A stretch of DNA of 64,000 nucleotides from Syntrophobacterales bacterium (lineage in GTDB: Bacteria > Desulfobacterota > Desulfobaccia > Desulfobaccales > 0-14-0-80-60-11). Within the stretch, counting starts at the first letter, position 1. The number at the start of each line of letters is the position of its first letter. The notes under the pieces were generated by a model. The model was not told the origin of the DNA. It saw nothing but the letters and a program-made list of their open reading frames with translations, and ran no database searches. The translations under genes were made by a program, and so were the position numbers. This document shows, piece after piece, positions 1 through 64,000 of the stretch. The stretch is taken from NCBI GenBank assembly GCA_037388025.1, contig JARRKO010000034.1, forward strand, positions 32,336 to 96,335, given 5' to 3'.

Positions 1-108
1 CAATAATGATAGTTAACTACTTCTATATGGGTTCCTTTTGTCAAGCCCTATCTGTCATTTATACGTGCAAAAAGATGTTCGCAAGGATTACGGCCAGTTA
101 AACGTCAT

Positions 109-230
109 TGGTGCCGAAGGCGGGATTTGCCTGAAATCCGCACAGGCTCGGGCTTTTCTGGCTCTGCAGTGCCCAACCCTTTACCTATGAGCCATCCGGG
201 GCCATTCAGGACCCTTTCATTTCCCCGGTG
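109..230 (-). repeat. Repeat family T, copy 1: element of about 120 bp starting with a tRNA 3'-end-like 21-mer; not a complete tRNA
   Basis: Bases 109-129 read TGGTGCCGAAGGCGGGATTTG. This is the complement of CAAATCCCGCCTTCGGCACCA (T-stem 3' strand, acceptor 3' strand CTTCGGC, discriminator A and CCA). That acceptor strand would pair with GCCGAAG, the usual 5' start of tRNA-Leu. No 5' acceptor strand, D arm or anticodon arm follows. Bases 155-230 align with 28981-29054, and copy 1 carries an extra 25 nt (130-154). Confidence 0.6.
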
Positions 231-350
231 TGTTCGATAAGCCCTTCTTTTATGTTCTCTCGGATTTAGCAACTGGGAGCTTGAAATCTTCCTAACTGCC
301 CTTATTTTTTAATTAAAAGGGCAGGGTAATCCATTTCCCTGGAGGCGACC

Positions 351-635
351 ATGAAAGAATACGAAGAGATCGTACGGCGCAAAGGACTCCCCAATGTCGG
401 GCAACTGGTTCGTAGCAAAAAGTATAACACTATTTGGCGGGTCTTAGAGAAGCGGGAAACATGGATTCCCGAAGGAGAAGATCCGGTAACCAAAGAACCC
501 AAGTGGACATATGCAATTTATCTTAACTACTGGCTAGTCCAGAAGGGGGTGCAGCCGGGAATGGGAAAAACTATGGGATTTCTTTATACTCTGGATGATG
601 AAACCTTTAAGGAGAACTGGACCATCGTTTCTTAG
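351..635 (+). CDS. Small conserved hypothetical protein (94 aa), paralogue of 61119-61403
   Basis: ATG preceded by a GGAGG Shine-Dalgarno (ctggaggcgaccATG). About half of the residues are identical to the 94-aa ORF at 61119-61403 (MxEYExIxRxKGLPxVGQxVRSKKYxTxWRV...). No domain recognised. Confidence 0.7.
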   Translation: MKEYEEIVRRKGLPNVGQLVRSKKYNTIWRVLEKRETWIPEGEDPVTKEPKWTYAIYLNYWLVQKGVQPGMGKTMGFLYTLDDETFKENWTIVS

Positions 636-814
636 GAATTTCTTGCTATGATGTCGCCAGATCAATCAGGGGTTGGAAGCGCGCCCCGGCCATAGGCCTT
701 TTTTAGGAAAAATTGTTTTATTTTAAACAGATATTCAAAGAGCGAATCCCCAAAAGCCTGGGAAGGCCCCAGATAGCTTTCCCAGGCTCAATGTTCCTGT
801 TTCTTACGTAAATT

Positions 815-1066
815 TTACAAGCGGGGGTCAATGCCGCCGGGACCGCCGCATTCCGGGGTGTAGCAGGTGATGTTGCGAAACTCACATCTTTTGTGGCAGC
901 TGGGACAGATTTCTGGAAAATTGGCCGCAGTAACGGTATATCCACATTCGCTGCACTTCCAATAAGTCATGTTACAGTGAGGGCAAATATCTCCAACGAA
1001 CTTGCCTTCCGCCGTAAACCCGCATAGAGCACATTCCATTTTCATTTCCTTTTCTGATGTTGTCAT
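815..1066 (-). CDS. Cys-rich zinc-ribbon / rubredoxin-like metal-binding protein (83 aa)
   Basis: Five cysteine pairs in 83 aa (CALC, CPHC, CSEC, CPSC, CYTPEC). A hairpin at 759-786 followed by a T-run lies downstream on the minus strand. Confidence 0.65.
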   Translation of the reverse strand: MTTSEKEMKMECALCGFTAEGKFVGDICPHCNMTYWKCSECGYTVTAANFPEICPSCHKRCEFRNITCYTPECGGPGGIDPRL

Positions 1067-1349
1067 ACCTTTTACCTCGCTTCCTTCGTTGATTTCTCGT
1101 CAGAGCCGAGATGGGCTATCTTTCAATACAATTTAAAAATAAGAGTCAGGAAACCTCGGGGCAAGAGGTCTTGGGGAAGACGTCGAAACAGCAGTCCTGC
1201 CAACCGCTGAAGAGCTTTCTTCGAAGTTAATGGCTGTGTCCATCCTCATGACAATGGAGACAGAGATTTTCCCGGTTGGAACCATCTGCGGGATTATTCC
1301 GGGGAATGGACCGTTAATGGGAATGCTCGTTCCTTAGTTAGATGAAGAG

Positions 1350-2357
1350 TCAAAGCGTGATTCTTTCTACTATGGCGGTCAGCCGGGGAAAGGCATCGGG
1401 CCGGACGGCCAGGCGCCGGCGGAGGCCGGCCATCGCCGGGGGGATGTAGCGGCTGAACTGCGGTTTGCCTTTCACCCGGGTCAGAAAGCCAAACGCCCCC
1501 AGTATCTGCAGGTTGCGGCATAAAGCCAGGCGCTCATACTGCTCCCGAAATTCCTCCGAGTCAAAGGCTAGATGCTGCCCGAGTAACTCCTGGTATAAGC
1601 TTACCAGTTCCCCCTGCCGGTCCGGTGGCAGATCCACGTAAGGGTCGATGAGCAGGGCCGCCAGGTCATAGCCCAGGGGTCCCAGACGCCCTCCCTGAAA
1701 ATCCAGGACCCGGAGCCTCTCTCCCTGCACAAAAAGGTTCCTGGACTGGAAGTCCCGGTGCAGGAAATAGGGGGAGGCTTCGGCCCGAATCCCCGCCAAC
1801 AGGCGCTCGAAATCCGGGGCCAGGTCAGCTTCTTCCACCTCAAGCCCCAGGTATCCCTGCAAAAAGGCCTGGAGAAAATACCAGCACTCCCGCTCCAGCA
1901 GAAACGGCCGGGTCACCGTCGGGGTGTCAAAGCACCAGGCCGGGTTGAAACCCTCCTTCCCTGCGAATTGCTGACCTACAAGGATTTCCAAGGCCTGGCG
2001 GTACCAGGCCAGAATTTCCGTATCCCTGGGGGCCGCCTCCACCACGGCGGACAGGCTCAGGTCTCCCACATCCTCCAGCAGCATCCAGTCCTCCGGCCGG
2101 TTATAGACGTAAATCTCCGGCACCGGCACCCCCCGGGATTTGAGGTGCCGGCCGATGAGGAAGTAGGAGTCGTTTTCCGTGACTTCCCGGCCTGGAGGCT
2201 GGGGGTGATACAGGAGCACCAGGCTGGGTTCCCCGGGCAGTCGGAAAAAGCGGCGGTCCGAACCGTCCCCGGCCAAAGGCCTGGCGTCCGCTAAATTAAC
2301 GCTTCGGGCTTTGGTCTCGTGAGCCAGAAGACTGCTGTGGGGAAGAATGGGCTTCAT
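1350..2357 (-). CDS. Aminoglycoside-phosphotransferase/choline-kinase-like phosphotransferase (APH family)
   Basis: Catalytic loop FLHRDFQSRNLF, a following VLDFQG motif and N-terminal GDGSDRRFFRL are typical of APH-fold kinases. The ORF runs to 2468 but that overlaps the upstream gene by more than 170 nt, so I chose the ATG at 2357. The start is uncertain. Confidence 0.7.
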   Translation of the reverse strand: MKPILPHSSLLAHETKARSVNLADARPLAGDGSDRRFFRLPGEPSLVLLYHPQPPGREVTENDSYFLIGRHLKSRGVPVPEIYVYNRPEDWMLLEDVGDLSLSAVVEAAPRDTEILAWYRQALEILVGQQFAGKEGFNPAWCFDTPTVTRPFLLERECWYFLQAFLQGYLGLEVEEADLAPDFERLLAGIRAEASPYFLHRDFQSRNLFVQGERLRVLDFQGGRLGPLGYDLAALLIDPYVDLPPDRQGELVSLYQELLGQHLAFDSEEFREQYERLALCRNLQILGAFGFLTRVKGKPQFSRYIPPAMAGLRRRLAVRPDAFPRLTAIVERITL

Positions 2358-4950
2358 CGGGGCTCTCGGGTGCCAGGGGCCTGGGGCTCGGGGGCTCCGG
2401 CCAACTTTTGATATACAAATCCCGCTGCGGGAAGGGAATCTCAATATCATGTTCCTGAAAAGCCTCAAAAATGGCGCTGTTCAGTTCATGGGTGGCCGGA
2501 ATGCGGTCACCGGGGATCTTGACATAGGCCCAAATATTGAAGTTTAAGGAACTATCGCCATAGGCCTCAAAATAGATCAGGGGAGGCGGGTCGTCCAGCA
2601 CCAGGGGGTTGGCCCGGCAGACCTCATCCAGAATTTTTGTAACCTGGTGTACATCAGAGCCGTAGGATACCCCTATCTTCAGGGTGAGCCGGTTAATTCC
2701 CGGGCCGTAATAGGTCCAGTTGAGGACCTTGGTGGAGATCAGTTCCGAGTTGGGGATGATCAGGACGTAGCGGTCGTAAGTTTGAAAAATAGTGCTGCGC
2801 ACCCGGATTTCCTTAACCGCGCCCCACTGGCCGTCAATAATGAGCATGTCGCCCACCTTGATGGGACGTTCGAACAACAGGATCAGGCCGCTAATGAAGT
2901 TGTTGACGATGTTTTGCAAGCCAAAACCGATGCCCACGCCCAGACCGGCGGCCACGATGGCCAGATCACTGAAGGAAACGCCCAGGACACCCAGGGCTAT
3001 CAGGATGGCAACTGCCTGAATGGTGTAGTGAAAGGAGTTCGATATGGAGTAGCGGATACTCTCATCCCAGTCGGTCCGGGGATAAAATCTAACTTCCAGT
3101 AAGATTCGCAGGAACCGAGAAAACCAGCGGCCCAGGTAAAGAATAAGGACCACCAGCCCCAGGTTGAGGAGATTGAGGGAAAAAGGCCCCACCTCGGGGC
3201 CCCATGATAACCCCTGGTACAACCACTGTAGAAAAACAAGGTCTGCTCCCCAGAGATTAAGTATAAGGAGAAATGCTCCAGCCACGATGATGGCGGCAAT
3301 AACCTTCACGATGGCCAGGGAATATTTAATGAGAAGTTCTTCCTGCTGCCAAAGTTCTCCCGGCACCCGGTCTTTTTCCCGGTGAAGGGCATAGTCCAGG
3401 AGAGTCCTGGAACCCTGCCAGGTTATCCAGAACAGGATTAGAAGCAACCCGGTGAGACCGGCGCCCTTGGCTATATAGGCCGATAGATTCTGAAACCCCA
3501 GGAGACCGGTAAGCAGAATCGCCCCCAAAATCAGCAACAGTAAAATCCGAACGATGAGGAAGAAATATCGTACCTTGGTCCAGGCCGGTTCGCTAAGCTC
3601 GGTGCGCAGATTCTCCAGGTACTTTGGACGTAAGATCCACAATATCCAGACCAGGAACCCAAACTGCAGCAGGGCCTCCAGGTTCACATATCTGGTTGAT
3701 TCCAAATCCAGGAATTCGAAAACTTTCAGACCAAAGACTTCCAGGACCAAGATGTAGGCCAGTAAAAACTTAAGGTGGCGGCGATAGAATCGAGCCGTGG
3801 TTTGGTCCAAAGGAAGAATACCGCCGTCTTCTTTCCCGGCGAACACCGCCTGAATCAGCCCGAAGCCCAGGCGCAGCCCCACCCAGATGGCTAGGCCCAG
3901 GAAGATGATTACGGCTGCCTCCCTCGACCACAACCCCATAAGCCAGAAAAAAAGAGCCAGCCAGGCCAGGAAACCGAGGCTAAAAAGGCGGCTGACGATA
4001 ACCTCCCCAGCTTTGAAAACGACTTTCACGCTCAAGACTTCGGCCTCAGTTTCCCATTGATGCAACTTCGGCAGAATCGTTCTACGCAACCGGGGGACCA
4101 GCCAAACCAGAACCAGAAGTATGGTGAGGAGGCCCAATAATTGGGGCCACCTGGCACGGAGGGAGTTGGCCACCCTCTGGGGAAGCTGGGGATTGCTGAG
4201 ATAGTCGGCCAACCGTTTCGGCAGTTCCCACAGAGACTGCCAGGTTTGCTCCACGGACTCCACCAGGGACACCGGGCCTTGTCGTCTCAGCAGCGTTTCT
4301 TTCCAATCCACCTCCAGGTAATTGTTTAGTTCTTGTATGGATTCCTTGAGAGCTTGTTTTTGCTCCTGCAACTTTATGATGACTTGGTCCCAAAGTTCGA
4401 GGTTACGGGTGACGCTGGTTTGATACTGCTCCATCAAATGCTGGTAACGGTCATAAGCTTCCCGAACCTCCTGGGAGTTCCAGGCCGGATATTGGGTGGC
4501 TTTAAAACGTTGCACCTCTTGCTTGAAGCTGTTAAAGGCATTGATGCGGGCGGCTAACCGTTTCGCCACCCTTTCCCGCTGTTGCCGAACCTCCTTCAGC
4601 CGAGCCGCCACCTGCTCTTGCAGATCTGAAAAGCTATCCAAAATTTCCTGAGCTCGGTTGAGTTCCAACTCTCCCGCGGCCTGGGACGCCTTTAAAGTGG
4701 CAATCCGGGCGTGGAGATTTTGCAAACTCGCTTCTGCCTGCTCAATCTCTCGTTGCACTTGATTGGCGTTAGCCCGTGCCTTAGCAATGCCCTTTTCCAG
4801 ATGGACAGCACCTGTCGTCAATACCTCCAGCATGGCTTTGGAGGACAGGCTGTTTGTTTCCTGGGCCCCCACTGGACCGGCAAGAACGAGACACCAGGCC
4901 ACCAGAACCAAAGGCAGAATTGAACCAAAGAGTCGTTTGCTCAAATCCAT
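2296..4950 (-). CDS. Mechanosensitive ion channel, MscK/MscM-like (884 aa)
   Basis: Signal peptide, long coiled-coil N-terminal domain, multiple TM helices and a C-terminal MscS core (GFGLQNIVNNFISGLILLFERPIKVGD...IIPNSELISTKVLNW). Confidence 0.9.
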   Translation of the reverse strand: MDLSKRLFGSILPLVLVAWCLVLAGPVGAQETNSLSSKAMLEVLTTGAVHLEKGIAKARANANQVQREIEQAEASLQNLHARIATLKASQAAGELELNRAQEILDSFSDLQEQVAARLKEVRQQRERVAKRLAARINAFNSFKQEVQRFKATQYPAWNSQEVREAYDRYQHLMEQYQTSVTRNLELWDQVIIKLQEQKQALKESIQELNNYLEVDWKETLLRRQGPVSLVESVEQTWQSLWELPKRLADYLSNPQLPQRVANSLRARWPQLLGLLTILLVLVWLVPRLRRTILPKLHQWETEAEVLSVKVVFKAGEVIVSRLFSLGFLAWLALFFWLMGLWSREAAVIIFLGLAIWVGLRLGFGLIQAVFAGKEDGGILPLDQTTARFYRRHLKFLLAYILVLEVFGLKVFEFLDLESTRYVNLEALLQFGFLVWILWILRPKYLENLRTELSEPAWTKVRYFFLIVRILLLLILGAILLTGLLGFQNLSAYIAKGAGLTGLLLILFWITWQGSRTLLDYALHREKDRVPGELWQQEELLIKYSLAIVKVIAAIIVAGAFLLILNLWGADLVFLQWLYQGLSWGPEVGPFSLNLLNLGLVVLILYLGRWFSRFLRILLEVRFYPRTDWDESIRYSISNSFHYTIQAVAILIALGVLGVSFSDLAIVAAGLGVGIGFGLQNIVNNFISGLILLFERPIKVGDMLIIDGQWGAVKEIRVRSTIFQTYDRYVLIIPNSELISTKVLNWTYYGPGINRLTLKIGVSYGSDVHQVTKILDEVCRANPLVLDDPPPLIYFEAYGDSSLNFNIWAYVKIPGDRIPATHELNSAIFEAFQEHDIEIPFPQRDLYIKSWPEPPSPRPLAPESPDEAHSSPQQSSGSRDQSPKR

Positions 4951-5537
4951 AGGAGTCTGAATCCTTTGCTTATCGTCTATCGAGCCCGCCCCAGCCCCTC
5001 AGAAAAATTGCCTTCTTCCACCCTCCCCACAGGGAGAAGAAGGCCAGGGTGAGGGAAAACCTTCTGTAAAGCTTTGAGAACGCAGGCCTCAACCTTGTGC
5101 TCAGGGCAAAATCAAAAATGCACTACGATTAAACCTTACTCATCCCTTATGGAACTGTCAAATGAGGTCCGATTCATTTTTTACGTCAGGGTGCCTCTGT
5201 CGGGCGTTGCCACCTCCCGGTTTTTTTGATAGATTTTGACGGGGTTGCCCCAGGTCCTTATCGACTGGGGACGGGGGGCCTCCCGGGGGACCGGGTCCTT
5301 GGCTGGCTTGTCTGCTTTTCTATCCGGGCCCATCTCCGGGGCCGACGTCACTAGTCACTACCTAAAAATGCTGTGGTTGGGAGGTCCGGCCCCAAAAATT
5401 GGCCACCCCCACATGAGTGTCCGGGTGACCGCCGGAATGGCCCACCTTGTTCAAGGCGTTCTGAAAACCGGCGGTGGTTAGTCCTCACTTATAAATCAAG
5501 CTTCTAAAAATAAGGTTGCAAGAAAATCGGGTGCACC

Positions 5538-6893
5538 ATGGAGGAATTCGTCCAGACCGTCAAGGACCTCCTTGAGAACCACCAGTGGCAGGAATTGAAG
5601 GCCCTTTTGGCTCCCAAGAATCCCAATGATTTGGCCCACATTTTTGCCGAATTTGACCCTTCGGATCGAGCCTTGCTTTTCCGTCTTTTGGAAAAGCAAG
5701 AGGCCGTCGAGGTTTTCGAGAGCCTGCCCCTGGAAGAGCAGCAGGAATTGTTGGGCAGCTTCAAGCAAGAACAATTGCGGGAGATCGTGGAGCACATGTC
5801 GCCGGATGACCGGGCCTATCTGTTGGAAGAGTTGCCCGCTAAAGTCGCCAAACGGTTGTTGGGGCTATTAACTCCGGAAGAACGGGCGGCCACCGCTTTG
5901 CTGCTGGGCTACGGGGAAAATACCGCCGGCCGCAGCATGACCCCGGAGTACATCGACCTGAAAAGCTTCGTCACCGTGGGCCAGGCCCTGGAGAAAATTC
6001 GCCGGGTGGGGGTGGACAAGGAGACCATTTATTATTCCTATGTCACGGACGAACAACGCCGTCTCCTCGGCATCGTCTCCATTCGGCAATTGGTCTTGGC
6101 CGACCCTCAGACCCCGATAACCGACATTATGGAGCAGGATATTATTTTCGCCCACACGGACGACGACCAGGAAGAGGTAGCCCTCAAAATGCAAAAATAC
6201 GACCTCCTGGCCATTCCGGTGGTGGACCGGGAAGACCGCCTAGTGGGCATTGTCACCCATGATGATGTCATGGATATCATTCAGGAAGAAGTGACGGAAG
6301 ATATCTATCGTCTGGGCGCCATGGAGGTTCCAGAACAAAGTTACTTTAAATCGAGACTGCTTACCGTGGTGAGCAGTCGTTTGCTCTGGGTACTCCCTAT
6401 GATCCTCATAGAAAACTTCAATGGCTACATCATTAATCAAAAAGCCGAGATCTTGAAAATTTTGGTGTCACTGGCAGCCTTTGTCCCCCTCATTACCAGC
6501 ACCGGGGGCAATATGGGCAGCCAAACCTCCACTGTCTTTGTACGCGGTTTGGCCCTGAAAGAAGTTTCTGCCCGCAACGCCTTATCCCTCCTTATTCGTG
6601 AGGTAGGCATCGGCCTTTTAATGGGTTTACTCCTGGCGATCTTTGCCACGGCCATGGTGCAGTGGATTGCCGGCAACACCTGGGTCACTCTCATTGTGGG
6701 CCTCAGTCTCATTCTCAATGCAACTATGACCACCTTGCTGGGAGCTTCTTTGCCCTTGGTGTTTTCACGACTGGGTTTTGACCCCGCCATCGCTTCAGGA
6801 CCTTTAATTAGTACAATGATTGACGTCTTGGGTATTGTAATTTATTTTCAACTGGCGGGGTTCGTACTGTCTTGGACTTTGGTTCCGTCTTAG
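5538..6893 (+). CDS. mgtE: Magnesium transporter MgtE
   Basis: MgtE N-domain (DLAHIFAEFDPSDRALLFRLL), tandem CBS region and a C-terminal 5-TM MgtE domain (GGNMGSQTSTV..., DVLGIVIYF). Confidence 0.92.
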   Translation: MEEFVQTVKDLLENHQWQELKALLAPKNPNDLAHIFAEFDPSDRALLFRLLEKQEAVEVFESLPLEEQQELLGSFKQEQLREIVEHMSPDDRAYLLEELPAKVAKRLLGLLTPEERAATALLLGYGENTAGRSMTPEYIDLKSFVTVGQALEKIRRVGVDKETIYYSYVTDEQRRLLGIVSIRQLVLADPQTPITDIMEQDIIFAHTDDDQEEVALKMQKYDLLAIPVVDREDRLVGIVTHDDVMDIIQEEVTEDIYRLGAMEVPEQSYFKSRLLTVVSSRLLWVLPMILIENFNGYIINQKAEILKILVSLAAFVPLITSTGGNMGSQTSTVFVRGLALKEVSARNALSLLIREVGIGLLMGLLLAIFATAMVQWIAGNTWVTLIVGLSLILNATMTTLLGASLPLVFSRLGFDPAIASGPLISTMIDVLGIVIYFQLAGFVLSWTLVPS

Positions 6894-6905
6894 AGGAGGG
6901 GTTTT

Positions 6906-7779
6906 ATGAAGGTTTTTGTAACCGGCGGCACTGGCTTTGTAGGTACCTTTCTCTCCGAGGCCTTGGCCCTCGCAGGCCACGACATTACCATCCTCACCCG
7001 CAAGAAGGAGCATCCTACCCCCGCCCACAGCCGCCTCCGCTTTGTCACCGGCGATCCCAAACAAGAGGACGCCTGGATGGCGGAAGTGCCCAAGCACGAC
7101 TGGGTTATTAACCTGGCCGGCGCCTCCATCAACACCAGGTGGACGGATGAGGCTAAAAAGACCATGTACGACAGCCGGGTTCTTACCACCAAAAATTTGG
7201 TGGCCGCGCTGGCTGCCGGGGACCGGCGCCAGCTTTTTTGCAGCACCTCAGCCCCCGGTTATTACGGCCCTCGCGGGGAAGAGGAGCGCGAAACTTGCGG
7301 TGGACTGGGAAACGGAAGCCCTGAAGGCCCAGGACCTGGGCATCCGCACGGTGGTCACCCGCTTTGGCATCGTGCTGGGCCAGGGAGGCGGCCTTCTGGA
7401 AAAGCTCGTGCCCTTATTCAAGAATTTCCTGGGGGGATCGGTGGGAAGCGGTCAGCAGTGGCTTTCCTGGATTCACCAACAGGACCAGGTGCGGGCTTTT
7501 CTCTTCCTCCTGGAGCAGCCGGAACTCGCCGGCCCCGTAAACTTCACCGCCCCCAACCCGGCGCGCAACCGGGACTTCGCCAAGGCCCTGGGCCGGGCCC
7601 TGAACCGTCCGGCTATCCTGCCGGCGCCTGCGTTTATGCTGCACCTGGCCTTGGGGGAATTTGCCGACGTCATCCTCACCGGCCAGAAAGTCCTGCCTCA
7701 AAAACTCCTGGCTGCAGGCTTTCAATTCCAATTTTCCACCATCGACCAGGCTCTTCAGGACATTTTGGCAGAAGGCTGA
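6906..7779 (+). pseudogene. NAD-dependent epimerase/dehydratase, YfcH/TIGR01777-like, disrupted by a frameshift near 7285-7295
   Basis: The N-terminal half (MKVFVTGGTGFVG...STSAPGYYGPRGEEE) is in the frame of 6906. The C-terminal half (AKLAVDWETEA...GSGQQWLSWIH...FQFQFSTIDQAL, stop at 7779) is in the frame of ORF 7042-7779. The GYYG-to-WE spacer is about 11 aa shorter than in E. coli YfcH as I recall it. Confidence 0.8.
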
Positions 7780-8250
7780 CTGGATACTTCCGGTAACTGA
7801 GTAATAAAGCAGACTGACATAAGGGGAGTCCCCGAAAAGCGGGCCTCCCCATCCCTGCCCTCAAATACCCTCGCAAGTCTTGATGCCTTCAGTTGTCTCT
7901 GACTTTTTTGGAAATTCAGCTAACGACACCATATCGCCACTTTCTTCAACGTGCATATATTGGCAAGATATGACATCCTCTCGAGCCTAATCTTCACCCC
8001 TCGATGGCAATCAACAATATTATGGTTAATTTAAAGTAGACTGGAAACTTTTGCCCAGGTCGAAATAAGATTCCAATGAGAAAGAAAGAAGGTTAGAGCG
8101 CATGGATAGACTAACAATCTTCGAGCCCTACCAGGCTGGTCTAGATATTTACATCGTGCCTTCCTATTTCCCAATTTCTCAGATGAGATTCCTTGCCATC
8201 AATGCCTTCGTTAGCAAGGCTAAAGAGCCAGTCATGGGATTCCGAGGGAC

Positions 8251-8973
8251 ATGATGAACTTCCTACTGAGCAAAGGTAAGGCTTGGGACTCGCCGGACCG
8301 GGCTGGAAAGACGGTTCAGTCCATCGAAGTCATCGTCTTTCTCTTTTTAATCGTCCCGTCCATGGTGCTTTCGTTTTTTATAATGCGGCCGGGGGAGCTC
8401 AACTTTCCCCTCGAGGCCCTGGCTACCATAGTCCGAGACTTAGCGTTAACAAGCCTGATATTTTATTTCATCTGGCGGAATGGGGAAGGTCTCAAAAGCT
8501 TGGGATGGGATTTTACCAATGGTAAGCGGGAAATCGTTTGGGCTATCGTTCTCTTTGTCCCACTGTTTTTCACCGCAGGACTCCTGGAACAAGCACTACG
8601 TCAAGCAGGTTTTTCCTCCCCCACCACCCCCTTGCCGGCCTTCTTAAGCGTCAAGGGCCCCGGGAAAATAATCATCGCTTTCGTTCTGGTTTGTGTGGCT
8701 GCGGTGGCCGAAGAAACCATTTTCCGCGGCTACTTATTACTGCGCTTCCAGGAAGGCTTACAATTACGCCCCCTGGTTGCCGCGGTTTTATCTGCGGTGG
8801 TCTTTTCCCTGGGCCATGGTTACGAAGGCACCGCGGGGGTGGTCACCGTGGGCTTCATCGGCCTGGCGTTCGCCCTGATCTACCAATGGCGAGGAAGTCT
8901 GGTAGCTCCCATGATCATGCACTTTCTGCAGGACTTTGCCGAAATCTTTCTGCCGCTGCTGGGGATCAAATGA
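8251..8973 (+). CDS. CPBP-family intramembrane protease (CAAX protease / Abi family)
   Basis: Multi-TM protein carrying the EExxxR motif (AEETIFRGYLL) and the FxxxH motif (VFSLGHGY, MIMHFLQD). Confidence 0.85.
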   Translation: MMNFLLSKGKAWDSPDRAGKTVQSIEVIVFLFLIVPSMVLSFFIMRPGELNFPLEALATIVRDLALTSLIFYFIWRNGEGLKSLGWDFTNGKREIVWAIVLFVPLFFTAGLLEQALRQAGFSSPTTPLPAFLSVKGPGKIIIAFVLVCVAAVAEETIFRGYLLLRFQEGLQLRPLVAAVLSAVVFSLGHGYEGTAGVVTVGFIGLAFALIYQWRGSLVAPMIMHFLQDFAEIFLPLLGIK

Positions 8974-9008
8974 GAGATACTATAAGCTATGGCAAAACCT
9001 CTTTTTCT

Positions 9009-9079
9009 GTCATCCTGAACGAAGTGAAGAATCTAGAAGTAGTTGAAAAGACTAGATTCTTCGCTCCGCCCAGAATGAC
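9009..9079 (-). repeat. Long imperfect palindrome (26-nt arms plus CTAG extension) that folds better as a minus-strand RNA
   Basis: The arm GTCATCCTGAACGAAGTGAAGAATCT (9009-9034) pairs with AGATTCTTCGCTCCGCCCAGAATGAC (9054-9079). All four + strand mismatches are C-A or A-C and become G-U pairs on the minus strand. No U-tract follows on either strand. Confidence 0.6.
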
Positions 9080-9162
9080 AAAAATCTAAAATTTGGGGTT
9101 TTGCAATGGCTTCTAGAGAACTTCACGTGGCTGGCCGGTCAGGAGCCAACGGCAAGGAGATC

Positions 9163-10005
9163 TTACCCCGGGATACCAAGCTCACGCAGCTTGGTGCGAG
9201 CCTGTTCTGAAAAATTTACCGCTTTATCTCCTGGTCCATTGGCGGCGGCTTCCAGGATCGCCTGATATTCACGAATCGCGTCCGCTTTGTCCCCCCGCTT
9301 TTTATAGGCATTCCCCAGATACAAGCGATTCAGCATATAATCAGGGGCCAGGTGCGTGGCCTCCTTCCCTAAGGCAATGGACTTGTCGAGGTTGCCGAAG
9401 GGCGTCCATCCGGGAGCCAGGCAATAAAGCAAGCCCAAGACCCGGGAAGCACCGGCATGATCATAGGCCGGCATGTCCTGGCGCACCTTTTCCAGCTCGG
9501 CGATGCCGTTTTTCACGATGAAAAAGGCCCTTATTCCCCCTACCTTTTGGGCTTTCTTAAGAAGATACAGCCCATGCCAGTAATGGGCTTCGGTCCGGTT
9601 CGGATCCAGGGCCATAGCCTTTTGGGCATAGAATTCCGTTTTCTCGTAGTGGACAAATTCCTTGGCCACATCGCCGCTGGGATCGGCCAAACGATAATTA
9701 GCTTCGGCCAGGAAGAGGGGAAAACGAATCTCTTCGGGAAATTGCGCCTGGTAATTTTCCAGGACGGCAATAGTCTGGTGGAGCTTGGCCTGGTTGGGGG
9801 GATTCTGATCCATTACGGCCCGGGCCTCTTTCAGGACGGCTTCCATTTTGGATAAATTCGTTCCGGATACACTTGCCATGATGGACGGGACGGGAAACAC
9901 CAGCAATGAAATTATTAAGGAAATCGCTAGAGCCCACCCAGCTCTGCTCTGATTTTTTAGGTTTGGTGAAGTTTGTCGGATACCATTATTTTTTATAAAT
10001 TTCAT
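9163..10005 (-). CDS. Secreted tetratricopeptide-repeat (TPR) protein
   Basis: N-terminal hydrophobic signal segment, then TPR-like repeats (AHYWHGLYLLKKAQ..., LGNAYKKRGDKADAIREYQAILE). Confidence 0.75.
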   Translation of the reverse strand: MKFIKNNGIRQTSPNLKNQSRAGWALAISLIISLLVFPVPSIMASVSGTNLSKMEAVLKEARAVMDQNPPNQAKLHQTIAVLENYQAQFPEEIRFPLFLAEANYRLADPSGDVAKEFVHYEKTEFYAQKAMALDPNRTEAHYWHGLYLLKKAQKVGGIRAFFIVKNGIAELEKVRQDMPAYDHAGASRVLGLLYCLAPGWTPFGNLDKSIALGKEATHLAPDYMLNRLYLGNAYKKRGDKADAIREYQAILEAAANGPGDKAVNFSEQARTKLRELGIPG

Positions 10006-10140
10006 GCTTCCTGCCTAAAGGTGAAGTCATATTAAAAGGCACTCTACCATAAGAGTGCCTTTGGCTAAAAATTTTAATTTTTTAATTTTATAACATATGT
10101 CAACTCACCGCCAACATAAATTCAGAAATAGCTGAATTGA

Positions 10141-10779
10141 TCAGGGTGGGCGGCTCAATTTGGGATGGGAGCCTATGGCGGTACAAAGATCCTCCTGGAA
10201 TTTTTCGGAGAAGTTAGACATCAATTCGCTCATGGCTCTGGCAAAAGCATAGGAGGTATCTTCTGCTAATGGTTGGCTTCGAAAATCATATTCCCGTCGA
10301 AGAATTACCCGTCGCGGTTTGTCGGTGTCTATGAGGCTCACTTCTACCTGCAGCACGGCCCAGGAAACTGCACCGGTGCGTTCCCAGGCAAAGACGAAGA
10401 CCCGACCGCTCAATTCCAGGGGCGCCATGGTGGGATCATTGGCGCTTACCACTTGGGGAAACAGCCGGCTCGAGGTTAAATCATGGAGGAGATTCTCGGA
10501 CACCAGGGTTCCGGGGCTGGCCACCCATTGGAAGGCGCTGGAGAAGGATACGTGTCCGTTAGGTTTTAAAACCACCATCTCGGTGCGCCCATAAGGGCTG
10601 GAGGCCGTAAATTTCCACACCCGCACCCCTTTTTTAAAGCCTTGCCGGCATTGGGCCAAAGGGGGTTGATATTCCAATTGGTAGTAGATTGGCGGTGCTG
10701 CTCTCGGGAAGATCGAGCAGCCCACCAGCCACAACGCCATCAGCCACAGGAACCACCATCTTGGCAGAATCACGCTCAC
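10141..10779 (-). CDS. ABC-transport auxiliary lipoprotein (DUF330/PqiC-like), last gene of the Mla/MCE operon
   Basis: Lipobox LVGC after a signal peptide. It overlaps the MCE gene by 4 nt, and its position after MlaE/F/D-like genes is typical for this family. Confidence 0.7.
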   Translation of the reverse strand: MSVILPRWWFLWLMALWLVGCSIFPRAAPPIYYQLEYQPPLAQCRQGFKKGVRVWKFTASSPYGRTEMVVLKPNGHVSFSSAFQWVASPGTLVSENLLHDLTSSRLFPQVVSANDPTMAPLELSGRVFVFAWERTGAVSWAVLQVEVSLIDTDKPRRVILRREYDFRSQPLAEDTSYAFARAMSELMSNFSEKFQEDLCTAIGSHPKLSRPP

Positions 10780-11657
10780 CTCTGGAAAGGTTCCTTGCCC
10801 TTAGGGATGACCAGAATTTTACCGGGTTCTTCCCGCAACTCATGCACCATCCCTTTGAGGCTGGTAAGGACCTGGTTTATTTGAGAAATAGTGAACTCCA
10901 CCTGCGTGGCAATATCGCCCACTGCGCCAGGAGGAAGGTGTTCAAGCTGGGAGGCCAGATCTTTGCTGCTTTTCTGGGCCGCGGCCACCGTACCAGCGAG
11001 ATCGGTTAAAACTTGCTGAACTTTTCGGCGCGTGCCGGGTTTGCCCAGCATATTGGCCAGCTTTTCAATATCTGCGGAGATTTCCCTGAGATTTCTTATT
11101 GTCCTCCGAATATCCTTGTCCGTTATGAGCGCATCGGCATGCTGACCTGTTTTTTTCCATGAAGACACCAAACCGTTAAGGTCCAGAGAATTGATCTTTT
11201 TATAAATTTTGTTAAAAGCTTCCATAATCTGGACTTCGCCGGGGAGGGACGGGATCAGGGGGTATTTGTGGGGAAAAGTTATCTTCGGGGTGAGTTTCTC
11301 CAAATCCGCCGGCGCCGCGTCGAGGGCCAGATAAGGTTGGCCCGTGATACCCCCGGGCTTGAGTTCCACCGCCTTGGAGTCGACATTAAAGTCCGGGGAG
11401 ATTTTCAACTCCACCCGGATGAGTTTTCCATCGGGAGCGATGCCGACGGAGTTGACCCGGCCCACCTTTACACCCCGATAGCTCACGCCGGCCCCCGGCC
11501 CCAGGCCTTGCACCGACTCATTGAAAAAGGTGACATATGTTTGGGAGGGTTGAAAGAAGTAGGTGAGTCCGGCCCACACAAGGCCGCCGAGGGTAATCGC
11601 GACGCCGATTAAAAAGAACAGCCCAAGTTTGAAGCGACTAATCCTCTTGGCCATCAA
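10776..11657 (-). CDS. MCE/MlaD-family substrate-binding protein
   Basis: N-terminal TM anchor and an MCE domain (VTFFNESVQGLGPGAGVSYRGVKVGRVNSV). It has 4-nt overlaps with both neighbours. Confidence 0.85.
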   Translation of the reverse strand: MMAKRISRFKLGLFFLIGVAITLGGLVWAGLTYFFQPSQTYVTFFNESVQGLGPGAGVSYRGVKVGRVNSVGIAPDGKLIRVELKISPDFNVDSKAVELKPGGITGQPYLALDAAPADLEKLTPKITFPHKYPLIPSLPGEVQIMEAFNKIYKKINSLDLNGLVSSWKKTGQHADALITDKDIRRTIRNLREISADIEKLANMLGKPGTRRKVQQVLTDLAGTVAAAQKSSKDLASQLEHLPPGAVGDIATQVEFTISQINQVLTSLKGMVHELREEPGKILVIPKGKEPFQR

Positions 11658-12457
11658 ATGGTTCCTTCCGCGGGTTGCTCTTCAACCTGTCGCTGGAAAA
11701 AGGCCCTAACTTCGGGAACCTCACTCTCTCTCATCACGGCAGCCGTCCCTGACGCGATGATACCTTTGCGGTCCGCATTGATCATAATGGAGCGCCCCGA
11801 CAGGTTGTGGATGCTCGACAGATCGTGGGTTACCACCACCAGGGTTATTCCCAAAAAGGCGTTGAGTTCAAGGAGAAGCGCATCCATTTCCCGAGCGGTG
11901 GCGGGATCCAGGCCTGAAGCCGGCTCATCGCAAAACAGGATCTTGGGATCGAGGACCATACCTCTCGCCAGGCCGGCCCGTTTTTTCATACCGCCGCTCA
12001 ATTCTCCCGGCATCAGGTGGGCAAAGTGGCCCAACTCCACCAGATCGAGCTTCAACTGCACAATCGTATCGATGAGTTCCCGGGGCAGATCGGTGAACTC
12101 CTGGAGCGGCAGCGCCACATTTTCTCGCACCGTGAGGGACTCGAAGAGCGCCCCCGATTGGAACAAAACCCCGATGTGTTGGCGAACCTCGGATAAGGCC
12201 TCTTCGGCGTTAACCCCGGTTATCTCCTGGTCCACCACCCAGATTCGGCCTTGCTTGGGGGGCACCAGGCCGATTATTGCCTTGAGGAGGGTGGACTTGC
12301 CACAACCGCTGGCTCCCAGGATCGTCAGAATTTCTTGGGGGCGCACCTCAAAGCTTATCCCCTCCAGTACTACAGTTTCACCGTATCCCACCGTCAGGTT
12401 TTCTATCCTAATGATGTGGCCTTGGTGAAGGTCCGGCCCCGCGTTTTTATCGACCAT
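11654..12457 (-). CDS. ABC transporter ATP-binding protein, MlaF-like
   Basis: Walker A GASGCGKST, signature LSGGMKKRAGLAR, Walker B ILFCDEP and an H-loop VVVTHD. Confidence 0.92.
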   Translation of the reverse strand: MVDKNAGPDLHQGHIIRIENLTVGYGETVVLEGISFEVRPQEILTILGASGCGKSTLLKAIIGLVPPKQGRIWVVDQEITGVNAEEALSEVRQHIGVLFQSGALFESLTVRENVALPLQEFTDLPRELIDTIVQLKLDLVELGHFAHLMPGELSGGMKKRAGLARGMVLDPKILFCDEPASGLDPATAREMDALLLELNAFLGITLVVVTHDLSSIHNLSGRSIMINADRKGIIASGTAAVMRESEVPEVRAFFQRQVEEQPAEGTI

Positions 12458-12469
12458 GCCTCTGGCTTT

Positions 12470-13582
12470 TCACCATCCGTAGGTTTGAAAGATATAGCTA
12501 AACAGCGTATCCAGAAAAATTACCATAAAGATTCCGGTTACCACCGCCGAGGTTGTCTGAATTCCCACGCTGCCGGCCCCCAGACCGGTCTGGAGTCCAC
12601 GAAAACAGCCGATGAGACCGACGAAGGCGCCAAAAACCGCACCCTTAATGAGCCCGGTGTAAATATCACTGGGGCCGAGAACTTTCTGGGCTTCATACAG
12701 AAAACTTGCCGCGGGGACCTGCATAGCTGCTTTACTGGTTACGAGGCCCCCCAGAATACCGGTGGCGTTCGAGATCATCGTCAGCAGCGGTCCGGACACC
12801 ATGAGGGCCAGAACACGCGGCAGGACCAGATAACTGGTGATGTCAAAATTGTGAACTGCCAGGGCATCCACTTCCTCATTCAATTTCATGGTGCCCAATT
12901 CGGCGGCAAACGCGGCTCCGGACCTCCCCGCCATGATCACCGCGGTGAGGAGCGGCCCCATCTCTCTGGTTACCGCAAAAACCACCATATCGGCGATATA
13001 TATTTTTGCCCCGAGGTTGGTGACGGTTTTCATCCCCTGAAACACCATGAGGGCCCCTAACAACAGACTGAGCATAACCAACAGGGGCACCGCGCCCGCG
13101 CCTACCAACTGGATTTGATAAAGCAGTTCCTTGACATGCAATCGACTGGGATGCATAAGCTGCCTGGGGCCGGCGACCAGGAAGTCTCCCAGGAATCGGA
13201 TGAAATCGCCAGCATCCGCCAAATGTTTCAGACCCCACTCACCGAAGCGGGAGACAAAATTGACCCGGGGCATGGCCTCCCGGATTGGCTGGCCGGATGA
13301 GTGTTCTTTTATGTAGCGAAGAAATGGGCTTACTGCATCCGGAAGATTACGAAGAATAAATTCGGTTCCCAGACTAGAGCATAGATTCTCGAGGCTAATC
13401 AGCAAGGCGACACCCGCGGTATCGATGCCGGTGACCTCTCGTAAATCGAGAATTAATCGTGACGGTTTGTTTTTTTCACGCCAGATCGCACCTGATTGGG
13501 TTCGGTCTATTTTGCCGCGAAGATGATGTAAGACACCACCCTCGGGTGCCTCCCCAGGTCTCAATGAGGGGGAATCATCCAT
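12470..13582 (-). CDS. MlaE-family ABC permease with an N-terminal STAS (MlaB-like) domain
   Basis: The N-terminal ~100 aa are STAS-like (LILDLREVTGIDTAGVALLISL). The C-terminal ~260 aa are a MlaE permease (FQGMKTVTNLGAKIYIADMV..., VVTGIFMVIFLD). Confidence 0.85.
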   Translation of the reverse strand: MDDSPSLRPGEAPEGGVLHHLRGKIDRTQSGAIWREKNKPSRLILDLREVTGIDTAGVALLISLENLCSSLGTEFILRNLPDAVSPFLRYIKEHSSGQPIREAMPRVNFVSRFGEWGLKHLADAGDFIRFLGDFLVAGPRQLMHPSRLHVKELLYQIQLVGAGAVPLLVMLSLLLGALMVFQGMKTVTNLGAKIYIADMVVFAVTREMGPLLTAVIMAGRSGAAFAAELGTMKLNEEVDALAVHNFDITSYLVLPRVLALMVSGPLLTMISNATGILGGLVTSKAAMQVPAASFLYEAQKVLGPSDIYTGLIKGAVFGAFVGLIGCFRGLQTGLGAGSVGIQTTSAVVTGIFMVIFLDTLFSYIFQTYGW

Positions 13583-13694
13583 TTAATCAATATCCTTAAG
13601 AATCCGGGCCCGGAATAATTATAAGCAACTCCTCTTGTCCGGCGTCTAGTGCTATTTTTGGCTTTTATAACTGGTTTTGCAAGAAAAAGAAGGC

Positions 13695-14423
13695 CTATTT
13701 CCAATAGTGATAAATGGAACTCCCACGCCGGGGAGCGGCCATCGGTGGCGGGATGAATGCACCATTCAGTTTCTTGTGGGCGCAAACTACGTAGAATGTA
13801 CTGGGAATCTCCGGGTGGAAAATGGTGGATGGTACCCGGTCATAAACCTCGAATTTTAAGCGGTGATACATGCGTTCGGGATTACGCTGGGAGCAGGAGA
13901 AAAATTTTACGTAATAATGGTCGAGCTCCGCAGAAAAGAGCATATACTCATACATGGAAAGCAGGCGCCGAGCTACCCAACCCCACCGTAAGGGTCTTTC
14001 CAGATTCATATGCAGGTGGCCCGCATTCTCCGGGTGTTTAGGTTGCTCCATCAAACCCTTCCTCAACAACCAGCGGACAAATTGTTCGCTGCGCGGGTGA
14101 TCGCTGTATTTGCCGGCCAGCAAACGCCCCACCATCTTACAGGCGGTCTGAAAGCCGCTCAGCATCAGGGTACGCTGGAAGGATGGACACACTGAGCCCG
14201 TGAGATAGCCTGCTATGCGGCCCTCACTTTCAACCACCAGCGTGCACTCCGGTTCATAGTCCAGGTAGGGTTTGGTAAACAGGTCGGCGAAGAGCTCCCG
14301 GTCCTGATATATGGGATCAATGGGGCATCCCAGAAATCCGGTTTCGCAACAAACCCGGCGCACTTCTTCCCGATCGTCATCTCGGTATTGCCGCACGGTG
14401 ACATTATCAACGAATGTTCCCAC
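13695..14423 (-). CDS. Putative GNAT-family N-acetyltransferase
   Basis: GTG start. The N-terminus VRQYRDDDREEVRRVCCETGF and VVESEGRIAGYLTG resemble GNAT beta-strand motifs. The rest is unassigned. Confidence 0.55.
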   Translation of the reverse strand: MGTFVDNVTVRQYRDDDREEVRRVCCETGFLGCPIDPIYQDRELFADLFTKPYLDYEPECTLVVESEGRIAGYLTGSVCPSFQRTLMLSGFQTACKMVGRLLAGKYSDHPRSEQFVRWLLRKGLMEQPKHPENAGHLHMNLERPLRWGWVARRLLSMYEYMLFSAELDHYYVKFFSCSQRNPERMYHRLKFEVYDRVPSTIFHPEIPSTFYVVCAHKKLNGAFIPPPMAAPRRGSSIYHYWK

Positions 14424-14507
14424 TGTGACAGTCCTTTACCAAAGATAGCAGTTTCGTGGCGCCTTTCCGGAAAATGAATCCCTTCTTACCGGGCAGGACA
14501 AATATAT

Positions 14508-14870
14508 CTATCCCAACCTGGAAACCTGGGCACATATTCTGAAAATATCTTCTTCGCTGTAACCCAGGTTAAAGCGAGACACAGAAGAATCGGAAGCAAA
14601 CTCATATTTGTCGATTCCTTCTCCGGGAAATCTAATGACTACTATTTCGAAGAAATCACTGTCCGGATCTTTGAAGACCTCCAAACCATAGTCATTCTTA
14701 AACCGGAATATGGCTTTATGGCCATCTTCAACCTGGTTGATCTGGAGGCAGGTTATGCTGTTGTCCAGGGATTTTAATAGAGAGCTCAAGTTGGGCCAGG
14801 TTGAGGGCCAAGACTGGGTTACCTCTTCCGATTTTCTTCTTGCCTTGCGTGGAAATCTGTAAAGTTCCAT
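14508..14870 (-). CDS. Hypothetical protein (120 aa)
   Basis: Isolated ATG ORF followed by an AT-rich 450-bp intergenic region. No motif recognised. Confidence 0.45.
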   Translation of the reverse strand: MELYRFPRKARRKSEEVTQSWPSTWPNLSSLLKSLDNSITCLQINQVEDGHKAIFRFKNDYGLEVFKDPDSDFFEIVVIRFPGEGIDKYEFASDSSVSRFNLGYSEEDIFRICAQVSRLG

Positions 14871-15317
14871 TGCTCTTCTCCTCGCACTTTGGCGGACTGT
14901 AGAGTCAACCGTCAGTGCGATAGCAGTGCTTGGTGCAGCCTAAAACTGATGTGCTTTGTCTTCGGGGAAGCAGTAGTCAAAAAGTGAGCAACGTCAACCT
15001 GAGAAGTAAAGATTTTTCCCCACTACAGGTTTCTAATTCCTCACCACCTCCTCTCAACTATTTATTTTAAAAAATTAATTACGATTTTCCTGTTGTAAAG
15101 AGAAAAAATGTGATTTTGCTTTGAGAACTTGTAACTCCAACCGCAGCAAAGGAATTTTCGTTTATATTAAATATCTTATATTTGAACATAATAGCTTCTA
15201 TAACAAATAAAAGGTAGATTATGGCTCAATAACTCTGCTGGCCCTGACCTTGAAAATATTGAAGGGCTGATTAACTTAGGCGGTATAGAGATAAATTTCC
15301 AGGGAAGGACCCTTCCC

Positions 15318-16010
15318 ATGCTCAGCATCGTAATTCCAACCCTCAACGAAGAGAAATACCTCCCGAATTTGCTTAACTCTCTGGAAAATCAGACGTTCAC
15401 GGACTTTGAGATCATAGTGGCCGACGCCGACTCCCGGGATGCCACCCGGGAAATCGCCAGGCGCTATGGTTGCCGGGTAGTGGTGGGAGGTCGCATCGCC
15501 CCGGGCCGGAATGCCGGTGCCCGGCAGGCCCGAGGAGATTTTATCCTTTTTCTGGATGCTGACGTTACGTTAGTGCCATCCTTTTTGGAAGATTTAAGTA
15601 GCAAGGTCCTTGAAAAAAAGCTAGATGTTGCTTCGGGCTTTATCGCTCCGGATAGTAGAAAAAAATTTGACCACATAATGGTAACAACGAGCAACCTATG
15701 GCATTTTGCCATCCAGCATTTATATCCACATGCTTCTGGATTTTATATCCTTGCCCGAAAGTCACTCCATGAAAAAATAGGTGGATTTGATGAAGAGCTA
15801 TTTCTGACAGAGGACCATGACTATGTTATAAGAGCAGCCCGTTTAGGCAAATTCAATTATTTGTGGAAACCCAGGGTTATATTCTCGGTTCGTCGCTTTG
15901 ATAAGGAGGGAAGATGGGGATTAATTTGGAAGTGCCTGGTATTAGAACTCTATATGCTTTTTAGGAAAGTAAAAAAAGAAGTGGTTAACTATGAGTTCGG
16001 CAAGTTCTAA
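15318..16010 (+). CDS. Family 2 glycosyltransferase
   Basis: LSIVIPTLNEEKYLPNLLNSL..., FEIIVADADSRD, FLDAD and TEDHD motifs of the GT2/GT-A fold. Confidence 0.88.
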   Translation: MLSIVIPTLNEEKYLPNLLNSLENQTFTDFEIIVADADSRDATREIARRYGCRVVVGGRIAPGRNAGARQARGDFILFLDADVTLVPSFLEDLSSKVLEKKLDVASGFIAPDSRKKFDHIMVTTSNLWHFAIQHLYPHASGFYILARKSLHEKIGGFDEELFLTEDHDYVIRAARLGKFNYLWKPRVIFSVRRFDKEGRWGLIWKCLVLELYMLFRKVKKEVVNYEFGKF

Positions 16011-16093
16011 ATTCATCTTAAATCAGATTTAAATAATAGTAATTTGCCTATTTAAAACAGCTCACCTTTCTCACTGCATTAGCTCAAGCTGAC

Positions 16094-17170
16094 ATGGAAA
16101 ACGGGCATCCCATAACCGAGGGGAGCAAAGATCAGCACTCCAACGCCGGGGAGACGCCGTCCGGGCACTGGTTGCTGAGGCACTCTTGGTTGTGGCTGTT
16201 AATGGTGAGCATCCTGCTCAGCCTGACCGTGCCCTTTGTCCTCGGTGGCTTTAAGCAGTTCGAGGAGTTGAACCGCCTGACCTGGTGGGCCGCCGGACTG
16301 TTGACCATGTTGACGCTCTTCAGCTGGGTGTTTAATTCCCTGCGCACCTGGCTGCTCATGTCGGCCCTGGGCCAAAAGATAGGTTTCATCGAGGCCGCGC
16401 TCACCACGATTTCCGCCGAGTTTGCCGGAGTAGCCACCCCTTCGGCCGTGGGTATGCCGGCCACCTATACCTTTTTGTTTCATAACCTGGGACTGACCCT
16501 CGGTGAGGCCATCGGCCTGGTCGGGGTTATCGTGCTCACCGATCTGACGTATTTCGGCACCATTATGAGCTTGGCGGCGCTGGTCCAGGTCCTCCAAGGC
16601 ACCGGCCTGGATAGCCTGAGACTGGTAGAGGTGATACTGGTGGTGATCGTCGGCGGCACCCTGGTTTTAGGGGTGCTGATCTTAAACTTTCGGCGGATTT
16701 ACCATTTGGTGAGCCGGCAGATGGGGAAAACCTCCTGGTTGGCCGGCCACCGATATCGTCTGGCCCGGGGGACCGTTAATTTTCTCAAGAGTGTACGTAC
16801 CTTGAGGAAAATGTCCTGGCTCCAACTGATCGCCCTTTATGTCATTACCGTAGGGTTCTGGCTGCCCCGCTATCTGCTGTTGTATGTCATACTCCAATTG
16901 GTGGGAGTAAATATCTCCTTTTCTTATCTGCTGCTCGTCCAGGGAGTCTTGAACCTGGGAGGCCAAGTGGTTCCGATGCCCGGGGGCGGCGGCGCGGTGG
17001 GTGCGGGTTATGCCGCGTTCCTGAGTCCTTACCTGGCTCGGGAACCCCTGGCCTTTACCTTGATTGTGTGGCGCACGTATACTTTTTATTGGTACCTTAT
17101 CGTGGGCGGACCTATTTTCCTTTATAAAACCGGGCATGCAGCACATAATCTGTTAAGCAGGAAAAAGTGA
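16094..17170 (+). CDS. Flippase-like membrane protein (lysyl-phosphatidylglycerol synthase TM-region family, UPF0104)
   Basis: About 8 TM helices and a glycine-rich PMPGGGGAVGAGY loop typical of the family. It is adjacent to the GT2 gene, a common pairing. Confidence 0.7.
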   Translation: MENGHPITEGSKDQHSNAGETPSGHWLLRHSWLWLLMVSILLSLTVPFVLGGFKQFEELNRLTWWAAGLLTMLTLFSWVFNSLRTWLLMSALGQKIGFIEAALTTISAEFAGVATPSAVGMPATYTFLFHNLGLTLGEAIGLVGVIVLTDLTYFGTIMSLAALVQVLQGTGLDSLRLVEVILVVIVGGTLVLGVLILNFRRIYHLVSRQMGKTSWLAGHRYRLARGTVNFLKSVRTLRKMSWLQLIALYVITVGFWLPRYLLLYVILQLVGVNISFSYLLLVQGVLNLGGQVVPMPGGGGAVGAGYAAFLSPYLAREPLAFTLIVWRTYTFYWYLIVGGPIFLYKTGHAAHNLLSRKK

Positions 17171-17267
17171 GGCAGATCAAGGACATTGCCAAACCACAAA
17201 ATTAAGATCTTGTCCATGAGCTGGAGGGGCGGGAGAGCCTCGCCAGGCAGGAGAATTGTGGCAGCCA

Positions 17268-18575
17268 CTATTCTTGTTTAAAAACCGGCCATAAATCCCG
17301 CTTTTTCATGAAGCGATATACGGCTTCGACGACAAAACTTATCACTACCATCAGTATCAGCACGAAAATTTCTTGCGGGTTGGTAGTCAGCTGCTGCCAG
17401 ACGAGCCCGACCAAGGCTCCCAAACAGGCCACCAGGCCAATGCCGGCCAACCACCGCGAGCTCCCGATGGATGTCGACAGACGCCAGTTGGCCCCATTGA
17501 CGCCCGCGAAAATTAACAGGAAGCCGGCGCTGCCCATCATGGAAATTCGTTCAATATCAAAGAAATTAGCCATCAGCAAGGCCACGCCCGCGGTCAGAAA
17601 TAACCCCTCCAAGGGACGTTGCCAGATTTTCCGCACCAGAATCCGCGGAAGTTCCCCTTCCCTGGCGATTACATAGCTTATACGGGCGGCGCCGTAAAGA
17701 GTGGCGTTAATGGCCGAAGCCGTGGATAACAGGGCGGCAGCCGCTATTAACGTAAACCCGACCTGGCCTAAAAAAGGCCTGGCGCTTACGGCCAGGGCAT
17801 ATTCTTTGTGCGCGATAATTTTGGCCAGAGATAAATTACCCACGGTCACTGCGGCGACAGCCACATAAAGCAAAATCACAAAGATTACTGAAACGTAATA
17901 GGCCCGGGGCAGGATGGCTTCAGGATGCTCTACGTTTCCGCCTGTATTAGCAATGAGCTCGAATCCTTCATAGGCCAGAAAAATAATCATACCTCCTGCT
18001 ACCAGCCGAGGCAGAGGAGTCCAGTTGGAGACGCTGAGCCGATGAACCTCTATGGTCCAGCATCCCGCTCCTATGAAGAGAAGCAGAATGGCAACCTTGA
18101 TCAGGACAATCCATTGTTCGGAGTCGCCCACTGCAGAGGAACCCAAGATATTTATTAAGGTGAAAATGACAATCACGCCGCTGATAAGCCCATGATTCGC
18201 CAGTGGTTGGTAAGAGGGCGGGAAAAAGGACGCTCCATAACTCCCAAAGGCAAAGGCATAGAGAGAGAGCATTACCATATAACTGATCCAAAGAAGGATG
18301 TTCAGGGCTCCGGTAATCAATCCTGTGCCAAAGGCCTGGTTGAGAAACTCCACCGTGCCCCCGGCGCTGGGATACTTGACGGACAAATGGGCATAAGAGT
18401 AAGAGGTTAACAGAGCCACCCCTCCAGCCAAGAAAAAGGCCACGGGAGTGCCGCCATGAGCCAGCTGTACCGCCAAACCAAGAACAGCGAAAATACCGCC
18501 GCCCACCATGCCGCCGATGCCGATGGCCACAACCTCTAAAAAAGTTAACCGGCTCCGTGGTTCTTTTCCCACCAA
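17268..18575 (-). CDS. APC-superfamily amino-acid permease
   Basis: 12-TM profile with an N-terminal GIGGMVGGGIF motif. The start is TTG or the adjacent GTG, so it is uncertain. Confidence 0.85.
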   Translation of the reverse strand: MVGKEPRSRLTFLEVVAIGIGGMVGGGIFAVLGLAVQLAHGGTPVAFFLAGGVALLTSYSYAHLSVKYPSAGGTVEFLNQAFGTGLITGALNILLWISYMVMLSLYAFAFGSYGASFFPPSYQPLANHGLISGVIVIFTLINILGSSAVGDSEQWIVLIKVAILLLFIGAGCWTIEVHRLSVSNWTPLPRLVAGGMIIFLAYEGFELIANTGGNVEHPEAILPRAYYVSVIFVILLYVAVAAVTVGNLSLAKIIAHKEYALAVSARPFLGQVGFTLIAAAALLSTASAINATLYGAARISYVIAREGELPRILVRKIWQRPLEGLFLTAGVALLMANFFDIERISMMGSAGFLLIFAGVNGANWRLSTSIGSSRWLAGIGLVACLGALVGLVWQQLTTNPQEIFVLILMVVISFVVEAVYRFMKKRDLWPVFKQE

Positions 18576-19143
18576 GGTTTTTCACTCGCGTGAATAGTTT
18601 TTTAACAATAAGGTTCTTCGTTGGAATTTTCAGGTAAGGACGCTAAGAAGCTACCTCATTCATGTATAATCTAGTGCTCCCCCTTTCGACATTCAACCTG
18701 GCCCATTTTTAAAGCGACCTGCCGAGCAAAGTATCGGTGATGCTGCCAACCTTGATTAAGTTCCATGGGTGATTAACTTTGCAGCAAGGTCTCTTCCCCT
18801 GACTGAGGTCGAAGCACGCAGCCTGGCAAAGGCTTGCACCGCAGAGAAACACCGCTTTATCTTGATTCTCGGGAAGCTTAAGGTCCTGGTGCAAAAAGGC
18901 AGGATCGTTGGGTCTGTCCTGCAACGGTCGTGGCGAGTCCCGGCCCACTATTTGGTTCATCAAATCCAACGTTGATGTCTTACCTGATCCTTGAATTAGC
19001 GGTCTAGCCGGAAGGGGTGTATTGAACGAAGGGTGAAAAAGCTATATCCGCCATGCTCACCAATTGGTCACATGTGACTATGTTCAGGGCCGGAAAGCTA
19101 TAATAATTTATTAGGGTATCTGAAAGTTCAGGGGGTATCTATC

Positions 19144-22100
19144 ATGAAGTCAGATGCAAAGAACTCTTCCCCCGACTTTACTGACCTGCGCCGGCAGGCC
19201 GAGGAGCGGCTCAAGAAGAAGGCCACCCACCCGGAGGAACTTACCCCGGTCGAAGCTGCCCGCCTCATCCACGAACTCCAGGTGCACCAGATCGAACTGG
19301 AGCTGCAAAACGAGGAGCTGCGCCAGGCCCAGGTCCAACTGGCCGAATCCCGGGATAAATACACCGATCTCTATGACTTTGCGCCGGTGGGCTACCTCAC
19401 CCTGGGTAAAGCCGGCAAAATCCTGGAGGCCAACCTCACCGCCGCCACCATGCTGGGACTGGAGCGCAGCAAACTCCTGGGCCTCTTCTTCCCTCATTTC
19501 CTGGTGGACACGGACCGTCGGGTTTTCCGACAATTGCTGAATAACGGCTCTGACCTGCGGGAGCGACGGGGAGAGTTCCACCTGCAGGACGGCAACGGCA
19601 AGGCCCGGGTCTTGCTCCTGGACATCCTCCTTTTGCAGGATGCGGAGGGCCGAGAGCAGCACCGGGTCGCCCTGACTGACATCACCGAGCTCAAGACCGC
19701 CCAGGAGGAATTGCGGCTGCACAAGGAGGAGTTGGAGGAGCTGGTAGCCGAGCGCACCACGGAACTCCTCGAGGTGAACGAGGAGCTAAGGGAAGCCAAT
19801 GACAACCTGAGGGCGCTGTTTGAGGCCGCGCCCCTGGCCATCGGGGTCTTTGACGCCGAGGGTAAGGTGGTCAGCGTCAATCCGGCCTCCGAGCGCCTCT
19901 TCGGCTGGAGCCAAGAGGAATTCAAGGGTCACTTGCCCCTGTCCATGCCCACGAAGGCTCCCGAGGAGGCCAGGGCGCCGTTAGAACGTGCTCTCCAAGG
20001 GAGGTCCTTCACCGGCACCGAAGTCAAACAACAACGCAAGGACGGCGCGCTCATCGCTGTCAGCCTCTCGGCGGCCCCGCTGCACGACGCGGCAGGTCGC
20101 TTCCGGGGCTTCATCGGCCTGGCCGAAGACATCACCGAACGCAAGCGGGCGGAAGAGGCGGTGCGCACCCAGGCCCGGGTCCTGGAGAGCATGGCGGAAG
20201 CAGTCACGGTCACGGACAGCCGGGGCCATATCCAATACTCCAACCCGGCCTTTGACGCCGTGTTCGGTTATGAGCCGGGGGAATTACTGGGCCGGCACAC
20301 CAATATCCTCAACTTCTATCCGCCGGAAGAAAACCGCCGGGTCGTCCAAGAAATCCTGCGCCAGCTGCAGGCTTCCGGTGTCTGGTCGGGGGAGTTTCTC
20401 AATCGCCGGAAGGACGGCCGGTCTTTTTTTACCTCGGCTCGCATCAGCGCGCTCGAGGTGGGCGGCGAAAAGCTGTTTATTTCTGTTCAGGAAGACATCA
20501 CCGAGCGTAGGCAAAGGGAAGAGATGCTGCGCCGGCAGTCCGAGCTTTTGGACCTGGCCGAGGACGCCATCCTGGTCTGGGATATGGTGGGCCGGGTTAC
20601 CTACTGGAACCGGGGCGCGGAAGATCTCTATGGCTGGCCCCGGGAGGAGGCCATGGGCCAGGTGGTCCACCGGCTGCTCGCCACCGAGTTTCCCGAACCC
20701 CTGGTAGATATTGAAACCCGGTTGCTGGAGCAGGGACGCTGGGAAGGGGAGTCGATTCATACCACCCGGGACGGCAGCCGCCTGATAGCAAAGAGCCGCT
20801 GGAGCCTCAAGCGGGACGACAAGGGGCGGCCGCTGGCCATTCTGGAGATCAACAATGATATTACCGCCCGCCGGCAGGCCGAGGAAGCTCTCAGAAAGAG
20901 CGAATGGCGTTTCCACCGACTGGTGGAGGCCAATATTATCGGCATGGCGGTATGCGATGAAGAAACCATCGTTGAGGCTAACGACGCCTTTCTCCAGATG
21001 TTGGGCTACACCCGGGGAGAGATGCAGCCCGGAGAGTTAAACTGGGTGGAGCTGACCCCCCACGAATACCTCTCCCTGGACGCCCAGGCCTTGTACGAGC
21101 TGCGGACCACCGGGGTCCATACCCCCTTTGAAAAAGCCTTTGTCCGCCAAGACGGCAGCCAGGTTGCGGTGATGGTAGGCGGCGCCCTGCTGGAGGAAGA
21201 TCCCTTTATGTGGGTGTCCTTCGTTCTGGACGTCAGCGAACGCAAGCAACTCGAGGCGGAATTGCGCCAGAGTGAGGCGCGCTTTCGGGCCATCTTCAGC
21301 AACGCCAGCATCGGCATCGCCACCACGGACCTGAAAGGGCGTTTCCAGCAGTTCAACGCCCCGGTTATCAAAGGCCTGGGCTATACCCCCACCGAACTCC
21401 GGGGCATGAGTTTCTTTGAGGTCACCCACCCCGAGGATCTGGACAAGGATGCCGGCCTGTTTGCCGAGTTGGCGGCCGGCCGGCGGGAACGCTACCAGGT
21501 AGAGAAACGCTATATCCGTAAAGACGGCCGGGTACTCTGGGGGCGGCTCCATGTCTCTTTGGCCCGGAACCTGGCGGGGGAGCCCGAATTCGCCGTATCC
21601 TTGGTGGAGGATATAACCGCGCGCCAGGAGGCTCAGGCGGCCCTGGCCGAGAGCGAGGCCCGCTACCGCAGTCTGGTGGAAATGTCACCTGACGCCATCG
21701 TGGTGCATGCCAAAGGACGGATTATTTTTGCCAATCAGGCCGGTCTCACGCTCTTCGGGGCCGCGAGTCCCGAGGACATCCTGGGTCAACATATCTTTGA
21801 TCTGGTCCACCCCGATTTTCTGGATATAGTCAAACGGCGGGTCAAAAGGGGCTATGCCGGAGAACCGGCGGATCTCAGAGAAATTAAGCTCCGGCGTTTT
21901 GATGGGCAGTTCACGGACGTGGAAAGCGCGGCCAGGCCCATCACCTATCAAGGCCAGCCCGCGGTCCAGGTAGTAGTCCGGGACATCAGCGAACGCAAGC
22001 AAGCGGAGGAGGAAATTCGGCGCTTGGCTAATTTCCCGCTCCTCAACCCTAACCCCGTCATTGAAGTGGACGAGGCAGGTACGGTGGTGTATGCCAATCC

Positions 22101-25100
22101 CGCAGCCCTCCATGCCGCGCAAAAGCTGAGGCTTCCCCACGGGGTGGAAGCCTTTGTGCCGCGTAACCTGAAGGAGATTTTTACGGCCGCGCGCACAGGC
22201 GGTCCCCGGGAATTTTCTTTTGACCTGGACCTCAAGGGGGCCATCTACGCGGTCACCCTGCACCTGCCCCATGATTTGCCCACGGCGCGTCTTTACGCCC
22301 TGGACATCACCGATCGCACCCGGGCAGAGGAGGCCCTGCGGGAGAGCGAAGGGCGCGAGCGAGCCCGGGCTGCTGAATTGCAGGCACTTCTGGATACGAC
22401 CCCGGGGATTATCCTCTTGGCCCACGACCCCGAGGGCCGGGTGATCACCGGTAACCGGGCTGCTTATGAACTTATGCGCCGCACGCCCGACAGCAATCTA
22501 TCCAAATCCGCTTCGGCAGGAGAAAGGCCGGAAAACTTCCGGACCATGCAGAACGGCCGGGAGATTACCGGAGCAGAATTGCCGGTGCAGCGGGCCGCCA
22601 CCGGGGAGACGGTGCGAGATTACGATATTGACTTGGTCTTTGATGACGGCACGGTCCACACCATTTTGGGGGACGCCGTACCGTTGCTGGACGAAGCCGG
22701 GCAGCCCCGGGGCGCGGTGGCGGCATTCCTGGATATTACCGAGCGCAAGCGGACCGAAGAGGCCCTGATCCGGAGTCAGGCGGAACTTGAAGCCATCTTC
22801 CACTCCATGTCTGACGGCGTCATCTTTGCCGACCTTCAGCGCCGTATCGTCCTGGTAAACCCTGCGGCCGAAGCCTTGTTCGGATATGCCTTGGAGGAAA
22901 TGCAGGGCCGCACCACGGAGTTTATCTACGCCTCTCCGGCGGATTACGAAGAGCAGGGCCGCCGCCGCTATCACACCAAGCCGGATCATCCCCTCCCTGT
23001 TTATGAAATGGAATACCGGCGCAAGGATGGCAGTGTCTTCTCGGCAGAAACCAAGGGGAGTCAGGTCAAGGATGACCAGGGCCGGGTTATCGGGTTTGTC
23101 AGCATCCACCGGGACATCACCGAGCGCAAGCGGGCAGAAGAGGAACTGGCCCGGCAAAGGGAACTCTTGCAGGCAATCATCGACAACATCCCGGTGATGC
23201 TGACATTTTATGATCCCAACCTGAAGATCTTTCGTTTCAATAAGGAATCGCGTCGGGTGTTGGGCTGGTCGGAAGAAGACTTGGCCGCTATGGATGACCC
23301 CCTGGAGTTTTTTTACCCCAACCCCGAACAACGGGAGCAGGTGCGAGAGTACATGCATTATCTGGTACCGGGGTGGCGGGATTTTCAGGCGACCGCCAGA
23401 GATGGCAGCCTGGTGGACAGTACCTGGGCCAACATCCGCCTCACGGACGATACTCACATCGGCATTGGCGTGGACATCCGGGAGCGGAAACGGGCCGAAG
23501 AAGCCCTGCAGCGGCAAGATAAACTCACCCAAGGCATCAACCTTGTCCTGCATGAGGCCCTGACCTGCGAGACCCAGGAGGATCTGGGCCGCACCTGTCT
23601 GGCCGTGGCCGAAGAGCTCTCCGGCAGCAGGTTCGGTTTTATCGGGCAGATAAACGAGGCCGGTCTCCTGGACGATATCGCTATTAGTGACCCGGGCTGG
23701 GAGGCCTGCACTGTACCGGGGTCGGAAGAAATGGTTTTGCCTAAAGGTTGGCATTTTCACGGTATTTATGGGCAGGTCATAAGAGAAGGGCAGTCCCTGA
23801 TTGCCAACGATCCCGCGGCTCATCCCGACAGCATCGGCCTCCCCGAAGGCCATCCCCCTTTGACGGCTTTCCTGGGCGTGCCCTTGAAACAGGGGGACAA
23901 GACCATCGGCATGGTGGGCCTGGGAAATAAACCTGGGGGCTACACCCCGGCTGATCAGGACGCGGTGGAGACTCTGTCCCTAGCTATGGTGGAAGCGTTA
24001 CAGCGCCAACGGAGCGAGGAGGCCCTGCGCCGGGCTCATGCTGACCTGGAAGAACGGGTGGCGGAGCGTACCGCGGCCCTAAGCCAGGCCAATGAGCAGC
24101 TGCTCGGCGAGATCAAGGAGCGCCAGGAGATGGAGGTCAGGCTCCGGGAAAGTGAGGCCCGCTTCGCGGCCTTCATGGAACACCTGCCGGGATTGGCGGT
24201 GATGCGGGACATGGAGGGGCGTTACCTGTTTGCCAACCAGGCCTGGGAAAAGATGCTGAATCTTGCCCCCGGGGCTTGGGCGGGGAAGACCCCAACACAA
24301 ATCTGGCCCCGCAAGCAGGCCAAAATCTTCCAGAAGCTGGATTTCCAGGTGATTAGCTCCGGGGAGCCCATGGAACAGGTGGAAAAGCTGAAACTGGCCG
24401 ACGGCCGCCATTACCTCCTGACCCACCGGTTTCCCATCAATGACGCCTCGGGCCTTCCCTTCATGGTGGGTACCATAGCCATTGACGTCACGGCGCGCCA
24501 GCAGGCCGAGGAAGACCTGAAGATATCAGAAAAAAGGTTGCGTTACCTTGCAGAACAGTTACTCACCGCCCAAGAGGATGAACGCCGGCGCCTGGCCTCG
24601 GAACTGCACGATGAGCTTGGCCACGCCTTGTTGGCTTTTAGACTCTCTCTGAGTTCCATCGCCAAGGACCTGCTGCCCGAGCAGGAAAGCATCAGGGAGG
24701 AGCTCCTGGAACTGCAGGCGGTTATCAGTGAAGTTTTAGGAGAGATTCGCCGCCTGTATCATGATTTGAGCCCGGGGGACGTAGAGGATTTGGGCCTCAC
24801 CAAGGCCCTGCAATCCCTGGTGGAGAACTTTGCCAGCCATCAGGGACACATAACCTGGCAGGTGGACCTGCCGGAGCTCGACCGGCTCTTCTCCCTGCCG
24901 GTGCAGACCATTATTTACCGCATCGTCCAGGAGGCCTTGACCAATATCGGCAAGCACGCTCAAGCTCAGCAGGTGAGCATTACCGCGGCCAAGAAGGGGG
25001 CAAAGGTGCACTTTGCCATTCAGGACAACGGTCAGGGCTTTGACGTGGCCCGGGTTATAAGGATGCCGGGCCGCGGCGTGGGGCTGGCGGCCATGGAGGA

Positions 25101-25224
25101 GCGGTTGAACATGGTGGGCGGCACTTTCGAAATCCACAGCCGGGAGCAGGAAGGCACCAGGCTCAGGTTCACCATACCCACCTTACCGGAAAGAGAAAAG
25201 CCATGGAGGCGTTTCATCACATGA
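19144..25224 (+). CDS. Giant cytoplasmic hybrid-less sensor histidine kinase: about 12 PAS/PAC modules, one GAF-like module, HisKA_3 and HATPase_c (2026 aa)
   Basis: PAS modules recur, each closed by a D(I/V)(T/S)ER(K/R)xAEE linker. A GAF-like segment lies around 23520-23960 (FLGVPLKQGDKTIGMVGLGNK). The H-box is ELHDELGHALLAF, the N-box QEALTNIGKHA and the G-boxes DNGQGF and GRGVGLAAMEERL. There is no TM segment. Confidence 0.93.
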   Translation: MKSDAKNSSPDFTDLRRQAEERLKKKATHPEELTPVEAARLIHELQVHQIELELQNEELRQAQVQLAESRDKYTDLYDFAPVGYLTLGKAGKILEANLTAATMLGLERSKLLGLFFPHFLVDTDRRVFRQLLNNGSDLRERRGEFHLQDGNGKARVLLLDILLLQDAEGREQHRVALTDITELKTAQEELRLHKEELEELVAERTTELLEVNEELREANDNLRALFEAAPLAIGVFDAEGKVVSVNPASERLFGWSQEEFKGHLPLSMPTKAPEEARAPLERALQGRSFTGTEVKQQRKDGALIAVSLSAAPLHDAAGRFRGFIGLAEDITERKRAEEAVRTQARVLESMAEAVTVTDSRGHIQYSNPAFDAVFGYEPGELLGRHTNILNFYPPEENRRVVQEILRQLQASGVWSGEFLNRRKDGRSFFTSARISALEVGGEKLFISVQEDITERRQREEMLRRQSELLDLAEDAILVWDMVGRVTYWNRGAEDLYGWPREEAMGQVVHRLLATEFPEPLVDIETRLLEQGRWEGESIHTTRDGSRLIAKSRWSLKRDDKGRPLAILEINNDITARRQAEEALRKSEWRFHRLVEANIIGMAVCDEETIVEANDAFLQMLGYTRGEMQPGELNWVELTPHEYLSLDAQALYELRTTGVHTPFEKAFVRQDGSQVAVMVGGALLEEDPFMWVSFVLDVSERKQLEAELRQSEARFRAIFSNASIGIATTDLKGRFQQFNAPVIKGLGYTPTELRGMSFFEVTHPEDLDKDAGLFAELAAGRRERYQVEKRYIRKDGRVLWGRLHVSLARNLAGEPEFAVSLVEDITARQEAQAALAESEARYRSLVEMSPDAIVVHAKGRIIFANQAGLTLFGAASPEDILGQHIFDLVHPDFLDIVKRRVKRGYAGEPADLREIKLRRFDGQFTDVESAARPITYQGQPAVQVVVRDISERKQAEEEIRRLANFPLLNPNPVIEVDEAGTVVYANPAALHAAQKLRLPHGVEAFVPRNLKEIFTAARTGGPREFSFDLDLKGAIYAVTLHLPHDLPTARLYALDITDRTRAEEALRESEGRERARAAELQALLDTTPGIILLAHDPEGRVITGNRAAYELMRRTPDSNLSKSASAGERPENFRTMQNGREITGAELPVQRAATGETVRDYDIDLVFDDGTVHTILGDAVPLLDEAGQPRGAVAAFLDITERKRTEEALIRSQAELEAIFHSMSDGVIFADLQRRIVLVNPAAEALFGYALEEMQGRTTEFIYASPADYEEQGRRRYHTKPDHPLPVYEMEYRRKDGSVFSAETKGSQVKDDQGRVIGFVSIHRDITERKRAEEELARQRELLQAIIDNIPVMLTFYDPNLKIFRFNKESRRVLGWSEEDLAAMDDPLEFFYPNPEQREQVREYMHYLVPGWRDFQATARDGSLVDSTWANIRLTDDTHIGIGVDIRERKRAEEALQRQDKLTQGINLVLHEALTCETQEDLGRTCLAVAEELSGSRFGFIGQINEAGLLDDIAISDPGWEACTVPGSEEMVLPKGWHFHGIYGQVIREGQSLIANDPAAHPDSIGLPEGHPPLTAFLGVPLKQGDKTIGMVGLGNKPGGYTPADQDAVETLSLAMVEALQRQRSEEALRRAHADLEERVAERTAALSQANEQLLGEIKERQEMEVRLRESEARFAAFMEHLPGLAVMRDMEGRYLFANQAWEKMLNLAPGAWAGKTPTQIWPRKQAKIFQKLDFQVISSGEPMEQVEKLKLADGRHYLLTHRFPINDASGLPFMVGTIAIDVTARQQAEEDLKISEKRLRYLAEQLLTAQEDERRRLASELHDELGHALLAFRLSLSSIAKDLLPEQESIREELLELQAVISEVLGEIRRLYHDLSPGDVEDLGLTKALQSLVENFASHQGHITWQVDLPELDRLFSLPVQTIIYRIVQEALTNIGKHAQAQQVSITAAKKGAKVHFAIQDNGQGFDVARVIRMPGRGVGLAAMEERLNMVGGTFEIHSREQEGTRLRFTIPTLPEREKPWRRFIT

Positions 25225-25259
25225 TATAATCTTAAAGAAAAATTATGGTGGGTTAGCTT

Positions 25260-25565
25260 ATGGAAGATCTGTGGCGCAAAGCCAAGCATTTTGGTCTGGG
25301 GGTGTTGGATTTTACCAGGGAAAAAGTGGAAGTCCTGGTAGACGACATGATCAAGCGGGGAGAACTGGCCGAGCAGGATGCCCCGCAAGCGGTAACCGAA
25401 ATAATGGAAAAGGCCCAATCCGAACAGGAAGCCTTTATGGACAAGCTGAAGAACGTGGTTGAAAAGATCATCTCCGGGATGGGCCTGGCCCGAACCACTG
25501 ATTTGGAGGCGTTGGAAAAGAGAGTGGCGGAACTTGAACGTGGCCCCAAAGGGGGACCTGGGTGA
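25260..25565 (+). CDS. Phasin-family / PHA-synthesis-regulator-like protein (101 aa)
   Basis: LGVLDFTREKVEVLVDDMIKRGEL...TDLEALEKRVAELE matches the COG3937-type phasin pattern from memory. Confidence 0.6.
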   Translation: MEDLWRKAKHFGLGVLDFTREKVEVLVDDMIKRGELAEQDAPQAVTEIMEKAQSEQEAFMDKLKNVVEKIISGMGLARTTDLEALEKRVAELERGPKGGPG

Positions 25566-25609
25566 TTCTTTAGGTTTGGCTGAGAAGCTTCTTAGATGGA
25601 ATCACTCAG

Positions 25610-25643
25610 GGCAGGGTCACCATATGGCCCTGCCTTTGCATTT
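25610..25643 (+). terminator. Rho-independent terminator after the phasin gene
   Basis: GGCAGGG (25610-25616) pairs with CCCTGCC (25628-25634) and is followed by TTTGCATTT. Confidence 0.6.
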
Positions 25644-25660
25644 CAAGCGAGCCTGTTGCC

Positions 25661-25793
25661 CTCGCTGGCCCTCCTGAGAAACTTATCACTGGGCCAAAAA
25701 CTTCCCATATCCAGGCCTATCTGCATATCAGGCTCACCACCGAGGGCAGCAATTCTTGAAGTTCTGATAATAACCGCGGGGTATAGCAAGATA
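25661..25793 (-). repeat. Repeat family R, copy R1 (133 bp, internally deleted; the only clear minus-orientation copy)
   Basis: The reverse complement begins TATCTTGCTATACCCCGCGGTTATTATCAGAAC and ends GGGAAGTTTTTGGCCCAGTGATAAGTTTCTCAGGAGGGCCAG. These match both termini of the 204-bp copies. Confidence 0.75.
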
Positions 25794-26030
25794 ATCGCCA
25801 TCCTACTCAGGTCTTTTTGGCGCGGGACCCTCATGATGGGAAGAAGCGATGTTTACATTTGATTTTGATGTCTTATGTTTAGAACAAAGGGTATGCCAGC
25901 TTAGATAATTAGGTCCCCAGTTGCATCGCTGAGGCAGAGATGAAAACTGCGGCCGGGGGGTTGCCACCATCTTGCCGGAGGAAAGGCAGATGAGGGTGCG
26001 GCCCATCGGCGGTGATCCAGCGGACGTAGC

Positions 26031-26798
26031 ATGGTATTACATGAAACTGCATTGCAGTATTTAGGCCTAGTTTTCTTGGGATTCGGTATTGGTGCCTATG
26101 GCACCCTGATCGGCGCCGGCGGCGGCTTTCTCTTAATGCCGGTGCTGCTCTTCATTTATCCAAAAGAGCATCAACAAACCCTTACTGCCATCTCCTTGGC
26201 CGTAGTTTTTTTCAATTCCATTTCCGGCGCCGCAGCCTATGCTCGCCTGAAGCGAATTGATTATAAATCCGGCATGATGTTGGCGGCAGCCACGATTCCA
26301 GGCGCCATTTTCGGCGTTATCACCAATGCCTCCATTCCCCGCCGGGTATTTGAAGCCATCTTCAGTGTTTTCCTGATCAGCCTGGCGCTCTTTTTATTGC
26401 TCCGGCCCAAGTCCGACGCCCAACCCGCCGTAGAAAAACCACCCTCCCCCCCTCGCGGCCTGACTCGCATCTTTCAGAGTATGGATGGCGTAACTTTCGA
26501 ATACCATTATTATCTCTGGTTGGGAGTGCCAGTCTTCTTTTTCTTAGGGTTCATCGCCAGCTTTTTGGGCATCCAGTTTATTGTGGTTATCACAACTTTC
26601 GCCGCAACACTGGTGCATATCTTTCACGGTTCCTTCCATCATGGGGCCCACCGCATTGCCGCCCTGGGGATAGGGGTCCTGATCGGAGCCCAATTTGGGG
26701 CCTATCTTTCCAATAAGATTTCAGGCGCCTGGATTATTCGCGCCCTGGCCGTGGCCGTGGCCCTGGTGGGGATTAAGATGCTCATCGCGGTATTCTAA
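26031..26798 (+). CDS. TauE/SafE-family anion exporter membrane protein
   Basis: Multi-TM protein with the GAYGTLIGAGGGFLLMPVLLF motif of the TauE family. Confidence 0.8.
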   Translation: MVLHETALQYLGLVFLGFGIGAYGTLIGAGGGFLLMPVLLFIYPKEHQQTLTAISLAVVFFNSISGAAAYARLKRIDYKSGMMLAAATIPGAIFGVITNASIPRRVFEAIFSVFLISLALFLLLRPKSDAQPAVEKPPSPPRGLTRIFQSMDGVTFEYHYYLWLGVPVFFFLGFIASFLGIQFIVVITTFAATLVHIFHGSFHHGAHRIAALGIGVLIGAQFGAYLSNKISGAWIIRALAVAVALVGIKMLIAVF

Positions 26799-26847
26799 GG
26801 TCTGATGGAAAAATCTTTATCGCGAGCACTCATTAAAAGGAGCGCAC

Positions 26848-27639
26848 ATGTCCATCGTAATCATTTCCAGAGGGTCGTTCAGTCACGGCAAAGAGGTGGC
26901 AGAAAAACTCGCTGAGAATCTGGGCTACGAATGTGTCTCCCGGGAAATTATCCTTGAGGCCTCAAAGCATTTTAATATTAAGGAACTTAAGCTGATCAGG
27001 GCCATTCACGATGCGCCTTCGCTACTAGATCGCTTCACTCATGGCAAAGAAAGGTATGTGACCTATGTCAGGGAAGCGCTGTTGCACCGCTTACAAAAGG
27101 ATAACGTAGTCTATCACGGTTTGGCCGGCCATTTCTTCGTCCGGGACATTCCCCATGTTCTCAAGGTGCGGATCATTGCCGACCTGGAAGACCGGGTAGC
27201 CGAAAAGGTGAAACGTGAGGGGATTTCGGCTCAGGAGGCCCGGGCGTTTCTGGAAAAAGATGACAAGGAGCGCTACCGCTGGAGTTACCATCTTTATGGC
27301 ATTGATACCAGGGACCCGAGCCTCTATGACTTGGTTATCCATATCACTGCCATCACTACCGAGATGGCGGTGAACATTATTCAATATACCGTCAACCAAC
27401 CCAGGTTCAGGACCACGCCCGAATCTCAAAAGGCCATAGATAATCTGCTATTGGCCGCTCAGGTTCAGGCAGCCTTGGTAGAGGAGGTGCCATCCGCTAA
27501 AGTGAATGTGGAAAATGGCGAACTGGTGGTTAGCATGGGAGTGGCCTGGGGTGAGGACAAAAGATTAATCGCCAAAGTTGATCAGATTGTTGATGATGTG
27601 GGCGGGGTTAAGGCCAAAGTCCGTTTGGTCAACCCGTAA
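26848..27639 (+). CDS. Cytidylate-kinase-like family protein with a BON-like C-terminus, tandem paralogue 1
   Basis: The N-terminus IVIISRGSFSHGKEVAEKLAENLGYECVSRE resembles Cytidylate_kin2-type proteins. The C-terminus (NVENGELVVSMGVAWGEDKRLIAKVDQIVDDVGGVKAKVRLV) is BON-like. A near-duplicate gene follows. Confidence 0.7.
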   Translation: MSIVIISRGSFSHGKEVAEKLAENLGYECVSREIILEASKHFNIKELKLIRAIHDAPSLLDRFTHGKERYVTYVREALLHRLQKDNVVYHGLAGHFFVRDIPHVLKVRIIADLEDRVAEKVKREGISAQEARAFLEKDDKERYRWSYHLYGIDTRDPSLYDLVIHITAITTEMAVNIIQYTVNQPRFRTTPESQKAIDNLLLAAQVQAALVEEVPSAKVNVENGELVVSMGVAWGEDKRLIAKVDQIVDDVGGVKAKVRLVNP

Positions 27640-27708
27640 CCTCACCGTGATTCCCCTAAACTTAACTATCGACATTAAACTTATTTGCATTTGCAAGGGG
27701 GGCCATTT

Positions 27709-28503
27709 ATGGCAATCATTACTATTTCCCGGGGTTCCTACAGCCGGGGCAAAGAGGTGGCTGAAAAGGTAGCCGCCAGGCTAGGTTACGAATGTATCTC
27801 CCGGGATGTCCTTCTGGAGGCTTCGGAACAATTCCATATTCCGGAGATCAAGCTGGTTCGGGCGATCCATGATGCGCCTTCGATTCTAGAACGCTTTACC
27901 CACGGCAAGGAAAGGTATGTGTCATATATCAAGGCAGCTTTATTGAAACATGCCCAGAAAGACAACGTAGTCTATCATGGTTTGGCTGGCCATTTCTTCG
28001 TCCAGGACATTCCCCATGTTCTCAAGGTGCGGATCATTGCCGACCTGGAAGACCGGGTGGCCGAAGAGGTGAAACGTGAGGGGATTTCGGCTGAGGAGGC
28101 TCGGGCGTTTCTGCAAAAAGATGATAATGAGCGCTACCGCTGGAGTTACCATCTTTATGGCATTGATGCCCGGGACCCGAGCCTCTATGACTTGGTTATC
28201 CATGTTAAAACCCTCACCACGGACGATGCCGTACACCTGATAATGTGCGCCCTGCAGAGCCCTCGCTTCCAAACCACTGACAGATCACAGAAAGACCTCG
28301 ACGATCTAACCCTGGCCGCCCGCATCCAGGCGGCTTTGGTAGAGGACTTCCCCTCTGTCGAGGTGAACGTCCAAGATGGGGAGGTTTTCATAGAGATCAA
28401 AGGCCCCGTGGAAGAAGAGGACAAGGTGATCGCCCTGCTGCAACGGTTAGCCGTCAAAGTGGTGGGGATCGAGGTCAAGGTAAATGTCTCAATCATCCCC
28501 TAA
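27709..28503 (+). CDS. Cytidylate-kinase-like family protein with a BON-like C-terminus, tandem paralogue 2
   Basis: Same architecture as 26848-27639. I chose the ATG at 27709 (MAIITISRGSYSRGKEVAEK) by alignment with paralogue 1; the ORF opens at 27685. Confidence 0.7.
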   Translation: MAIITISRGSYSRGKEVAEKVAARLGYECISRDVLLEASEQFHIPEIKLVRAIHDAPSILERFTHGKERYVSYIKAALLKHAQKDNVVYHGLAGHFFVQDIPHVLKVRIIADLEDRVAEEVKREGISAEEARAFLQKDDNERYRWSYHLYGIDARDPSLYDLVIHVKTLTTDDAVHLIMCALQSPRFQTTDRSQKDLDDLTLAARIQAALVEDFPSVEVNVQDGEVFIEIKGPVEEEDKVIALLQRLAVKVVGIEVKVNVSIIP

Positions 28504-28959
28504 AGCCCCCCAATGATCCCCTGGGAAACTAGGACCGGAAGAACGGCTTCGGAGCCGCACAGGATTATCCAAAACTCGGGCTATTTCTGGCCGGAAAGAT
28601 TTCTGCTTGACGGTAGTGATGCTGTCACCTGACCATCGCTTACAGGTGGTTTATGAAGCCGGATATTTGGTTTCCGGCTTCATGACCGACTGCTCAAGAA
28701 GGGCATTGAATGTCTAGTCACCCCTCCAAGGGGCTTGATTCAATGAAGATAACTGTTCCATGCAGCATCTCTGGTTATTGCACTAAGACCGGTTTGACCG
28801 TGGAGCCTTCAAAACGCGCGAGGTCAGGGTGTCCCATGAGATCCTTGAGGACCCAGGTTGCCTCATGCCAAGGCTACTGGAATGGGTCTGGGGCGGGTTT
28901 GGGGCGGGAAAATTAAGTCGTTTGTTTAAGCTAACTAATTGATATTTATAATATTATAA

Positions 28960-29054
28960 TGGTGCCGAAGGCGGGATTTGTTTCTGGCTCTGCAGTTCCC
29001 AACCCTTAACCATTGGGAGCCATTCCAGGCCAATCAGCACCTTTTCATTTCCCC
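28960..29054 (-). repeat. Repeat family T, copy 2 (tRNA 3'-end-like 21-mer plus about 75 nt) at the left edge of the AT-rich island
   Basis: Bases 28960-28980 are identical to 109-129. Bases 28981-29054 align with 155-230. The element is immediately preceded by a very AT-rich stretch (GATATTTATAATATTATAA). Confidence 0.65.
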
Positions 29055-29606
29055 AGTTTTCATACCCCCGCTAAAAGACCTTGACCTTGACCAGGGATAG
29101 CCAACAGATTCTAACAAATATGATGAGTAATTCAACACACTAACCATCAGGTGGTAAGGTGTGGATAGAGAGCAGATAGCAAACGTTTAAGAGATCAAGA
29201 ATTATCATTTTCTTGGGCCGAGAATTCTGCCTTTTTTCTCTTTTTCTCACTTTTTTGTAGAAATCAACATGATTTCCAAAGCTCATGTCCCCAAATTCCC
29301 CATCTTGTAAACAAGACTAGACGGACTGGAGGACCCTTCTCCCTTAGCAAAAGCCTTAAGAATTACTTTGATAAATAATTCACATTAGTTAAAAATTGCT
29401 TGACAACGTCAGGCAAATCATGGCATCAAATAAGAAAAATTCTTATGCTTATCCCCTGTGCGTGTAACTATAGAAGCTAAACCTCCTTCCTATTAGTGCC
29501 ATTAAGTTAACCAAGCCAAAGACTTGGGAATTGTCGTTATTTCTATCGATTTTCTAATTGCTGAGATTTCCTTCCGGATACTGTCAGTTTTATGCTTTCG
29601 TGAATA

Positions 29607-30668
29607 ATGAACGGAGAAACTGATATGGAAGAGGACTCAGTCATCAGGGCGGCCGCAGAAGCAATTGGCGCTGGAAAACCCAACGATTACATTATTTCTC
29701 CAACGAAGCATGCTCAAGAATTTCAAGGCAGAGCACCTGCCTTAGCCGCTATTCTGAATTCAGCCGCAGTAAAGACCGATGCTCTTCGTTACGAAGAAGA
29801 AGATCATAGCGCACTAAACGCACAAAATAAATTTAAAACAATTTTTACCCGTGCAAATATTGCTGTCTTCATAACCGGAGCGTTTATAGCGCTTGTTTTA
29901 GTGATCGGGACACTTGGAAAATTTCTGACAGAAGAGAATCTCAAGATTTTCCTTGCAATTCTTAGTTGTGGAGGCTTCATTGCTGGTGGACTTGCATCGA
30001 GGGATTTGTATTTGATTCGGCAGGGTAGCTTACTAGAAGAGTGGATGTCCAAGCGGGCCTTTGCCGAAACTACAAGACTCGACTATTTTAATAGTTTCGT
30101 AAATTTATCACCGCCAACTTCAGAACTAAGTTCCATTCCATTTGAACTATTAAAACTAGAATATTTTCGGCGCTTCCAACTAGATGTCCAACGTGCTTAT
30201 TATAGAAAAAGAGGGCAACAACACAAGGAAGAGGCATTCAGAACTCAGTCTATAAGCGGATGGGCCATAGGGGGCGCAGCCATCGCCACTGGTGCTGCCG
30301 GAGTGCTTAGTGGTGCCATTAATCCGATGTTTGCAGCCGTCGCAGGCATAGGAACCATTTTCACCAATCTCAGTTCCTTCACTTCCATGAAGGAAGCGGT
30401 AAATCAGGATCGCCGCAATGCAGAGCGTTATGAAAGGACTTTACGAGTGCTGGAGGATCTCTACAAAAAGCTTGATGATGTCAGAAAAGCAGTGTATTCA
30501 GCCGGTATCCAGCCCCTCCTAGATTTTGTTGAGGCAGTGCATGAACAGCTTTCTTTGGAACATAGACAATGGCTTAGTGAAATGGTTGAGGGCAAAGGTG
30601 CCTTCGCCAAGCTCGAAAATACCTTGAAAACTACCTTGAAAGAAGTTCAAAACCAAAAAGACAACTAA
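29607..30668 (+). CDS. SLATT-like 4-TM membrane protein (two 2-TM units), first gene of the island
   Basis: The TM pair IAVFITGAFIALVLVIG / IFLAILSCGGFIAGGLA is followed by WMSKRAFAETTRLDYF. A second TM pair, WAIGGAAIATGAAGVLSG / FAAVAGIGTIFTNL, is followed by RRNAERYERTLRVLEDL. A coiled-coil tail follows. An alternative ATG at 29625 has a GGAG Shine-Dalgarno. Confidence 0.75.
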   Translation: MNGETDMEEDSVIRAAAEAIGAGKPNDYIISPTKHAQEFQGRAPALAAILNSAAVKTDALRYEEEDHSALNAQNKFKTIFTRANIAVFITGAFIALVLVIGTLGKFLTEENLKIFLAILSCGGFIAGGLASRDLYLIRQGSLLEEWMSKRAFAETTRLDYFNSFVNLSPPTSELSSIPFELLKLEYFRRFQLDVQRAYYRKRGQQHKEEAFRTQSISGWAIGGAAIATGAAGVLSGAINPMFAAVAGIGTIFTNLSSFTSMKEAVNQDRRNAERYERTLRVLEDLYKKLDDVRKAVYSAGIQPLLDFVEAVHEQLSLEHRQWLSEMVEGKGAFAKLENTLKTTLKEVQNQKDN

Positions 30669-30852
30669 AAATCACCCCACTTATTTTGAGATGCAATGGG
30701 TCCTATCCAAAAGAAAACATATCTAATGCAATCACTAAATGAAGCTTTTTAAAATAAATGTTCCCAACCGATATCAAATCTATTATGAAATTGATTGAAA
30801 ATTTGGGCTATTATTAATCACTAAAAGATTCAATGTCATGGAGGAAATTTCC

Positions 30853-32352
30853 ATGCCAATGAGCCGCTTAGACAGACCCTTAAAAGTTTTTGTGTCCTCG
30901 ACCTCGGAGGACCTTACAGATTATCGTGCCGTTGCGCGACTTGCCATTTGCGATATGAAATGGGCTCCAGACATGATGGAACACTGGACCACCAGACCAG
31001 AATCGACGCGCGAGGCTTGTTTCGATGAGCTTAGTAAATGTGACCTGATGATCCTGATGGTTGCTTTTCGGCGCGGTTGGGTGCCCACAAAAGATCAGGG
31101 GGGCGATGGGCAGAGTTCCATCACCGCTCTGGAATATAAATACGCTCAGGAAAACAACAAGCCAGTGCTGGTGTTTCTGGCAAAAGATAACTGGCCTGGA
31201 AATCTGTGGGAAAGAGACCCATCCGCCATGGAGTGGATTGAGAATTTTCGTAATGAATTGAACCAAATTGCCAAATTTTTTGAATACGAGAAACCCGCAG
31301 GGGATGAAAAGGAAAGTTTTCCAGTTTTCCGTGCCGAAATACGCAGGGCCCTTTCTGATTATCTCCTCCGCCTTATCCAAGATTCCGGTGAGCTCGAGGA
31401 GCCTGAACCTACCTTACAGCCTGAAGATTTTGATCAATTTGAGGGGGCATGCCAGGCGCTTCAGATGGGGGGATGCATCCCCTTTTTGGGACCTGGAATT
31501 TACGGTGAGGAAGGACCTCTTTCTTCGTGCTCTATAATAGAAGCCCTGGCTGATAAGAAATGTCTTGAAAGGACCCTGGCCACCGCTGCTGAGTACCGAG
31601 AACGCCGTCTTAAGTTCCGGGATTCGTTCTTAATTCGGTTGGAAAAGATTATCAATGAACAGGGCATGCAAACCAAGGAGCCAGTAGTTTTTGAACTTTT
31701 GTTAAAATCTAAACCAGCGCTTATCGTTAGCGCCACCGAAGATCTTTTGTTGGAACAAAGGTTGGAGAAAGCAAATCATCCTCTTTTGATCTTTTGCCAT
31801 GTTATTCGGTCATTAAACGGTAAGCATGACGGAAAAATTATTATGTTTCGTGGTCCTAATGATCCCAACCCTAAATTTCATGATGCAGATAGTATTGCTC
31901 TGAGTTCCACTAAAGACACTTTTATCATTTACAAGCCTTTGGGATCGCCGTTGTTGAACCGTTTAATTAATGACGATCTGAAGGATGATGCGATCGATAC
32001 GGTAGTTATGACTGAAACCGATCACCTGATTCTATTAAGTCGACTGGAAAATCAAAGCACTAGAGTTCCCAATGCTTTTAGCCGTTATTTCCAGAGGTTA
32101 CCCCTGATCTTCCTTGGCTATCCCATGGATGTCTGGCATTACCGTCTTGTTGGTCAAGTTTTCAGGAACAGCGGTGAAACCAGTATGAAACCCATGAGGC
32201 TAGCTGTGCGGCGAACATTTTCTCTCATGGAAAAATTATCTTGGCGAAATCTCGAAGTGGAACTGCTACCCATGGATCCCGATGAGTTAGCCAGAAAAAT
32301 TCTCGATGAACTCAATGAACTTGCGGGGAAAAAAGTGCAGGAGACACCATGA
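30853..32352 (+). CDS. DUF4062 (TIR-like) N-terminal domain fused to a SIR2_2-like C-terminal domain
   Basis: The N-terminus KVFVSSTSEDLTDYRAVARLAI...CDLMILMVAFRRG...SITALEYKYAQENNKPVLVFL follows the DUF4062 pattern. The C-terminus CIPFLGPGIYGEEGPL...LIVSATEDLLLEQ...LPLIFLGYPMDVWHY follows the SIR2_2-like pattern. The ORF opens at 30838, and the ATG at 30853 has GGAGG 8 nt upstream. The stop overlaps the next start (ATGA). Confidence 0.75.
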   Translation: MPMSRLDRPLKVFVSSTSEDLTDYRAVARLAICDMKWAPDMMEHWTTRPESTREACFDELSKCDLMILMVAFRRGWVPTKDQGGDGQSSITALEYKYAQENNKPVLVFLAKDNWPGNLWERDPSAMEWIENFRNELNQIAKFFEYEKPAGDEKESFPVFRAEIRRALSDYLLRLIQDSGELEEPEPTLQPEDFDQFEGACQALQMGGCIPFLGPGIYGEEGPLSSCSIIEALADKKCLERTLATAAEYRERRLKFRDSFLIRLEKIINEQGMQTKEPVVFELLLKSKPALIVSATEDLLLEQRLEKANHPLLIFCHVIRSLNGKHDGKIIMFRGPNDPNPKFHDADSIALSSTKDTFIIYKPLGSPLLNRLINDDLKDDAIDTVVMTETDHLILLSRLENQSTRVPNAFSRYFQRLPLIFLGYPMDVWHYRLVGQVFRNSGETSMKPMRLAVRRTFSLMEKLSWRNLEVELLPMDPDELARKILDELNELAGKKVQETP

Positions 32353-35300
32353 ACACCCAAGATAACCTTAATTCTGCGGTACCCCTGCCGGATACTCCTT
32401 TTGTGGGCGCAAGGCCCTTTGAGCAAAAAGAGCAAGCCATTTTCTTTGGCCGGGATCGGGATGCTGTTCTCCTTCGGGACAAAATATTCTCTTCCAAGCT
32501 CACTGTTTTCTATGGTCTATCGGGTGTCGGCAAATCATCAATCCTGCGAACCCTCCTGGTTCCTTACTTGGAAGATCAGGAAGCCTTTGTCATCACTTTC
32601 GATGGCTGGAGCAGCAACGACCCCGTCATGGCCATCAAGACCGAGCTAATCAAAGAGGCTATCAGGCTAAGGATTCCGGATCCAGGCGCAGGCGCTCCGA
32701 CACTTGCTGACCTTATTCGTCTCCTGATCAGCGTTGATGGGCGGACCGTGGTGCTCATCCTGGACCAGTTCGAGGAGTTCTTTACCCATGGCCACCGCCC
32801 AGCTCTCTTGCGCCGGGAACTTGGGTCTTTGGTGCGCAGCCCCAACCTTGATGTCAGGATTCTCCTGTCCTTACGGGAGGAGCACCTCGCCTCCCTCGAG
32901 CCTTTCAGGTCTGAGATCGTAAACCTGTTTCAATCTACTTATCGACTCGAGCTCATGAACTCCGAAGGTGGTCGGGAAGCTATTGAGGGACCTCTAAAGG
33001 TGTTCAAGGTGGAATATGAACCAAAACTAGTAGATACTTTAATTAACGATCTGCGGCTGGAACAGCATTCGACCAAGACCGATCGTCCGACTGCCACCGA
33101 CGACGCACCTATAGACCTGCCGATGCTGCAACTGGTCTGTGACGAGCTGTGGAAGGAAGCAACGAAGGAAAAAGCGAAAAAGCCGGGGTCAATAAAATTT
33201 ACCCTGGATTTATATAAAAGTCTGGGAGAACGACAAGGCATCCTGGAGATCTATCTCCAGCGTGTCATGCCGCACCACTGGCGCCAGAAGTATCTTACTG
33301 CCCGGCTCATGGAGCATCTCGCCCCGCCGGAAGGGTACAAAGTTGCCCTTTCTGCAGACTACTTGGCTCACCGTATCAAGACCCCCCGGTCCAAGGTAAA
33401 TTATGAACTCGAACGTCTCAGCGATGACGAAGTGCGTGTTCTACAAAGCCGAACATATGAAGGCGACGTTGTCCGCTACGAGCTCAGACATGACAGGTAT
33501 ATTCCCATCATCGCGAACTGGCGCGACCAGGTCTTAAGGAACATTAGACGCTGGCGCAATGCGATCAGTACAGCTGTCATCCTGATCTTAATGGTTTTCG
33601 GCGTCTTATTGGTGGACGGATATATTCTTCACAGGAACACAGTGGGGGTCATGACCAGGGAAGACCTATCCTCTCAAGGTGGGGACAGAGAAGAGCTTAT
33701 GGCGAGAAAGTTTGATCAAGTCGCCAATTATCTCATCTGGACCAGAACTTGGTATAATCCCTATCATTTAGTGTGGGAAAATCGCTTCGATTACTTGAAG
33801 AAAATCCTTATTAAATACGGACCTAAGTTGCCTAAGAATTATGGCATCGAGCGTTCAGGGGTGGAGTTCATTACCTTGCCCTCTGAACAGGAGGATTGGC
33901 CTCTGACGGTGAGCTACTCGAGCTCCCGGGGGTTAAATCCCTTTATCTTTACCCAAATGTGGCAATCCATTGCTACAACCCTGTTAAATAAAAAATGGGG
34001 TATCCCGGTCCCCTTGAAGCTTCGACTGATTAAAGAGGATATTCCCAAGGAGCAGATCAAATTAACCAGGCCCCATATCAAAGAACCGAAATATTTTAAT
34101 AACATTCCGGCTTACGAGGATAAAGCATTCATTAGATGCAACCCCAAAAATCTTCTGGGTACGGCTCAAATTTTTTTCGAGAGATTCAGAGGCGAGTGGA
34201 TAAAAATCGATCCAAAAGAGACTAAAGAGGAGAAGAATGAGGAAGAATCCGGAGAATCAATCTGGGTAATCCCCCGCTGGTCCCTGCCGGCCTGGAAAGC
34301 TTCAGGCGAAACCATTTATGACGGCAGCGCTCTGCCGGCCTATATTCTGGTATACAGGCTGGTTTCCCATCTTGAATTATTGCTGACTCCCGACGCCATG
34401 GAGATTCTCCTAGAAAAAGTCGCCAAAATGTATCCTGAGACAGTGGCTGAGGCCCGTGCTGTCCGTGGGGACCAACTCTTGGAGGATATCCAGGAAATTA
34501 ATTACCGAATGATTTTAGAGGACAGGGACTTGCTCAACCAGTTACCTACTATCCTGGACGCCCTGGCAAACTACCCGGAAAAATCATCGAAGGAAATTGC
34601 TAATGAGGTCTCTTCAGACATTGATTCTTTCCGGGTTTCTTTGCAGTCAGGACTCAGAGGCCCCCACAAGACCAAACCTCGGCCTCCTGAAGTTAAATTT
34701 CCTGAAGCCTATCGAGAGGCCGGCAACTGGCTCCCGAATTTTAAATCCAAAGTTCGAGTCTATCATGGAGTAGACCTGCTCCCTAAGTGGTTCACGAATC
34801 AAGGAGATTTTAAGCCTGAAGTCCTTACGCAACTTAAAAAAATCCAGGACAGAGTCTTTAAACAGTTCGGAGTTCCTATGCCAGCCGGGAAACTTATAAT
34901 GCTTCCTAACCTCACCGGCAACACCCTGCGCGTGGAGCTCATGAATCAGACAACCCAACATTCCCATGCTGACGTATTCCAGGTTGACCAGGAGGATGCC
35001 CTGAAGCAGCTCGCCGCGGCTTTGACCTTCCGGCTGGATTCCTACCGGATTCATTTCTTGAACGCTGAGCAGGTCCGCAAGATTCTGGATGACCTCAATC
35101 CGGCTGTGAGGTCGTGGTTACAAACCCGTTATTCTCTCACCGATCTGAAACTGCTTCTGCGAACGGTAATAAACCCCTCTGCAGAAGAGCTCAAGTATCG
35201 GAAGAAAATGTTCGCTAAGGGAGTCCTGGATCAGACTCGTGGGATTCCAGACGGCAGCACCATCCGTCAGCCGGGCTGGCTCCTGGCCTCCCTCGTCTTC

Positions 35301-37481
35301 TGGTCTCAGGTTGACGATTACCTTTATCTCCGGGATATGGCCGCAGACCTGCGCAAGACCCAACACGCCAGGCTCAATGCCAAGACAGTGTCCCCCACAG
35401 GGGAGGTCGCCAAACTTATAATCAAGGGCGTCAGGTGTCTGGATCAGGGGCACATTGATGAGGCGGAGAAGGCCTTCTCCGAAGCCATACAATCTGACCG
35501 GAAATCTGCAGTCTCCAGTTTCCTGGCCTTTTATCCCCAGGAGCTTCAGCAGCAACTCATCCAAGCCCATAAAGAATTGTTTGCCGGCCTTCTGGCCCCC
35601 TCCCAAGAGCTAAAGCAATTGAGAAAATTATTATTTCGTGACCTCAAGTTGGCAGAGTTGAAGGCCAATTTAAACGACTCCTTGATCGACCTGGTTTTCG
35701 ACAAGAACGAGGATATGCGAGCTCGCCGCCGCATTATGATGTTATTTCTTGACGTTTCTGAGTTTACCCGAGACCAATGGCTCAAACTGGTTGACTATTC
35801 TCTGGCTAAATTCGGTTCGCCGCTCAAGTGGCCCGCCAACGAAACCGCGTTTTTTGGTACACTGCTCTTAATGAGACAGGACCAGCTTCTCGATCTGCCG
35901 GGTTCCACCGGGCCCAAATTTACTAAATATGGTTTGGTTTTATTGAAGATTGCCCAGCGACGACTTGACAATCAAGATACCTTTCAGCAGACAAGCAAGG
36001 TTCTAAAGATTTTTAAAAGACCAGGAAACCTGGAGTTAAGCCGCCCAGAAAGAATCGAGCTGGAGGATTTGGTGGACCAAAAGGGCCTTGATGATAAAAC
36101 AGCCCGGTGCCTCCGCCTGTGTTTGTTAGCCGCCTATCCGGAGAGCTATCGCCAGGATAAACGCACCCTTACCGATAAGATCGTCAAGCTGCATGGCACC
36201 CCGGACCGGTGGCCGGCGGAGGAGGCCGCCTGGTTCGGCCTCAGGCTCTTGTCAGAGTTCGACCCCCTGACTGATGACCAGAAAATCCCGGAAAAAGGCA
36301 TGGATTTTCTGACCCGAGCCATGCCCCAACTCCGCGGGGCAGAAGCTAAAAATCTGTCGACTAAAATTTTGACAATTTGTGGAACGCGCGGTCCCAACCA
36401 GTGGTGTTGGAACCTCGTGCCTGGTCTGGCGAAAAGCCGCAAGGACCCATTTTTATACTTTAATATTGGCTTGTTCCTGGCCGAGCGCGAGGTTCCGGCC
36501 GATCTGGAGTATGCCTGCACCCTGGCAGAGCGGGCCAAAAAAGGATTTAGCAATTTAAACCTTCCTCCGAAAAAAAGAGATGCTTTAATAGATTACGCTG
36601 ATTTCCTGTGGGCCAGAGCTACCTTGGGACTGGCCATCTTAGGTGCTGAGTTGGACCGCGAAAAGGTGGAAAAGGTGGAATACATCTTTGCCCGCCTCTT
36701 GAAATCAGAGAATCTGGGGAGCTCAGCACATGAGCAAATGGCCAGGCTGAGATTGTGGGAAAAACGCCCCCAGGAAGCCGCTGAAATCATCGACCTGGCG
36801 ATCCAGAAATGGCCCAACGAGCAAGAACCTTACGGTTTGAAACTGAAAATGCTGCTTGAGGCTGGTGATGACGAGGGCGCGGCCAAAGTTGCCCACAAGG
36901 CAGGGACCTTGGTCGAGAGGGTCGACGGAAAAATTACCTACGAATCTAGCGGCTTTGCCTTCGTCTGGGCCCTGGGGCTGCTTATGACCCATACCGACCC
37001 CTGGGAACGGTCCGCCCGTGATTTTCTGCAAACCGATCATCCTTACGTGCCTTATATAGCCATGCTGCTGTATGCGCATTTGACCGGCAAGGATAAGGAA
37101 GAGGCCCTGAAGGTGATCCAACAGCACTGGGCCCGGGTCCGGCCGGAGACCTGGGAGGAGCGACTGCGACAAAGAGATCAAACCGTCTGGCGGGAGATGC
37201 TTATCGGTTACTACCTCAATAAGGTCCCAGCTGAGAGGATTCTCGGTCCTCTGGAGGACGACAGAAAGTTTGACAAATCAGAGCTCAGCAAGGTTCCCAT
37301 GCCTCGAAAGGGTATGCTCTGTGAAGCTTACTTTTATGATGCTTTGCTTGCCAAAGCCCAGGGGAAGAGAAGTCGAATGAAAGCCAGTTTACAAAAAGCT
37401 GCGGACTCAAATTACCAGAGTTACTTCGAGTATGGCATGGCCAAGTATCTGCTGGCTCAACTGAATCAGAAGCAACCCTAA
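32349..37481 (+). CDS. 1710-aa STAND-type P-loop NTPase with one TM helix, two FlhA/FHIPEP-C-like modules and a C-terminal TPR-like region
   Basis: AGGAG Shine-Dalgarno. The lead-in is PFVGARPFEQKEQAIFFGRDRD. Walker A GLSGVGKSS lies at 32514-32540 and Walker B is VVLILDQFEEFF. The TM helix AISTAVILILMVFGVLLVDGYIL (about 33561-33630) follows RNIRRWRN. The C-terminus is TPR-like (RLRLWEKRPQEAAEIIDLAIQKWPNEQEPYGLKLKMLLEAGDDEGA). Confidence 0.85.
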   Translation: MNTQDNLNSAVPLPDTPFVGARPFEQKEQAIFFGRDRDAVLLRDKIFSSKLTVFYGLSGVGKSSILRTLLVPYLEDQEAFVITFDGWSSNDPVMAIKTELIKEAIRLRIPDPGAGAPTLADLIRLLISVDGRTVVLILDQFEEFFTHGHRPALLRRELGSLVRSPNLDVRILLSLREEHLASLEPFRSEIVNLFQSTYRLELMNSEGGREAIEGPLKVFKVEYEPKLVDTLINDLRLEQHSTKTDRPTATDDAPIDLPMLQLVCDELWKEATKEKAKKPGSIKFTLDLYKSLGERQGILEIYLQRVMPHHWRQKYLTARLMEHLAPPEGYKVALSADYLAHRIKTPRSKVNYELERLSDDEVRVLQSRTYEGDVVRYELRHDRYIPIIANWRDQVLRNIRRWRNAISTAVILILMVFGVLLVDGYILHRNTVGVMTREDLSSQGGDREELMARKFDQVANYLIWTRTWYNPYHLVWENRFDYLKKILIKYGPKLPKNYGIERSGVEFITLPSEQEDWPLTVSYSSSRGLNPFIFTQMWQSIATTLLNKKWGIPVPLKLRLIKEDIPKEQIKLTRPHIKEPKYFNNIPAYEDKAFIRCNPKNLLGTAQIFFERFRGEWIKIDPKETKEEKNEEESGESIWVIPRWSLPAWKASGETIYDGSALPAYILVYRLVSHLELLLTPDAMEILLEKVAKMYPETVAEARAVRGDQLLEDIQEINYRMILEDRDLLNQLPTILDALANYPEKSSKEIANEVSSDIDSFRVSLQSGLRGPHKTKPRPPEVKFPEAYREAGNWLPNFKSKVRVYHGVDLLPKWFTNQGDFKPEVLTQLKKIQDRVFKQFGVPMPAGKLIMLPNLTGNTLRVELMNQTTQHSHADVFQVDQEDALKQLAAALTFRLDSYRIHFLNAEQVRKILDDLNPAVRSWLQTRYSLTDLKLLLRTVINPSAEELKYRKKMFAKGVLDQTRGIPDGSTIRQPGWLLASLVFWSQVDDYLYLRDMAADLRKTQHARLNAKTVSPTGEVAKLIIKGVRCLDQGHIDEAEKAFSEAIQSDRKSAVSSFLAFYPQELQQQLIQAHKELFAGLLAPSQELKQLRKLLFRDLKLAELKANLNDSLIDLVFDKNEDMRARRRIMMLFLDVSEFTRDQWLKLVDYSLAKFGSPLKWPANETAFFGTLLLMRQDQLLDLPGSTGPKFTKYGLVLLKIAQRRLDNQDTFQQTSKVLKIFKRPGNLELSRPERIELEDLVDQKGLDDKTARCLRLCLLAAYPESYRQDKRTLTDKIVKLHGTPDRWPAEEAAWFGLRLLSEFDPLTDDQKIPEKGMDFLTRAMPQLRGAEAKNLSTKILTICGTRGPNQWCWNLVPGLAKSRKDPFLYFNIGLFLAEREVPADLEYACTLAERAKKGFSNLNLPPKKRDALIDYADFLWARATLGLAILGAELDREKVEKVEYIFARLLKSENLGSSAHEQMARLRLWEKRPQEAAEIIDLAIQKWPNEQEPYGLKLKMLLEAGDDEGAAKVAHKAGTLVERVDGKITYESSGFAFVWALGLLMTHTDPWERSARDFLQTDHPYVPYIAMLLYAHLTGKDKEEALKVIQQHWARVRPETWEERLRQRDQTVWREMLIGYYLNKVPAERILGPLEDDRKFDKSELSKVPMPRKGMLCEAYFYDALLAKAQGKRSRMKASLQKAADSNYQSYFEYGMAKYLLAQLNQKQP

Positions 37482-37704
37482 AATGGCTTGATCTTTTATT
37501 TCTAATTCCTTATTATACCGCATTATTTGGGTTAACAACCGAATGAATGTTGCACATCGACCAACTTCCAAAACCTTTCAGAATAATTCAAAATCATTTG
37601 GTCCCTTACATGGTTGTTGCTCTCCACTCGGAGACGTATATTCTTGGACCTCAGTGAATTTCGCCACTGAAAAACCGGCAGGCCAAAATGGAATTCGGAG
37701 AAGA

Positions 37705-37908
37705 TATCTTGCCAAACCCGACAGTTATCATCGGACCTCGAAAAATTGCAGTTATGGTTTGATTATCAAAACAGGGGGGTGGTGCCCCAAATATTGGCTA
37801 TCCGGACCTTTTCAGGCTGGTGCCCTTAATGATAAGCTCCATGTGTTGATATTTTCTGTTTATGGGAAGTTTTTGGCTGCGTGATAAGTTTCTAAGAAGA
37901 GCAGTTAT
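37705..37908 (+). repeat. Repeat family R, copy R2 (204 bp)
   Basis: Starts TATCTTGCCAAACCCGACAGTTATCATCGGAC and ends GGGAAGTTTTTGGCTGCGTGATAAGTTTCTAAGAAGAGCAGTTAT. The central part diverges from the other copies. Confidence 0.8.
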
Positions 37909-37990
37909 CGCGTACCCGGAATTTCTTCCGTGGCAAACAAAAGAGGCAGGGCCAGTTGACCCTGCCTCTTTTGTTTTTCAGGTCAAAAGC

Positions 37991-40229
37991 TTATCCGCTT
38001 CGTTTTCTCCGCCAGCCCAGGAGTCCCAGGCCCAAAAGTCCCGAGCCCAGGAGGAACACGGAAGGGGGCACCGGGGTGGGGTCAGGTTTGAGCTGGCCCA
38101 GGCCCCCCGCAAAGTCGTAGGTCTTGCCCAAAAGGTAAGCGTTGATCAGCAAGTCAGGATCGTAATAGATATTTATCTCCTCATCGTCGTCATTGAAGAT
38201 GTTATACACCATCTTGGTGAACCAGTTCACCTTGGCGCCGATCAAGCCCCCCACATACTGAGCCGTGCCCTCGTTACTGTCGTTGCCATCAAAGAGGTGC
38301 ACGGTTTGTCCGAGGATAATCAGGGTGCCCCATTCAAAGCCGTTGGTGCCCGAGGGGCCTTTGTCCTCCCCGGGGATATAAAAGTTGTGACTCTTGTCAG
38401 CCCCCGTGACGAATTTCAGGGTAGCCGCGGCGGTGTCCCAGGCGGAGGCATTAATGCTCATATTGTTGAAATCATTTTTGATTTTGAACACATCCTGGGA
38501 GTGCCCCACCAGGTATCCTGTTTGGATAACGGGGTCCGGGACTGTTAGGTCGGTGAAGGTCTGGGTGGCATGATCGCTGATATAGGCGCCCTTGTTGGTG
38601 AAGGTGCCGTTCCAGGTGACGATGGCCTTGGTGGTGTTGACGGTGCCGTTTGACGGTGCCGTAATTCTCCACGTCGCCGGTCACCGTGGTGATGGTGTTC
38701 ATGACGTTGAAGGTGTCATTGGCGTCTATATCGATGGTTTTGGCGGACAGGATGCCGCCATTGAGGTTGTAAGTGCCAGTCCCGCCGAGCGGCGAGAGGG
38801 TCAGGGAGTTGGTGACTATATTGGCGCCGCCATTCTGGTTAAAGACGCCGGTGCCCACTGGCCCGATCATCTCGTCGTTAGCCTTGAGGGTCCCGCGGTG
38901 GAGATTGTAGGTGCCGCTGCTGCCAAATTGAGCCGCCAGGGTGAGGATACCGGCCACCGTGTGGGTGCCGCCGGTTTGGTTGAAGACGCCGGTGCCGTTA
39001 TAGCCGATAAACTCGTCCCCACTAACCGAGAGGCTGCCGTCCTTTGACAAGTTATAGGTGCCGCTGCCGGTGGCCTCATTGCCCAGGGTGAGGTCAAGGC
39101 CTACCGTATGGGTGCCGCCGCTCTGATTGAAGGTGCCGCTGCCGGAGTTGCCGATATATTCATTACCGGCCACCGAAAGACTGCCGCCCTTCAGGTTGTA
39201 GGTGCCGCTGCCGGTGGGTCTATAAAAATAGCCCAGGAAAAGATTTTTGGTGCTAACCGTATGAGTGCCGCCGCTCTGGTTGAAGATGCCGCTGCCGAAG
39301 CTGCCGATATATTCATTAAAGTCAGTAACCACTAAATTGCCGGACACTAGATTGTAGGTGCCGAGGGCATCTCGAACACTTCCAAGTTCGAGACCTTTTA
39401 CGGTGTTGCTCCCTCCGGTCTGGTTGAAGGTACCGGTGCCGATACTTTCGCCCTCAGCCTGGAGGGAGCCGCCTTTCAGATTATAGGTACCGATGCCGCC
39501 AAAATCATATCCCACGTAGAGAAGACCTGAGGCCGTATGGGTACCGCCGAATTGGTTGAAGGTGCCGGTGCCGGAGTAGCCGATATATTCATTACCGGCC
39601 AGCGGACCGGCCACCGAAAGGCTGCCGCCACTCAGGTTATAGGTGCTGTTAATACCACCAAGAAAAAGGAATTGGGTTATCGTATTGGTGCCGCCGCTCT
39701 GATTGAAGGTGCCGGCGCCCTGGCTACCTATAATTTCATTGGAGGCCAAGAGGCTGCCGCTGCCGCTGAGATTGTAGGTGCCTTTACCGGTGGGGTTATA
39801 ACCGAGGATAAGTTGGCTACTTCTAGGGTTGGTATTTACCGTATTGCTGCCGCCGCTCTGGTCGTAGACCCCCTTGCCGTCCAGGCCGATAGTCTCATTA
39901 TCGGCGGTCAGGGCGTTGCCGGACTGTTGCAAGGTGATGTTGCCCCAGCCGGTGGCATCAACGGTAAGGGCGGACAACATCGGATTGGATGAGGTATTGT
40001 AAATGACAGTCTTAGGGAAGAAACCACTCTGGGTGACGAAGACGTCATCTCCGGCCCCCGGCTCCCCTGACGGGCTCCAGTTGCTGGCCGTAGTCCACAG
40101 ATTATTGAAGGGGGTGCCGACCCACTGTTTGGTGACGGCCAGGGCCGGCTGGGCCATAAGGACCAGTAGCAAGGCGGCGGTGGCAATGAGAGTCCATAAG
40201 CATCTGGTCTTGGTGCTATCCGGTTGCAT
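37991..40229 (-). pseudogene. Repeat-rich secreted PEP-CTERM protein, split by a 13-bp tandem duplication (frameshift)
   Basis: Signal peptide MQPDSTKTRCLWTLIATAALLLVLMAQPALA, with the ATG at 40229 and an AAGGAG Shine-Dalgarno. There are about eight G(T/S)G(T/V)FNQxGG(T/S)(N/H)T(V/I)...GTYNLxGGSL repeats. The C-terminal sorting signal is PVPPSVFLLGSGLLGLGLLGWRRKRSG. The reading frame switches at 38637-38662 between ORFs 38472-40286 and 37991-38509. Confidence 0.85.
38637..38662 (-). repeat. Perfect 13-bp tandem duplication (TTGACGGTGCCGT x2 on the + strand) causing the frameshift
   Basis: Bases 38637-38649 equal 38650-38662. Removing one unit joins ...TVTGDVENYGTV to NTTKAIVTWNGTFTNKGAYISDH... 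in one frame. Confidence 0.9.
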
Positions 40230-40439
40230 GAGCGGGTTCTCCTTTTCCCCATAGGACAGCTGCTGGCCTGAAATAAGAAACACCAATCCGCTAAAAAATA
40301 AAGCAATTTTTGTGCCTTTATTAACCTCTTGAAATTCTTAGAGTCGCCCAAAGGAATGGTTCGGAGGATGAAACATTGCGTTTCATTCTCTGAACTTTTT
40401 ACACCCTTATGAATAGGGTGCAAGTTTAGGTTGAGTCTA

Positions 40440-40643
40440 TATCTTGCCAGTCTTTGCAGTTATCGCCTCGCCCTGAAAAATTGCAGAGATGATCTACATA
40501 TCAGAACAAGGTGAGGCGGATCCGTGGCTAAGTTATGGGAACCCTTAAAGGGTAGGGCTTTGGATGATGGATTTGATGTTTCCATATTGGATGGATAAGT
40601 AGAATTTTCAGTGGCTTGATAAGTTGCTAAGAAGAGTAGCCAG
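40440..40643 (+). repeat. Repeat family R, copy R3 (204 bp)
   Basis: TATCTTGCCAGTCTTTGCAGTTATCGCC...ATATCAGAACAAGGTGAGGCGGATCCGTGG...GAATTTTCAGTGGCTTGATAAGTTGCTAAGAAGAGTAGCCAG. Confidence 0.85.
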
Positions 40644-40733
40644 TGAAAAATAGAGAGCTGCCAGGGTTTGGCCAAAAGTGAACAGGGGATATCCTCTACA
40701 ATGGGCACGAGGACGTCTCCATACTCTGGCTAT

Positions 40734-41321
40734 TTATTTATTCTTCAGGAAGAAGATGGTGCGCCAGCGATGATCTCCCGCCAGGGCATGCAGTATGACT
40801 GCACCTACATGCACGGCCAAAAATACGGGAACCAGCCATTCTCCGAACTCGTGCAGTTCTTTTACCAGGTGCATGGCGCCATGGGCTTTCTGTCCTGGTA
40901 TCAGGAAGAGGAACATCGACAACCCGGTAACCGTCATCCAGGTGAAAACCGCCAGCCCAAAGGACTCCCAGAGGGCCGCCAATCCCTGGTGGGGCTCACG
41001 CTCAGGCAACTTCAGGGTGAGCAGGCTGCGAATATCTTCCAGGATCATCTTCACCCGTTCTGAATTATACGGTACCCAGTTGGCGAAGCGGGCCGGCTCA
41101 GGGCCACAGAAGCCGTGCAATAAGCGCGCTGCCACAAAAACGGCCGTACCCAAACCCAGCATCTTGTGGACCATGAAACCCAGGTGCAAGACCTTTTTGT
41201 AGTCCCCGGCCCAGTATCCGGTCAGCCAGGCCAGCACTCCAAAGATCATCAGACCGAAATGAAGGAGTATGGTAAAGCTATCCAACTCTTCTGACGGTTT
41301 CAAATCGGCAGGCTTATCCAT
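40734..41321 (-). CDS. Cytochrome b561 / Ni-Fe-hydrogenase b-type cytochrome-like membrane protein
   Basis: Four TM helices with conserved His residues (ILLHFGLMIFG, FMVHKMLG, AMHLVKELHEFGEW, FLAVHVGAVILHAL), the pattern of the PF01292-type family. Confidence 0.75.
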   Translation of the reverse strand: MDKPADLKPSEELDSFTILLHFGLMIFGVLAWLTGYWAGDYKKVLHLGFMVHKMLGLGTAVFVAARLLHGFCGPEPARFANWVPYNSERVKMILEDIRSLLTLKLPEREPHQGLAALWESFGLAVFTWMTVTGLSMFLFLIPGQKAHGAMHLVKELHEFGEWLVPVFLAVHVGAVILHALAGDHRWRTIFFLKNK

Positions 41322-41399
41322 ATGACATCACTCCCGTTTAAGCTTCTGGATGAGTCCCGGGCAGGCAAGAGCTGCACCGTGCCTGCCCGGTGCAGGCGC

Positions 41400-42200
41400 C
41401 TAAAAGGCCTGGTCCGGTTTCCACACCTTCCAGACGTTGCCCACCAGGTCCGGACCCGGTTTCAGCGTCGGCTTGCCCGGCTGCCAGCCTGAAGGCATGG
41501 CCTCCCCGGTCTTGCGGACATGCTGAAACGCCTTGACCTGGCGGATGAGTTCCGCCACATTACGGCCCACCGACGGAGTAAGTACCTCCATGGCTTGGAT
41601 AACCCCGTCGGGGTCGATAATAAAGCGGCCGCGCAGGTTGACTCCCGCCGCGTCATCGTACACGCCGTATACCGTGCCGATCTTGCCCCCGGCATCGGCC
41701 AGCATGGGATAGGGCACCCCGCCGGGCACCATCTTAGCCAACTCTTCAGTTTGCCAGATTTTGTGGGCAAAGCGGCTATCCGTGCTGACAGCCATGACTT
41801 CCACGCCCATTTTTTTAAGTTCCGGATACTTAACTGCAACTGCAGTCAATTCAGTGGGTCAGACAAAGGTGAAGTCGCCGGGATAAAAGCAGAGCACCGT
41901 CCATTTGCCTCGGTTGTCCGAAAGCTTCAGATTTTTAAAAGCACCATTGACAAAGGCGTTGGCTTCGAAATCCGGCGCGACCTTACCCACCCGGGCCCTA
42001 ACCGGAGCAGACTGGGACTGGCTGGCGCTGGCTGCAGATTGAGCCTTGGCCTGGGGCGCCAGCGGACCTTTGGCCGGGGCTACACACGACGAATCCACGT
42101 CCCTCTTCTTTCCTTTGTCCTTTTCCACGGCCGCCGCCGGCAGAGCTATGAACAGCAGGGCGGCGGCCATCATGAGCCAGATACAGAACCTTCTGAGCAC
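41400..42200 (-). CDS. Exported peroxiredoxin (AhpC/Prx1 type) with selenocysteine (UGA at 41859-41861) at the peroxidatic position
   Basis: ORFs 41859-42233 and 41400-41849 are in the same frame, separated only by TGA. The joined sequence reads [17 protein letters not shown], where the consensus is FYPxDFTFVCPTE. A SECIS-like hairpin lies 9 nt downstream. The probable start is the GTG at 42200 after GAGGAGGG, giving the signal peptide [23 protein letters not shown]. Confidence 0.85.
41830..41849 (-). promoter_or_regulatory. SECIS-like hairpin downstream of the in-frame UGA
   Basis: The minus-strand RNA UUGACUGCA-GU-UGCAGUUAA forms a 9-bp stem (one G-U pair) with G and U at the apex. The stem starts 10 nt after the UGA, so the apical loop is about 19-20 nt from the UGA. 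Confidence 0.65.
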
Positions 42201-42320
42201 AACTTTTCCCTCCTCGAATCTCAATGATAGCACGAAAATCTTTCCTGAATGGATTTTCCGCTATTAAGGCCAGCAATAAACGATAATCTAACCTTAGGGG
42301 GGTTAGGAAAACGGGTTGTT

Positions 42321-42350
42321 AAAGAATAAAGGCCAGGAGATATCCTGGCC
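42321..42350 (-). terminator. Rho-independent terminator of the small secreted protein gene 42413-42700
   Basis: GGCCAGGA (42331-42338) pairs with TCCTGGCC (42343-42350). On the minus strand it is followed by UUUAUUCUUU. Confidence 0.7.
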
Positions 42351-42412
42351 TTGTTAGTTAGCCATGCCTGGCTATTGCACGCTGTTGAGTTTGCTAAACT
42401 GAAGGACAAAGG

Positions 42413-42700
42413 CTATGGTAGGCAGCTACCATCTTTAAGCTGTTGCCGAATCTGGGTCTGGAGAGGATTTAAGACGCGGGTCTGGCTTTGCGGACAATTA
42501 ATGATGTTGTAGAAGTTGCCAGGATTATTGAATTGAAATCCTCCCGTACCTCTCAGCTCTTTGGCTTCCTGATCGGTGATCTTTTGCAGGGTGCTCAGTT
42601 GCAAATCTTTAGAGGGTTGAGGTACTTCCGTAGCCGCGACCAGGGCAACACTCCCCAGGACCAGCGACAACACCATGATCACAGTTGTTACTTTTTTCAT
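42413..42700 (-). CDS. Small secreted protein P1 (95 aa): signal peptide, conserved leader ending in RGTG, variable C-terminus
   Basis: MKKVTTVIMVLSLVLGSVALVAA signal peptide. The conserved block EVPQPSK..LS..QKITDQEAKELRGTGG is shared with 46417-46716. It has its own terminator. Confidence 0.75.
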   Translation of the reverse strand: MKKVTTVIMVLSLVLGSVALVAATEVPQPSKDLQLSTLQKITDQEAKELRGTGGFQFNNPGNFYNIINCPQSQTRVLNPLQTQIRQQLKDGSCLP

Positions 42701-42842
42701 AAGTTGACTCCTTTTGGTGAAAGTTTTGAGCTGAATTTTTCTTGGATAAAATCATAGGAAAAAGGAGTCGGTTCGGAAATCAGAGGAAGCCTCTTGTAAA
42801 AAGTGGAATTTGAGAGACTCAATATCATGGTGAGTTGGTGAT

Positions 42843-43475
42843 TCAGCTTATCAGTCCATATTTAACGGCATAATAGGTAAACTCGGAGTTATTTTTCATA
42901 CCCATTTTGCTTAAAGCCCGTACCCGATAGGTACTGACGGTTTTGACACTCAGGCACATTTCGTCGGCAATTTCTTTGACCGTTTTTCCTGAGGCAATCA
43001 TAAGCATCACCTGATATTCCCGGTCGGAAAGGGTTTCATGACCCGGTTTATCTGCATCCACTTCGAGATGGGAGGCAAGTTTTTCAGCCAGGGAGGAACT
43101 GATGTATTTCCCGCCCTGAGAGACTCTGCGTATGGCTGCGATCAGTTCTTCGGGAGCGCTCTCTTTGGTCAGATAACCGGAAGCCCCCGCCTTCAAAGCC
43201 CGCACCGCATATTGTTCTTCAGGATAAATACTTAACACCAGTACCGGCAGTTTCGGTTTTTCCCTCTTGACCTCCTTGAGCGTTTCCAGGCCGTCTTTGC
43301 CGGGCATGGCCAGGTCCAACAACACCATGTCCCAGTCTTCCCGGCGGACGTGTTCTATCACTTCATGCCCGTTCGTCGCTTCCCCCGCCGCCACCAGGTC
43401 TTTGGTATCAGCCAGAATCTGCTTGATCCCTTCCCGGACAATGGCATGGTCATCCGATATGAGTATTCTGATCAC
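42843..43475 (-). CDS. NarL/FixJ-family response regulator (REC plus LuxR-type HTH)
   Basis: REC motifs (ILISDDH, DMVLLDLAMPG, SGYLTK) and a C-terminal LuxR HTH (LSDREYQVMLMIASGKTVKEIADEMCLSVKTVSTYR). GTG start overlapping the kinase gene. Confidence 0.92.
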   Translation of the reverse strand: MIRILISDDHAIVREGIKQILADTKDLVAAGEATNGHEVIEHVRREDWDMVLLDLAMPGKDGLETLKEVKREKPKLPVLVLSIYPEEQYAVRALKAGASGYLTKESAPEELIAAIRRVSQGGKYISSSLAEKLASHLEVDADKPGHETLSDREYQVMLMIASGKTVKEIADEMCLSVKTVSTYRVRALSKMGMKNNSEFTYYAVKYGLIS

Positions 43476-44949
43476 CGATGTTCTCCCTTGTTTCGAGGGG
43501 CAGGCTCACATAAACGATGGTGCCTTGATCGGGAGCGCCGCTGATCCTCAGTTCCCCCGAAGCGGCAAGTTGTTCGGCAGTAATGCCCTCGCCATTGTCC
43601 CGGATTTCCATTTCCACATTATCAGGATTTTCTTCGAGAATAACCTCAACCTGAGTGGCGTGGGCATGGCGGGCGATATTGGTCAAGGCCTCCTGAAAGA
43701 TGCGGAACAGCGCAATGGAACGGGACTGATCCAGAATGATATCCTCGGGCTCTGACCGGATATCGCATAGGAGCCCCGCCCGGCTGCAAAATTCCTGAGC
43801 TTGCCATTCAATGGCGGCCGTCAGGCCCAGATCATCCAGTAAGCCCGGCCGCAGTTCCGAGGAAATCCGGCGCACGGCTTGCACCGTGGTATCAATGATC
43901 CTCGACATTGCTTTGATTTTGTCCATCAGCACCTGATGATCCGTGGACAATCTCGACCCCAGCCAGTGAACGTCCATCTTCAAGGCGGTCAGGGCCTGTC
44001 CCAGCTCATCATGAATCTCCCGGGCAATACGGCTTCTCTCTTCTTCCCTGATGTGCTGTAAATGCAAGGCCAGGTCGCGCAACTGGTCCTGAGATTGCTT
44101 TAGTTCTTCCTCTGCCCGCTTCCGGTCGGTGATTTCCTGTTGGAGCTGTTCATTTGCACTCGCTAATGCGACGGTGCGGGCCTCTACCAACACCTCAAGA
44201 TGTTTGCGGTGCCTGCTTAAGTCTTCAGCCATCTTATTGAAAGAATCTGCCAGGGTTCCGATTTCATCATTTCTCTTAATCATCAACGGAGAAACCATTT
44301 CTCCGTTAGCGACCAGTTTCATGGCATCAGTAATACGTTGTATCGGCCAGGAGATAAAGGTGGCTAAGAAATAGGCAACTATGCCCCCGATGATGATAGT
44401 CACCAAACCGATTAAAATAATTTGTCGCTGAGCCGTGGCAATTTCCTTGGCAACGGCGGAATAGGAGTATCCCAAAAAAACTGTGCCCAGTCGCGCTCCA
44501 GCAACTTCAATGGGAGCACAGATATTATAATAAACGTCCCCTTTTTTTATGAGATGCGCATGAGAGTAACCCGGTACATAAGGGCTGCTTTTTCCGGGGT
44601 GTACGATATTTTGATAAGTTTTACCGATCTGACTCAAATCGCTATGCATCACCACCTTATCAGCAGGATCTACTATGCTGACATAGCGGACATAATCCTG
44701 CTTCATGGTGTGATTGACGTAGCGACGCAGAGTAGCCCAATCATGACTTAATAAAGGTCTCTCGGCAAATTTCGCCAGATCATTGGCCAGAGCCAGCCCC
44801 CTTTTACGCAGCTCATCTTCCAGAGTGCCTTTTTCCCGTAGGGTGGTGATAACCCCGGTGAATACGACCACAAGGATGACCAGACCTTCAATCAATAGGG
44901 TCAGCTTGGCTCTCAATCTAAACTTAAACCATGGAAATGATGAATGCAT
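43450..44949 (-). CDS. Membrane sensor histidine kinase (periplasmic Cache/PDC-like domain, HAMP, HisKA_3, HATPase_c)
   Basis: Two TM helices flank a periplasmic domain. HAMP is ISWPIQRITDAMKLVANGEM, the H-box is EIHDELGQALTAL and the N-box is QEALTNIARHA. The segment after DNGEGI looks shorter than usual, with no obvious G2 box. Confidence 0.88.
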   Translation of the reverse strand: MHSSFPWFKFRLRAKLTLLIEGLVILVVVFTGVITTLREKGTLEDELRKRGLALANDLAKFAERPLLSHDWATLRRYVNHTMKQDYVRYVSIVDPADKVVMHSDLSQIGKTYQNIVHPGKSSPYVPGYSHAHLIKKGDVYYNICAPIEVAGARLGTVFLGYSYSAVAKEIATAQRQIILIGLVTIIIGGIVAYFLATFISWPIQRITDAMKLVANGEMVSPLMIKRNDEIGTLADSFNKMAEDLSRHRKHLEVLVEARTVALASANEQLQQEITDRKRAEEELKQSQDQLRDLALHLQHIREEERSRIAREIHDELGQALTALKMDVHWLGSRLSTDHQVLMDKIKAMSRIIDTTVQAVRRISSELRPGLLDDLGLTAAIEWQAQEFCSRAGLLCDIRSEPEDIILDQSRSIALFRIFQEALTNIARHAHATQVEVILEENPDNVEMEIRDNGEGITAEQLAASGELRISGAPDQGTIVYVSLPLETRENIGDQNTHIG

Positions 44950-44998
44950 AAGTGTCGAATTTCCTGAAAAGTGGTTTGTTTAATCGTTGCTATTTGGC

Positions 44999-45859
44999 CT
45001 ACTTGCTGCTCATCAACATCCTTATCAAGCCAAAGTCCCCATCAGAATATACCCTGAATCCTCCCAATTCAGTCGGATATAATATTTTCATGTCATCAGG
45101 ATTATGCCTATCAAGATTCAGTAATGCTTGTCTTATTTTTATAATAGTTTCTTTTTCAGTACCTTTACGGGCACCAAAAACTTTCATCGGTACATCTTTG
45201 GTCTTCGCAATAACTATAATCTGACTAGAATCTACCCCCAGTTCCTTTTGTTTGTCCTCATGCTCTCCCGCGAAATGGTCGCATACCACTCCAGCATCAA
45301 CAGCTTTTAGGTACACATTAAAAGCTATGTCTTCACAACAACCTCCGTTAAGATAAGCTTTTAAATCCTTCTCAATATCTATCCCGTTATCTTCCAATAA
45401 TAATTTGCCTGCGAGCCACTTACTGGCAGAAAACTTGGGACCGAACATGACAGTTTTTTTCTTCAAATCTGTTACCTTATGTATGCCGCTATCTTTCCTA
45501 ACAATAATCACCCCGGATTGAGTAGTGCCTCCCTCCAGGTTAAGGGTTCTGAGTAGAGAATCCTTATCAAATAAATTTGACAGTTTAAGAAAAGTGTGGG
45601 GGTCCTGCAGGGCGAAGTCTATTTCCCCATTATGGAGTGAGGTTTCGAACTTGGTGAGATTCTCAGGGACTACCAGCCTGATGGGCAATCCGGTCTTCTG
45701 GGTTAGATAGGTAACTAAGGGGTGGAATTTCTTGAAAGTCATCACGATATCTGTGCAGGGAAGGACAGCAATATTTATAGGTTTCTTTTGAACTTCAGCT
45801 GATATCGAAGTGACTTGTAGAAACAAGATAATTAACAGCATGCCAAACATTCTAATCAT
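44999..45859 (-). CDS. PhnD-like periplasmic substrate-binding protein (phosphonate/phosphate ABC-type SBP fold) associated with the kinase
   Basis: Signal peptide, then INIAVLPCTDIVMTFKKFHPLVTYL..., FALQDPHTFL and MFGPKFSASKWLAGKLLL, the pattern of PhnD-type SBPs. No ABC permease or ATPase is adjacent. Confidence 0.7.
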   Translation of the reverse strand: MIRMFGMLLIILFLQVTSISAEVQKKPINIAVLPCTDIVMTFKKFHPLVTYLTQKTGLPIRLVVPENLTKFETSLHNGEIDFALQDPHTFLKLSNLFDKDSLLRTLNLEGGTTQSGVIIVRKDSGIHKVTDLKKKTVMFGPKFSASKWLAGKLLLEDNGIDIEKDLKAYLNGGCCEDIAFNVYLKAVDAGVVCDHFAGEHEDKQKELGVDSSQIIVIAKTKDVPMKVFGARKGTEKETIIKIRQALLNLDRHNPDDMKILYPTELGGFRVYSDGDFGLIRMLMSSK

Positions 45860-46040
45860 AATTTATCAGGCTCCTGTATTATCAATCTATTTTCGCCGCA
45901 TGCTGAATTATCCCATCGAGTTAGTCTACGTTATCCCCTAGACTATTTGCCACTGATGGTTAATTTCTCATGATAGTTGGAGATGGGCAATATTATTCCG
46001 TCCATCGAAAGTGAAAGCGAGGGCTTGCTGCGCCCCGTCC

Positions 46041-46232
46041 CACTTGGCAGTTTAGTTATCTTCAGGCAATAAATACTATAACAAATTTTTTCAGCTAGTA
46101 TAAAGTCTCTATCCCCGTGCTACAGCTGGTTTGTCATGAAAATAAGTTATTAAATTTCCTGATGAATCTTCCATGTGCTCTGAATATGGAGGTTTTTTGG
46201 CTGCTTGATAAGTTACTAGTGAGGGCAGCGAA
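46041..46232 (+). repeat. Repeat family R, copy R4 (about 192 bp, diverged)
   Basis: The 5' end is CACTTGGCAGTTTAGTTATCTTCAGG. The 3' end is CCATGTGCTCTGAATATGGAGGTTTTTTGGCTGCTTGATAAGTTACTAGTGAGGGCAGCGAA, which aligns with the R2 3' module. Confidence 0.65.
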
Positions 46233-46340
46233 GGAAAATTTAAAAAAACCGATTAGACCCGGAGTCATAGTTTATTGCAAACTTTCCCCTTCCCCCCTAT
46301 CCCACAAGCATAATAGCGCCCAATAATATAGTGTAGGCGC

Positions 46341-46375
46341 AAAAAAGCTGGGCATGGCCTGAGGCTGTGCCCAGC
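46341..46375 (-). terminator. Rho-independent terminator of the small secreted protein gene 46417-46716
   Basis: GCTGGGCA (46347-46354) pairs with TGCCCAGC (46368-46375). On the minus strand it is followed by UUUUUU (46341-46346). Confidence 0.75.
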
Positions 46376-46416
46376 CGGTGTGACCCATTGAAACAGCTAT
46401 TCTGATGGGGTGAAGG

Positions 46417-46716
46417 CTAATTCCAGTTGCTCTGAGTACGATCCCGCGGACACTTCTGGGCCCCCACCGGCGAGATATCATAAGAAGTCTGGGTTTGCGA
46501 CTGGGTTCGGGGCTGCAGGGCAGAAGTAATGGTTACGCTCTGGATGTCAAACGAAACTCCTGTGCCCCTGATCTCTTGGGCCTCCTGATCGGTAAGCTTT
46601 TGAAAACCGCTCAAGTCAACAGTCTTCGGGGCTTGGGGCACATCCGCCGCGGCCGCCAGGGTGACTCCCCCAAGGATCAGCGATAGTACCATAAGCGCAG
46701 TGGTCAATTTTTTCAT
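46417..46716 (-). CDS. Small secreted protein P2 (99 aa), paralogue of P1
   Basis: MKKLTTALMVLSLILGGVTLAAA signal peptide and the conserved block DVPQAPK..LSGFQKLTDQEAQEIRGTG. The C-terminal ~45 aa are unrelated to P1. Confidence 0.75.
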   Translation of the reverse strand: MKKLTTALMVLSLILGGVTLAAAADVPQAPKTVDLSGFQKLTDQEAQEIRGTGVSFDIQSVTITSALQPRTQSQTQTSYDISPVGAQKCPRDRTQSNWN

Positions 46717-46876
46717 TGCTTACCCCTTTCCTCAGATTTAAAGCCAAAATTCCTTTTAGAATAGATACTATATGCAGAGTGACCCGCCACACAAGTCAGA
46801 GGATTTTTATGTCTTTGCGTGTAAGTGTTTGTCCTACAAGAAGCCCGGCAGGGAATTAATTACTATCTGTCAATTG

Positions 46877-47209
46877 CTAAAACCAGTGATGGATAGAAAC
46901 TTGTAGGGCTTTGATAACACCCGAAATCCCAACGATATCCAGGCCTCCTTTCAGCTGCAGGACGCAACCGGGGCAGTCGATGACTAGCAGATCGGCGCCG
47001 GTTGCCTCCACGGCATCCAATTTTTTCTTTAATAACTCAGCAGAGAGTTCGGAGAAGACCATGGAATAGCTCCCACCCATGCCACAGCAGGTGTCTTCGT
47101 CTTGGGTGGGCAGGCATTCCAGGCCGGCGATGGCCAGCAGATCCAGTGGGCCGGGGCGAGGGCGCCCCGGCTTTGAGGAGTTGAGAGAAGAACAAGGGAC
47201 GGTTGACAA
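46877..47209 (-). CDS. Single CCG (Cys-rich, HdrD/GlcF-type) domain ORF, possibly a truncated remnant
   Basis: It contains one complete CCG domain (VPCSS...CCGMGGSYS...LLVIDCPGCVLQL). The only start is TTG with no convincing Shine-Dalgarno. These domains normally occur in pairs after a 2x[4Fe-4S] module. Confidence 0.45.
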   Translation of the reverse strand: MSTVPCSSLNSSKPGRPRPGPLDLLAIAGLECLPTQDEDTCCGMGGSYSMVFSELSAELLKKKLDAVEATGADLLVIDCPGCVLQLKGGLDIVGISGVIKALQVSIHHWF

Positions 47210-47235
47210 GCAGGGACCGCCCTTTGGTGCTCAGA

Positions 47236-47451
47236 CTACAGGCCCTTCATCCGGCACTTTTCCAGGGCCTTGTAGCCCAGAGCCACGCAAATGGATTTAC
47301 AGGAGGCGCAGGCAATGCACAGGTCAATGTCCACGTTGATGGCCTCTGGTTCTTCGAAGATGGCTTGAGTCGGACAGATGCGCATGGCAAAACAGTCCTG
47401 ACAAAAATTGGGGCAGATCGTTTTCTTATGGGCAGCTTCTCGACGGATCAT
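47236..47451 (-). CDS. Small 2x[4Fe-4S]-type ferredoxin-domain protein (71 aa)
   Basis: Cys clusters CPNFCQDCFAMRICP and CIACASCKSIC. It lies directly downstream of the FMN enzyme gene. Confidence 0.6.
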   Translation of the reverse strand: MIRREAAHKKTICPNFCQDCFAMRICPTQAIFEEPEAINVDIDLCIACASCKSICVALGYKALEKCRMKGL

Positions 47452-47469
47452 AATTTCACTCCTGTAAGG

Positions 47470-49068
47470 CTAGTTTGATTCTGCAAGATGGCGGATCCGG
47501 GGTATTCCCAGGATTCTGTCCACTTCTTCCCGATCCGATTCCATAACATAAGGGATGCCCGAGATCTCCGCGGCTTCCCGGGTCAGGGCTACCAGGTCGT
47601 CCCGGCTGATATATTTCAGGGCAAACTTTCTGGCACCGGCCATGAGCTGTTGCAGACCCTGGCGCAGACGGTCGATGTAGGAATATATGCCGATGGCGCC
47701 GGCCGGAATCTTCCCAAAGTCTTTGCCGAATTGCTTTCTGAGGTGGGCTCCCACCGCGAAAAGCCTCTCGAAGCCTTCTTCTACGGACTTGCGTTGCTTC
47801 TCCATCTTGATGGCCATGAGCTTCCCGTGGGTTTTGCCTACCATGGCTGCGGTCATGATGGCGCGGCCCAGGCAGATGGCCTTGACATAGGGCGCACCCA
47901 AGGCCAGGGCCTTGAAAATATGGTCTTCCATGCTGAGACCGCCGGCAATGGCGATGGGCGGGACATAGGCACCCTGTTTCCGCAGGTGCTCGCACATTTG
48001 GTAGGCCAGACACTCCAGGTGCACCGTGGGAATGCCCCACTCGTTCATCATGCGCCAGGGGCTCATGCCGGTACCGCCCCCGGCCCCGTCTATGGTGAGG
48101 AGATCGATCTTGGCCATGGAAGAGAACTTAATGGCCCTGGCTAAATCCGCCGGCCGATAAGCCCCGGTCTTCAGGGTCACATACTTGGCCCCCAGATGGC
48201 GCAGGCGATCCACTTCCTTGTAGAAATCACCCTCCGTCACCATGCCCAGACGGGAGTGGCGCTCGAACTCGGTGATACCCCCCATCTGAAAAGCTTCTTG
48301 GGTCTCCTGTTCCCGGGGGTCGGGGAGCACAAGGTAATTCCGCTCCTTAAGCTGCAGGGCCCGCTCCAGACTGGGGAGCTTCACCTCTCCGCCGATGTCC
48401 TTGGCCCCTTGGCCCCACTTGAGCTCCAGGATCTCCACATCGTGTTTATCAATGACATACTCAATGGCGCCCAGGCGGGTGTCTTCCACGTTGGCCTGGA
48501 CTATGATGCCACCTTTGCCGTTATGCCATTGTTTGAAAGTGTTGATACGACGGTCCATTTCCGGCGATTTCACCACCCGGCCATGTCTGACTTCCAACTG
48601 GGGGTCCATGCCACAAACATTTTCGCCCACGATGACCATGATCCCGGAGATGGCCGCGCCCACTGCCATCTCCTCCCAGTTGAGGCGAGCAATCTCGGTG
48701 GAGCCCACCGCACCGGTAAATACCGGAAAATCCATGACGATGGTGCCGTTGGCTCCCAATTTGGTGGTGCAGTCCACCGCCGGAAAGACAGCCTTGTCCG
48801 GGTCAGCCTCCATCCCCACGGCCCCCACACAGGTACCCTGGATGTTGAAGTGGGAGAGATCTATCGGGTAATCTTTTTCAGCTCCAGCAATGACCTTGCC
48901 GAAAGGTTGGGGGTAGATGACCTCCCGACCCTTTAAGGCCGAGCGGCCGATTTCACAAGGACCTTCACATCCATCCAGGCAGGTGACGCAAATGCCCGAG
49001 ATGGGGGCAGGGTCCACTCGGTTAGTGGTAATGGTGGCGGCACTACGGTTCGGTTTACTGAAAGACAT
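47470..49068 (-). CDS. Glutamate-synthase-related FMN-binding protein (GltB central-domain family) with an N-terminal Cys cluster
   Basis: The TIM-barrel FMN motifs are those of the GltS FMN domain (DLLTIDGAGGGTGMSP, IAIAGGLSMEDHIFKALALGA). The N-terminus carries CVTCLDGCEGPCEIG. Confidence 0.8.
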   Translation of the reverse strand: MSFSKPNRSAATITTNRVDPAPISGICVTCLDGCEGPCEIGRSALKGREVIYPQPFGKVIAGAEKDYPIDLSHFNIQGTCVGAVGMEADPDKAVFPAVDCTTKLGANGTIVMDFPVFTGAVGSTEIARLNWEEMAVGAAISGIMVIVGENVCGMDPQLEVRHGRVVKSPEMDRRINTFKQWHNGKGGIIVQANVEDTRLGAIEYVIDKHDVEILELKWGQGAKDIGGEVKLPSLERALQLKERNYLVLPDPREQETQEAFQMGGITEFERHSRLGMVTEGDFYKEVDRLRHLGAKYVTLKTGAYRPADLARAIKFSSMAKIDLLTIDGAGGGTGMSPWRMMNEWGIPTVHLECLAYQMCEHLRKQGAYVPPIAIAGGLSMEDHIFKALALGAPYVKAICLGRAIMTAAMVGKTHGKLMAIKMEKQRKSVEEGFERLFAVGAHLRKQFGKDFGKIPAGAIGIYSYIDRLRQGLQQLMAGARKFALKYISRDDLVALTREAAEISGIPYVMESDREEVDRILGIPRIRHLAESN

Positions 49069-49239
49069 GCATCCACTCCTTTCCCTGGATTACACCAAAA
49101 TTAGGTTGAGTTTTGACAAGCAGAAGGGAAGGGAATCAAGCCAAAAATTAATTATATATGCAAATTATAGACCAAATATTAGCTAAACTTAATTTTAGGG
49201 GAAAATTAGAGGGTTATGGTCGGATGCTTAAAAAGTTCT

Positions 49240-49266
49240 ACTTACAATCTTTACATACTTGTAAGT
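49240..49266. promoter_or_regulatory. Inverted repeat ACTTACAA-N11-TTGTAAGT in the divergent promoter region (candidate operator)
   Basis: Perfect 8-bp arms (49240-49247 and 49259-49266) lie between the FMN-enzyme gene (minus) and the HTH regulator gene (plus). Confidence 0.4.
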
Positions 49267-49381
49267 TTTGCTAAATATTAAGCAAAAAATTTAACCACAA
49301 AGCAAGGAATTTTTTCAGAAAAATTGCCCCTGGTCCAAAAATCCGGGAAGATTCCCCTCTGCCGCCAACTTCGGAAGGTGC

Positions 49382-49410
49382 TTGACGCCATCCCAGCAGT
49401 CCCGTAATAT
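49382..49410 (+). promoter_or_regulatory. Sigma-70-type promoter for the regulator gene
   Basis: TTGACG (49382-49387), a 17-nt spacer and TAATAT (49405-49410), about 40 nt upstream of the ATG at 49449. Confidence 0.6.
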
Positions 49411-49448
49411 TGAGGTAAATTCATAACTTGACCAGGGGAGTCTTCCCC

Positions 49449-50744
49449 ATGCCCATTGCCAAACAGCGCGTTCCGTCCGGAGTAAACCGCCTGGACCTGC
49501 TTCTCGGGGGCCTTTATATCGGAGACAACGTCGTCTGGCACGACGATGCCGCCTCCCTCGCCCCCATCTTTTGTCATAACTTCATCAAGGCCTCGGAGCA
49601 TCAGGATAAACCGATCGTCTACATTTGCTTTGATCGCTCCCCGAAAAATCTGCTGGAAAAATTGGGATCCCTGGCCGACTACCCGGCCCTCACCCTGCTG
49701 GATTGCTTCACCAGCGGCAAAGGCAAAGAAGCCGGCACCTTTGTCAAGTTTTATGAGGAGGGTGAGCTTCCCTGCCGGGTCGTCAAGGTCCAAAAGCCCC
49801 AGGATGTTCGGGAGTTTGAGGACGTCCTGTACCAGACCCATGGCCAGTTGACCGGGGATGTGCGGTTGATATTCGAGAGTGTTACCGGCATGCAGGAACT
49901 CTGGGGAGGCGAAGAGCGTTTCCTCGATTTTTACGCCCATTCCTGTCCCCGCCTCTATGACCTCAACACCATTGCTTACTGGACCCTGGCCAAGCACGCC
50001 CATTCCCAGCGTTTCCGGGCTGCCATCAACCAGATCGCCCAGGTCGCCATTGAGCTTACCATCAAGCGGGGGACCACCTCCCTGACTATTTTGAAAGCGG
50101 AGCAGCGCAATCCCGAAGAATTTGACAAACCCCACGTCTACTGGACCAAAGATCAGAACGTGGTGTTCGAGGGGGAAAAGCGCACCTCCGGCAAGAACTA
50201 TTTGGGCCAGCGCCTCAAGGAATTTCGGCGCAAGCGGGGGATATCCCAGACTGAACTGGCCAGGTTGGTGGGGGTTACCGCCAGCACCATTTCCCAGATT
50301 GAGGGCGATATTATTTATCCTTCTCTGCCAGCCCTTCTCAAGATCGCGGAGGTCCTGGCCGTGGAGGTAACCTCTTTCTTTGAAGGCGGAGACGCAGGGC
50401 AACGGCGCGTAGTTTTCACTCCCGGGGACGCGATGGAGGTGAAACTGAAAGATTTGCCGGAAGGCGCCGCTTTAGCCAAGCTCCTTCACCCCGTGGACCT
50501 CAGTATGAAGGCCGAACCCTATCTCATCGATATTCCCCCGAAGCAGACCCTCCCCGGGCACTTCTTTTTCCATAAGGGGGAGGAGGTGGGGTATGTGCTG
50601 TCCGGTCGGCTTCAGGTGCGGGTGGGCCAGGCAGTTCACACCCTCAAGGCCGGCGACGTTGTTTATCTCACTTCAGAAATCCCCAGTGAATGGAAGAACC
50701 CCGGATCCACCCCCGCACGACTGTTCTGGGTCACCATCAAGTAA
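49449..50744 (+). CDS. Transcriptional regulator: degenerate KaiC/RecA-like domain, XRE-type HTH and a cupin domain
   Basis: The N-terminal RecA/KaiC-like fold (RVPSGVNRLDLLLGGL..., VRLIFESVTGM) has no Walker A; WHDDAASL occupies the place of GxxGxGKT. The HTH is LGQRLKEFRRKRGISQTELARLVGVTASTISQIE. The cupin is FHKGEEVGYVLSGRLQVRV...AGDVVYL. An AGGGGAG Shine-Dalgarno precedes the ATG at 49449. Confidence 0.8.
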   Translation: MPIAKQRVPSGVNRLDLLLGGLYIGDNVVWHDDAASLAPIFCHNFIKASEHQDKPIVYICFDRSPKNLLEKLGSLADYPALTLLDCFTSGKGKEAGTFVKFYEEGELPCRVVKVQKPQDVREFEDVLYQTHGQLTGDVRLIFESVTGMQELWGGEERFLDFYAHSCPRLYDLNTIAYWTLAKHAHSQRFRAAINQIAQVAIELTIKRGTTSLTILKAEQRNPEEFDKPHVYWTKDQNVVFEGEKRTSGKNYLGQRLKEFRRKRGISQTELARLVGVTASTISQIEGDIIYPSLPALLKIAEVLAVEVTSFFEGGDAGQRRVVFTPGDAMEVKLKDLPEGAALAKLLHPVDLSMKAEPYLIDIPPKQTLPGHFFFHKGEEVGYVLSGRLQVRVGQAVHTLKAGDVVYLTSEIPSEWKNPGSTPARLFWVTIK

Positions 50745-50838
50745 AGAAGACAGAGAATATTTTTTCCTTTGATGAGGGGCGCTTCCCTTTGGCACAGGTC
50801 CAAGAAGGAATCTCTTCGAGAAGAACTGAAATTCAAGA

Positions 50839-51042
50839 TAACTTGCCAAACCTCGCAGTTATCACCAGACATTCAAGAATAGCAGCTATAGTTTGAATAT
50901 CAGAACAAGGCGGGGCAGATCCGTGGATGGGTTTCGGGGACCCTTGGGAGATTAGGCCCTGGATGAGAGGCTCAATGTTTTGATATGGGATAGATATGTA
51001 GAATTTTCAAAGACTTGATAAGTTTCTGCTTAGAGCAGATAG
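50839..51042 (+). repeat. Repeat family R, copy R5 (204 bp)
   Basis: TAACTTGCCAAACCTCGCAGTTATCACCAGAC...AATAGCAGCTATAGTTTGAATATCAGAACAAGGCGGGGCAGATCCGTGGATGGG...GACTTGATAAGTTTCTGCTTAGAGCAGATAG. Its closest relative is the copy at 61604-61807. Confidence 0.9.
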
Positions 51043-51212
51043 TTTCAAAGTTCTTAACATATTGCCACTACATTTCTTGGAGCAAAACCAGGAATTGAGT
51101 TTCATAAAGTAGTGGCAGGCTTTCGTGGGTTTTTCGGAGTGCGATAGATATAGTCAACTGTATTCTTAGCCCAGAGCCGCTCATGCAGTTGCGCAAGGGG
51201 TCTAGGTACCAG

Positions 51213-51578
51213 TCAAGAATTATGGTTCAAACGACCATCTTTGAGACGGTAAACATAATCGAACCCTTCGATCATCCTGACATTGTGGGCACTCCCGATC
51301 AGACCAGTGGCGTTGGGGGCTATTTTGTCAATCTTCAAACCCCATAGAATGGAGGGCACAATGAAAATTCCACCGTATGCCGCGTATACCATGCCGAAAT
51401 GAGCCGGTTGCAGAGTGGGGATAATTCCCTAGATCACCAGCACCGCTCCCCAGAGCACTCCAAGCCAGGCACTTTTATCTTCTGGCAGCCAAAACCACAC
51501 CAGGTATCCACCGTCAATTTCACACAAACCAGCCAGAATGAAAAAGATCAGGGATGGGATGATCTGGATTAGTTTTAT
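51213..51578 (-). pseudogene. ynfA: Decayed YnfA/UPF0060-family membrane protein gene: ATA in place of the start, in-frame TAG, 3' end replaced by an ABC-ATPase gene tail
   Basis: A single frame reads [32 protein letters not shown]...[28 protein letters not shown]...LIGSAH. It then continues [23 protein letters not shown]. The TAG is at 51429-51431. Bases 51235-51292 are nearly identical to 53390-53448, the 3' end of the ATPase gene. Confidence 0.75.
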
Positions 51579-51603
51579 GATTATTCCTTATCAATATCAT
51601 GAA

Positions 51604-53241
51604 TTACTCAGCCAGCTCTTCAATGGTATATAAGGTAATAACACCCTGAATCCCTTTAAGTTGGGCTTCAAACTCTCTTTTGACCACCAAATCATGATGG
51701 AGATAATGATAAATAGATTCAGAGATTATTACTTCCCCGCCCTGCGCCTGCATCTGGATACGACTAGCCAGGTTGACCGCCGAGCCGATGATACCATATT
51801 TGGCTCGGTTTTCGGAGCCGATATTGCCGACCACCACCTCTCCGGCATGTAAGCCAACGCCCAGATTAAGGGGAGGAACAGCCATTTCGACATCGGAGAT
51901 GTTAACCTTGCTCATGGCCTGCTGCATTTCCAAAGAGCATCGCAGAGCTTGTCGCATGGTGTGGGGTAAAGGCGCATCCAGGGGATCGAAGAAGGCCAGG
52001 ATGGCATCCCCTAAGAAATCAACGATAATGCCATGATATCGCTGGATAACTTGGATCATTTCAGAAAAAAAGCGGTTCATCAATTGAATGGTCGCTTCCG
52101 GACTAAGACATTCCGCCAAGGGGGTGAACCCACGAATATCGGCGAAAAGAATAACTACCTCCCGTTTCTCCCCGCCAAGACGGGTTGCCTCCGGTCGCTG
52201 CAACAATTTCCTGGCTATTTCAGGGTCAACATAGCGACCAAACGTATCGGTGACAAAATCCCGCTCCTTTAATCCTGCCACCATGTCATTGAAGGTCCTG
52301 GTCAACTGCCCGAATTCATCCTGGGATCGCACCGGTAAGGGGTCCCCATAATTCCCTTGGGCTACCTGGGTGGACTTTTGGGATATTTTCTGGATCGACC
52401 TGATCATGGGCCTCACGCCTATTCGGATGAACAGCAGGATCACTGCGAGGCAAATAATACCGGCCAAGGGATAAACCAAACCAAAGTGCAGGGCCGGCAT
52501 GATAATCTGCTGGCCCGAGGCATGCAGCACGATGACCAAAGGGGCGGCAGGTAATCGATAAAAGCCGATCACTTGACCTTGGTCACCGATAATGCCGAAA
52601 GGTTTCTCTTTGATGCCTTTGCGGATGACCGATCTGATAAAATCTCGATTATCCGCCGGAAGTGGTCGGCCTTCCTTCTCGGTGGCTACATGGGCCAGTC
52701 TGTTTCCCTGGTCATCCAACAGGCAAGCACCATTCGCTTGCAACCAGCTCGAAACAAGCAAATCTTGCATGAGAGAGGAGAATTTTATCTGAACCTCAAT
52801 CCGACCCAAAGGATGTCCGGCATCATCAAGGAGGTTAGACCTGAGACCTAAAGTATCCCCTTGTTCAGGGTAAAAATATTCAGGAGGAGATGCTTTTACT
52901 ATCTTTGTCCAGCCTTTTTCTGATCCCTGCCAGGTTAACCGGACCAAGCTAACACCCTCTTGGTTCTGTAATTGCTTAAGTATCCATCCCTGTATTTCCT
53001 TCGCAGCGGGTTCCTGCCCGGCTCGGCCAAATGACTCAATCAAGTTAACCGAATTGTTCAACCTGGCTTCCAACCGCTGGGAAGCTCGCGCCATTTGAAG
53101 AACGGCGATCTCTTGCCACCGGCTGGACAGGCCTTCACGGATATAAAAGAACCCTGCTACACCGATGCTGCTCAAAATGACCACTATCGGCAGGATTACA
53201 AAAACGATTAGCTTTTGCTGTAGACTCTTCATCCCGATCAT
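51604..53241 (-). CDS. Membrane adenylate/guanylate cyclase (periplasmic sensor, HAMP, class III cyclase domain)
   Basis: Two TM helices around a periplasmic domain of about 230 aa. The HAMP region is followed by the cyclase core (VVILFADIRGFTPLAE..., GDAILAFF, VGLHAGEVVVGNIGS, YGIIGSAVNLASR). Confidence 0.9.
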   Translation of the reverse strand: MIGMKSLQQKLIVFVILPIVVILSSIGVAGFFYIREGLSSRWQEIAVLQMARASQRLEARLNNSVNLIESFGRAGQEPAAKEIQGWILKQLQNQEGVSLVRLTWQGSEKGWTKIVKASPPEYFYPEQGDTLGLRSNLLDDAGHPLGRIEVQIKFSSLMQDLLVSSWLQANGACLLDDQGNRLAHVATEKEGRPLPADNRDFIRSVIRKGIKEKPFGIIGDQGQVIGFYRLPAAPLVIVLHASGQQIIMPALHFGLVYPLAGIICLAVILLFIRIGVRPMIRSIQKISQKSTQVAQGNYGDPLPVRSQDEFGQLTRTFNDMVAGLKERDFVTDTFGRYVDPEIARKLLQRPEATRLGGEKREVVILFADIRGFTPLAECLSPEATIQLMNRFFSEMIQVIQRYHGIIVDFLGDAILAFFDPLDAPLPHTMRQALRCSLEMQQAMSKVNISDVEMAVPPLNLGVGLHAGEVVVGNIGSENRAKYGIIGSAVNLASRIQMQAQGGEVIISESIYHYLHHDLVVKREFEAQLKGIQGVITLYTIEELAE

Positions 53242-53367
53242 GGCAATAAGTGGGTATGTGGCTCCCGAGGCAGTCGGCTACGGCTTAATTATGGGGTATC
53301 ACTTTAAAAGTGTCAGGCATCAGAGTGAACTTCAGAGGCCGGGGGCTAAAGTTTCTCTTTTAGTCAG

Positions 53368-54057
53368 TTAATGATTGTTGCTAAGCCGGCCATCTTTGAG
53401 ATGGTAAACATAATCGAACCCTTCGATCATCCTGACATCATGGGTCACCACGATAACCGCGGATTGATTCTCCTTGGCGATTCGCTTCAATAACTCCATA
53501 ACCTTCTTGCCCCTGGTGGTATCCAGAGAAGCCGTAGGTTCATCGGCCAAGATGAGCCTGGGGTTGTTGGCCAGGGCCCGGGCTATGGCTACCCGCTGCT
53601 GTTCGCCGCCGGAGAGAAGGGCAGGGAGGTAATCCGCCCGATCAGCTATCTCCATAATATCCAAGAGTTCCATAACCCGGTTATGGGCAGCCTCGCCCTT
53701 GATGTCCACCAGGCTCAGGGGGAACAGGACGTTTTGTCGGGCCGTCAGAAAAGGAATGAGATTGTGGGCCTGGAAGACAAAACCCATCTTTTCCCGGCGA
53801 ACACGGCGAATGTCCACCCCGCCGGACCAGCCGTTTTTCTGAAAAATCGTCTGCCCATCAAAGAGGATTTTCCCCTGGGTAGGTTCAAGAATCAGGCTGG
53901 TGCAGAGCAGCATGGTGGTCTTGCCCGAGCCGCTGGGTCCCAAAAGGGCCACCAGATCCCCGGGGGACACCGAAAGATTGATATCCTCCAGGGCCCGCAC
54001 CTCCAGGCGGCCAGACCCGAAAATCTTACTGAGGCCCTCGATCCCCAGGACTTCCAT
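53368..54057 (-). CDS. ABC transporter ATP-binding protein (MacB/LolD-type)
   Basis: Walker [10 protein letters not shown], signature [15 protein letters not shown], Walker B LILADEPT and H-loop VVTHD. Confidence 0.92.
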
Positions 54058-55259
54058 TACTGACCTCCCAGGGCCATGGCGGGCTGAGTCTTAATGGCCT
54101 GCCACAGGCCCAGAATGCTGGCCAAAATGCCACCGAACAAGACCACGATAAAAGTGATAAGCTCATCGCTCGGGACCAGCAGGATGGTCTTGGGAAAATA
54201 GGGATGAGTCTGATTGATCAATACCAGGGCGAAGGCAAAGGCGCTGATGGTCAGGAGCAGGGATTGCTCCAGCACCAGGCGGATGATCACCTGGTTAGGA
54301 GCGCCGATGAGCTTCATTACCGCAATGGAGCGAATCTTTTCCATGGTGAAGGTGTAGATCACCAAAGCGATGATGACCACGGAGACGATGAGTAAAAGGG
54401 TCCGGAACAACAGGAGCTGCTTGGTCATACCAGCCAGACGCCCTTTCAGCATGAGTTCAATTTCTTGTTCCGTGGTGTACACCGACAAGTAGAGCCAATT
54501 TTTGATGTTAGCGGCCACGGCGGCGCGATCCGCGCCAGGCTTCAGGTGCACCAGGACGGCATTAATGATGTGAGTGTCCGGCACCAGGGCCGCGGTTAGA
54601 GTGGCCGCGGCCGTTGGGGTCAACGATCTCTGGCCGTTCAAGATCCGGGCCAGCCGTTCCCGCTGGGTGCGCACCTCTTCATTATCTTTCTGATACGCTA
54701 TTTCCTGGGCGTCAGGCAAGGAGAGGAAAACCAGGGGGTCGCCGTTGGTATCGATGGCCCCCTGAGTCAGGCCCACTACCGTGTAAGTATGGAGGCCCAG
54801 GGGCACCCGGTCCCCCAGACCCACGCCCAACTTTTTATCAGCCACCATTTCATAATGGGCCTGCTGCAAGCCCCGGCCCGCAACAATCCTTTGAGGCCCA
54901 CCCAACCCGACAAAGACGTCATAGCCGATGATGCTGAAATGGCGGCTCTGGTCGCCGATCTGGCGTTCCAAAGTATAGTAGATAAAGGGACAGGCCTTCT
55001 CCACCCCGGGAATGGCCTTGACAGTGTGGTGATAATCTTCGGCCAGGGTGGACTGCTCGTTAAAGGGCCCGCCCCGGTTGCGTTCCACCACCCAGAGGTC
55101 GGGATTGGTGGCCTTGATAACTGACAGACCCTCGTAGATATTGCCCCGGTACAGACCGTTCATGGCCAGCACGATGGTAAAAAGCAGGCCCACGCCGATG
55201 ATGGTGGCAATGAACCGGCCCTTGTAGAGCTTGAGGTCATAGACCGCTAAATCCATCAA
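54057..55259 (-). CDS. ABC transporter permease (FtsX/MacB-type, 4 TM with a large periplasmic loop)
   Basis: TM1, a periplasmic domain of about 230 aa, then three C-terminal TM helices of the FtsX-like fold. Its stop and start abut the neighbouring genes. Confidence 0.85.
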   Translation of the reverse strand: MMDLAVYDLKLYKGRFIATIIGVGLLFTIVLAMNGLYRGNIYEGLSVIKATNPDLWVVERNRGGPFNEQSTLAEDYHHTVKAIPGVEKACPFIYYTLERQIGDQSRHFSIIGYDVFVGLGGPQRIVAGRGLQQAHYEMVADKKLGVGLGDRVPLGLHTYTVVGLTQGAIDTNGDPLVFLSLPDAQEIAYQKDNEEVRTQRERLARILNGQRSLTPTAAATLTAALVPDTHIINAVLVHLKPGADRAAVAANIKNWLYLSVYTTEQEIELMLKGRLAGMTKQLLLFRTLLLIVSVVIIALVIYTFTMEKIRSIAVMKLIGAPNQVIIRLVLEQSLLLTISAFAFALVLINQTHPYFPKTILLVPSDELITFIVVLFGGILASILGLWQAIKTQPAMALGGQ

Positions 55260-56413
55260 TCCCCCGACGCGGCCGACTTGACTTCCGGGCGAACCTTTGT
55301 ACCGGGCACGAGGCCTGCGGGTTTGACTACCACCAGTTCACCCGCTTTCAGGCCCTCGGTGACCGCGGTCCTGGCTCCATCCTGTAGTCCCAGGACAACT
55401 TTTTGGAAGCGCAGGCGGCCGTGGTCCGCCACCAGGACGCCTTTGCCGCCGTTTTTAGCGATGATGGCGGACAAGGGCACCACTGGGGCGGTCTGGCGCC
55501 CGGTATCAATCTCCACCTGTCCTTCCTCACCGATAACCAGGGGTTTGGGCAACTCGCTGAACTTCACATCTACTTCCAGCTCCCGGGTCACGGTGTCGCC
55601 TTCCTGGTTGAGCCGGGCCACCTGCCCCTGAAACTCGCGTCCGGAGCGCAGGGTTATCTTAGCCGGCTGGCCCGGCCGCAATTGGGCCACCAGAGCCTGG
55701 TCGATCCAGGTGGCCATCCAGATCTGGTCCGGGTCCACCATCTGAAAGATCGGGCTGCCGGGGATCAGGGTGGTGCCCACCTCCGCCTTGCGTACGGTGA
55801 TGAGGCCATCCATGGGAGCCACGATGCGGGTGTAATTGTGGAGCGCGGCCGCGGCCTTGGTTTCTGAGTCGGCCTGCTTCACCGCGGCTTTAAGAGCGGT
55901 CACCGTGGCCTGAAACGACGTGACCTCGCTTTCCGCCACCTTGAGTTGAGCCTTGGTGGTGTCAAAGGCCGCCTGAGAAATGTAGCCGGGCTTGAAGACC
56001 TCCAGGTCTCGCTGGTAGTTGCTTTTGGCCAAATCCAGGTTGGCCTGGGCCTTGCCCAGATCCGCCTGGGCCCGGGCCAGATCTTGCTGGGCGCGGTTTT
56101 TGGCGGCCTGGGCTGCAGCCTGCCGGGCTCTCAACTCCACCGCATCCAGTTTCGCCAGGAGCTGCCCTTTTTTCACCCAATCTCCCTGGTCGGCATAGAG
56201 GTCCTCCAGGATTCCGGTGATCTTGGGGCTAATGGTCACCGGCACTTTGGATTGCACCGTGCCCGGTCCCTGGACCAGGCCTCGTATCTCCATCTTTTTT
56301 ACTGCGATAACCGGCACCGGCGGACTGTACCAGAACAGTCGGTAACCCAACAGGGCGATGAGAATGGCCCCAAAAGTAATCCCGACCGCCTTTTTCCCTC
56401 CAGGTATGTTCAC
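55256..56413 (-). CDS. Efflux periplasmic adaptor (HlyD/MFP, MacA-like)
   Basis: TM anchor, lipoyl/barrel-sandwich motifs (GILEDLYADQGDWVKKGQLLAKLD), a long alpha-hairpin and a C-terminal beta-barrel. Confidence 0.9.
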   Translation of the reverse strand: MNIPGGKKAVGITFGAILIALLGYRLFWYSPPVPVIAVKKMEIRGLVQGPGTVQSKVPVTISPKITGILEDLYADQGDWVKKGQLLAKLDAVELRARQAAAQAAKNRAQQDLARAQADLGKAQANLDLAKSNYQRDLEVFKPGYISQAAFDTTKAQLKVAESEVTSFQATVTALKAAVKQADSETKAAAALHNYTRIVAPMDGLITVRKAEVGTTLIPGSPIFQMVDPDQIWMATWIDQALVAQLRPGQPAKITLRSGREFQGQVARLNQEGDTVTRELEVDVKFSELPKPLVIGEEGQVEIDTGRQTAPVVPLSAIIAKNGGKGVLVADHGRLRFQKVVLGLQDGARTAVTEGLKAGELVVVKPAGLVPGTKVRPEVKSAASGD

Positions 56414-57759
56414 TTGTCTTGATCTCCCCTGGTTTTTTGCTGAACCGGCTCGTAAGGGCCGGAGCCGGTGATTTGTTGGACACGGGCCTTGCCGATTTCA
56501 TAGGCCACGGCATACCCGATCAACTGGAAGCGCGACGCGGTCAGGTCCACCTGGGATTGGAGCACGTCCAGGCCGATGGCTTTCCCCACCCGGTACAAGG
56601 CTTGGGCGCTGGCAAAGGCCTCTTCATTGGTGGCCACGGTCTGCCGGGTGGAAGTCACGCCGTGGCGGGCATCTTCCTGGTCCTTCCAGGCGGCGGTCAG
56701 GTCCGCCTTGAGGCTGTTGAGGCGGTCCCGTTTTTTCTCCACTAGTTGCAGGTTCTGGGAGGCAGCCTTGGCCACCTGGGCCTTGGTCAGACCCCCCTCG
56801 AAGAAGGGAAACTCCAGAAAAACTCCGTAGAGCCATTCCCCCTTGGTGCCCCCCACATCCCGGTGGCGCATGTCGCCGGAGCCCTGGAGGCTGACCTCGG
56901 GGAAATAACCACCGCGGGCGGCCTTGATCAAAGCCTGGCTTTGGGCCAACTCCAGGTCCAGCCTCTTGAGCTCCGGATTATTTTTTAAAGCCCCTTGCCA
57001 CAGGGAATCCACCTTTCCGGCGGCAGCAAACTCCTGGGGGAGACGTCCCCGGACCTCGATCTGCACCTGCTCCCTCAACCCGAGGGTGCGGGCCAGGATT
57101 TCCTTGGCCAGGCGCTCGGCATTACGGGCCTCGACGACCGCCTGTTCCGCTTCGGATACCTGGGATTGGGCCCGAAACGAATCCAGGTGGGTTACTTTTC
57201 CGGCTTTAAAAAAGGCGTTGGTTAATTTGGCGAATTCCTGCCGCTGGCCCAAGGCTTCCTGAGCCACCTGCAGATTTTCCTTGGCCTCGATCAAACGATA
57301 GAACGCTTCGGTTACCGAATAGGCCACCTCATCGGCGGTGCGCTGGACCTCCTGTCTTTGGGCCTTGGTGCCTTGCCTGGCGGCCCGGGTGTTATGGTAA
57401 TTCTTGAAGCCGCTGAAGATGATCTGCTTGCCGGTGACCCCGGTATAAGTTTCTTCCTGGAAGAGATTGGGGGTGGTCCCGCCAGGGACAAAACGATCGG
57501 AGGGTTGTCGGGTATAATAGGAGAGCAGGGTCAACCGGGGGAAGAACTTGGATCGGGCCGCCTGATAGTCCGCCACCAACTCCTGGACCTTTTCCCGGCT
57601 GGCGGCCAGGACCGGATTATGTTTTCGTGCCAGGTCCAGGCAGTCTTCCAGGGAAAGGGCTTGGTAATCAGGTGAGGATGCTTCGCCACGATATGACGGC
57701 CAGGCTGCCAGGAGGCAGGCAAAGGATAACGCCAGAAGAATCTTGGGTCGATGGCGCAT
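56410..57759 (-). CDS. TolC-family outer-membrane efflux protein
   Basis: Signal peptide and two TolC repeats (LSLEDCLDLARKHNPVLAA..., ALKNNPELKRLDLELAQSQA...). It is the first gene of the four-gene efflux operon. Confidence 0.9.
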   Translation of the reverse strand: MRHRPKILLALSFACLLAAWPSYRGEASSPDYQALSLEDCLDLARKHNPVLAASREKVQELVADYQAARSKFFPRLTLLSYYTRQPSDRFVPGGTTPNLFQEETYTGVTGKQIIFSGFKNYHNTRAARQGTKAQRQEVQRTADEVAYSVTEAFYRLIEAKENLQVAQEALGQRQEFAKLTNAFFKAGKVTHLDSFRAQSQVSEAEQAVVEARNAERLAKEILARTLGLREQVQIEVRGRLPQEFAAAGKVDSLWQGALKNNPELKRLDLELAQSQALIKAARGGYFPEVSLQGSGDMRHRDVGGTKGEWLYGVFLEFPFFEGGLTKAQVAKAASQNLQLVEKKRDRLNSLKADLTAAWKDQEDARHGVTSTRQTVATNEEAFASAQALYRVGKAIGLDVLQSQVDLTASRFQLIGYAVAYEIGKARVQQITGSGPYEPVQQKTRGDQDK

Positions 57760-57882
57760 TGGTTTGCTCCAGACAGATAAGGGAAGATCGACTCTTACCC
57801 CAAGTTCTGTCTAGAAAACCCTTGCCATAACAAAATCCGGCGCGCCGGACACGATTACGAAAATAATGAAGTTATTAGAAAA

Positions 57883-57990
57883 TAGCTTGCCAGCCCTGAC
57901 AGTTATTACTTTGCCATGAAAAATTCCAGGTGTGCTCTGAATATCAAATCTTGGGTAGGGTAGTCGAGAGGAGGTCTGCTGAATTTGTGG
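57883..57990 (+). repeat. Repeat family R, copy R6 (about 108 bp, 3'-truncated)
   Basis: TAGCTTGCCAGCCCTGACAGTTATTAC...GAAAAATTCCAGGTGTGCTCTGAATATCAAATCTTGG aligns with the first ~75 nt of R3. The TGATAAGTT 3' module is absent. Confidence 0.65.
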
Positions 57991-58003
57991 CGTATTCACC
58001 CAA

Positions 58004-58189
58004 TTACTTTTTATCATTGGGTAGCTCTACCGGCAAGTATAACCTACCCTCTCCGGTAAACGACCCGCCCTGGACGATATGATCATCCTTTTGGTTGGCC
58101 GGGGAGGAGGAGGGCACACCTGCACATGCAGATAAAAATCCCGCCAACGCAACGGCTAGAGTAAATTTCACTAAGATCGAATTCACCAA
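58004..58189 (-). CDS. Possible small lipoprotein (about 55-61 aa)
   Basis: It contains the lipoprotein-type signal KFTLAVALAGFLSAC. The start is ambiguous (TTG at 58189 or GTG at 58171) and no clear Shine-Dalgarno is present. Confidence 0.4.
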   Translation of the reverse strand: MVNSILVKFTLAVALAGFLSACAGVPSSSPANQKDDHIVQGGSFTGEGRLYLPVELPNDKK

Positions 58190-58310
58190 CCAACCCTCTT
58201 TAAGGAAGTGGGCCTAATATTAGGATCTAGCGTCTCCCCTTACCTGTTCGGTACCGTCCTTTCTTCTTCCTTAATTGCCTGTTTCAATGACCTACCTATC
58301 TTGGCTCCAA

Positions 58311-58841
58311 TCAATTAAAGTTAATAATTAGAAATTCATTTTCTGATATATTCCATTTTTCTTCTATTTCTTTGGCTGAGTATCCCATTGATATACCCCC
58401 TATTATTTTCCCATTTTGAAGAATAGGTGCAAAAAAACCATATAGTTTCCCCCCACGCATAAAACCTTCAAAAACAACGTTCATTTTGTTATCATAAGCT
58501 TCCTTTATATGATTATAAGAACTAAAATTCCAACGTGCTTTTCTTATAGGGGGATATATGCTACGGGAAATACCATTCTGATCCATTACCATTATTCTTT
58601 TAGGGACTAACTTACCTTCTTGTTTCATCTCCTCATAAAATGTTTGGAGTATTGGTCTTATATCCTTCCAATCCTTTTTTGATACAGGCTCGACTAAACT
58701 CTTAATAATCTTGTCCATCTCCTGGAGCATCTCCTTCTTTAAAGCTTGAGCCTCTTTACTTAATAAGGGTTTTTCTGTCTGGCATCCTCCCAAAAACAAG
58801 ACAACACATAAGAGCAAAAAAGCCCGAGGCTTTATGCGCAT
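58311..58841 (-). CDS. Lipoprotein with a Cache/PDC-like sensor fold
   Basis: MRIKPRAFLLLCVVLFLGGC lipobox at the internal ATG 58841 (the ORF opens at 58964). The C-terminal pattern VMDQNGISRSIYPP...YGFFAPILQNGKIIGGISMGY is Cache-like. The gene is AT-rich. Confidence 0.55.
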   Translation of the reverse strand: MRIKPRAFLLLCVVLFLGGCQTEKPLLSKEAQALKKEMLQEMDKIIKSLVEPVSKKDWKDIRPILQTFYEEMKQEGKLVPKRIMVMDQNGISRSIYPPIRKARWNFSSYNHIKEAYDNKMNVVFEGFMRGGKLYGFFAPILQNGKIIGGISMGYSAKEIEEKWNISENEFLIINFN

Positions 58842-59108
58842 AGCGACTCGAAAAAAGTAAAATAAATTCATTCTTATTTCTCCAAATCTTCCTTGGCCGA
58901 TAAAATATGCTTCCCCGAAAATCTTTTTGAATCTGAACTGCCTTTTTTCCTCCCGATTGGTCATGGGTAGCTGTCAATCACTTCGAATAAATTATAATAT
59001 TTTTTATTAAGCTGGCAAACGCACTCTATTCCTTTCTTGGGCCAGCGGGCCAGTGCCTGCCAGTAATGTTGTACGGAAGGAAGAAATATTAACTAAAGGA
59101 AGTGCTTA

Positions 59109-59262
59109 TAACTTGCCAAACCTCGCAGTTATCACTTCCCCTTGAAAATTGCAGAGATGATTTGAATATCAGAACAGAGATGGGTTGACCCAAGAATAGG
59201 CTATGAAGACACGCACTGGCTGGCGCCCTCCATGGTGAGGCTGGTGTTAATAGGGCAGTTAT
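59109..59262 (+). repeat. Repeat family R, copy R7 (about 154 bp, internal deletions)
   Basis: The 5' end is TAACTTGCCAAACCTCGCAGTTATCAC...AAAATTGCAGAGATGATTTGAATATCAGAACA. The 3' end is GTGTTAATAGGGCAGTTAT. Confidence 0.7.
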
Positions 59263-59369
59263 CACCACTTTCTAATAATGACCTGTCAGCCGAGATTGGC
59301 ATCTTGGTTCTGTCCTCGGATCATTTATTTAATCTCTTTACCTTGGGACATTCTCAGTCGACTGATCCC

Positions 59370-60203
59370 CTAATCCTTAAAGAAGGCCAACAGGTCGGCG
59401 TTAACCTGATCCTTGTGAGTCGAACAGAGGCCGTGGGGCGCGCCGGGATAGACTTTCAGTGTTGAGCCATTGATAAGCTTGGACGAGAGCAGGGCCGAGG
59501 AGCCGATGGGGACGATCTGGTCATCATCACCGTGGATGATCAGGGTGGGCACATCGAATTTCTTGAGATCCTCAGTTTGATCCGTCTCTGAAAACGCCTT
59601 AATACAAAAGTAAGAGGCAGGGAAACCAGCCATCATTCCCTGGAGCCAGAAGGACTGGCGCACCCCTTCAGAGACTTTTGCTCCCGGCCGATTGTAGCCA
59701 TAGAAAGCCATGGTGAGATCCTGGAAAAACTGCGAGCGGTCGGATAAGACACTGGCGCGGATCTGGTCGAAGACCTCCATCGGCAGGCCCCCTGGATTGG
59801 CGTCGGTCTTCAACATCAGCGGCGGCACCGCGCCAATAAGCACCACCTTGGCCACCCGCTTGGTGCCGTGGCGGGCGATGTAGCGGGCGACTTCGCCACC
59901 CCCCGTGGAGTGGCCTACATGAATGACGTCCTTCAGGTCCAGCGCTTCGACGAGATTGGCCAGGTCGTCGGCGTAGGTGTCCATATCGTTGCCACCCCAA
60001 GGCTGGCTCGAACGTCCATGTCCCCGTCGATCATGGGCGATGCAGCGGTAGCCGTGAGAAGCCAGAAAGAACATTTGGTCTTCCCAGGCGTCCGCGCTCA
60101 GCGGCCAGCCATGGCTGAAGACCACGGGTTGTCCGCTGCCCCAGTCCTTGTAGAAGATCTGGATGTTGCCAGAGTTCTCTTTTCCAACAGTAATGTAATT
60201 CAT
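59370..60203 (-). CDS. Alpha/beta-hydrolase, non-haem haloperoxidase/arylesterase family
   Basis: [25 protein letters not shown]..., the nucleophile elbow GHSTGGGE, and [14 protein letters not shown] and HGL for the catalytic Asp and His. The pattern is strongly family-typical. ATG at 60203. Confidence 0.9.
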
Positions 60204-60404
60204 GGTAAGCCTCACTTTCTTAGCATGGGTTCTCGATGGCCTAGAACCGCTATTGAGGATCAGGGTTCACTGGGCCAATAAGGAAAGGGGATTGGAGATG
60301 CCTATAAGGTAGGGACTAAGATTACTCTGTCAAGAGAATCTGTACGTGGCGGAAAGGCAAGGGAAGTCAGGTACTCTTGAGAAATTTAGTGCGGAAATAG
60401 CTGC

Positions 60405-60568
60405 TATCTTGCCAAACCCCGCAGTTATCACCAGACGCAGAATAATTGCAGAGATGATTTGAATATCAGAACTGGGTGGGGAATGATGTAGGAGCCTGCG
60501 GTGAATACATCCGGCTGGGGTAAATCGGACCCCTTTTGCAGATAAGTGATAAACTTTAGGTGGAGGAT
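60405..60568 (+). repeat. Repeat family R, copy R8 (about 164 bp, internal deletions)
   Basis: The 5' end is TATCTTGCCAAACCCCGCAGTTATCACCAGAC...AATTGCAGAGATGATTTGAATATCAGAAC. The 3' end is AAGTGATAAACTTTAGGTGGAGGA. Confidence 0.7.
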
Positions 60569-60869
60569 TTGGCCCAGGTTGATAAAAAAGCCGGCGGCAA
60601 CCTTGTAGGTTCCTCATGGGACAACGACTGTCCTGATGATGAGGAGAGAGCTTTCGTTAATTTTTTTGATTAAATTGAGTCAGCCTCAGGGGAACTATTC
60701 TGGACTAATCGGGGCAAAACTAATAAGCCTCGCCAACCCTCCTCCCTGTGGCCCTGAGAGCCGGATCGGCCTGGTTAATGGGCCTTCAGGAAGGAGCAGG
60801 GGGAGGCGGGGCCCCCCAGCCCCTTCCTTTTTCAGTAATTGATTACTTGGTTAATCAGGTAGTTTGGTC

Positions 60870-61073
60870 TCATTCATGATCATGGCACAGTAAGATGTCC
60901 AATCCCTCCACCACACTTCTGCTATTTCCCCTCTTCCAAATGCCCCCCCTGGAGGCGTCATCGATCATTGGGTCGACGCCGCCTCCCGGGAGGCGATACA
61001 TTGTGGTCATTTCCTTTACTGCGGCCCGATAAATGGCTTTCTTGGTCAGGCGGAGCTCTATAACCTTTCCCAT
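60870..61073 (-). CDS. Hypothetical small protein (67 aa), possibly co-transcribed with 61119-61403
   Basis: ATG ORF 46 nt downstream of the 94-aa gene on the same strand. No motif recognised. Confidence 0.4.
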   Translation of the reverse strand: MGKVIELRLTKKAIYRAAVKEMTTMYRLPGGGVDPMIDDASRGGIWKRGNSRSVVEGLDILLCHDHE

Positions 61074-61118
61074 GGCTAGGCCCCTCCAGCTGACCTTGTA
61101 TTGAATCCAGGGAATATC

Positions 61119-61403
61119 TCAGTGGAGGACATCCCAATTCAGGTTCAAGGTGTTGTCGTAAAGGGTGTATTTGTACCCCATCATTTTTCCGACTCCGGGA
61201 ACCATTCCCTCTTCCACTTTCCAGTATCGCAGGTAAACAGACGGGACCATGCGGGGTTCATCAGTTAGAGGATCAGGGTCGATATTGTGCCAGACTTCTT
61301 TTTTCTCCATAACCCGCCAAAGGGTGCCATACTTTTTGCTGCGCACCGTCTGCCCCACACTGGGCAGCCCTTTTTCCCGGATAATTTGCTCATACTCTTG
61401 CAT
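61119..61403 (-). CDS. Small conserved hypothetical protein (94 aa), paralogue of 351-635
   Basis: AAGGAGGAG Shine-Dalgarno before the ATG. Same length as the ORF at 351-635 and about half identical to it. Confidence 0.7.
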   Translation of the reverse strand: MQEYEQIIREKGLPSVGQTVRSKKYGTLWRVMEKKEVWHNIDPDPLTDEPRMVPSVYLRYWKVEEGMVPGVGKMMGYKYTLYDNTLNLNWDVLH

Positions 61404-61433
61404 GGCTGTTCTCCTCCTTGAATGAGTTGGGCA

Positions 61434-61470
61434 GAAAAAAATGACTTCTGCCCGTATGGACAGAAGTCAT
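61434..61470 (-). terminator. Strong intrinsic-terminator-like hairpin about 30 nt upstream of the 61403 start (leader attenuator or end of an upstream transcript)
   Basis: The minus-strand RNA is AUGACUUCUGUCC-AUAC-GGGCAGAAGUCAU followed by U7. The 3' half can alternatively pair with the downstream UUCUGCCC (61429-61436 pairs with 61446-61453). Confidence 0.6.
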
Positions 61471-61603
61471 CGGCCCCACCTGAGCAAGGGGGACGGTTTT
61501 GGCGGACTTCATCGCCTTTTATAATCAAAGGTTAGATATCTTCGACCCATATGTCAACCTTAATAATTTTAGTCTGGGGAAATCCTGACGGCCCGATAGC
61601 GGC

Positions 61604-61807
61604 TAACTTGCCAAACCCTGCAGTTATCACCAGACCCTCAAGAATAGCAGCTATAGTTTGAATATCAGAACAAGGCGGGGCAGATCCGTGGATGGGTTTC
61701 GGGGAACCTTGCGAGGGTAGGCCCTGGACGAGAGACTCAATGTTCCGATATGGTCTGGGTAGCTTGAATTTCCAGCGGCTTGATAAGTTTCTAATGAGAG
61801 CAGATAG
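61604..61807 (+). repeat. Repeat family R, copy R9 (204 bp)
   Basis: TAACTTGCCAAACCCTGCAGTTATCACCAGAC...GGCTTGATAAGTTTCTAATGAGAGCAGATAG. It is collinear with 50839-51042 over its full length. Confidence 0.9.
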
Positions 61808-61862
61808 CGCTTCCTCTAATTAAGCATCCAATGCTAAGAAAAGCTTACCGATGGTTCTTACC

Positions 61863-63755
61863 CTATTTCAGTCCCGCTTTGCGCAGCGCATTAATAAACC
61901 GCTCTCTACCCTCTTCCTTCTTGTATGAGAGTTTCTTTCCAAATTTCTCCAGAGAAAACTTGGGTTGTATCCTGAGCACTTCAGCGGCCTCAGCCCGAGC
62001 TTTCTCCTCCCGTCCCGACCAACTATAAACCACAGTCATAATTATGTGGGCTAATAGATCATTAGGCTCTTGACGGACTGCTTTTTCACACCATGTTATC
62101 GCCTCTTCGTATTGCCCCGTACGGGCGTAGGATATTCCTAAACTCCATGCGTAAGCACTCGGCGGGAGAGGATTAAGACGCATCGCCTTTTTGTATTCCG
62201 GAATGGATTCCTGCTCCCTGCCAGCAAAATAAAGGGTCTTACCCAGATAAAAACGGGCCGTAGCTGAATTGGGATTAAGGGCCACAGCCTTCTCTGCTTC
62301 GGCAATGCCCTTATCATACTGTCTGGTCATGGAATATAAGAAGCCCAATCTGCTGTATGCTTCAGTAAAAATGTCATCTAAAGCAATTGCCTTTTGGAAC
62401 AACTCCATAGCCTTGGCTATAGATTGTTTAGGGGATTTTGTCGTGCCCAGCCACACATCCAACGTGTAGGTTCTACCCAAAGCATAGTATGCCCAAGCAT
62501 AATCCGGGTCTAAGGCAATGGCTTCCTCTGCCAATTGCTTTGCCAAAGCATTACTCTCTGGATTCATCCGGTTAACAAGCTCATATGCCTGTAAGTACTT
62601 CAAATAGGCCTCAAGGTTTTTGGTGCCTTTGGCAGCCGCTTTTACTTCCTCGCCCGCCGTCAGCTTTACCTGCATGGCCGTGATGATCTTTTTAGTGATC
62701 TCGTCTTGAACGGCGAATATGTCACGCAGATTTCGGTCATAGCTTTTCGCCCATAGATGACGACCATTAAGAGCATCGATCAACTGGGCGGTTATTCGTA
62801 TCCGGTCTCCCGCCTTTCTCACACTCCCCTCTAAAACATAGCGCACCCCCAGTTCTTCCGCCACCTGCTGAACCTTTACGGGTTTGCCTTTGTAGGTGAA
62901 GGTGGAGTTGCGGGCAATCACAAAGAGCTTGGGAACGCTGCTCAGTGCCGCGATAATCTCCTCGGTGAGCCCATCGCTGAAATACTCCTGCCCAGGGTCG
63001 CCGCTCAGGTTGTTAAAAGGCAGCACCGCAATGGAAGGCTTGTCAGGCAAGGGATATGCCATCTTCTCCACTGAGGCAGTCTCTGTGGGTGGCGAAGTAG
63101 CAGGTCGGTAAGATTTCCAAAGCGCCACACCCCCTGCCACCACACCTAAGGCTATTACCACGGCGAGAGCTGCTCGTGGCCACCTCGGGGCGGGCCTTTT
63201 CTTTTCAGCAATCTTTTGAATTGCTTCGGGCCCGGTTGGTACTTTATACACCCGGACGGGTTTGACGATATTTTTTACGGTGTGCTCGCCGATGTACTCA
63301 TACCCTAAGGCCAGCTTGTTTTCGATCTGCTCGTAAGCACTACCCGAGATGCAGATGCCCCCCGGATCGGCCAGACCCTCCACCCGGGCAGCAATGTTGA
63401 CTCCATCACCATAGATACGCTCACCTTCCTGGATGACATCACCAAGGTTAATCCCGATGCGAAACTCCATCTTGCGCTCGTCAGGCAGCTCAGCATTCTT
63501 GGCTTTTATCACCTCCTGGATCTCCACTGCACTCTGTACTGCATCCACCACGCTGGCAAACTCAGCCAGTAGGTTGTCTCCGGGCGAGTCCACCACCCGG
63601 CCCCGGTATTTCTGGATCACCGAGGTTATCACCTTTCGATGGGTGGTTATGGTGCGGACGGTGGCCTCCTCATCTTCGCCCATGAGGCGGCTGTAACCCT
63701 TGACATCGGCACTAAGGATGGCCGTGAGCTTACGCCTGAAGTCTTCTGTAGCCAT
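61863..63755 (-). CDS. Adenylate/guanylate cyclase with a TM anchor, a TolB-N-like segment and C-terminal TPR repeats
   Basis: N-terminal class III cyclase (LTAILSADVKGYSRLM..., GDNLLAEFASVVDAV, IGINLGDV, GDGVNIAARVEG). One TM helix. PSIAVLPFNNLSGDPGQEYFSDGLTEEI, then multiple TPRs. Confidence 0.9.
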   Translation of the reverse strand: MATEDFRRKLTAILSADVKGYSRLMGEDEEATVRTITTHRKVITSVIQKYRGRVVDSPGDNLLAEFASVVDAVQSAVEIQEVIKAKNAELPDERKMEFRIGINLGDVIQEGERIYGDGVNIAARVEGLADPGGICISGSAYEQIENKLALGYEYIGEHTVKNIVKPVRVYKVPTGPEAIQKIAEKKRPAPRWPRAALAVVIALGVVAGGVALWKSYRPATSPPTETASVEKMAYPLPDKPSIAVLPFNNLSGDPGQEYFSDGLTEEIIAALSSVPKLFVIARNSTFTYKGKPVKVQQVAEELGVRYVLEGSVRKAGDRIRITAQLIDALNGRHLWAKSYDRNLRDIFAVQDEITKKIITAMQVKLTAGEEVKAAAKGTKNLEAYLKYLQAYELVNRMNPESNALAKQLAEEAIALDPDYAWAYYALGRTYTLDVWLGTTKSPKQSIAKAMELFQKAIALDDIFTEAYSRLGFLYSMTRQYDKGIAEAEKAVALNPNSATARFYLGKTLYFAGREQESIPEYKKAMRLNPLPPSAYAWSLGISYARTGQYEEAITWCEKAVRQEPNDLLAHIIMTVVYSWSGREEKARAEAAEVLRIQPKFSLEKFGKKLSYKKEEGRERFINALRKAGLK

Positions 63756-64000
63756 GCCAATACCTCCTTTTATTGTTGGAGAGGACAGGCCAACTTATGT
63801 TTGGAGCTCGACCAGGCCAAGGGGAACAGGCTCATATATAGTCGCTTATGAATGCGCCAGAATGGGAGAGTTGAACTTGGTTCCAGCTAGAATTATGATA
63901 GCATAAATTTTGCCGGAAAAATTTCCTCCAGATTTTCGACTGCACCATCACCTACTGAGCATTCAGGCAAACCCTATGATGGGTGAGTACAATATACCTT

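Follow-up and report, generated by a model that had tools for sequence, protein, structure and literature searches.

R, a ~200-bp non-coding DNA repeat of sulfate-reducer-related bacteria with ends that may be target sites of Xer-like tyrosine recombinases

Introduction

Bacterial MITEs and mobile insertion cassettes are small, non-coding, intergenic, multi-copy elements bounded by inverted repeats, and those MITEs that have been described in prokaryotes derive from DDE or IS200/IS605 elements. Certain other repeats are dedicated landing sites for mobile elements, such as REP/BIME sequences (IS1397 and IS621), integron attC sites (IS1111-attC), the dRS3/NIME repeats of Neisseria (Nf prophages) and the inverted repeats of Tn21-family transposons (IS4321 and IS5075); the enzymes of those elements that invade REP-, attC- and Tn21-type targets are of the DDE, DEDD or IS110 type. 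Elements which carry several tyrosine recombinases are likewise known: SE, GInt, RIT and Tn554 require three to four core genes (IntA-Tfp-IntB-Srap, GinA-D, RitA-C and TnpA-C, respectively), and SE, of which the smallest spans 6.3 kb, terminate in imperfect repeats of 13-19 bp and have a 6-bp spacer (PMC10214605).

Here we describe R, a previously undescribed ~200-bp non-coding DNA repeat of sulfate-reducer-related bacteria. With nine to ten intergenic copies in the 64-kb window (that is, the whole stretch of DNA that was analysed), inverted repeats, restriction to one lineage, truncated and internally deleted copies and an occasional passenger gene between its ends, R resembles a MITE. Unlike MITEs, it has no known partner transposase sharing its ends and no demonstrated target-site duplication, it is strongly co-oriented, and its copies are not homogeneous but old and diverged. 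Its ends, moreover, appear to be crossover sites of tyrosine recombinases, and a literature search found no MITE of that kind. As in the targeted repeats named above, the mobile element enters a conserved motif of an intergenic multi-copy repeat, with position and orientation fixed; however, the invaders of R carry tyrosine recombinases, R is far longer than REP or dRS3, and both its termini and internal motifs are used.

Results

Copies of R in the window

From the four full copies (R2, R3, R5 and R9) we built an nhmmer profile, which recovered nine loci in the window with E-values from 1e-57 to 1e-6 (Table 1), in line with the at least nine copies reported in the initial annotation; a tenth copy begins at the window's right edge (L116, 4686-4763). 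The 5' motif was seen seven times in the window, as compared with 0.02 occurrences expected by chance. The full copies align at 65-87% identity (87% for R5 and R9), and each measures 197 bp from heptamer to heptamer, corresponding to the 204 bp of the borders drawn initially. Copies within a genome that are 65-87% identical are old, and there is thus no hint of recent bursts. R1, which lacks profile positions 55-124, is the sole minus-strand copy among the nine. R4 and R8 had been drawn too long: the 3' module of R4 and the 5' module of R8 were recovered, whereas the upstream part of R4 from ~46041 is a degenerate 5' remnant (CTTGGCA..AGTTATC) and the extension of R8 to 60568 is unsupported by the profile. 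Short 3' fragments proposed at 18622-18657 and 29168-29180 were not matched by the profile even with filters disabled and a threshold of E<=10, and are not retained. All copies are intergenic, as first noted and in agreement with independent JGI/NCBI gene calls on identical contigs. R6 lies upstream of an OEP-HlyD-MacB-ABC operon, and R9 is flanked by a TPR-cyclase gene and a fluoride riboswitch, the latter being the only Rfam match in the window and located outside R. Among the genes of the window we found no transposase, as had been stated before, and no recombinase.

Table 1. Copies of R in the 64-kb window, with heptamer positions
Copy	Composition	Position	Strand	5' heptamer	3' heptamer	Basis
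R1	internally deleted	25656-25798	-	25784-25790 (variant CTTGCTA)		nhmmer matches 25798-25747 (hmm 3-54) and 25747-25656 (hmm 125-216)
R2	full	37705-37908 (profile 37699-37913)	+	37708-37714 (CTTGCCA)	37898-37904 (AGAGCAG)	nhmmer, gap-free alignment
R3	full	40440-40643 (profile 40435-40647)	+	40443-40449	40633-40639 (variant AGAGTAG)	nhmmer, gap-free alignment
R4	3' module only	46169-46237	+		46222-46228 (AGGGCAG)	nhmmer profile
R5	full	50839-51042 (profile 50835-51046)	+	50842-50848	51032-51038	nhmmer, gap-free alignment
R6	5' module only	57877-57973	+	57886-57892		nhmmer
R7	5' module and centre, without 3' module	59104-59254	+	59112-59118		nhmmer
R8	5' module only	60399-60483	+	60408-60414		nhmmer
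R9	full	61604-61807 (profile 61598-61813)	+	61607-61613	61797-61803	nhmmer, gap-free alignment

Architecture, coding capacity and RNA structure

The ends of R are imperfect inverted repeats of ~28 bp, each consisting of nTAn, a heptamer (CTTGCCA at one end, CTGCYCT at the other), N10 and TTATCA, and the heptamer-N10-TTATCA register is identical at both ends, as read from non-redundant termini (77 for the 5' end, 21 for the 3' end). The complementarity of the ends claimed initially thus holds, but it is better read as in-register terminal inverted repeats. A TA, considered initially as a possible target-site duplication, is located one base outside the heptamer at ~75% of the termini and is indistinguishable from part of the inverted repeat. 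Across genomes, the end-to-end length falls into two tight classes of 193-198 bp and 217-220 bp with divergent centres, which could stem from a single indel between two subfamilies. The make-up is mosaic, comprising a 5' module, a centre and a 3' module, to which a hairpin may be added upstream; GATA-type palindromic motifs recur, the GATAA..TTATC arms are separated by 17 nt, and GA(G/T)ATG motifs are present internally.

R is non-coding, in agreement with the lack of a conserved ORF noted initially: stops interrupt each of the six reading frames in two or more of the four full copies. The RNAalifold consensus fold of eight full copies amounts to -2.8 kcal/mol, covariation contributing no favourable term, 58 diverse 5' modules yielded zero pairs, three hand-picked hairpins were no better than shuffled controls, and single-sequence z-scores are inconsistent on both strands. 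A search of Rfam with R returned nothing at E<=10, and no IS605-related motif either. A site scan of the R copies at 57-62 kb revealed no promoter or terminator site recurring at a fixed position; a strong candidate promoter is located between R7 and its gene.

Distribution, orientation and gene neighbourhood

Profile searches of relatives in MAGs and metagenomes, as suggested in the initial annotation, yielded ~100 further copies outside the window, which are confined to about eight Desulfobaccales/Syntrophobacterales-type MAGs and related metagenome contigs; Rfam, plasmids and viral contigs gave no profile match. Within one MAG the copies are scattered over several contigs. Most copies are cut down to the first 55-100 nt, and conservation at the level of motifs persists between species despite 30-35% overall divergence. 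Three sister species have the efflux operon in common (~80% nucleotide identity) and retain its proximal promoter motif, but the syntenic R6 position is devoid of R, as are the entire 51 kb around the operon; in one of them a recombinase remnant occupies the R6 position. The presence/absence polymorphism considered at the outset is hence observed between species but not among four same-strain contigs, and no strain-level pair of filled and empty sites was found for any copy.

Adjacent copies are co-oriented in 30 of 33 pairs (p = 1.4e-6) and form runs spaced 0.5-7 kb. In 37 of 56 cases the 5' module is turned toward a gene start, and in 19 of 25 the 3' module toward a stop codon; the orientation of R matches that of neighbouring R copies better than that of neighbouring genes. 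The genes downstream of R are functionally unrelated. An orthologue of a 217-aa gene (76% identity), residing in an unrelated neighbourhood, again has R just downstream and in the same relative orientation. Some copies enclose a single gene between their 5' and 3' modules (MucR-like, HU-like or redoxin-like, as judged by eye), and the segments between R copies also include operons of four to six genes. Two AKR gene units are 87% identical, whereas the adjacent R bodies exhibit only family-level relatedness; gene and R were therefore not co-inherited.

Recombinase elements joined to R

A prolific IS-like unit of 2.2 kb, comprising two overlapping Phage_integrase/SAM-like ORFs (Xer-like tyrosine recombinases) and perfect 12-bp inverted ends with room for only these two ORFs in between, sits exactly at the R heptamer. 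Either end of R is used, the orientation of the unit is fixed, and a 7-bp repeat is found on both sides. Its left flanks finish in ..CTTGCCA in differing contexts, while its right flanks open with CTTGCCA and continue into no fewer than six different R bodies; at an R 3' end (L173), the repeats on both sides are CTGCCCT. The site formed by the joined ends of the unit is deduced to be TATTACGTACAG-CTTGCCA-CTGTACGTAATA, a 12-7-12 palindrome. Close homologues of the unit number in the thousands, and individual sequences recur on as many as 69 contigs. Metagenome assemblies across such repeats can be chimeric, so that the left and right flanks of one contig are perhaps not physically linked; each junction is valid by itself even then. 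The interior and the inverted repeats of the unit are unrelated to R, which is therefore not a deletion derivative of it. Since the unit is also inserted at a CTTGCCA outside R, again between CTTGCCA repeats (L174), R may be simply a convenient multi-copy target. The recombinases score 68-116 bits against the 265-bit cut-off for integron integrases (TIGR02249), and likewise fall below the XerC/XerD equivalog cut-offs (198 versus 335 bits).

A second element, with a single recombinase, joins R at the internal GA(G/T)ATG motifs, its ends meeting R at approximately positions 57-68 and at 157 in both orientations. Breakpoints of genome rearrangement also coincide with R: two loci (L064 and L164) are 100% identical over 1,066 nt up to the edge of the heptamer and unrelated beyond, and the orthologues L073 and L156 part after ..TTGCAG within the 5' module. 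The ends of the recombinase elements near R differ from the termini of R, and ~500 kb of family loci contained no autonomous element with R-type termini.

Discussion

REP/BIME/REPIN sequences are GC-rich palindromes of 20-40 nt associated with a RAYT (Y1 HUH) transposase, whereas R is a ~200-bp modular unit with palindromes lacking covariation, and the annotated ORFs include no RAYT. An IS200/IS605-derived PATE, a type with a TnpA(Y1)/TnpB partner and with subterminal hairpins in place of inverted repeats, was considered because of the strand polarity, but R has terminal inverted repeats, its hairpins are unsupported and it lacks an IS605-related Rfam motif. Like attC sites, R copies are direct-orientation sites between genes with conserved ends and a variable centre; however, alignments and the list of termini, from which this was read directly, show CTTGCCA/AGRGCAG termini and no RYYYAAC...GTTRRRY boxes, which in attC are accompanied by paired L boxes. 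Xer/dif sites (28 bp, 11-6-11, XerC/XerD) are at variance with arms 17 nt apart and with the recombinase scores, and unlike dif, pdif modules and IMEX, R is 197-220 bp long and dispersed. The 2.2-kb unit shares with SE, GInt, RIT and Tn554 (i) several tyrosine recombinases with RHRY-type motifs, (ii) site-specific insertion, and (iii) termini in inverted repeat, between which a short spacer would lie once they are joined. It is set apart from them by having merely two simple Xer-like genes, perfect 12-bp repeats and a 7-bp repeat, and by its occurrence in Thermodesulfobacteriota-type lineages, as compared with Gammaproteobacteria or Firmicutes.

The initial annotation had left the choice between R as a MITE-like element, as a structured small RNA family and as a set of recombination sites. 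The first and the last of these are supported and can be merged, because R has terminal inverted repeats, is absent from sister species, and is joined by recombinase elements exactly at conserved motifs. We consider the chances about evenly balanced that R is a MITE-like DNA repeat whose ends and internal motifs are crossover or target sites of tyrosine recombinases. R would then function as DNA rather than RNA, and its termini and internal GA(G/T)ATG motifs would be recognized by simple Xer-like enzymes supplied by small IS-like elements of the same bacterial lineage. R itself would be a non-autonomous element spread in trans, and we infer that these recombinases mobilise it; the conserved end-to-end spacing (197 or ~218 bp) may permit synapsis of both ends, and runs of co-oriented copies may arise by integration at R sites.

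Among the alternatives, an RNA role, i.e., a family of ~200-nt structured small RNAs or a cis-acting UTR element, would explain why the length is kept while the centre diverges, and why the termini are complementary. It is disfavoured and appears barely credible: R is non-coding with neither conserved RNA structure nor covariation, for which reasons the small-RNA reading is rejected, and the inconsistent thermodynamic signal on either strand, the empty Rfam search, the lack of promoters or terminators at fixed positions in the copies scanned and the reduction of most copies to their first 55-100 nt all speak against it. One might instead regard R as a regulatory or architectural DNA module of the host (operator, promoter, terminator or nucleoid-protein array) which is kept by selection and struck by mobile elements incidentally. 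The conservation of motifs across diverged species, the moderate bias relative to genes and the recurrent GATA-type palindromes would agree with such a role, but the downstream genes are unrelated in function, no promoter-like site recurs at a fixed position in the copies at 57-62 kb, the candidate promoter next to R7 is outside the repeat, sister species manage with the operon and its proximal promoter motif but no R, and R follows its neighbouring copies more than the genes; we thus consider this very unlikely.

Mobility of R could also take forms other than the one preferred here. R copies might be attC-like sites, with circles of one R and one or a few genes integrating and excising at other R copies via the heptamer, thereby giving dispersed co-oriented cassette arrays. 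Co-oriented runs at 0.5-7 kb spacing, breakpoints precisely at the heptamer with identity on one side only, the 217-aa gene in its unrelated neighbourhood and the bracketed single genes would agree with this. The attC-like reading is nevertheless quite unlikely given that R lacks the attC R''/R' consensus, that the recombinases score far below integron integrases (116 versus 265 bits), that copies lie scattered over several contigs and not in a single array beside an integrase, that would-be cassettes include operons of four to six genes, and that the AKR units show gene and R to be separately inherited. Finally, a DDE transposase (IS630/Tc1-like with a TA target, for instance) may move R as it would any ordinary MITE, the inverted repeats of R being merely favoured for landing by the tyrosine-recombinase elements, for which IS4321 and IS5075 at Tn21-family inverted repeats provide a precedent. 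The terminal inverted repeats often preceded by TA, the small, non-coding, intergenic and lineage-specific nature of R and the capability of the 2.2-kb unit to insert at CTTGCCA outside R fit this proposal. However, ~500 kb of family loci contain no DDE transposase with matching ends, the sole DDE gene noticed being an IS3-type insertion; TA is found at just ~75% of the termini, the 30:3 co-orientation is unexpected for symmetric cut-and-paste MITEs, and junctions of three kinds with recombinase elements are located within R. Overall, we regard an ordinary DDE-type MITE as unlikely.

Returning to tyrosine-recombinase sites, it is tempting to extend that reading, although the extension is itself doubtful: R might be the first non-autonomous family that is moved and recombined by Xer-like tyrosine recombinases and not by DDE or HUH transposases, with att-like ends in fixed helical phase. 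Integration and excision would then build co-oriented arrays and shuffle the genes between them, constituting a dispersed integron-like system in Desulfobaccales-type bacteria with the 2.2-kb unit as its minimal autonomous partner.

For metagenomics, R and the 2.2-kb unit are of practical concern, as they disrupt assemblies and can yield chimeric contigs in these taxa. The deduced 12-7-12 site along with diverse natural targets makes the system directly testable, and it could serve as a small tool for site-specific integration. If the ends of R are indeed tyrosine-recombinase sites, this lineage would contain hundreds of dispersed recombination sites and, homing to R, a two-recombinase mobile element that is both very compact and very abundant. 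MITE-like repeats would thereby gain a new type of partner, and genome rearrangement and gene shuffling in poorly studied anaerobes would have a new route.

A family of intergenic DNA repeats with inverted-repeat ends

Our search of the window with a profile derived from the four complete copies and iterated once retrieved nine loci of the ~200-bp intergenic repeat family R (designated R1 to R9; E-values 1e-57 to 1e-6), establishing that the family proposed in the initial annotation is real. A repeat search of the window likewise recovered the four 204-nt copies in register and gap-free at 65–87% identity, along with shorter repeat families for the 5' module and the 3' module, and the 5' motif CTTGCCANNCNNNNCAGTTATC occurs 7 times in the window versus 0.02 times expected by chance. 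Two additional 'short fragments' listed in the initial annotation found no support in the profile search of the window. Contigs of the window's own population (99.8–100% identical) hold the same R copies and reveal a tenth one at the window's right edge. Independent gene calls on these contigs place all copies between genes, and Pfam detects neither transposase nor recombinase in the window; the intergenic location and the lack of a transposase are as first noted. Six-frame translation bears out the claim that R holds no conserved ORF: no reading frame is free of stop codons, each meeting them in two or more of the four full copies, and coding potential was hence rejected.

R is bounded by imperfect inverted repeats. 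When 77 5' termini are compared with 21 reverse-complemented 3' termini, both follow an identical register, with the 5' end reading ..aTA./CTTGCCA/.aCCc.gCAG/TTATCA and the reverse complement of the 3' end reading ..g.Ta./CTGCtCT/.atTAGAAAC/TTATCA. The heptamer CTTGCCA is invariant across 58 aligned 5' modules; rare variants exist, e.g., CTTGCTA in R1. Measured from heptamer to heptamer, R falls into two tight length classes of 193–198 bp and 217–220 bp, with exactly 197 bp in five copies (all four full window copies and one from another genome) and a single outlier of 308 bp. These classes persist despite freely diverging centres, as had been suspected from the window copies, and are ~21 bp apart, that is, roughly two helical turns. 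The constraint fits a spacing or phase requirement on the two ends, and the existence of two classes could reflect a single indel between two subfamilies. Many copies end after profile position 55–62 or 70–100, and on three contigs an ordinary small gene lies between the 5' and 3' modules, which are separated by 470–740 nt (judged by eye, these genes are MucR-like, HU/IHF-like and redoxin-like). Simple co-inheritance of a 'gene plus R' cassette is contradicted by comparison of AKR paralogues. In several copies, a similar terminator-like hairpin (GGCAGGG...CCCTGCCTTTTTAT) is found 20–30 nt upstream of the R 5' end at a fixed distance, and may either belong to a mosaic repeat as an additional module or form a REP-like family of its own.

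Copies of R in the window and elements associated with R on contigs from other assemblies and metagenomes (L-numbers)
Feature	Location	Description
R2, R3, R5, R9		complete copies; only four complete in the window
R1		internal deletion
R4		3' module kept
R6, R8		~85–100 nt of 5' module kept
R7		3' module missing
2.2-kb unit	L128:1791-3977; also L146, L152, L171, L153, L173:8815-11016, L174:85-2217, L064 from ~6497	two recombinase genes
Single-recombinase element	L035:~4067-6609; L029:6106-7101+	MGKLHD..., 295-aa ORF
Single-recombinase element, ends	L143:1-77, L138:95-170, L160:6334-6421	
Terminator-like hairpin upstream of R	L167/L150, L144, L080 (7816+), L160, L133, L135	

Conservation of R as DNA sequence

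The initial annotation had also considered R to be a structured small RNA. Rfam returned nothing on R, either at the gathering threshold or at E<=10. RNAalifold assigned eight full copies from four genomes a consensus fold of -2.8 kcal/mol with an unfavourable covariation term, and predicted zero pairs for 58 non-redundant 5' modules. Single-sequence folding energies, calculated for both strands against mononucleotide shuffles, yielded z-scores of -3.9 to +1.7 with neither strand consistent, and three hairpins chosen by eye paired no better than column-shuffled controls. Structured RNA was thus rejected, as was structured single-stranded DNA, and on this negative evidence the palindromic motifs of R are conserved as DNA sequence. 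An origin of the IS200/IS605 type, which the strand polarity and the 'direct-repeat hairpins' of R had brought to mind, was discarded because the ends are in-register inverted repeats and the hairpins are devoid of covariation. A promoter or terminator role was likewise rejected, since a consensus scan of 57–62 kb identified no sites recurring at fixed positions in the R copies located there, and the orientation bias of R relative to genes is no more than 66–76%; sigma-54 spacing (GG-N10-GC) fits, by eye, a minority of copies only.

A two-recombinase unit at both termini of R

On six contigs a common sequence is located directly 5' of different R copies, and its extension leads to two overlapping genes encoding 388 and 295 aa (rec1 and rec2, at 1816-2982 and 2909-3796 of L128). 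Both products exhibit Phage_integrase and SAM-like N-terminal domains with visible R..HxxR..Y motifs, and their best NCBIfam matches are XerC, XerA, XerD and the integron integrase, all of which score far below curated cut-offs. The resulting discrete 2.2-kb unit is 99% identical between contigs with different surroundings, terminates in perfect 12-bp inverted repeats (CTGTACGTAATA...TATTACGTACAG) and is flanked by 7-bp repeats. In three contexts its left flank ends in ...TAT(A/C)CTTGCCA, and in another one in CACTGCCA; its right flank starts with CTTGCCA and runs on into the R 5' module, with at least six different R copies represented. A 75%-identical relative from a Desulfatiglandales MAG carries CTTGCCA on both sides at a non-R site. 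On L173 the unit has CTGCCCT on both sides, which is the reverse complement of the R 3'-terminal AGGGCAG, and R interior again adjoins its right end. Taken together, CTTGCCA at R 5' ends and CTGCCCT on L173 indicate that both R termini are used in the same relative orientation. As read from these end sequences, joining of the two unit ends would create TATTACGTACAG-CTTGCCA-CTGTACGTAATA, a 12-7-12 layout typical of tyrosine-recombinase core sites (loxP/FRT/dif-type).

For the smaller recombinase, metagenomes contain thousands of homologues at >=74% identity, mostly on contigs of 1–3 kb, and single sequences among these are recorded on up to 69 contigs; such abundance on short contigs is the signature of a prolific IS-like element. 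On L152 (81-1270, minus strand), an IS3-family OrfA/OrfB pair starts directly after a truncated R 5' module, indicating that R regions collect several kinds of mobile element.

Junctions and breakpoints within R

A phmmer search with the two unit recombinases revealed further tyrosine recombinase genes adjoining R copies: L064 contains the two-gene unit; in both L029 and L035 a lone recombinase gene is located ~110–120 nt from a truncated R, and in L154 one is found 14 nt away from the 5' module of an R copy. In L035, R positions 1-68 are followed by the left end of the single-recombinase element (..GAACTAAACGCTTCGCGTGG); in L029 this end is preceded by the reverse complement of R positions 57-216, a pattern indicating that one R site (ATGATCT) received insertions in both orientations. 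The second end of the element is located 1.5 kb downstream of the gene in L035; in L143 and L138 it adjoins R behind ..AATTGCAGAG/AT, and in L160 behind ..GTGTTGATAT. The junction motifs at this end are GA(G/T)ATG at R positions ~57 and ~157. The right end of the element includes a 55-nt extension past an internal copy of the left-end motif CATGAACTAA. Breakpoints are also found where no element is visible: L064 and L164 are 100% identical over 1,066 nt as far as the heptamer's outer edge, past which they are unrelated. In the orthologous pair L073/L156, similarity covers the 5' flank (92% identity) and ~55 nt at the start of R, after which the two diverge.

Distribution and orientation

An initial scan of the genome collection with a pattern of only 16 specified bases returned at least 115 loci, mostly chance matches. 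Scanning with the 5' motif combined with profile filtering confined true members, among the matches listed, to ~8 MAGs labelled Desulfobaccales, 'delta proteobacterium', Syntrophobacterales or Thermodesulfobacteriota, which frequently hold two or three copies per 8 kb. A stricter pattern identified ~60 further copies on 46 metagenome contigs; these contigs frequently terminate within an R copy, as is expected of a multi-copy repeat. Neither a plasmid collection nor viral contigs yielded a match to R.

Adjacent R copies share their orientation in 30 of 33 pairs on non-redundant contigs (p = 1.4e-6). The bias relative to genes is weaker (66–76%), with the 5' module facing a gene start in 37 of 56 cases and the 3' module facing a stop codon in 19 of 25. 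The sole flip in the window (R1 versus R2-R9) coincides both with the change of genes from plus to minus strand near 38 kb and with the peak of the cumulative GC skew at ~38–40 kb, a combination that would fit either a replication terminus or the boundary of an inversion, the signal being noisy at this scale. The polarity could stem from linkage to the replichores, from arrays built up through site-specific integration or from selection relative to transcription.

Proposed mobility of R itself

Efflux operons corresponding to the OEP-HlyD-MacB-ABC operon downstream of R6 were obtained from three sister species via orthologues of the MacB-type permease, with ~80% nucleotide identity over 4–6 kb. 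No R copy is present in 51 kb of these sequences, and the proximal GGCGCGCCGG motif upstream of the OEP gene is kept in all sister species; in two of them the next gene upstream of OEP follows after 107–157 nt, versus 551 nt with R6 in the window. The absence of R next to a conserved proximal motif identifies R6 as a lineage-specific insertion outside the conserved control region of the operon. In the third species, a 71-aa tyrosine recombinase remnant (L176:7185-7400) is located 110 nt upstream of OEP, which is the position of R6, and resembles the recombinase gene adjoining R in L154.

Strain-level pairs of filled and empty sites were not found, the four contigs of the window's population being identical in R content and orthologues of the 217-aa gene having no synteny; the mode of movement, target and footprint of R are thus matters of inference. 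Compared with the window, contig L117 from a second MAG of the same population (GCA_037387945.1) has five stretches of 92–181 bp missing, which may be assembly artefacts or real deletions. Four are within genes (TPR-cyclase, HlyD, cyclase, HTH-cupin), and the fifth covers the initial 20 nt of the abhydrolase ORF together with the region upstream of it, stopping 44 nt before R8.

Other features in the vicinity of R

A fluoride riboswitch at 61454-61525 (minus strand; 45.6 bits versus a gathering score of 34) is located upstream of a 94-aa ORF (61119-61403) without Pfam match, which is followed, in gene calls on L116 (identical to the window), by a 67-aa gene with no Pfam hit on record; the transcript start would be within ~80 nt of the end of R9. 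A three-gene cluster at 29607-37481 (plus strand), comprising a weak SLATT_1 match, DUF4062 and a 1710-aa nSTAND1 NTPase, looks like a defence island and stops 220 nt before R2, where the gene strand switches. The tRNA-Pro(CGG) called by ARAGORN at 36204-36280 (plus strand) lies inside the ORF of this STAND NTPase (32349-37481) and is probably a false positive. A 604-aa ORF at 38472-40286 (minus strand) without Pfam match consists of 23–25-residue repeats (DNA periods 66–84 nt) and may encode a beta-helix or adhesin-like protein. Two tandem paralogous Cytidylate_kin2 genes (26848-27639 and 27685-28503), located downstream of R1 and TauE, share 74% DNA identity over 300 nt. Finally, an 80-nt copy of the 3' end of the ABC ATPase gene (51210-51289 and 53365-53444, 84% identical) sits between the adenylate cyclase gene and R5, which hints at an old rearrangement beside an R copy.

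Nature of R and of the two-recombinase unit

Of the options raised in the initial annotation, MITE-like element and recombination site merge into one, given the inverted-repeat ends and the recombinase junctions, while the small RNA falls away. We propose that R is a DNA repeat with an inverted repeat at either end, and that its ends serve as crossover and target sites of tyrosine recombinases, a reading which has, in our judgement, about an even chance of being correct. Its main rival, namely that R is an ordinary MITE of the DDE type which recombinase elements merely target, we consider unlikely. R is MITE-like in that it is small, non-coding, multi-copy and lineage-specific, has inverted repeats and truncated copies, and in some cases carries passenger genes. 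It differs from a MITE in that no partner transposase of matching ends was found in ~500 kb of family loci, in lacking a demonstrable target duplication, and in its unusual polarity. We also found no description in the literature of a MITE moved by a tyrosine recombinase.

REP, attC, dRS3 and the ends of Tn21 are repeat families that serve mobile elements as dedicated targets, and R resembles them in being used in this manner. Yet R does not display the features that define attC, dif, REP and PATE, and identity with integron attC sites was specifically rejected, because attC boxes are absent and integrase cut-offs are not reached. It is tempting to speculate that R constitutes a dispersed shuffling system of integron-like character, with Xer-like recombinases as its drivers, but we regard this as rather improbable. 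The 2.2-kb unit found at R ends follows the same logic as the SE, GInt, RIT and Tn554 transposons (compared using the classification of PMC8138268). It is, however, much smaller and possesses only two simple Xer-like genes, whereas these transposons have three or four core genes and SEs span at least 6.3 kb (PMC10214605). The 2.2-kb unit may represent an undescribed, minimal tyrosine-recombinase transposon.

Follow-up and report, generated by a model that had tools for sequence, protein, structure and literature searches.

A predicted two-gene conflict module coupling a DUF4062/SIR2-like protein to a membrane-anchored STAND NTPase

In the window, as we call the whole stretch of 64,000 nucleotides that was analysed, two translationally coupled genes, ORF2 and ORF3, encode a DUF4062/SIR2-like protein and a STAND NTPase (Table 1), and a SIR2-like gene directly followed by an nSTAND1 gene was found at all of the 50 places examined (48 distinct; 45 loci of GTDB species representatives and 5 exact-protein look-ups, two of which duplicate other loci). 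We read the pair as a new variant among STAND conflict systems, with a function predicted from sequence. The first-pass annotation had proposed a three-gene system which includes the SLATT gene ORF1, but only ORF2 and ORF3 are syntenic elsewhere. With modest confidence we favour the explanation that the pair is the functional unit and ORF1 an optional extra effector; the module probably serves in anti-phage defence or abortive infection.

Results

Layout of the locus

The three co-directional open reading frames of the first-pass annotation are all real genes, each with numerous homologues over its full length (E down to 1e-150). ORF1 more likely starts at M7 (position 29625), as indicated by the alignment of its homologues and by the database gene call P0121 of 347 aa, and the ATG of ORF2 at 30853 has a GGAGG 7 nt on its 5′ side. 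The ATGA overlap of ORF2 and ORF3 is preceded by a GGAG 6 nt upstream, and homologous pairs with both ends reliably read have a 4-nt overlap or a gap of at most ∼30 nt. Between ORF1 and ORF2 there is no such translational coupling, as judged from the sequence. The spacer between them contains a promoter-like site (30785–30814), the number of such sites being no higher than in shuffled sequence, and no terminator is predicted there on the + strand.

Table 1. Features of the locus (positions in the window)
Feature	Position	Strand	Remarks
Dispersed repeat copy	28960..29057	.	other copy at 108-229; island membership unproven
R-repeat 13-mer	29168..29180	+	candidate left edge of insertion
ORF1	29607..30668	+	353 aa (more likely 347 aa, from 29625), four-TM tandem SLATT protein
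ORF1-ORF2 spacer	30669..30852	.	184 nt, GC 30%
ORF2 (gene A)	30853..32352 (alternative start 30838)	+	499 aa, cytosolic, two domains
ORF2 DUF4062 (TIR-like) domain, N-terminal	30883..31392	+	residues ~11-180
ORF2 SIR2-like domain, C-terminal	31435..32349	+	residues ~195-499
ATGA start/stop overlap, ORF2/ORF3	32349..32352	+	
ORF3 (gene B)	32349..37481	+	1710 aa, predicted single-pass membrane STAND protein
ORF3 nSTAND1 NTPase module	32397..33497	+	residues 17-383
ORF3 transmembrane helix (predicted)	33573..33629	+	residues 409-427, AVILILMVFGVLLVDGYIL
ORF3 FlhA-C-like part (FHIPEP cytoplasmic-domain-like), post-TM	34224..34946	+	residues ~626-866
ORF3 C-terminal helical/TPR-like region	35376..37478	+	residues ~1010-1710
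R repeat, full copy	37705..37908	+	one of 7 copies in the window; candidate right edge

The block had been described as AT-rich, which is true for ORF1 (GC 0.443, GC3 0.384), ORF2 (GC 0.458, GC3 0.454) and the intergenic DNA (GC 0.30–0.44) but not for ORF3 (GC 0.507, GC3 0.583), which differs little from the window mean (0.522) and from the genes of the left flank. A low GC3 is common to ORF1 and ORF2 and is not found in ORF3. No integrase or transposase was found in or adjoining the block, and its flanks consist of housekeeping genes.

At the left edge a repeat resembling the 3′ end of a tRNA had been suspected. It is not a tRNA, as ARAGORN and Rfam find none there; its predicted fold does not surpass that of shuffled sequences (z = −0.58), and it is a second copy, about 80% identical and shortened by a 24-nt deletion, of the element at 108–229. 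The annotated 13-nt fragment of the R repeat matches exactly the 3′ end of an R copy (61796–61808). By a rough estimate the chance of an exact R 13-mer in the 1.1-kb edge is about 0.007, which is suggestive of an insertion scar but not proof of it. The full R copy on the right was likewise found as annotated, and both R sequences may mark the left and right edges of an insertion.

ORF1 and its place at the locus

The assignment of ORF1 to the SLATT proteins was confirmed by NCBIfam SLATT_1 (NF033634; 45.3 bits, cut-off 41). The Pfam SLATT_1 match on residues 192–322 scores 21.8 bits and is under the GA of 26.3; most ORF1 homologues carry Pfam SLATT_1, and residues 66–155 match the Pfam family DUF4231. 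Hydrophobic segments are present at 85–103, 112–130, and 220–238, in pairs spanning 85–130 and 220–260, and each 2-TM unit is followed by a conserved motif, W146..R150..AE154 and R270-NAERY, respectively. The family is conserved (432 matches) and ORF1 has no match in PADLOC.

In a single three-gene system the STAND sensor would switch on a SIR2 NADase (ORF2) and a SLATT pore (ORF1). All four domain families are present, ORF1 lies on the same strand 184 nt upstream with no predicted terminator in between, and ORF1 and ORF2 are alike in their unusually low GC3. In addition, the homologous locus L001 has an ORF1 orthologue (71% identical) in the island of the pair, and in Geomonas another SLATT_1 gene lies directly upstream of the pair. 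Nevertheless, of the 28 non-redundant homologous loci only 2 have a SLATT gene. An ORF1-type SLATT was seen near the pair in the window and at one other locus only, and a different SLATT_1 at one more. Furthermore, 82 of the 83 loci with ORF1 homologues are without both pair partners. Together with the family-wide loss of the SIR2 catalytic residues and the constancy of the SIR2-like part, both described below, this makes a three-gene system quite improbable.

That a stand-alone SLATT gene and the pair are chance neighbours in a small, horizontally acquired islet is possible, though we consider it less probable than the preferred explanation. ORF1 homologues are mostly solo or accompanied by other partners, for example, Pkinase, TIR or patatin; in 29 non-redundant loci the neighbours of ORF1-family SLATT genes comprise TIR (4), Pkinase (4), patatin, trypsin, TPR-S, and nSTAND1. 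The lack of translational coupling, the promoter-like site before ORF2, and the L001 orthologue, which lies three genes away from the pair on the opposite strand, point in the same direction. On the contrary, three lineages, represented by the window, Geomonas, and a Desulfobaccales MAG, have SLATT genes close to the pair, and SLATT is a known partner of TIR enzymes, as in type VII Thoeris, while ORF2 has a TIR-like domain. By its neighbourhoods, ORF1 is an optional or accessory neighbour outside the conserved core.

Domains of ORF2

DUF4062 is a TIR-like NADase domain in Swarozyc, Evangelion, and TEP1. The N-terminal part of ORF2 was correctly assigned to this family (PF13271, 63.6 bits, GA 24.7), and the ORF2-family profile matches the solved KpSwz DUF4062 structure 10wc (E = 1.1e-7). 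We found 196 homologues of ORF2, which has no hydrophobic segment; DUF4062-bearing members conserve F13, S16, T17, S89, T91, E94, and W114. In the HMMER alignment the glutamate that was mutated in KpSwz, E97 (E82 in the PDB chain, E87 in Eva01), corresponds to A92 of ORF2, and the conserved E94 follows two residues later, being Glu in 140 of the 163 members with non-DUF4062 members as the exceptions. Because the family glutamate is shifted in this way, NADase activity of ORF2 is not assured. The DUF4062 domain is the probable effector domain of the protein.

Among relatives, the N-terminal domain of gene A is DUF4062, caspase, TIR+caspase or EAD1. In 76 representatives (50% identity) we counted caspase 36 times, DUF4062 25 times, TIR (TIR_2) 16 times, and EAD 3 times, and the SIR2-like part is C-terminal in every one of them. 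The caspase-only relatives keep the SGHG and DCC[YF]SG dyad. By this comparison the SIR2-like domain is the constant module and the N-terminal domain the putative swapped effector.

The SIR2 fold, also claimed before, is confirmed by the AlphaFold (AF2) model (pLDDT 88.8) and by the top Foldseek matches DSR2, KomC, and ThsA (E = 1e-6, TM about 0.65 on isolated SIR2 chains); KomC is matched by profile as well (E = 1.8e-5). The GxG loop is kept, with Gly at position 213 in 160 and at position 215 in 148 of the 163 members. The outgroup SIR2_2 motif TTNYD aligns to SATED in ORF2 and the motif K-x-H-G to KPLG, so that T295 and L363 replace the catalytic Asn and His. Asn is found in 5 members and His in 2, but none of the 163 has both, and an NAD-targeting SIR2 effector, as proposed in the first-pass annotation, is therefore not supported. 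In the same alignment H316, G364, E388, D390, W428, and R431 are invariant (163/163) and D297 is kept in 162.

A constant SIR2-like part behind a variable N-terminal domain is the reverse of the pattern of an effector. A scaffold role, as in SAMD9L, is more likely for the SIR2-like domain than one as NADase; its invariant residue set and the GxG loop could reflect ligand binding or non-canonical catalysis and not a purely structural role. Avs5, which is without the HG motif, still requires the Asn (bioRxiv 10.1101/2025.07.08.663546).

Domains and predicted topology of ORF3

ORF3 is a STAND NTPase, as had been annotated, with an nSTAND1 match (PF20703) of 123.1 bits (GA 27.1), a Walker A motif GLSGVGKSS (K62), and a Walker B motif VVLILDQFEE (D139/E142-E143). 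GLSGVGKS and LILDQFEE are conserved in its homologues, and the nSTAND1 module shares 47–57% identity with the partner genes in L001, L003, L004, and L006. The membrane anchoring stands as well, with a single predicted anchor: residues 409–427 have a Kyte-Doolittle value of 2.64, the next best segment reaching 1.53, and the net charges of the N and C flanks are +4 and 0. In the family the segment has 19–23 residues and values of up to 3.24, and it is the sole one in the protein. Nearly all homologues, irrespective of their type of sensor, have a corresponding segment whose N flank is the more positive one.

Behind the helix, Pfam FHIPEP matches residues 626–750 (21.3 bits); 4 of 13 ORF3-family members have this match. 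A profile of 13 homologues matches Helicobacter pylori FlhA-C (3myd) in two stretches with E = 3.9e-10 and also matches InvA, MxiA, LcrD, and EscV. This similarity to FlhA-C subdomains is at the domain level only. ORF3 has a single TM helix and no eight-TM export gate like that of FlhA/InvA/EscV, and the matching stretches are partial and reordered. The C-terminal region shows weak matches to TPR_2 and TPR_19 and to NlpI, PrsT, and PilW, consensus TPR structures match the ORF3-family profile (E = 2.8e-7), and the region is 40–42% identical in L001 and L006.

One conserved TM helix after the NTPase together with positive-inside flanks places the FlhA-C-like/TPR sensor, by prediction from hydropathy and charge bias, outside the cytoplasm. 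FlhA-C natively is a cytoplasmic domain, unlike the predicted position here. The first-pass annotation mentions neither the FlhA-C-like part nor the likely extracytoplasmic position of the sensor. ORF3 and its relatives might be single-pass transmembrane STAND receptors with an FlhA-C-like, TPR or WD40 sensor outside the cytoplasm, a proposal that we regard as speculative. Ahead of entry or in its course, the sensor would respond to an invader or to an event at the envelope and pass the signal across the membrane to the cytoplasmic NTPase, which would then assemble TIR-like or caspase effectors via the catalytically dead SIR2 adaptor.

Conversely, the helix could be a mere tether or buried and the sensor cytosolic, so that the pair would sense phage proteins in the manner of a split Avs5. 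FlhA-C, TPR, and WD40 domains of Avs and Apaf-like proteins usually serve as sensors in the cytosol, and Avs5, which consists of SIR2, STAND, and TPR, is membrane-localised via an N-terminal hydrophobic sequence (bioRxiv 10.1101/2025.07.08.663546). Nevertheless, we judge this arrangement unlikely, given the strong hydrophobicity, length, and uniqueness of the segment and its conserved positive N flank. Moreover, a single span puts the two ends of the protein on opposite sides of the membrane, and the Avs models in PADLOC and NCBIfam gave no match.

Distribution and neighbourhoods of the pair

Of 1.8 billion representatives, the family accounts for about 100 clusters, and its hosts are Acidobacteriota, Planctomycetota, Myxococcota, Nitrospira, floc-forming Zoogloea, and Desulfobacterota. 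No copies of the pair were found in the viral and plasmid collections searched, and we found no published description of it. A PADLOC run returned no match, in line with the earlier statement that no named system fits. Because the family is rare and absent from PADLOC, current annotation would miss the pair.

An association with defence genes is seen in part: a few homologous pairs adjoin them (Cas3 and AbiE in L001, where an integrase also lies next to the pair, and Abi_C in L004), but no other defence genes were found near the trio within the window. Given this and the lack of viral or plasmid copies, the support from defence islands comes from the few homologous loci only. Other neighbours of homologous pairs are patatin, CHAT, TIR, trypsin, TPR-S, and MAP3K_TRAF_bd.

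These neighbourhoods also bear on the idea that the module is not directed against phages but is a receptor-like cell-death or signalling system sensing envelope or extracellular cues, for example, damage to the envelope, development or contact with kin or non-kin. It would then be of the kind termed 'conflict systems of multicellular bacteria' (Kaur et al. 2020). The predicted position of the sensor outside the cytoplasm, the host range, and the absence of viral or plasmid copies and of nearby defence genes would fit, as would the effectors (caspase, TIR, EAD1, EAD5) and neighbours (TPR-S, MAP3K_TRAF_bd, CHAT, trypsin) typical of such systems. As some homologous loci adjoin Cas3, AbiE or Abi_C and function-tested DUF4062, SIR2-fold, and STAND proteins are mostly anti-phage, we consider this possible but doubtful. 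Compared with our preferred explanation the trigger would differ and the mechanism would be the same.

Discussion

A close parallel in module order is the SAMD9/SAMD9L family, which has AlbA, variant Sir2-like, STAND, TPR, and OB domains and includes bacterial members. In SAMD9L an effector is followed by a non-catalytic Sir2-like scaffold directly before STAND, and by TPR, the N-terminal domain being the proposed effector and the Sir2-like domain having a proposed regulatory or scaffolding role (PMC5445408; bioRxiv 10.64898/2026.02.01.703102). Here, the modules are divided between two genes with translational coupling, the place of AlbA as effector is taken by DUF4062, caspase or TIR, and ORF3 has an nSTAND1-clade NTPase followed by a TM helix and no OB fold. 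SAMD9L was absent from the top 50 Foldseek matches and from the PDB profile matches; the resemblance is one of architecture only.

DUF4062 has been described as an NADase (bioRxiv 10.64898/2026.05.01.722283; bioRxiv 10.64898/2026.06.25.731849). In the single-gene systems Swarozyc and Evangelion it is N-terminal as in ORF2, but these proteins sense with their own C-terminal AUX and have no STAND partner, whereas ORF2 has a SIR2-like C-terminus and a separate nSTAND1 gene. The eukaryotic proteins TEP1, NWD1, and NPHP3 resemble the pair in combining DUF4062 with a STAND (NACHT) NTPase and repeats. Avs5 (AVAST type 5) shares the SIR2 fold right before STAND and a helical-repeat sensor and is membrane-associated. 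However, Avs5 is one cytosolic polypeptide whose SIR2 is an active NADase effector requiring N110, D112, and E202, whereas ORF2 has Thr at the Asn position and the effector is on a separate protein.

Type VII Thoeris consists of TIR and SLATT (bioRxiv 10.64898/2025.12.03.692087). As in that two-gene operon (TIR ThsB, SLATT ThsH, cADPR signal), a TIR-type gene adjoins a SLATT gene at our locus, and in 4 of 29 other loci an ORF1-family SLATT lies beside a canonical TIR. Thoeris differs in its canonical TIR and in having no STAND partner or other sensor, while here the TIR-like domain is a DUF4062 that is joined to a SIR2-like domain in one protein and works with a STAND protein encoded by the coupled gene in our reading; SLATT is missing from most homologues of the pair, and the PADLOC Thoeris models gave no match at the locus.

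The nSTAND1 conflict systems of Kaur, Burroughs, Iyer, and Aravind (eLife 2020, 2021) are similar to the pair in NTPase clade, host range, and the logic of effector swapping. Their effectors (caspase, TIR, trypsin, EAD1, EAD5) form the same repertoire, and some of the systems are membrane-associated. In the searched text of both papers we found no SIR2-like constant module coupling effectors to nSTAND1, and in that of the 2020 paper no mention of FlhA.

In the preferred explanation, ORF3 would be a single-pass inner-membrane STAND NTPase with its nSTAND1 ATPase on the cytoplasmic side and a 1,280-residue FlhA-C-like and TPR sensor region facing the periplasm. The SIR2-like domain of ORF2, its dyad lost, would act as a scaffold or adaptor which, once the STAND protein is activated, docks onto it or co-oligomerises with it, modelled on the role proposed for the Sir2-like domain of SAMD9L. 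The DUF4062 domain would be the output, clustering switching on NAD+ destruction or an ADP-ribose-derived signal. At our locus and a few others, the SLATT protein encoded nearby might be opened by the product of ORF2, as in the TIR and SLATT pair of type VII Thoeris. In this explanation the domain identities, the gene coupling, the exchange of N-terminal effectors, the lost SIR2 dyad, and the conserved TM helix with its charge bias are observed, while topology, trigger, scaffold role, NADase activity, and the link to SLATT are inferred.

The locus is a natural experiment on SIR2, as the dyad is lost and yet no other part of the effector protein is so well conserved. A STAND NTPase is always its neighbour, and the heads before it are exchanged between caspase, TIR, and DUF4062. 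In human SAMD9/9L a scaffold role is now proposed for the Sir2-like domain, to which this dead-dyad SIR2 is a parallel. In addition, the pair ties the newly recognised DUF4062 NADase domain to bacterial STAND regulation, comparable to human TEP1, NWD1, and NPHP3.

To our knowledge, function-tested bacterial sensors of the STAND/NLR type (Avs, bNACHT) are cytosolic. If the tentative receptor proposal is true, bacteria would have in this pair an equivalent of a transmembrane pattern-recognition receptor, made of NLR-type parts. The pair would also be a prokaryotic relative, in split form, of the effector, Sir2-scaffold, and STAND arrangement of the SAMD9 type. With a STAND family whose membrane span is conserved and whose sensor faces outward, 'outside-in' innate sensing in bacteria would become testable.

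The SIR2-like gene and the nSTAND1 gene as conserved unit

By scanning one genome per GTDB species with an alignment of ORF2, the gene of the DUF4062 and SIR2-like protein, 45 loci were recovered, and in all 45 a gene for an nSTAND1 protein follows directly after the SIR2-like coding region. The same order is found in five of the five places reached by exact-protein look-ups, although two of these are duplicates of other loci. The junction, in pairs with both ends reliably readable, is a 4-nt overlap or a gap of at most ~30 nt. In the window the ORF2 stop and the ORF3 start overlap in an ATGA with a GGAG 6 nt upstream, in agreement with the coupling described before. The first-pass annotation regarded the three co-directional ORFs, which are indeed present, as one candidate defence system composed of a SLATT pore, a SIR2 NADase effector and a STAND sensor. 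Of this model the synteny of ORF2 and ORF3 stands, but ORF1 is rarely near the pair and the catalytic dyad of the SIR2 domain is gone. Thus, given the constant adjacency of the SIR2-like and nSTAND1 genes and the only occasional proximity of an ORF1-type SLATT gene, the conserved unit is ORF2 plus ORF3.

The pair is present in Acidobacteriota, Planctomycetota, Nitrospira, Desulfobacterota, Gemmatimonadota, Myxococcota and Zoogloea-type Betaproteobacteria; relatives of ORF2 were found neither on viral contigs nor in the plasmid collection. When 1.84 billion cluster representatives were searched exhaustively (HMMER) for the SIR2-like domain, only 238 proteins were recovered at E <= 1e-3, 108 of them at E <= 1e-10 and 71 at E <= 1e-30.

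The SIR2-like domain lacks the catalytic dyad

In essentially all full-length relatives the SIR2-like match forms the C-terminal end of the protein (HMMER). Pfam SIR2_2 matches this half of ORF2 below threshold (17.9 bits). The SIR2 fold proposed earlier is borne out by an AlphaFold2 model (mean pLDDT 88.8) with DSR2, KomC and ThsA as best Foldseek matches (isolated SIR2 chains, E ~1e-6, TM ~0.65), and the family profile matches KomC with E = 1.8e-5. As outgroup for the alignment we used more distant stand-alone SIR2_2 proteins with canonical motifs. The outgroup motifs TTNYD and [YF]K[MIL]HG[ST] align to SATED and YKPLGS of ORF2, so that T295 occupies the position of the catalytic Asn and L363 that of the catalytic His. 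Among 163 family members Asn is found at position 295 in five and His at position 363 in two, never both together. The NAD-targeting SIR2 effector of the earlier model is therefore not supported, and a canonical NADase role of this domain appears unlikely from its sequence. The SIR2 NADase of PaAvs5 works without the HG motif but needs Asn, Asp and Glu (bioRxiv 10.1101/2025.07.08.663546); the Asn essential there is the very residue missing from ORF2.

Two other residues were considered for the catalytic His. R333, hinted at by the HMMER alignment with KomC and by a few members reading VFHG, is displaced by the outgroup alignment, which puts the His at L363. H316 as a relocated His is rejected as well, since outgroups with canonical Asn and His also have His or Tyr there, so that conservation of this position extends to the wider clade.

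H316, G364, E388, D390, W428 and R431 are invariant in 163 of 163 members, D297 is found in 162, and the GxG loop is kept. This invariance indicates that the SIR2-like pocket is under selection, be it for ligand binding, assembly or unorthodox chemistry. By analogy, a scaffold or regulatory role would be the better reading than that of a canonical NADase. A precedent is SAMD9/9L, with the order AlbA effector, variant Sir2-like domain, STAND, TPR and OB (PMC5445408); for SAMD9L, the authors of the cryo-EM study propose that the Sir2-like domain is a scaffold and that the effector lies ahead of it (bioRxiv 10.64898/2026.02.01.703102).

Exchange of the N-terminal domain

The N-terminal half of ORF2 is a DUF4062 domain as annotated (63.6 bits), and the family profile matches the solved structure of KpSwz, a Swarozyc DUF4062 protein, with E = 1.1e-7. 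In Swarozyc and human TEP1, DUF4062 acts as a TIR-like NADase (bioRxiv 10.64898/2026.05.01.722283), and Evangelion defence needs it (bioRxiv 10.64898/2026.06.25.731849). ORF2 retains the N-terminal aromatic residue (F13), the S-x-T motif and E94, which is conserved in all DUF4062-bearing family members. In the profile alignment E97, the Glu mutated in KpSwz, aligns to A92, two residues before E94. From these residues an active DUF4062 domain is plausible.

Roughly half of the genome loci match ORF2 in its SIR2-like half only. The N-terminal half of the corresponding gene is there a caspase domain alone (L024, L025, L042), TIR_2 together with caspase (Zoogloea, Casimicrobiaceae, Polyangiaceae, Nannocystis) or EAD1 (Kofleriaceae). 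Domain counts in 76 relatives are 69 for SIR2_2, 36 for caspase, 25 for DUF4062, 16 for TIR_2, three for EAD1/EAD5 and one each for CHAT and trypsin. Caspase-only relatives retain the His/Cys dyad (SGHG and DCC[YF]SG). As the N-terminal domains are swapped across relatives and the caspase dyad is kept, they look like effectors, and the SIR2-like domain looks like the invariant partner of the STAND gene. In the TIR plus caspase protein of Zoogloea locus L029 (residues ~130-330) the Cys motif reads by eye LDCIFS versus DCC[YF]SG in caspase-only relatives; the catalytic caspase Cys may be lost where a TIR domain is present.

The membrane-anchored STAND protein

An nSTAND1 match of 123 bits, in which Walker A and B are both intact, confirms the STAND assignment of ORF3. 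Its NTPase module shares 47-57% identity with the partner genes of other loci. A phmmer search against the PDB found no solved relative of this module. Residues 409-427, after the NTPase, are the sole strongly hydrophobic segment (Kyte-Doolittle 2.64, next best 1.53). Nearly all homologues have an equivalent segment, irrespective of the kind of downstream region (window type, TPR-only in Geomonas, WD40 in L004), and the N-terminal flank of this segment is consistently more positive (+3 to +7) than the C-terminal one (-3 to +3). If the protein spans the membrane once and the ATPase is cytoplasmic, the C-terminal region of 1,280 residues is predicted from sequence to be extracytoplasmic.

A profile of this region from 13 homologues matches the C-terminal domains of FlhA in two stretches (E = 3.9e-10), also InvA, MxiA, LcrD and EscV and, further along, TPR proteins; Pfam FHIPEP is found in four of the 13. 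ORF3 also has weak matches to the TPR proteins NlpI, PrsT and PilW, which are envelope-associated lipoproteins, a likeness compatible with a periplasmic location of the region. A homologue search with residues 500-1010 returned only three proteins, and the AlphaFold2 model from a four-row alignment is too poor for use (pLDDT 38.7). The tRNA-Pro(CGG) called here by ARAGORN is probably a false positive, as it lies within conserved coding sequence and no Rfam tRNA is found at the gathering threshold.

The SLATT protein and the genomic neighbourhood

ORF1 is a SLATT protein as proposed (NCBIfam SLATT_1, 45.3 bits, cut-off 41), built of two 2-TM units with conserved helices after each of them. Among the homologous-pair loci examined, an ORF1-type SLATT gene is near the pair only in a Desulfobaccales MAG (L001/L002), where a 71% identical homologue lies three genes downstream on the opposite strand. 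Geomonas azotofigens has a different SLATT_1 gene (191 aa) directly upstream of the pair, and Pfam detects SLATT_1 in two of 28 non-redundant pair loci. Conversely, none of 83 loci with ORF1 homologues has an ORF2-like gene, and one has an unrelated nSTAND1 gene. In 29 non-redundant loci of this set the neighbours include Pkinase and TIR_2 (four each), other SLATT proteins, patatin, trypsin, TPR-S and nSTAND1. We conclude that ORF1 is a member of a promiscuous family of effectors of conflict systems, which at times adjoins the pair. In five independent loci from metagenomes or genomes (L052, L053, L056, L064, L070) a Ser/Thr protein kinase gene directly precedes the SLATT gene of the ORF1 family; kinase and SLATT may form a separate two-gene module.

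PADLOC assigned none of the three proteins at system level, in agreement with the earlier failure to name the system; the only matches were weak ones of ORF3 to mad8 and NsnB (P-loop). A defence-island context is seen at a few homologous loci but not in the window, where the flanks are housekeeping genes including TauE, two cytidylate-kinase-like paralogues, cytochrome b561 and a histidine kinase. The pair of L001 adjoins Cas3, Cse1, AbiE and an integrase, that of L004 Abi_C. Among 140 flanking ORFs of 28 loci we found TPR-S (8), MAP3K_TRAF_bd (5), CHAT, patatin and TIR (3 each) and trypsin and AbiEii (2 each). A MAP3K_TRAF_bd plus TPR-S gene lies 0.1-3 kb downstream of the pair in L001 (16402-17730), L006 (17748-19067), L012-L016 and L017 and could encode a third component in these loci; it is absent from the window.

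Organization of the locus

ORF2 most likely starts at 30853, preceded by GGAGG. For ORF1 a start at M7 (29625) is preferred, as homologues begin there and the database gene call P0121 has 347 aa. The AT-rich block noted earlier holds for ORF1 (GC 0.443, GC3 0.384), ORF2 (GC 0.458, GC3 0.454) and the spacers (GC 0.30-0.44), but not for ORF3 (GC 0.507, GC3 0.583), which is near the window mean of 0.522. The GC3 of ORF1 (0.38) and ORF2 (0.45) is much below that of the translationally coupled ORF3 (0.58). Scans for promoters and terminators gave sites not above shuffled sequence and thus do not bear on co-transcription of ORF1.

The left edge had been likened to a tRNA 3' end. A tRNA or att-site identity is rejected, as ARAGORN and Rfam (in gathering and E-value modes) are negative and the fold is not above that of shuffles. 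The stretch is one of two ~80% identical copies of a dispersed element, one strand of which terminates in ...CTTCGGCACCA; its fold is not significant. The full copy of the intergenic repeat R at the right edge is confirmed as one of seven in the window. The 13-mer at the left edge matches exactly, at 61796-61808, the 3' end of one copy and hints at, without proving, an insertion beside an R element. The three-ORF block contains no integrase. R has an invariant core CTTGCCA..C....CAGTTAT followed by a well-conserved ..TGCAG..TTTGAATATCAGAAC and matches no Rfam family; in the window's right half, several copies separate genes of the minus strand.

Features of the window
Feature	Position	Strand	Remarks
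ORF1	29607-30668	+	SLATT
ORF2	30853-32352	+	DUF4062, SIR2-like
ORF3	32349-37481	+	nSTAND1
ORF2/ORF3 overlap	32349-32352	+	ATGA
tRNA-Pro(CGG) call	36204-36280	+	probable false positive
Dispersed element	108-229; 28960-29057		second copy with 24-nt deletion
R repeat	37705-37908; 40440-40643; 50839-51042; 57875-57959; 59083-59200; 60397-60497; 61604-61807		85-204 nt
R fragment	29168-29180		13-mer
Cytidylate_kin2 (PF13189) tandem paralogues	26848-27639; 27685-28503	+	74% identity over 300 nt; immediately upstream of the island
2026-aa ORF	19144-25224	+	GC3 0.74
172-aa protein and neighbouring 604-aa repeat protein	37991-38509; 38472-40286	-	no Pfam match for either
Fluoride riboswitch (crcB motif, RF01734)	61454-61525	-	45.6 bits, gathering score 34, E = 2e-9

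The 2026-aa ORF has 12 repeats ~320-520 nt apart, each closing with a conserved D-I-T-E-R-K-R-A-E-E-type junction, and thus resembles a series of many PAS-like sensor modules. The 604-aa protein has nine units ~70-160 nt apart with a GTFNQSGG-type motif, and its 172-aa neighbour ends in a PEP-CTERM-like sorting signal (VPPSVFLLGSGLLGLGLLGWRRKR).

A possible mode of action

From the domain architecture we infer a sequence of events in which the predicted outward-facing region of ORF3 would sense a cue, upon which the cytoplasmic nSTAND1 module would swap its nucleotide and oligomerise at the membrane. The dead SIR2-like domain would recruit or co-assemble ORF2, and the DUF4062 domains thus clustered would become active, leading to NAD+ depletion or to an ADPR-type signal. 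Where a SLATT protein is present, as in the window, it may be opened by the DUF4062 product; type VII Thoeris is a precedent for a SLATT protein opened by a TIR product (bioRxiv 10.64898/2025.12.03.692087). As a whole, from sensing by ORF3 to DUF4062 output with or without SLATT, we lean slightly towards this scheme. The analysis establishes the domain identities, the coupling of the genes, the exchange of effectors, the missing SIR2 dyad and the TM helix, and infers all of the functional steps.

Literature on nSTAND1 with DUF4062, on SLATT with STAND, SIR2 and TIR, on STAND with FlhA and on inactive SIR2 yielded no description of the pair. It is not mentioned in the accessible parts of Kaur et al. 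(eLife 2020, 2021), where nSTAND1 is defined in work on STAND 'conflict systems', or of other literature. The context of the pair, its absence from viral contigs and plasmids and its hosts fit such conflict systems. The pair is a real, rare and unannotated system that consists of known parts in a new arrangement.

Follow-up and report, generated by a model that had tools for sequence, protein, structure and literature searches.

A membrane-tethered STAND NTPase with two FlhA/SctV-C-like modules and a SIR2-type partner in uncultured bacteria

INTRODUCTION

What does a STAND NTPase do with a membrane helix and parts of an export gate? The question is raised by a gene found in a stretch of 64,000 nt from a Syntrophobacterales bacterium (hereafter, the window). 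A sequence-only reading of this gene had described a STAND NTPase joined through a single transmembrane helix to two tandem modules resembling the cytoplasmic domain of the FlhA/InvA export-gate proteins; it had also pointed out that, with the N-terminus inside, the modules and the following TPR region would lie outside the cytoplasm. To our knowledge, no homologue of the FlhA/SctV cytoplasmic ring domain has been reported outside type III export machines, and the prokaryotic STAND/NLR-like sensors characterized so far are soluble proteins that recognize phage proteins in the cytoplasm. Literature searches for a connection between FlhA or FHIPEP and STAND or anti-phage systems returned nothing. 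We describe here the protein, its relatives, and the gene that accompanies it.

RESULTS

Domain layout of the STAND protein

The gene and its parts are arranged as follows (AF2 model residue 1 = aa 428).

32349..37481, + strand: whole STAND gene, 1710 aa (ORF list and translation)
32397..33497, + strand: nSTAND1 NTPase module, aa 17–383 (Pfam PF20703)
33561..33629, + strand: single transmembrane helix, aa 405–427, AISTAVILILMVFGVLLVDGYIL (Kyte–Doolittle)
33630..33893, + strand: membrane-adjoining helical region, aa 428–515 (AF2 helices at model residues 5–62)
33894..34628, + strand: FlhA-C-like module 1, aa ~516–760 (Pfam, family profile, hhalign, AF2 and Foldseek)
34704..35219, + strand: FlhA-C-like module 2, aa ~786–957 (hhalign, AF2 and Foldseek, Pfam in relatives)
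35220..35384, + strand: conserved helical connector with a WLLxSLVFW motif, aa 958–1012 (AF2 helices at model residues 548–582)
35385..37478, + strand: TPR-like alpha-solenoid, presumed ligand-binding sensor, aa ~1013–1710, or ~700 aa (weak Pfam TPR matches, family profile)

An identical protein is deposited at NCBI as MEJ2092335.1 ("hypothetical protein," from a Syntrophobacterales MAG). All the sequence elements quoted in the sequence-only reading are present in the ORF 32349..37481 (+) where it had placed them. The span it gave to the helix and the modules, 33561–35190, begins properly at the helix but ends inside module 2 (the modules covering ~33894–34628 and 34704–35219). Its assignment of a STAND NTPase is borne out by the Pfam match to nSTAND1 (PF20703), well above the gathering threshold (E = 2.9e-35, 123.1 bits vs. 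a cut-off of 27.1). As read off the translation, the Walker A (GLSGVGKSS, with K62) and Walker B (VVLILDQFEE, with D139) motifs are both intact and, in the family alignment, the NTPase residues G, K, S, D, Q, and E are near-invariant.

For the membrane-adjoining helical region (aa 428–515), no known relative was found, with 0 matches in the Pfam search. Residues W550, L551, S554, L555, F557, and W558 of the connector are near-invariant in the family. The solenoid gives weak Pfam TPR matches, and the family profile, run against the PDB, matches designed and natural TPR proteins in this region down to E = 1.3e-12. It holds two cysteine pairs, at alignment columns 2236/2299 and 2419/2437, that, across the family, tend to occur or to be missing together, a co-occurrence that would fit either disulfides or a Zn site. 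The ARAGORN call of a tRNA-Pro within the STAND gene was rejected as a false positive. A scan for promoters and terminators gave counts not above those of shuffled sequence.

Two modules related to the FlhA/SctV cytoplasmic domain

Module 1 has alpha/beta and helical parts that resemble D1 and D3, respectively, plus an insert at the D2 position; it bears the most conserved motif of the family, VPRWSLPxWK. Module 2 repeats the D1-like and D3-like parts without the D2 insert. No D4-like part was clearly identified in either module. Among the conserved blocks, WGIPVPLKLRL starts at nt 33996 (aa 550) in module 1, and FGVPMPAGKL at nt 34866 (aa 840) and SLTDLKLLLRTVI at nt 35133 in module 2. The glycine of the IRVYxG motif of module 2 is near-invariant and aligned with Gly-368 in the GYXLI motif of FlhA (described in bioRxiv 10.1101/2022.03.25.485897).

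With the single sequence as query, Pfam FHIPEP (PF00771) matches aa 626–750 against profile positions 420–541 of 657, with E = 1.1e-4 and 21.3 bits, under the gathering cut-off of 29.1 for membership in the whole model. For module 1, the NCBIfam FlhA model gives E = 0.0067 (14.7 bits vs. a cut-off of 772) and the top match among PDB sequences is FlhA-C (3myd, E = 0.073); three independent single-sequence searches rank FlhA first or near first for this module. With Pfam, module 2 of the window protein alone gives no FHIPEP match, and sub-threshold FHIPEP matches fall on module 2 of three relatives (P0146, P0148, and P0006). A profile built from 54 family sequences and run against all PDB sequences reaches FlhA-C (3myd) with E = 1.5e-11, further FlhA entries with 1.5e-8 and 8.6e-7, and then MxiA (4.4e-5), InvA (2e-4), and YscV (1.8e-3); these are the sole families found besides TPR proteins and NTPases. 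At the sequence level, the relationship with FlhA is weak from a single sequence and significant with the family profile. By hhalign, module 1 aligns with residues 478–570 of Escherichia coli FlhA (E = 2.8e-5; the global alignment covers FlhA 362–575) and module 2 with residues 365–434 (E = 6.4e-5). The matches of both modules to different parts of FlhA are colinear. Between the two modules, BLASTP detects no similarity and profile–profile comparison yields two weak colinear matches (E = 0.004 and 0.006).

The AF2 models have a pLDDT of 91.4 for the mid-region and of 91.7 for module 2 alone. In Foldseek searches of the PDB, the best 50 listed matches are all SctV/FlhA-C structures, both for the mid-region (E ~1e-6) and for module 2 alone (E = 2e-6), with a probability of 1.0 in either case. 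The TM-scores are moderate (0.40–0.45, target-normalized, for the mid-region; for module 2, 0.32–0.43 with target and at most 0.58 with query normalization), and the sequence identity to FlhA in these structural matches is only 11%–16%. The same type of search in a viral structure library, which serves as a negative control, gave no significant match.

The two tandem modules are, accordingly, homologous to the cytoplasmic domain of the FlhA/SctV export gates, and the resemblance that the sequence-only reading had noted in conserved blocks holds at the level of profiles (both hhalign matches, the family profile, and the sub-threshold FHIPEP matches of relatives) and of predicted structures. Membership of the FHIPEP family itself was rejected: the score is below the cut-off, the polytopic eight-helix domain is missing, and an NTPase occupies the N-terminus. 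With FlhA and the SctV proteins (InvA, MxiA, YscV, EscV, and CdsV), the STAND protein shares the D1 alpha/beta and D3 helical scaffold, the order of the conserved blocks, and the location of the C domain after a membrane helix and a linker. It differs in having neither the eight-helix transmembrane domain nor the FHIPEP loop, in the tandem duplication of the module, in the fusion to a STAND NTPase and a TPR solenoid, and in the predicted location of the modules, on the membrane side opposite to that of FlhA-C. There are no T3SS or flagellar genes among the neighbors in the window or in three related loci (L001, L006, and L007).

Membrane helix and topology

The helix at aa 405–427 is the one strongly hydrophobic segment in the whole 1710 aa (Kyte–Doolittle mean over 19 residues of 2.64 vs. 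1.53 for the next best segment). It is preceded by RNIRRWRN (Arg-rich stretch NWRDQVLRNIRRWRN). Its position is conserved, and its sequence is not: a helix is present at this place, at a strict threshold, in 91 of 96 full-length relatives, and the remaining five have a weaker uncharged segment there. On average, 5.8 Lys and Arg residues flank the helix on its N-terminal side and 2.9 on its C-terminal side, the N flank being the richer in 81 of 91 proteins.

Because of this positive-inside bias in the charges flanking the helix, we infer that the NTPase is cytoplasmic and that the FlhA-like modules and the solenoid are on the outer side of the inner membrane; the product of the partner gene (see below) would be cytoplasmic too. 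A cytoplasmic N-terminus is also supported by the presence there of an ATP-dependent NTPase, and one relative with a Ser/Thr kinase fused N-terminally ahead of the NTPase counts in the same direction. The topology is predicted from the positive-inside rule and domain logic. As far as we know, FlhA-C and STAND sensors are cytoplasmic in all characterized cases, which counts against a periplasmic sensor. The topological puzzle noted earlier is genuine and extends to the whole family. In characterized STAND proteins, the sensor folds back onto the NTPase and causes autoinhibition. Such a fold-back would be ruled out if the membrane separates the sensor from the NTPase. Short matches to the C-terminal region were considered as stand-alone secreted versions and rejected, since they are fragments at contig ends.

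The partner gene and its neighborhood

Two genes upstream of the STAND gene are of interest.

30838..32352, + strand: partner (effector) gene, 504 aa, with DUF4062 at aa 16–103 and a degenerate SIR2_2-like domain at aa ~200–500
29607..30668, + strand: SLATT-domain membrane protein, 353 aa (NCBIfam SLATT_1, 45.3 bits vs. a cut-off of 41; Pfam E = 2e-4)

The stop of the partner gene overlaps the start of the STAND gene by 4 nt. Pfam finds DUF4062 in the partner with E = 2.1e-17 (above the cut-off) and SIR2_2 with E = 0.0036; at the family level, jackhmmer reaches SIR2 with E = 1.7e-27. The alignment shows that, in the window partner, the SIR2 motif TTNYD has become SATED and HG has become LG, with loss of the catalytic Asn and His. 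E99, the glutamate in the "TALE" motif of DUF4062, does not vary in the alignment. DUF4062 has been demonstrated to be a TIR-like NADase used in phage defense (bioRxiv 10.64898/2026.05.01.722283).

A SIR2-like gene is present directly upstream of the STAND gene in all 34 loci with enough upstream sequence to be informative (32 by ORF calling and two by tblastn), and the STAND gene usually overlaps it. The partner occurs in three forms: SIR2 alone, SIR2 with TIR, and DUF4062 with SIR2. The SIR2 catalytic motifs are intact in the stand-alone form only; every form with a fused TIR or TIR-like domain has lost them, which suggests that the SIR2 fold may double as an adaptor to the NTPase. In the stand-alone SIR2 partner of a sister clade, GAG, TTNYD, and HG are kept, and the closest PADLOC entry is Thoeris ThsA (E = 3e-21). 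The conserved SIR2/TIR-like partner gene sets the functional context of the STAND protein.

The SLATT gene sits 170 nt upstream of the two-gene operon. No homologue of it was found by tblastn in 59 related loci, and its product may be an accessory effector outside the conserved core. The other neighbors in the window are two-component (sensor kinase), transport, and metabolic genes, with no obvious defense island. The G+C content falls to 0.44–0.47 over 28–32 kb, as compared with 0.50–0.62 in the 10 kb before. At the Malonomonas locus, the system adjoins conflict-type genes of the TPR-S and MAP3K_TRAF_bd types. PADLOC-DB v2.0.0 contains no model for the STAND protein, which gave a weak match to mad8 in one search (E = 1.2e-4) and nothing in another, and the window partner had no match there.

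Distribution of the family

About 195 representatives (clusters at 50% identity) carry the mid-region; most are ~1500–1700 aa long with the same layout. A shared-word search had given just three proteins, and the family was obtained by an exhaustive search of representatives. Related loci were found with a 12-sequence alignment as query (a single-module query found none). All members come from metagenomes or MAGs, that is, from uncultured bacteria, and their range is patchy (Desulfobacterota, Acidobacteriota, Proteobacteria, Verrucomicrobiota, and Zixibacteria). The system is restricted to uncultured bacteria of soils and sediments. A tblastn search of plasmid and phage collections gave no match.

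DISCUSSION

Relation to known systems

The combination of a membrane-tethered STAND protein, FlhA-C-like modules, and a SIR2-type partner is probably a previously undescribed variant of NLR-like defense systems. Avs5 and other SIR2-coupled STAND proteins (e.g., EfAvs5, PMC11897194) likewise unite a STAND NTPase, a C-terminal repeat sensor, and a SIR2-family effector, and by analogy the expected logic would be an oligomerization, induced by ligand, that activates NAD+ depletion. In Avs5, however, SIR2 is fused N-terminally on a soluble protein, whereas in the window it is encoded by a separate, translationally coupled gene, and the NTPase is of the nSTAND1 clade with a membrane helix and two FlhA-like modules before the sensor. 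Swarozyc (bioRxiv 10.64898/2026.05.01.722283) offers a parallel for the partner, the E99 of which is at a position similar to that of the catalytic E97 of KpSwz; but Swarozyc consists of one protein, on which the phage portal acts directly as activator, and in the window DUF4062 is joined to a degenerate SIR2-like domain within a protein that has a membrane STAND protein as its partner. The stand-alone SIR2 partner, with its conserved motifs, is most similar to Thoeris ThsA; unlike Thoeris, it comes with neither a SLOG/Macro sensor domain nor a ThsB-type signal generator, and a STAND protein is present instead. The NTPase is of the same clade as in the nSTAND1 conflict systems that the Aravind group has described (PMC8195603; PF20703). 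A precedent exists in predicted membrane-spanning STAND proteins with predicted periplasmic C-type-lectin sensors (bioRxiv 10.1101/2023.09.22.558884). The proteins of these two reports use effector-associated adaptor domains and FGE/CLec sensors, and none of them is reported with FlhA-like modules or an obligate SIR2 partner. In the main text of a STAND survey (Nature 2026), there is no mention of FlhA or of membrane-split sensors.

A proposed mechanism

We read the STAND protein, with a probability of roughly 0.6, as the subunit that senses and switches in a conserved NLR-like conflict system of two genes, probably directed against phages, with a predicted periplasmic sensor and NAD depletion as output. 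A cue in the envelope (the most plausible being a phage component on its way through the periplasm) would bind the outer part and the receptor would cluster. The cytoplasmic NTPase domains would then oligomerize, and the SIR2-like domain could serve as the docking adaptor to the oligomerized NTPase. This would turn on the NADase (the DUF4062 domain in the window system, a putatively active SIR2 in other clades); NAD+ would be depleted and the infected cell would stop. The FlhA-like modules might provide a ligand-binding cleft, as in FlhA, or an oligomerization platform. The two genes would probably cause abortive infection by NAD depletion.

Alternative explanations

The same two-gene STAND and NADase system might work wholly in the cytoplasm, with the helix as a tether or buried in an oligomer and with the FlhA-like and TPR parts sensing a cytoplasmic phage protein as Avs-type sensors do. 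The C domains of FlhA/SctV are indeed cytoplasmic and bind cytoplasmic chaperone–substrate complexes, STAND sensors of characterized systems recognize phage proteins in the cytoplasm and keep the NTPase autoinhibited through direct contact (PMC13581612), and the four co-occurring cysteines of the solenoid could be a Zn site, not disulfides. However, one uncharged segment of 19–25 residues cannot bring the chain back to the same side and so, if it spans the membrane, the NTPase, with its need for ATP, cannot share the cytoplasm with the C-terminal part; moreover, conservation of position and hydrophobicity but not of sequence, together with an Arg-rich N flank, is the signature of a true anchor, and we regard a cytoplasmic arrangement as unlikely. 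We consider it improbable that the protein is a housekeeping NTPase of envelope signaling, with no role in conflict, that links NAD-dependent regulation, by way of its sirtuin-like partner, to a periplasmic state such as that of secretion or cell-wall assembly. The sensor kinases, transporters, and metabolic enzymes that flank the genes in the window and the lack of matches in the plasmid and phage collections would fit such a role, but a partner that is SIR2_2/ThsA-like, TIR-fused, or DUF4062-fused bears the hallmarks of suicide NADase effectors, and the patchy distribution across phyla, the drop in G+C over 28–32 kb, and the conflict-type neighbors in Malonomonas point the same way.

Two further explanations concern the modules themselves. 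STAND proteins often gain sensor domains that resemble targets, as known from the NLR field, and both modules retain the scaffold of D1 and D3, which in FlhA makes up the ligand cleft; they could be integrated decoys, comparable to those of plant NLRs, which trap a phage or competitor protein aimed at FlhA/SctV and trigger the NTPase. But a decoy with 11%–16% identity to FlhA is quite improbable, all the more so as Thr-490 (in the chaperone-binding dimple of FlhA) aligns with a position that is variable in the family, as the modules are predicted on the membrane side opposite to FlhA-C, and as they are conserved across phyla without following the FlhA of any host. One could argue for convergence, or for a structure-prediction artefact, with an unrelated alpha/beta and helical fold in this region, from the 21.3 bits of the Pfam match (gathering cut-off 29.1), the silence of BLASTP between the modules, and the presence of FlhA among the PDB entries used to train AlphaFold. 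Yet a profile search on sequences reaches FlhA with E = 1.5e-11 and finds no families other than export gates apart from TPR proteins and NTPases, colinearity of the matches with different parts of FlhA is seen in both modules, and Pfam matches on module 2 arise independently in relatives; we find this explanation hardly credible.

Significance

Within the preferred reading, that of a conflict system with a periplasmic sensor, we tentatively propose, as a possibility that falls short of a probable one, that these modules are the first FlhA/SctV-C relatives outside type III secretion and that they work periplasmically in a single-pass NLR-type receptor with the logic of a Toll-like receptor; the tandem D1–D3 units might mimic two adjacent protomers of the FlhA ring and drive clustering across the membrane upon ligand binding. 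The elements of the Toll-like-receptor parallel are an outside sensor, one membrane helix, an oligomerizing NTPase inside, and a TIR-like/SIR2 NADase.

The system is missing from PADLOC-DB v2.0.0 (2023), the one defense catalogue consulted, and is confined to uncultured bacteria, so that it would escape standard annotation based on such catalogues. The partner genes look like a natural experiment on the loss of SIR2 catalysis with fusion to a TIR or TIR-like domain. The occurrence of a widespread, duplicated copy of FlhA/SctV-C in an unrelated protein can help to trace the origin of the domain and to tell which of its surfaces are generic. Finally, a membrane helix between sensor and NTPase implies NLR-type signaling across a membrane, and sensing of phages at the level of the envelope becomes testable.

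Architecture of the STAND protein

The STAND gene and the segments of its product that matter here are the following.
32349..37481, + strand: STAND gene, 1710-residue product
33561-33629, + strand: hydrophobic stretch AISTAVILILMVFGVLLVDGYIL of the STAND protein (residues 405-427)
from 33996, + strand: peptide WGIPVPLKLRL of the STAND protein
from 34866, + strand: peptide FGVPMPAGKL of the STAND protein
from 35133, + strand: peptide SLTDLKLLLRTVI of the STAND protein

Each peptide quoted in the sequence-only reading is found at its given coordinates in ORF 32349..37481, and the STAND NTPase named there is recognized by Pfam: the N-terminal 383 residues are a clear nSTAND1 NTPase (PF20703, match at residues 17-383, E 2.9e-35, 123 bits), with GLSGVGKSS as Walker A (K62) and LILDQFEE as Walker B. 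The protein thus belongs to the nSTAND1 clade. After the NTPase come a membrane helix, two modules resembling the cytoplasmic domain of FlhA (module 1, residues ~516-760; module 2, residues ~786-957) and a TPR-like solenoid. ARAGORN places a tRNA-Pro (anticodon CGG) at 36204-36280 (+), within the coding region; it is almost certainly a false positive (the Rfam tRNA model gives nothing there even at E<=1).

In public records, the family carries only the names "hypothetical protein", "ATP-binding protein" and "Novel STAND NTPase 1". The same gene (100% identity over matched parts) is present in a second Syntrophobacterales MAG (NCBI MEJ20716xx, 4780-bp contig; relatives P0001, P0002, P0153 and P0154), where it is broken into several ORFs, probably by assembly frameshifts rather than as a pseudogene. 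In relative P0126 (1968 aa), the order kinase, NTPase, membrane helix and sensor recalls PknB-type receptor kinases.

Homology of the two modules to FlhA

Taken singly, the STAND protein gives a weak but consistent FlhA signal. Pfam FHIPEP aligns positions 420-541 of its 657 with residues 626-750 (E 1.1e-4; 21.3 bits, under the 29.1-bit cut-off), NCBIfam FlhA matches residues 650-747 (E 0.0067), and the top PDB sequence match is Helicobacter FlhA-C (3myd, E 0.073). When 1.84 billion cluster representatives are searched exhaustively, the middle region has 195 relatives (101 at E < 1e-30); most have 1500-1700 aa, with the match beginning near residue 400-570. Run against all PDB sequences, a profile of 54 of these sequences finds FlhA-C at E 1.5e-11 (3myd), 1.5e-8 (3mix) and 8.6e-7 (3a5i), as well as MxiA (4.4e-5), InvA (2e-4) and YscV (1.8e-3). 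All remaining matches are TPR/PPR repeat proteins (at the C-terminal solenoid) or P-loop proteins. In three relatives, the Pfam FHIPEP match falls on module 2 (positions 319-399 of the profile, E 5e-5 to 5e-4) and not on module 1.

The predicted structures point the same way. The AlphaFold2 model of residues 428-1020, built with the 54-sequence alignment, has a mean pLDDT of 91.4 and a pTM of 0.90, and all of the 50 PDB matches listed by Foldseek are SctV/FlhA cytoplasmic domains (EscV, CdsV, SsaV, YscV, FlhA, MxiA, InvA; E to 1.4e-6, probability 1.00, target-normalized TM-score 0.40-0.45). With module 2 modeled separately (residues 780-1020; pLDDT 91.7, pTM 0.86), all of the 50 listed are again SctV/FlhA-C (E down to 2e-6, query TM-score up to 0.58). 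Against a viral structure library, the mid-region model has no significant match (best E 0.58), so the PDB matches do not come from some generic trait of the model. Tandem FlhA/InvA-like modules had been proposed from the order of conserved blocks, with AlphaFold and Foldseek as checks; the family profile and the listed matches of both models bear them out. A chance resemblance is essentially excluded, and the homology of both modules to FlhA/SctV-C is secure, as is the domain architecture.

For the mapping, E. coli FlhA was compared with family profiles; it has 692 residues, as does Salmonella FlhA, so that Salmonella residue numbers are used directly (linker 328-361, C-domain 362-692). Subdomain boundaries are presumed to be those of the FlhA-C crystal-structure papers. 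Module 1 (residues ~653-748) aligns with FlhA 478-570, taking in D3, the second half of D1 and the last part of D2 (E 2.8e-5), and in the global alignment it spans FlhA 362-575, with WPLxxxYS opposite the GYXLI region and the WGIPVP-strand opposite MGFLPPVVHIRDN. Module 2 (residues ~804-876) aligns at E 6.4e-5 with FlhA 365-434, which makes up the first half of D1, and there is a weaker colinear match between its RYSLTDLKLLL and VPIRDMRTIL of FlhA D3. The family motif IRVYxG has a near-invariant Gly, which aligns with Gly-368 of GYXLI, a conserved switch motif of FlhA (bioRxiv 10.1101/2022.03.25.485897). Between the modules, BLASTP detects no similarity; profile–profile comparison gives two colinear matches (E 0.004 and 0.006) and a ~95-residue insert at the D2 position of module 1. 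From the colinear matches and this insert, module 1 is D1-D2-D3-like and module 2 D1-D3-like, with no D4 identified.

The STAND protein is nevertheless not a member of the FHIPEP family: besides scoring under the Pfam threshold, it has neither the polytopic membrane domain nor the FHIPEP loop, and its gene has no secretion-system neighbors. It holds two diverged homologues of the FHIPEP C-terminal domain.

Membrane helix and topology

Residues 405-427 are the sole strong hydrophobic stretch (Kyte-Doolittle 19-residue mean 2.64, runner-up 1.53). The single membrane helix of the sequence-only reading is conserved across the family: a segment of hydropathy >=1.6 lies at the same place, ~20 residues past the NTPase, in 91/96 full-length relatives, and the remaining five have there an uncharged stretch of ~19 residues that is less hydrophobic. 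The helix sequence varies, and all that is kept is hydrophobicity, position and an Arg-rich N-terminal flank (PWRDxxLRRxRRxRR). Per 15-residue flank, Lys+Arg average 5.8 on the N side vs. 2.9 on the C side, the N side being richer in 81 of 91 proteins.

A segment of 19-25 residues is too short for a hairpin, so that, if it spans, its ends are on opposite sides of the membrane. By the positive-inside rule, the Arg-rich flank predicts a cytoplasmic NTPase and ~1280 C-terminal residues outside the cytoplasm. In agreement with this, the NTPase needs ATP, P0126 has a Ser/Thr protein kinase domain N-terminal to its NTPase, and the partner enzyme uses NAD+. The topology puzzle raised from the single sequence is thus family-wide, with the flank bias predicting a periplasmic FlhA-like fold; to our knowledge, that fold is known only at the cytoplasmic face of export gates. 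No stand-alone secreted version of the C-terminal region occurs among the family matches. A periplasmic sensor on a STAND protein has been predicted before, in the DGR-diversified NACHT-CLec proteins (bioRxiv 10.1101/2023.09.22.558884).

In the TPR region (window ~35500-36500), two Cys pairs (columns 2236/2299 and 2419/2437 of the family alignment A1) co-occur: the two cysteines of a pair are found together in 49/59 and 38/43 of the proteins with either. The pairs are gained or lost jointly (Fisher p 1.5e-9 and 3e-16, with no correction for phylogeny) and could be disulfides or a four-Cys metal site; as disulfides, they would imply a periplasmic location.

The SIR2-family partner

30838..32352, + strand: partner gene, upstream of the STAND gene, overlapping its start codon by 4 nt

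In Pfam, the partner product matches DUF4062 (E 2.1e-17) and, after it, SIR2_2 weakly. From genomes and metagenomes, 59 related loci were gathered (those that carry a name are from Malonomonas, Acidiferrales, Rubrivivax, Alpha- and Gammaproteobacteria and Verrucomicrobiia MAGs). Among the 34 with at least 900 nt upstream, 32 have a SIR2-like ORF whose end is only a few bases from where the STAND gene starts (typical overlap -4/-14 nt). The other two seemingly lack it through ORF-calling artefacts in high-GC contigs, and tblastn recovers the gene. The SIR2-family partner is obligate.

It occurs in three forms: stand-alone SIR2_2 (~308 aa, E ~1e-25; Thoeris ThsA nearest in PADLOC, E 3e-21), SIR2_2 with a C-terminal TIR_2 domain, and DUF4062 + SIR2_2, the form of the window's clade. 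In the partner alignment, the stand-alone form retains FLGAGAS, TTNYD and HLHG; in the two fused forms, other residues stand in place of the Asn of TTNYD and the His of HLHG (SATED and KPLGS in the window). Intact SIR2 motifs occur only without fusion and are lost in every TIR- or DUF4062-bearing partner (30838-32352, loci L018, L019, L021 and others). E99, the Glu of the TALE motif in DUF4062, does not vary; this domain was recently shown to be a TIR-like NADase in phage defense, with catalytic Glu-97 in a Klebsiella protein (bioRxiv 10.64898/2026.05.01.722283). These motifs suggest that the SIR2 enzymatic role was displaced and the fold retained: we infer that it would be a conserved adaptor to the NTPase, the NADase being whichever domain keeps catalytic residues.

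Neighborhood

29607..30668, + strand: SLATT-domain membrane protein (NCBIfam 45.3 bits vs. cut-off 41)

The SLATT gene precedes the operon by 170 nt, in the same orientation; it is found in this window only, is absent from all 59 related loci, and is not part of the conserved core. Its product is a predicted effector, forming pores in response to nucleotides; it may have been added locally, to respond to NADase products, or be an unrelated neighbor. G+C at 28000-32000 is 0.44-0.47, lower than in the 10 kb before (0.50-0.62) or at 38-40 kb (0.56), as would fit an island gained by horizontal transfer; 28504-29606, the 1.1 kb ahead of the SLATT gene, has no ORF >=80 aa, and neither an integrase nor a genuine tRNA was found at the border.

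Elsewhere, a sensor histidine kinase (19144-25224, +, 2026 aa) has an unusually long array of ~10 PAS domains, GAF, and a HisKA_3/HATPase_c core. On both strands, a hairpin-like element at 37925-37989 gives sub-threshold matches to several miRNA-precursor models that are unrelated to one another. It falls inside a pair of small, overlapping ORFs (37543-37884 and 37862-38548) for which neither Pfam nor the related loci offer any match. In the Malonomonas MAG (L001, 13419-16411), just downstream of the orthologous operon, there are an alpha/beta-hydrolase + TPR-S protein and a MAP3K_TRAF_bd/TPR-S protein. Such proteins are typical of other conflict systems, and this hints at a defense-island setting there.

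Proposed mechanism and alternatives

The STAND protein would act as an NLR-like switch. Its sensor half, made up of both FlhA-like modules and the TPR solenoid, would sit beyond the inner membrane. An envelope-located cue would bind and cluster the receptor, the cytoplasmic NTPase domains would oligomerize, and a docked NADase would deplete NAD+, leading to abortive infection. In characterized STAND proteins, direct contact by the TPR sensor keeps the NTPase inactive (PMC13581612); a membrane in between would rule out such contact, so that activation would most simply come about by induced proximity. In FlhA, chaperone–substrate complexes and the linker bind at the D1-D2 dimple, and D1/D3 contacts build the nonameric ring; the modules could reuse either property.

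The main competing reading places the whole protein in the cytoplasm, its helix not spanning the membrane. This would keep the FlhA-like fold in its familiar compartment and allow direct sensor contact; it has to be set against the family-wide helix and its flank bias. It is less likely that the modules are integrated decoys, which would account for their likeness to export-gate proteins, and less likely also that the system has a non-defense signaling role. As proposed here, the protein would work as a STAND/NLR-type sensor coupled to a SIR2 or TIR NADase, in the manner of Avs5, Thoeris and Swarozyc. A defense role of the STAND + NADase system is probable.

PADLOC has no model for the STAND protein, and a literature search found no paper linking FlhA/FHIPEP to STAND proteins or phage defense. 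The initial observation and its interpretation hold as real and supported, and we rate the STAND + NADase pair as a known kind of system with a sensor architecture that is unprecedented.
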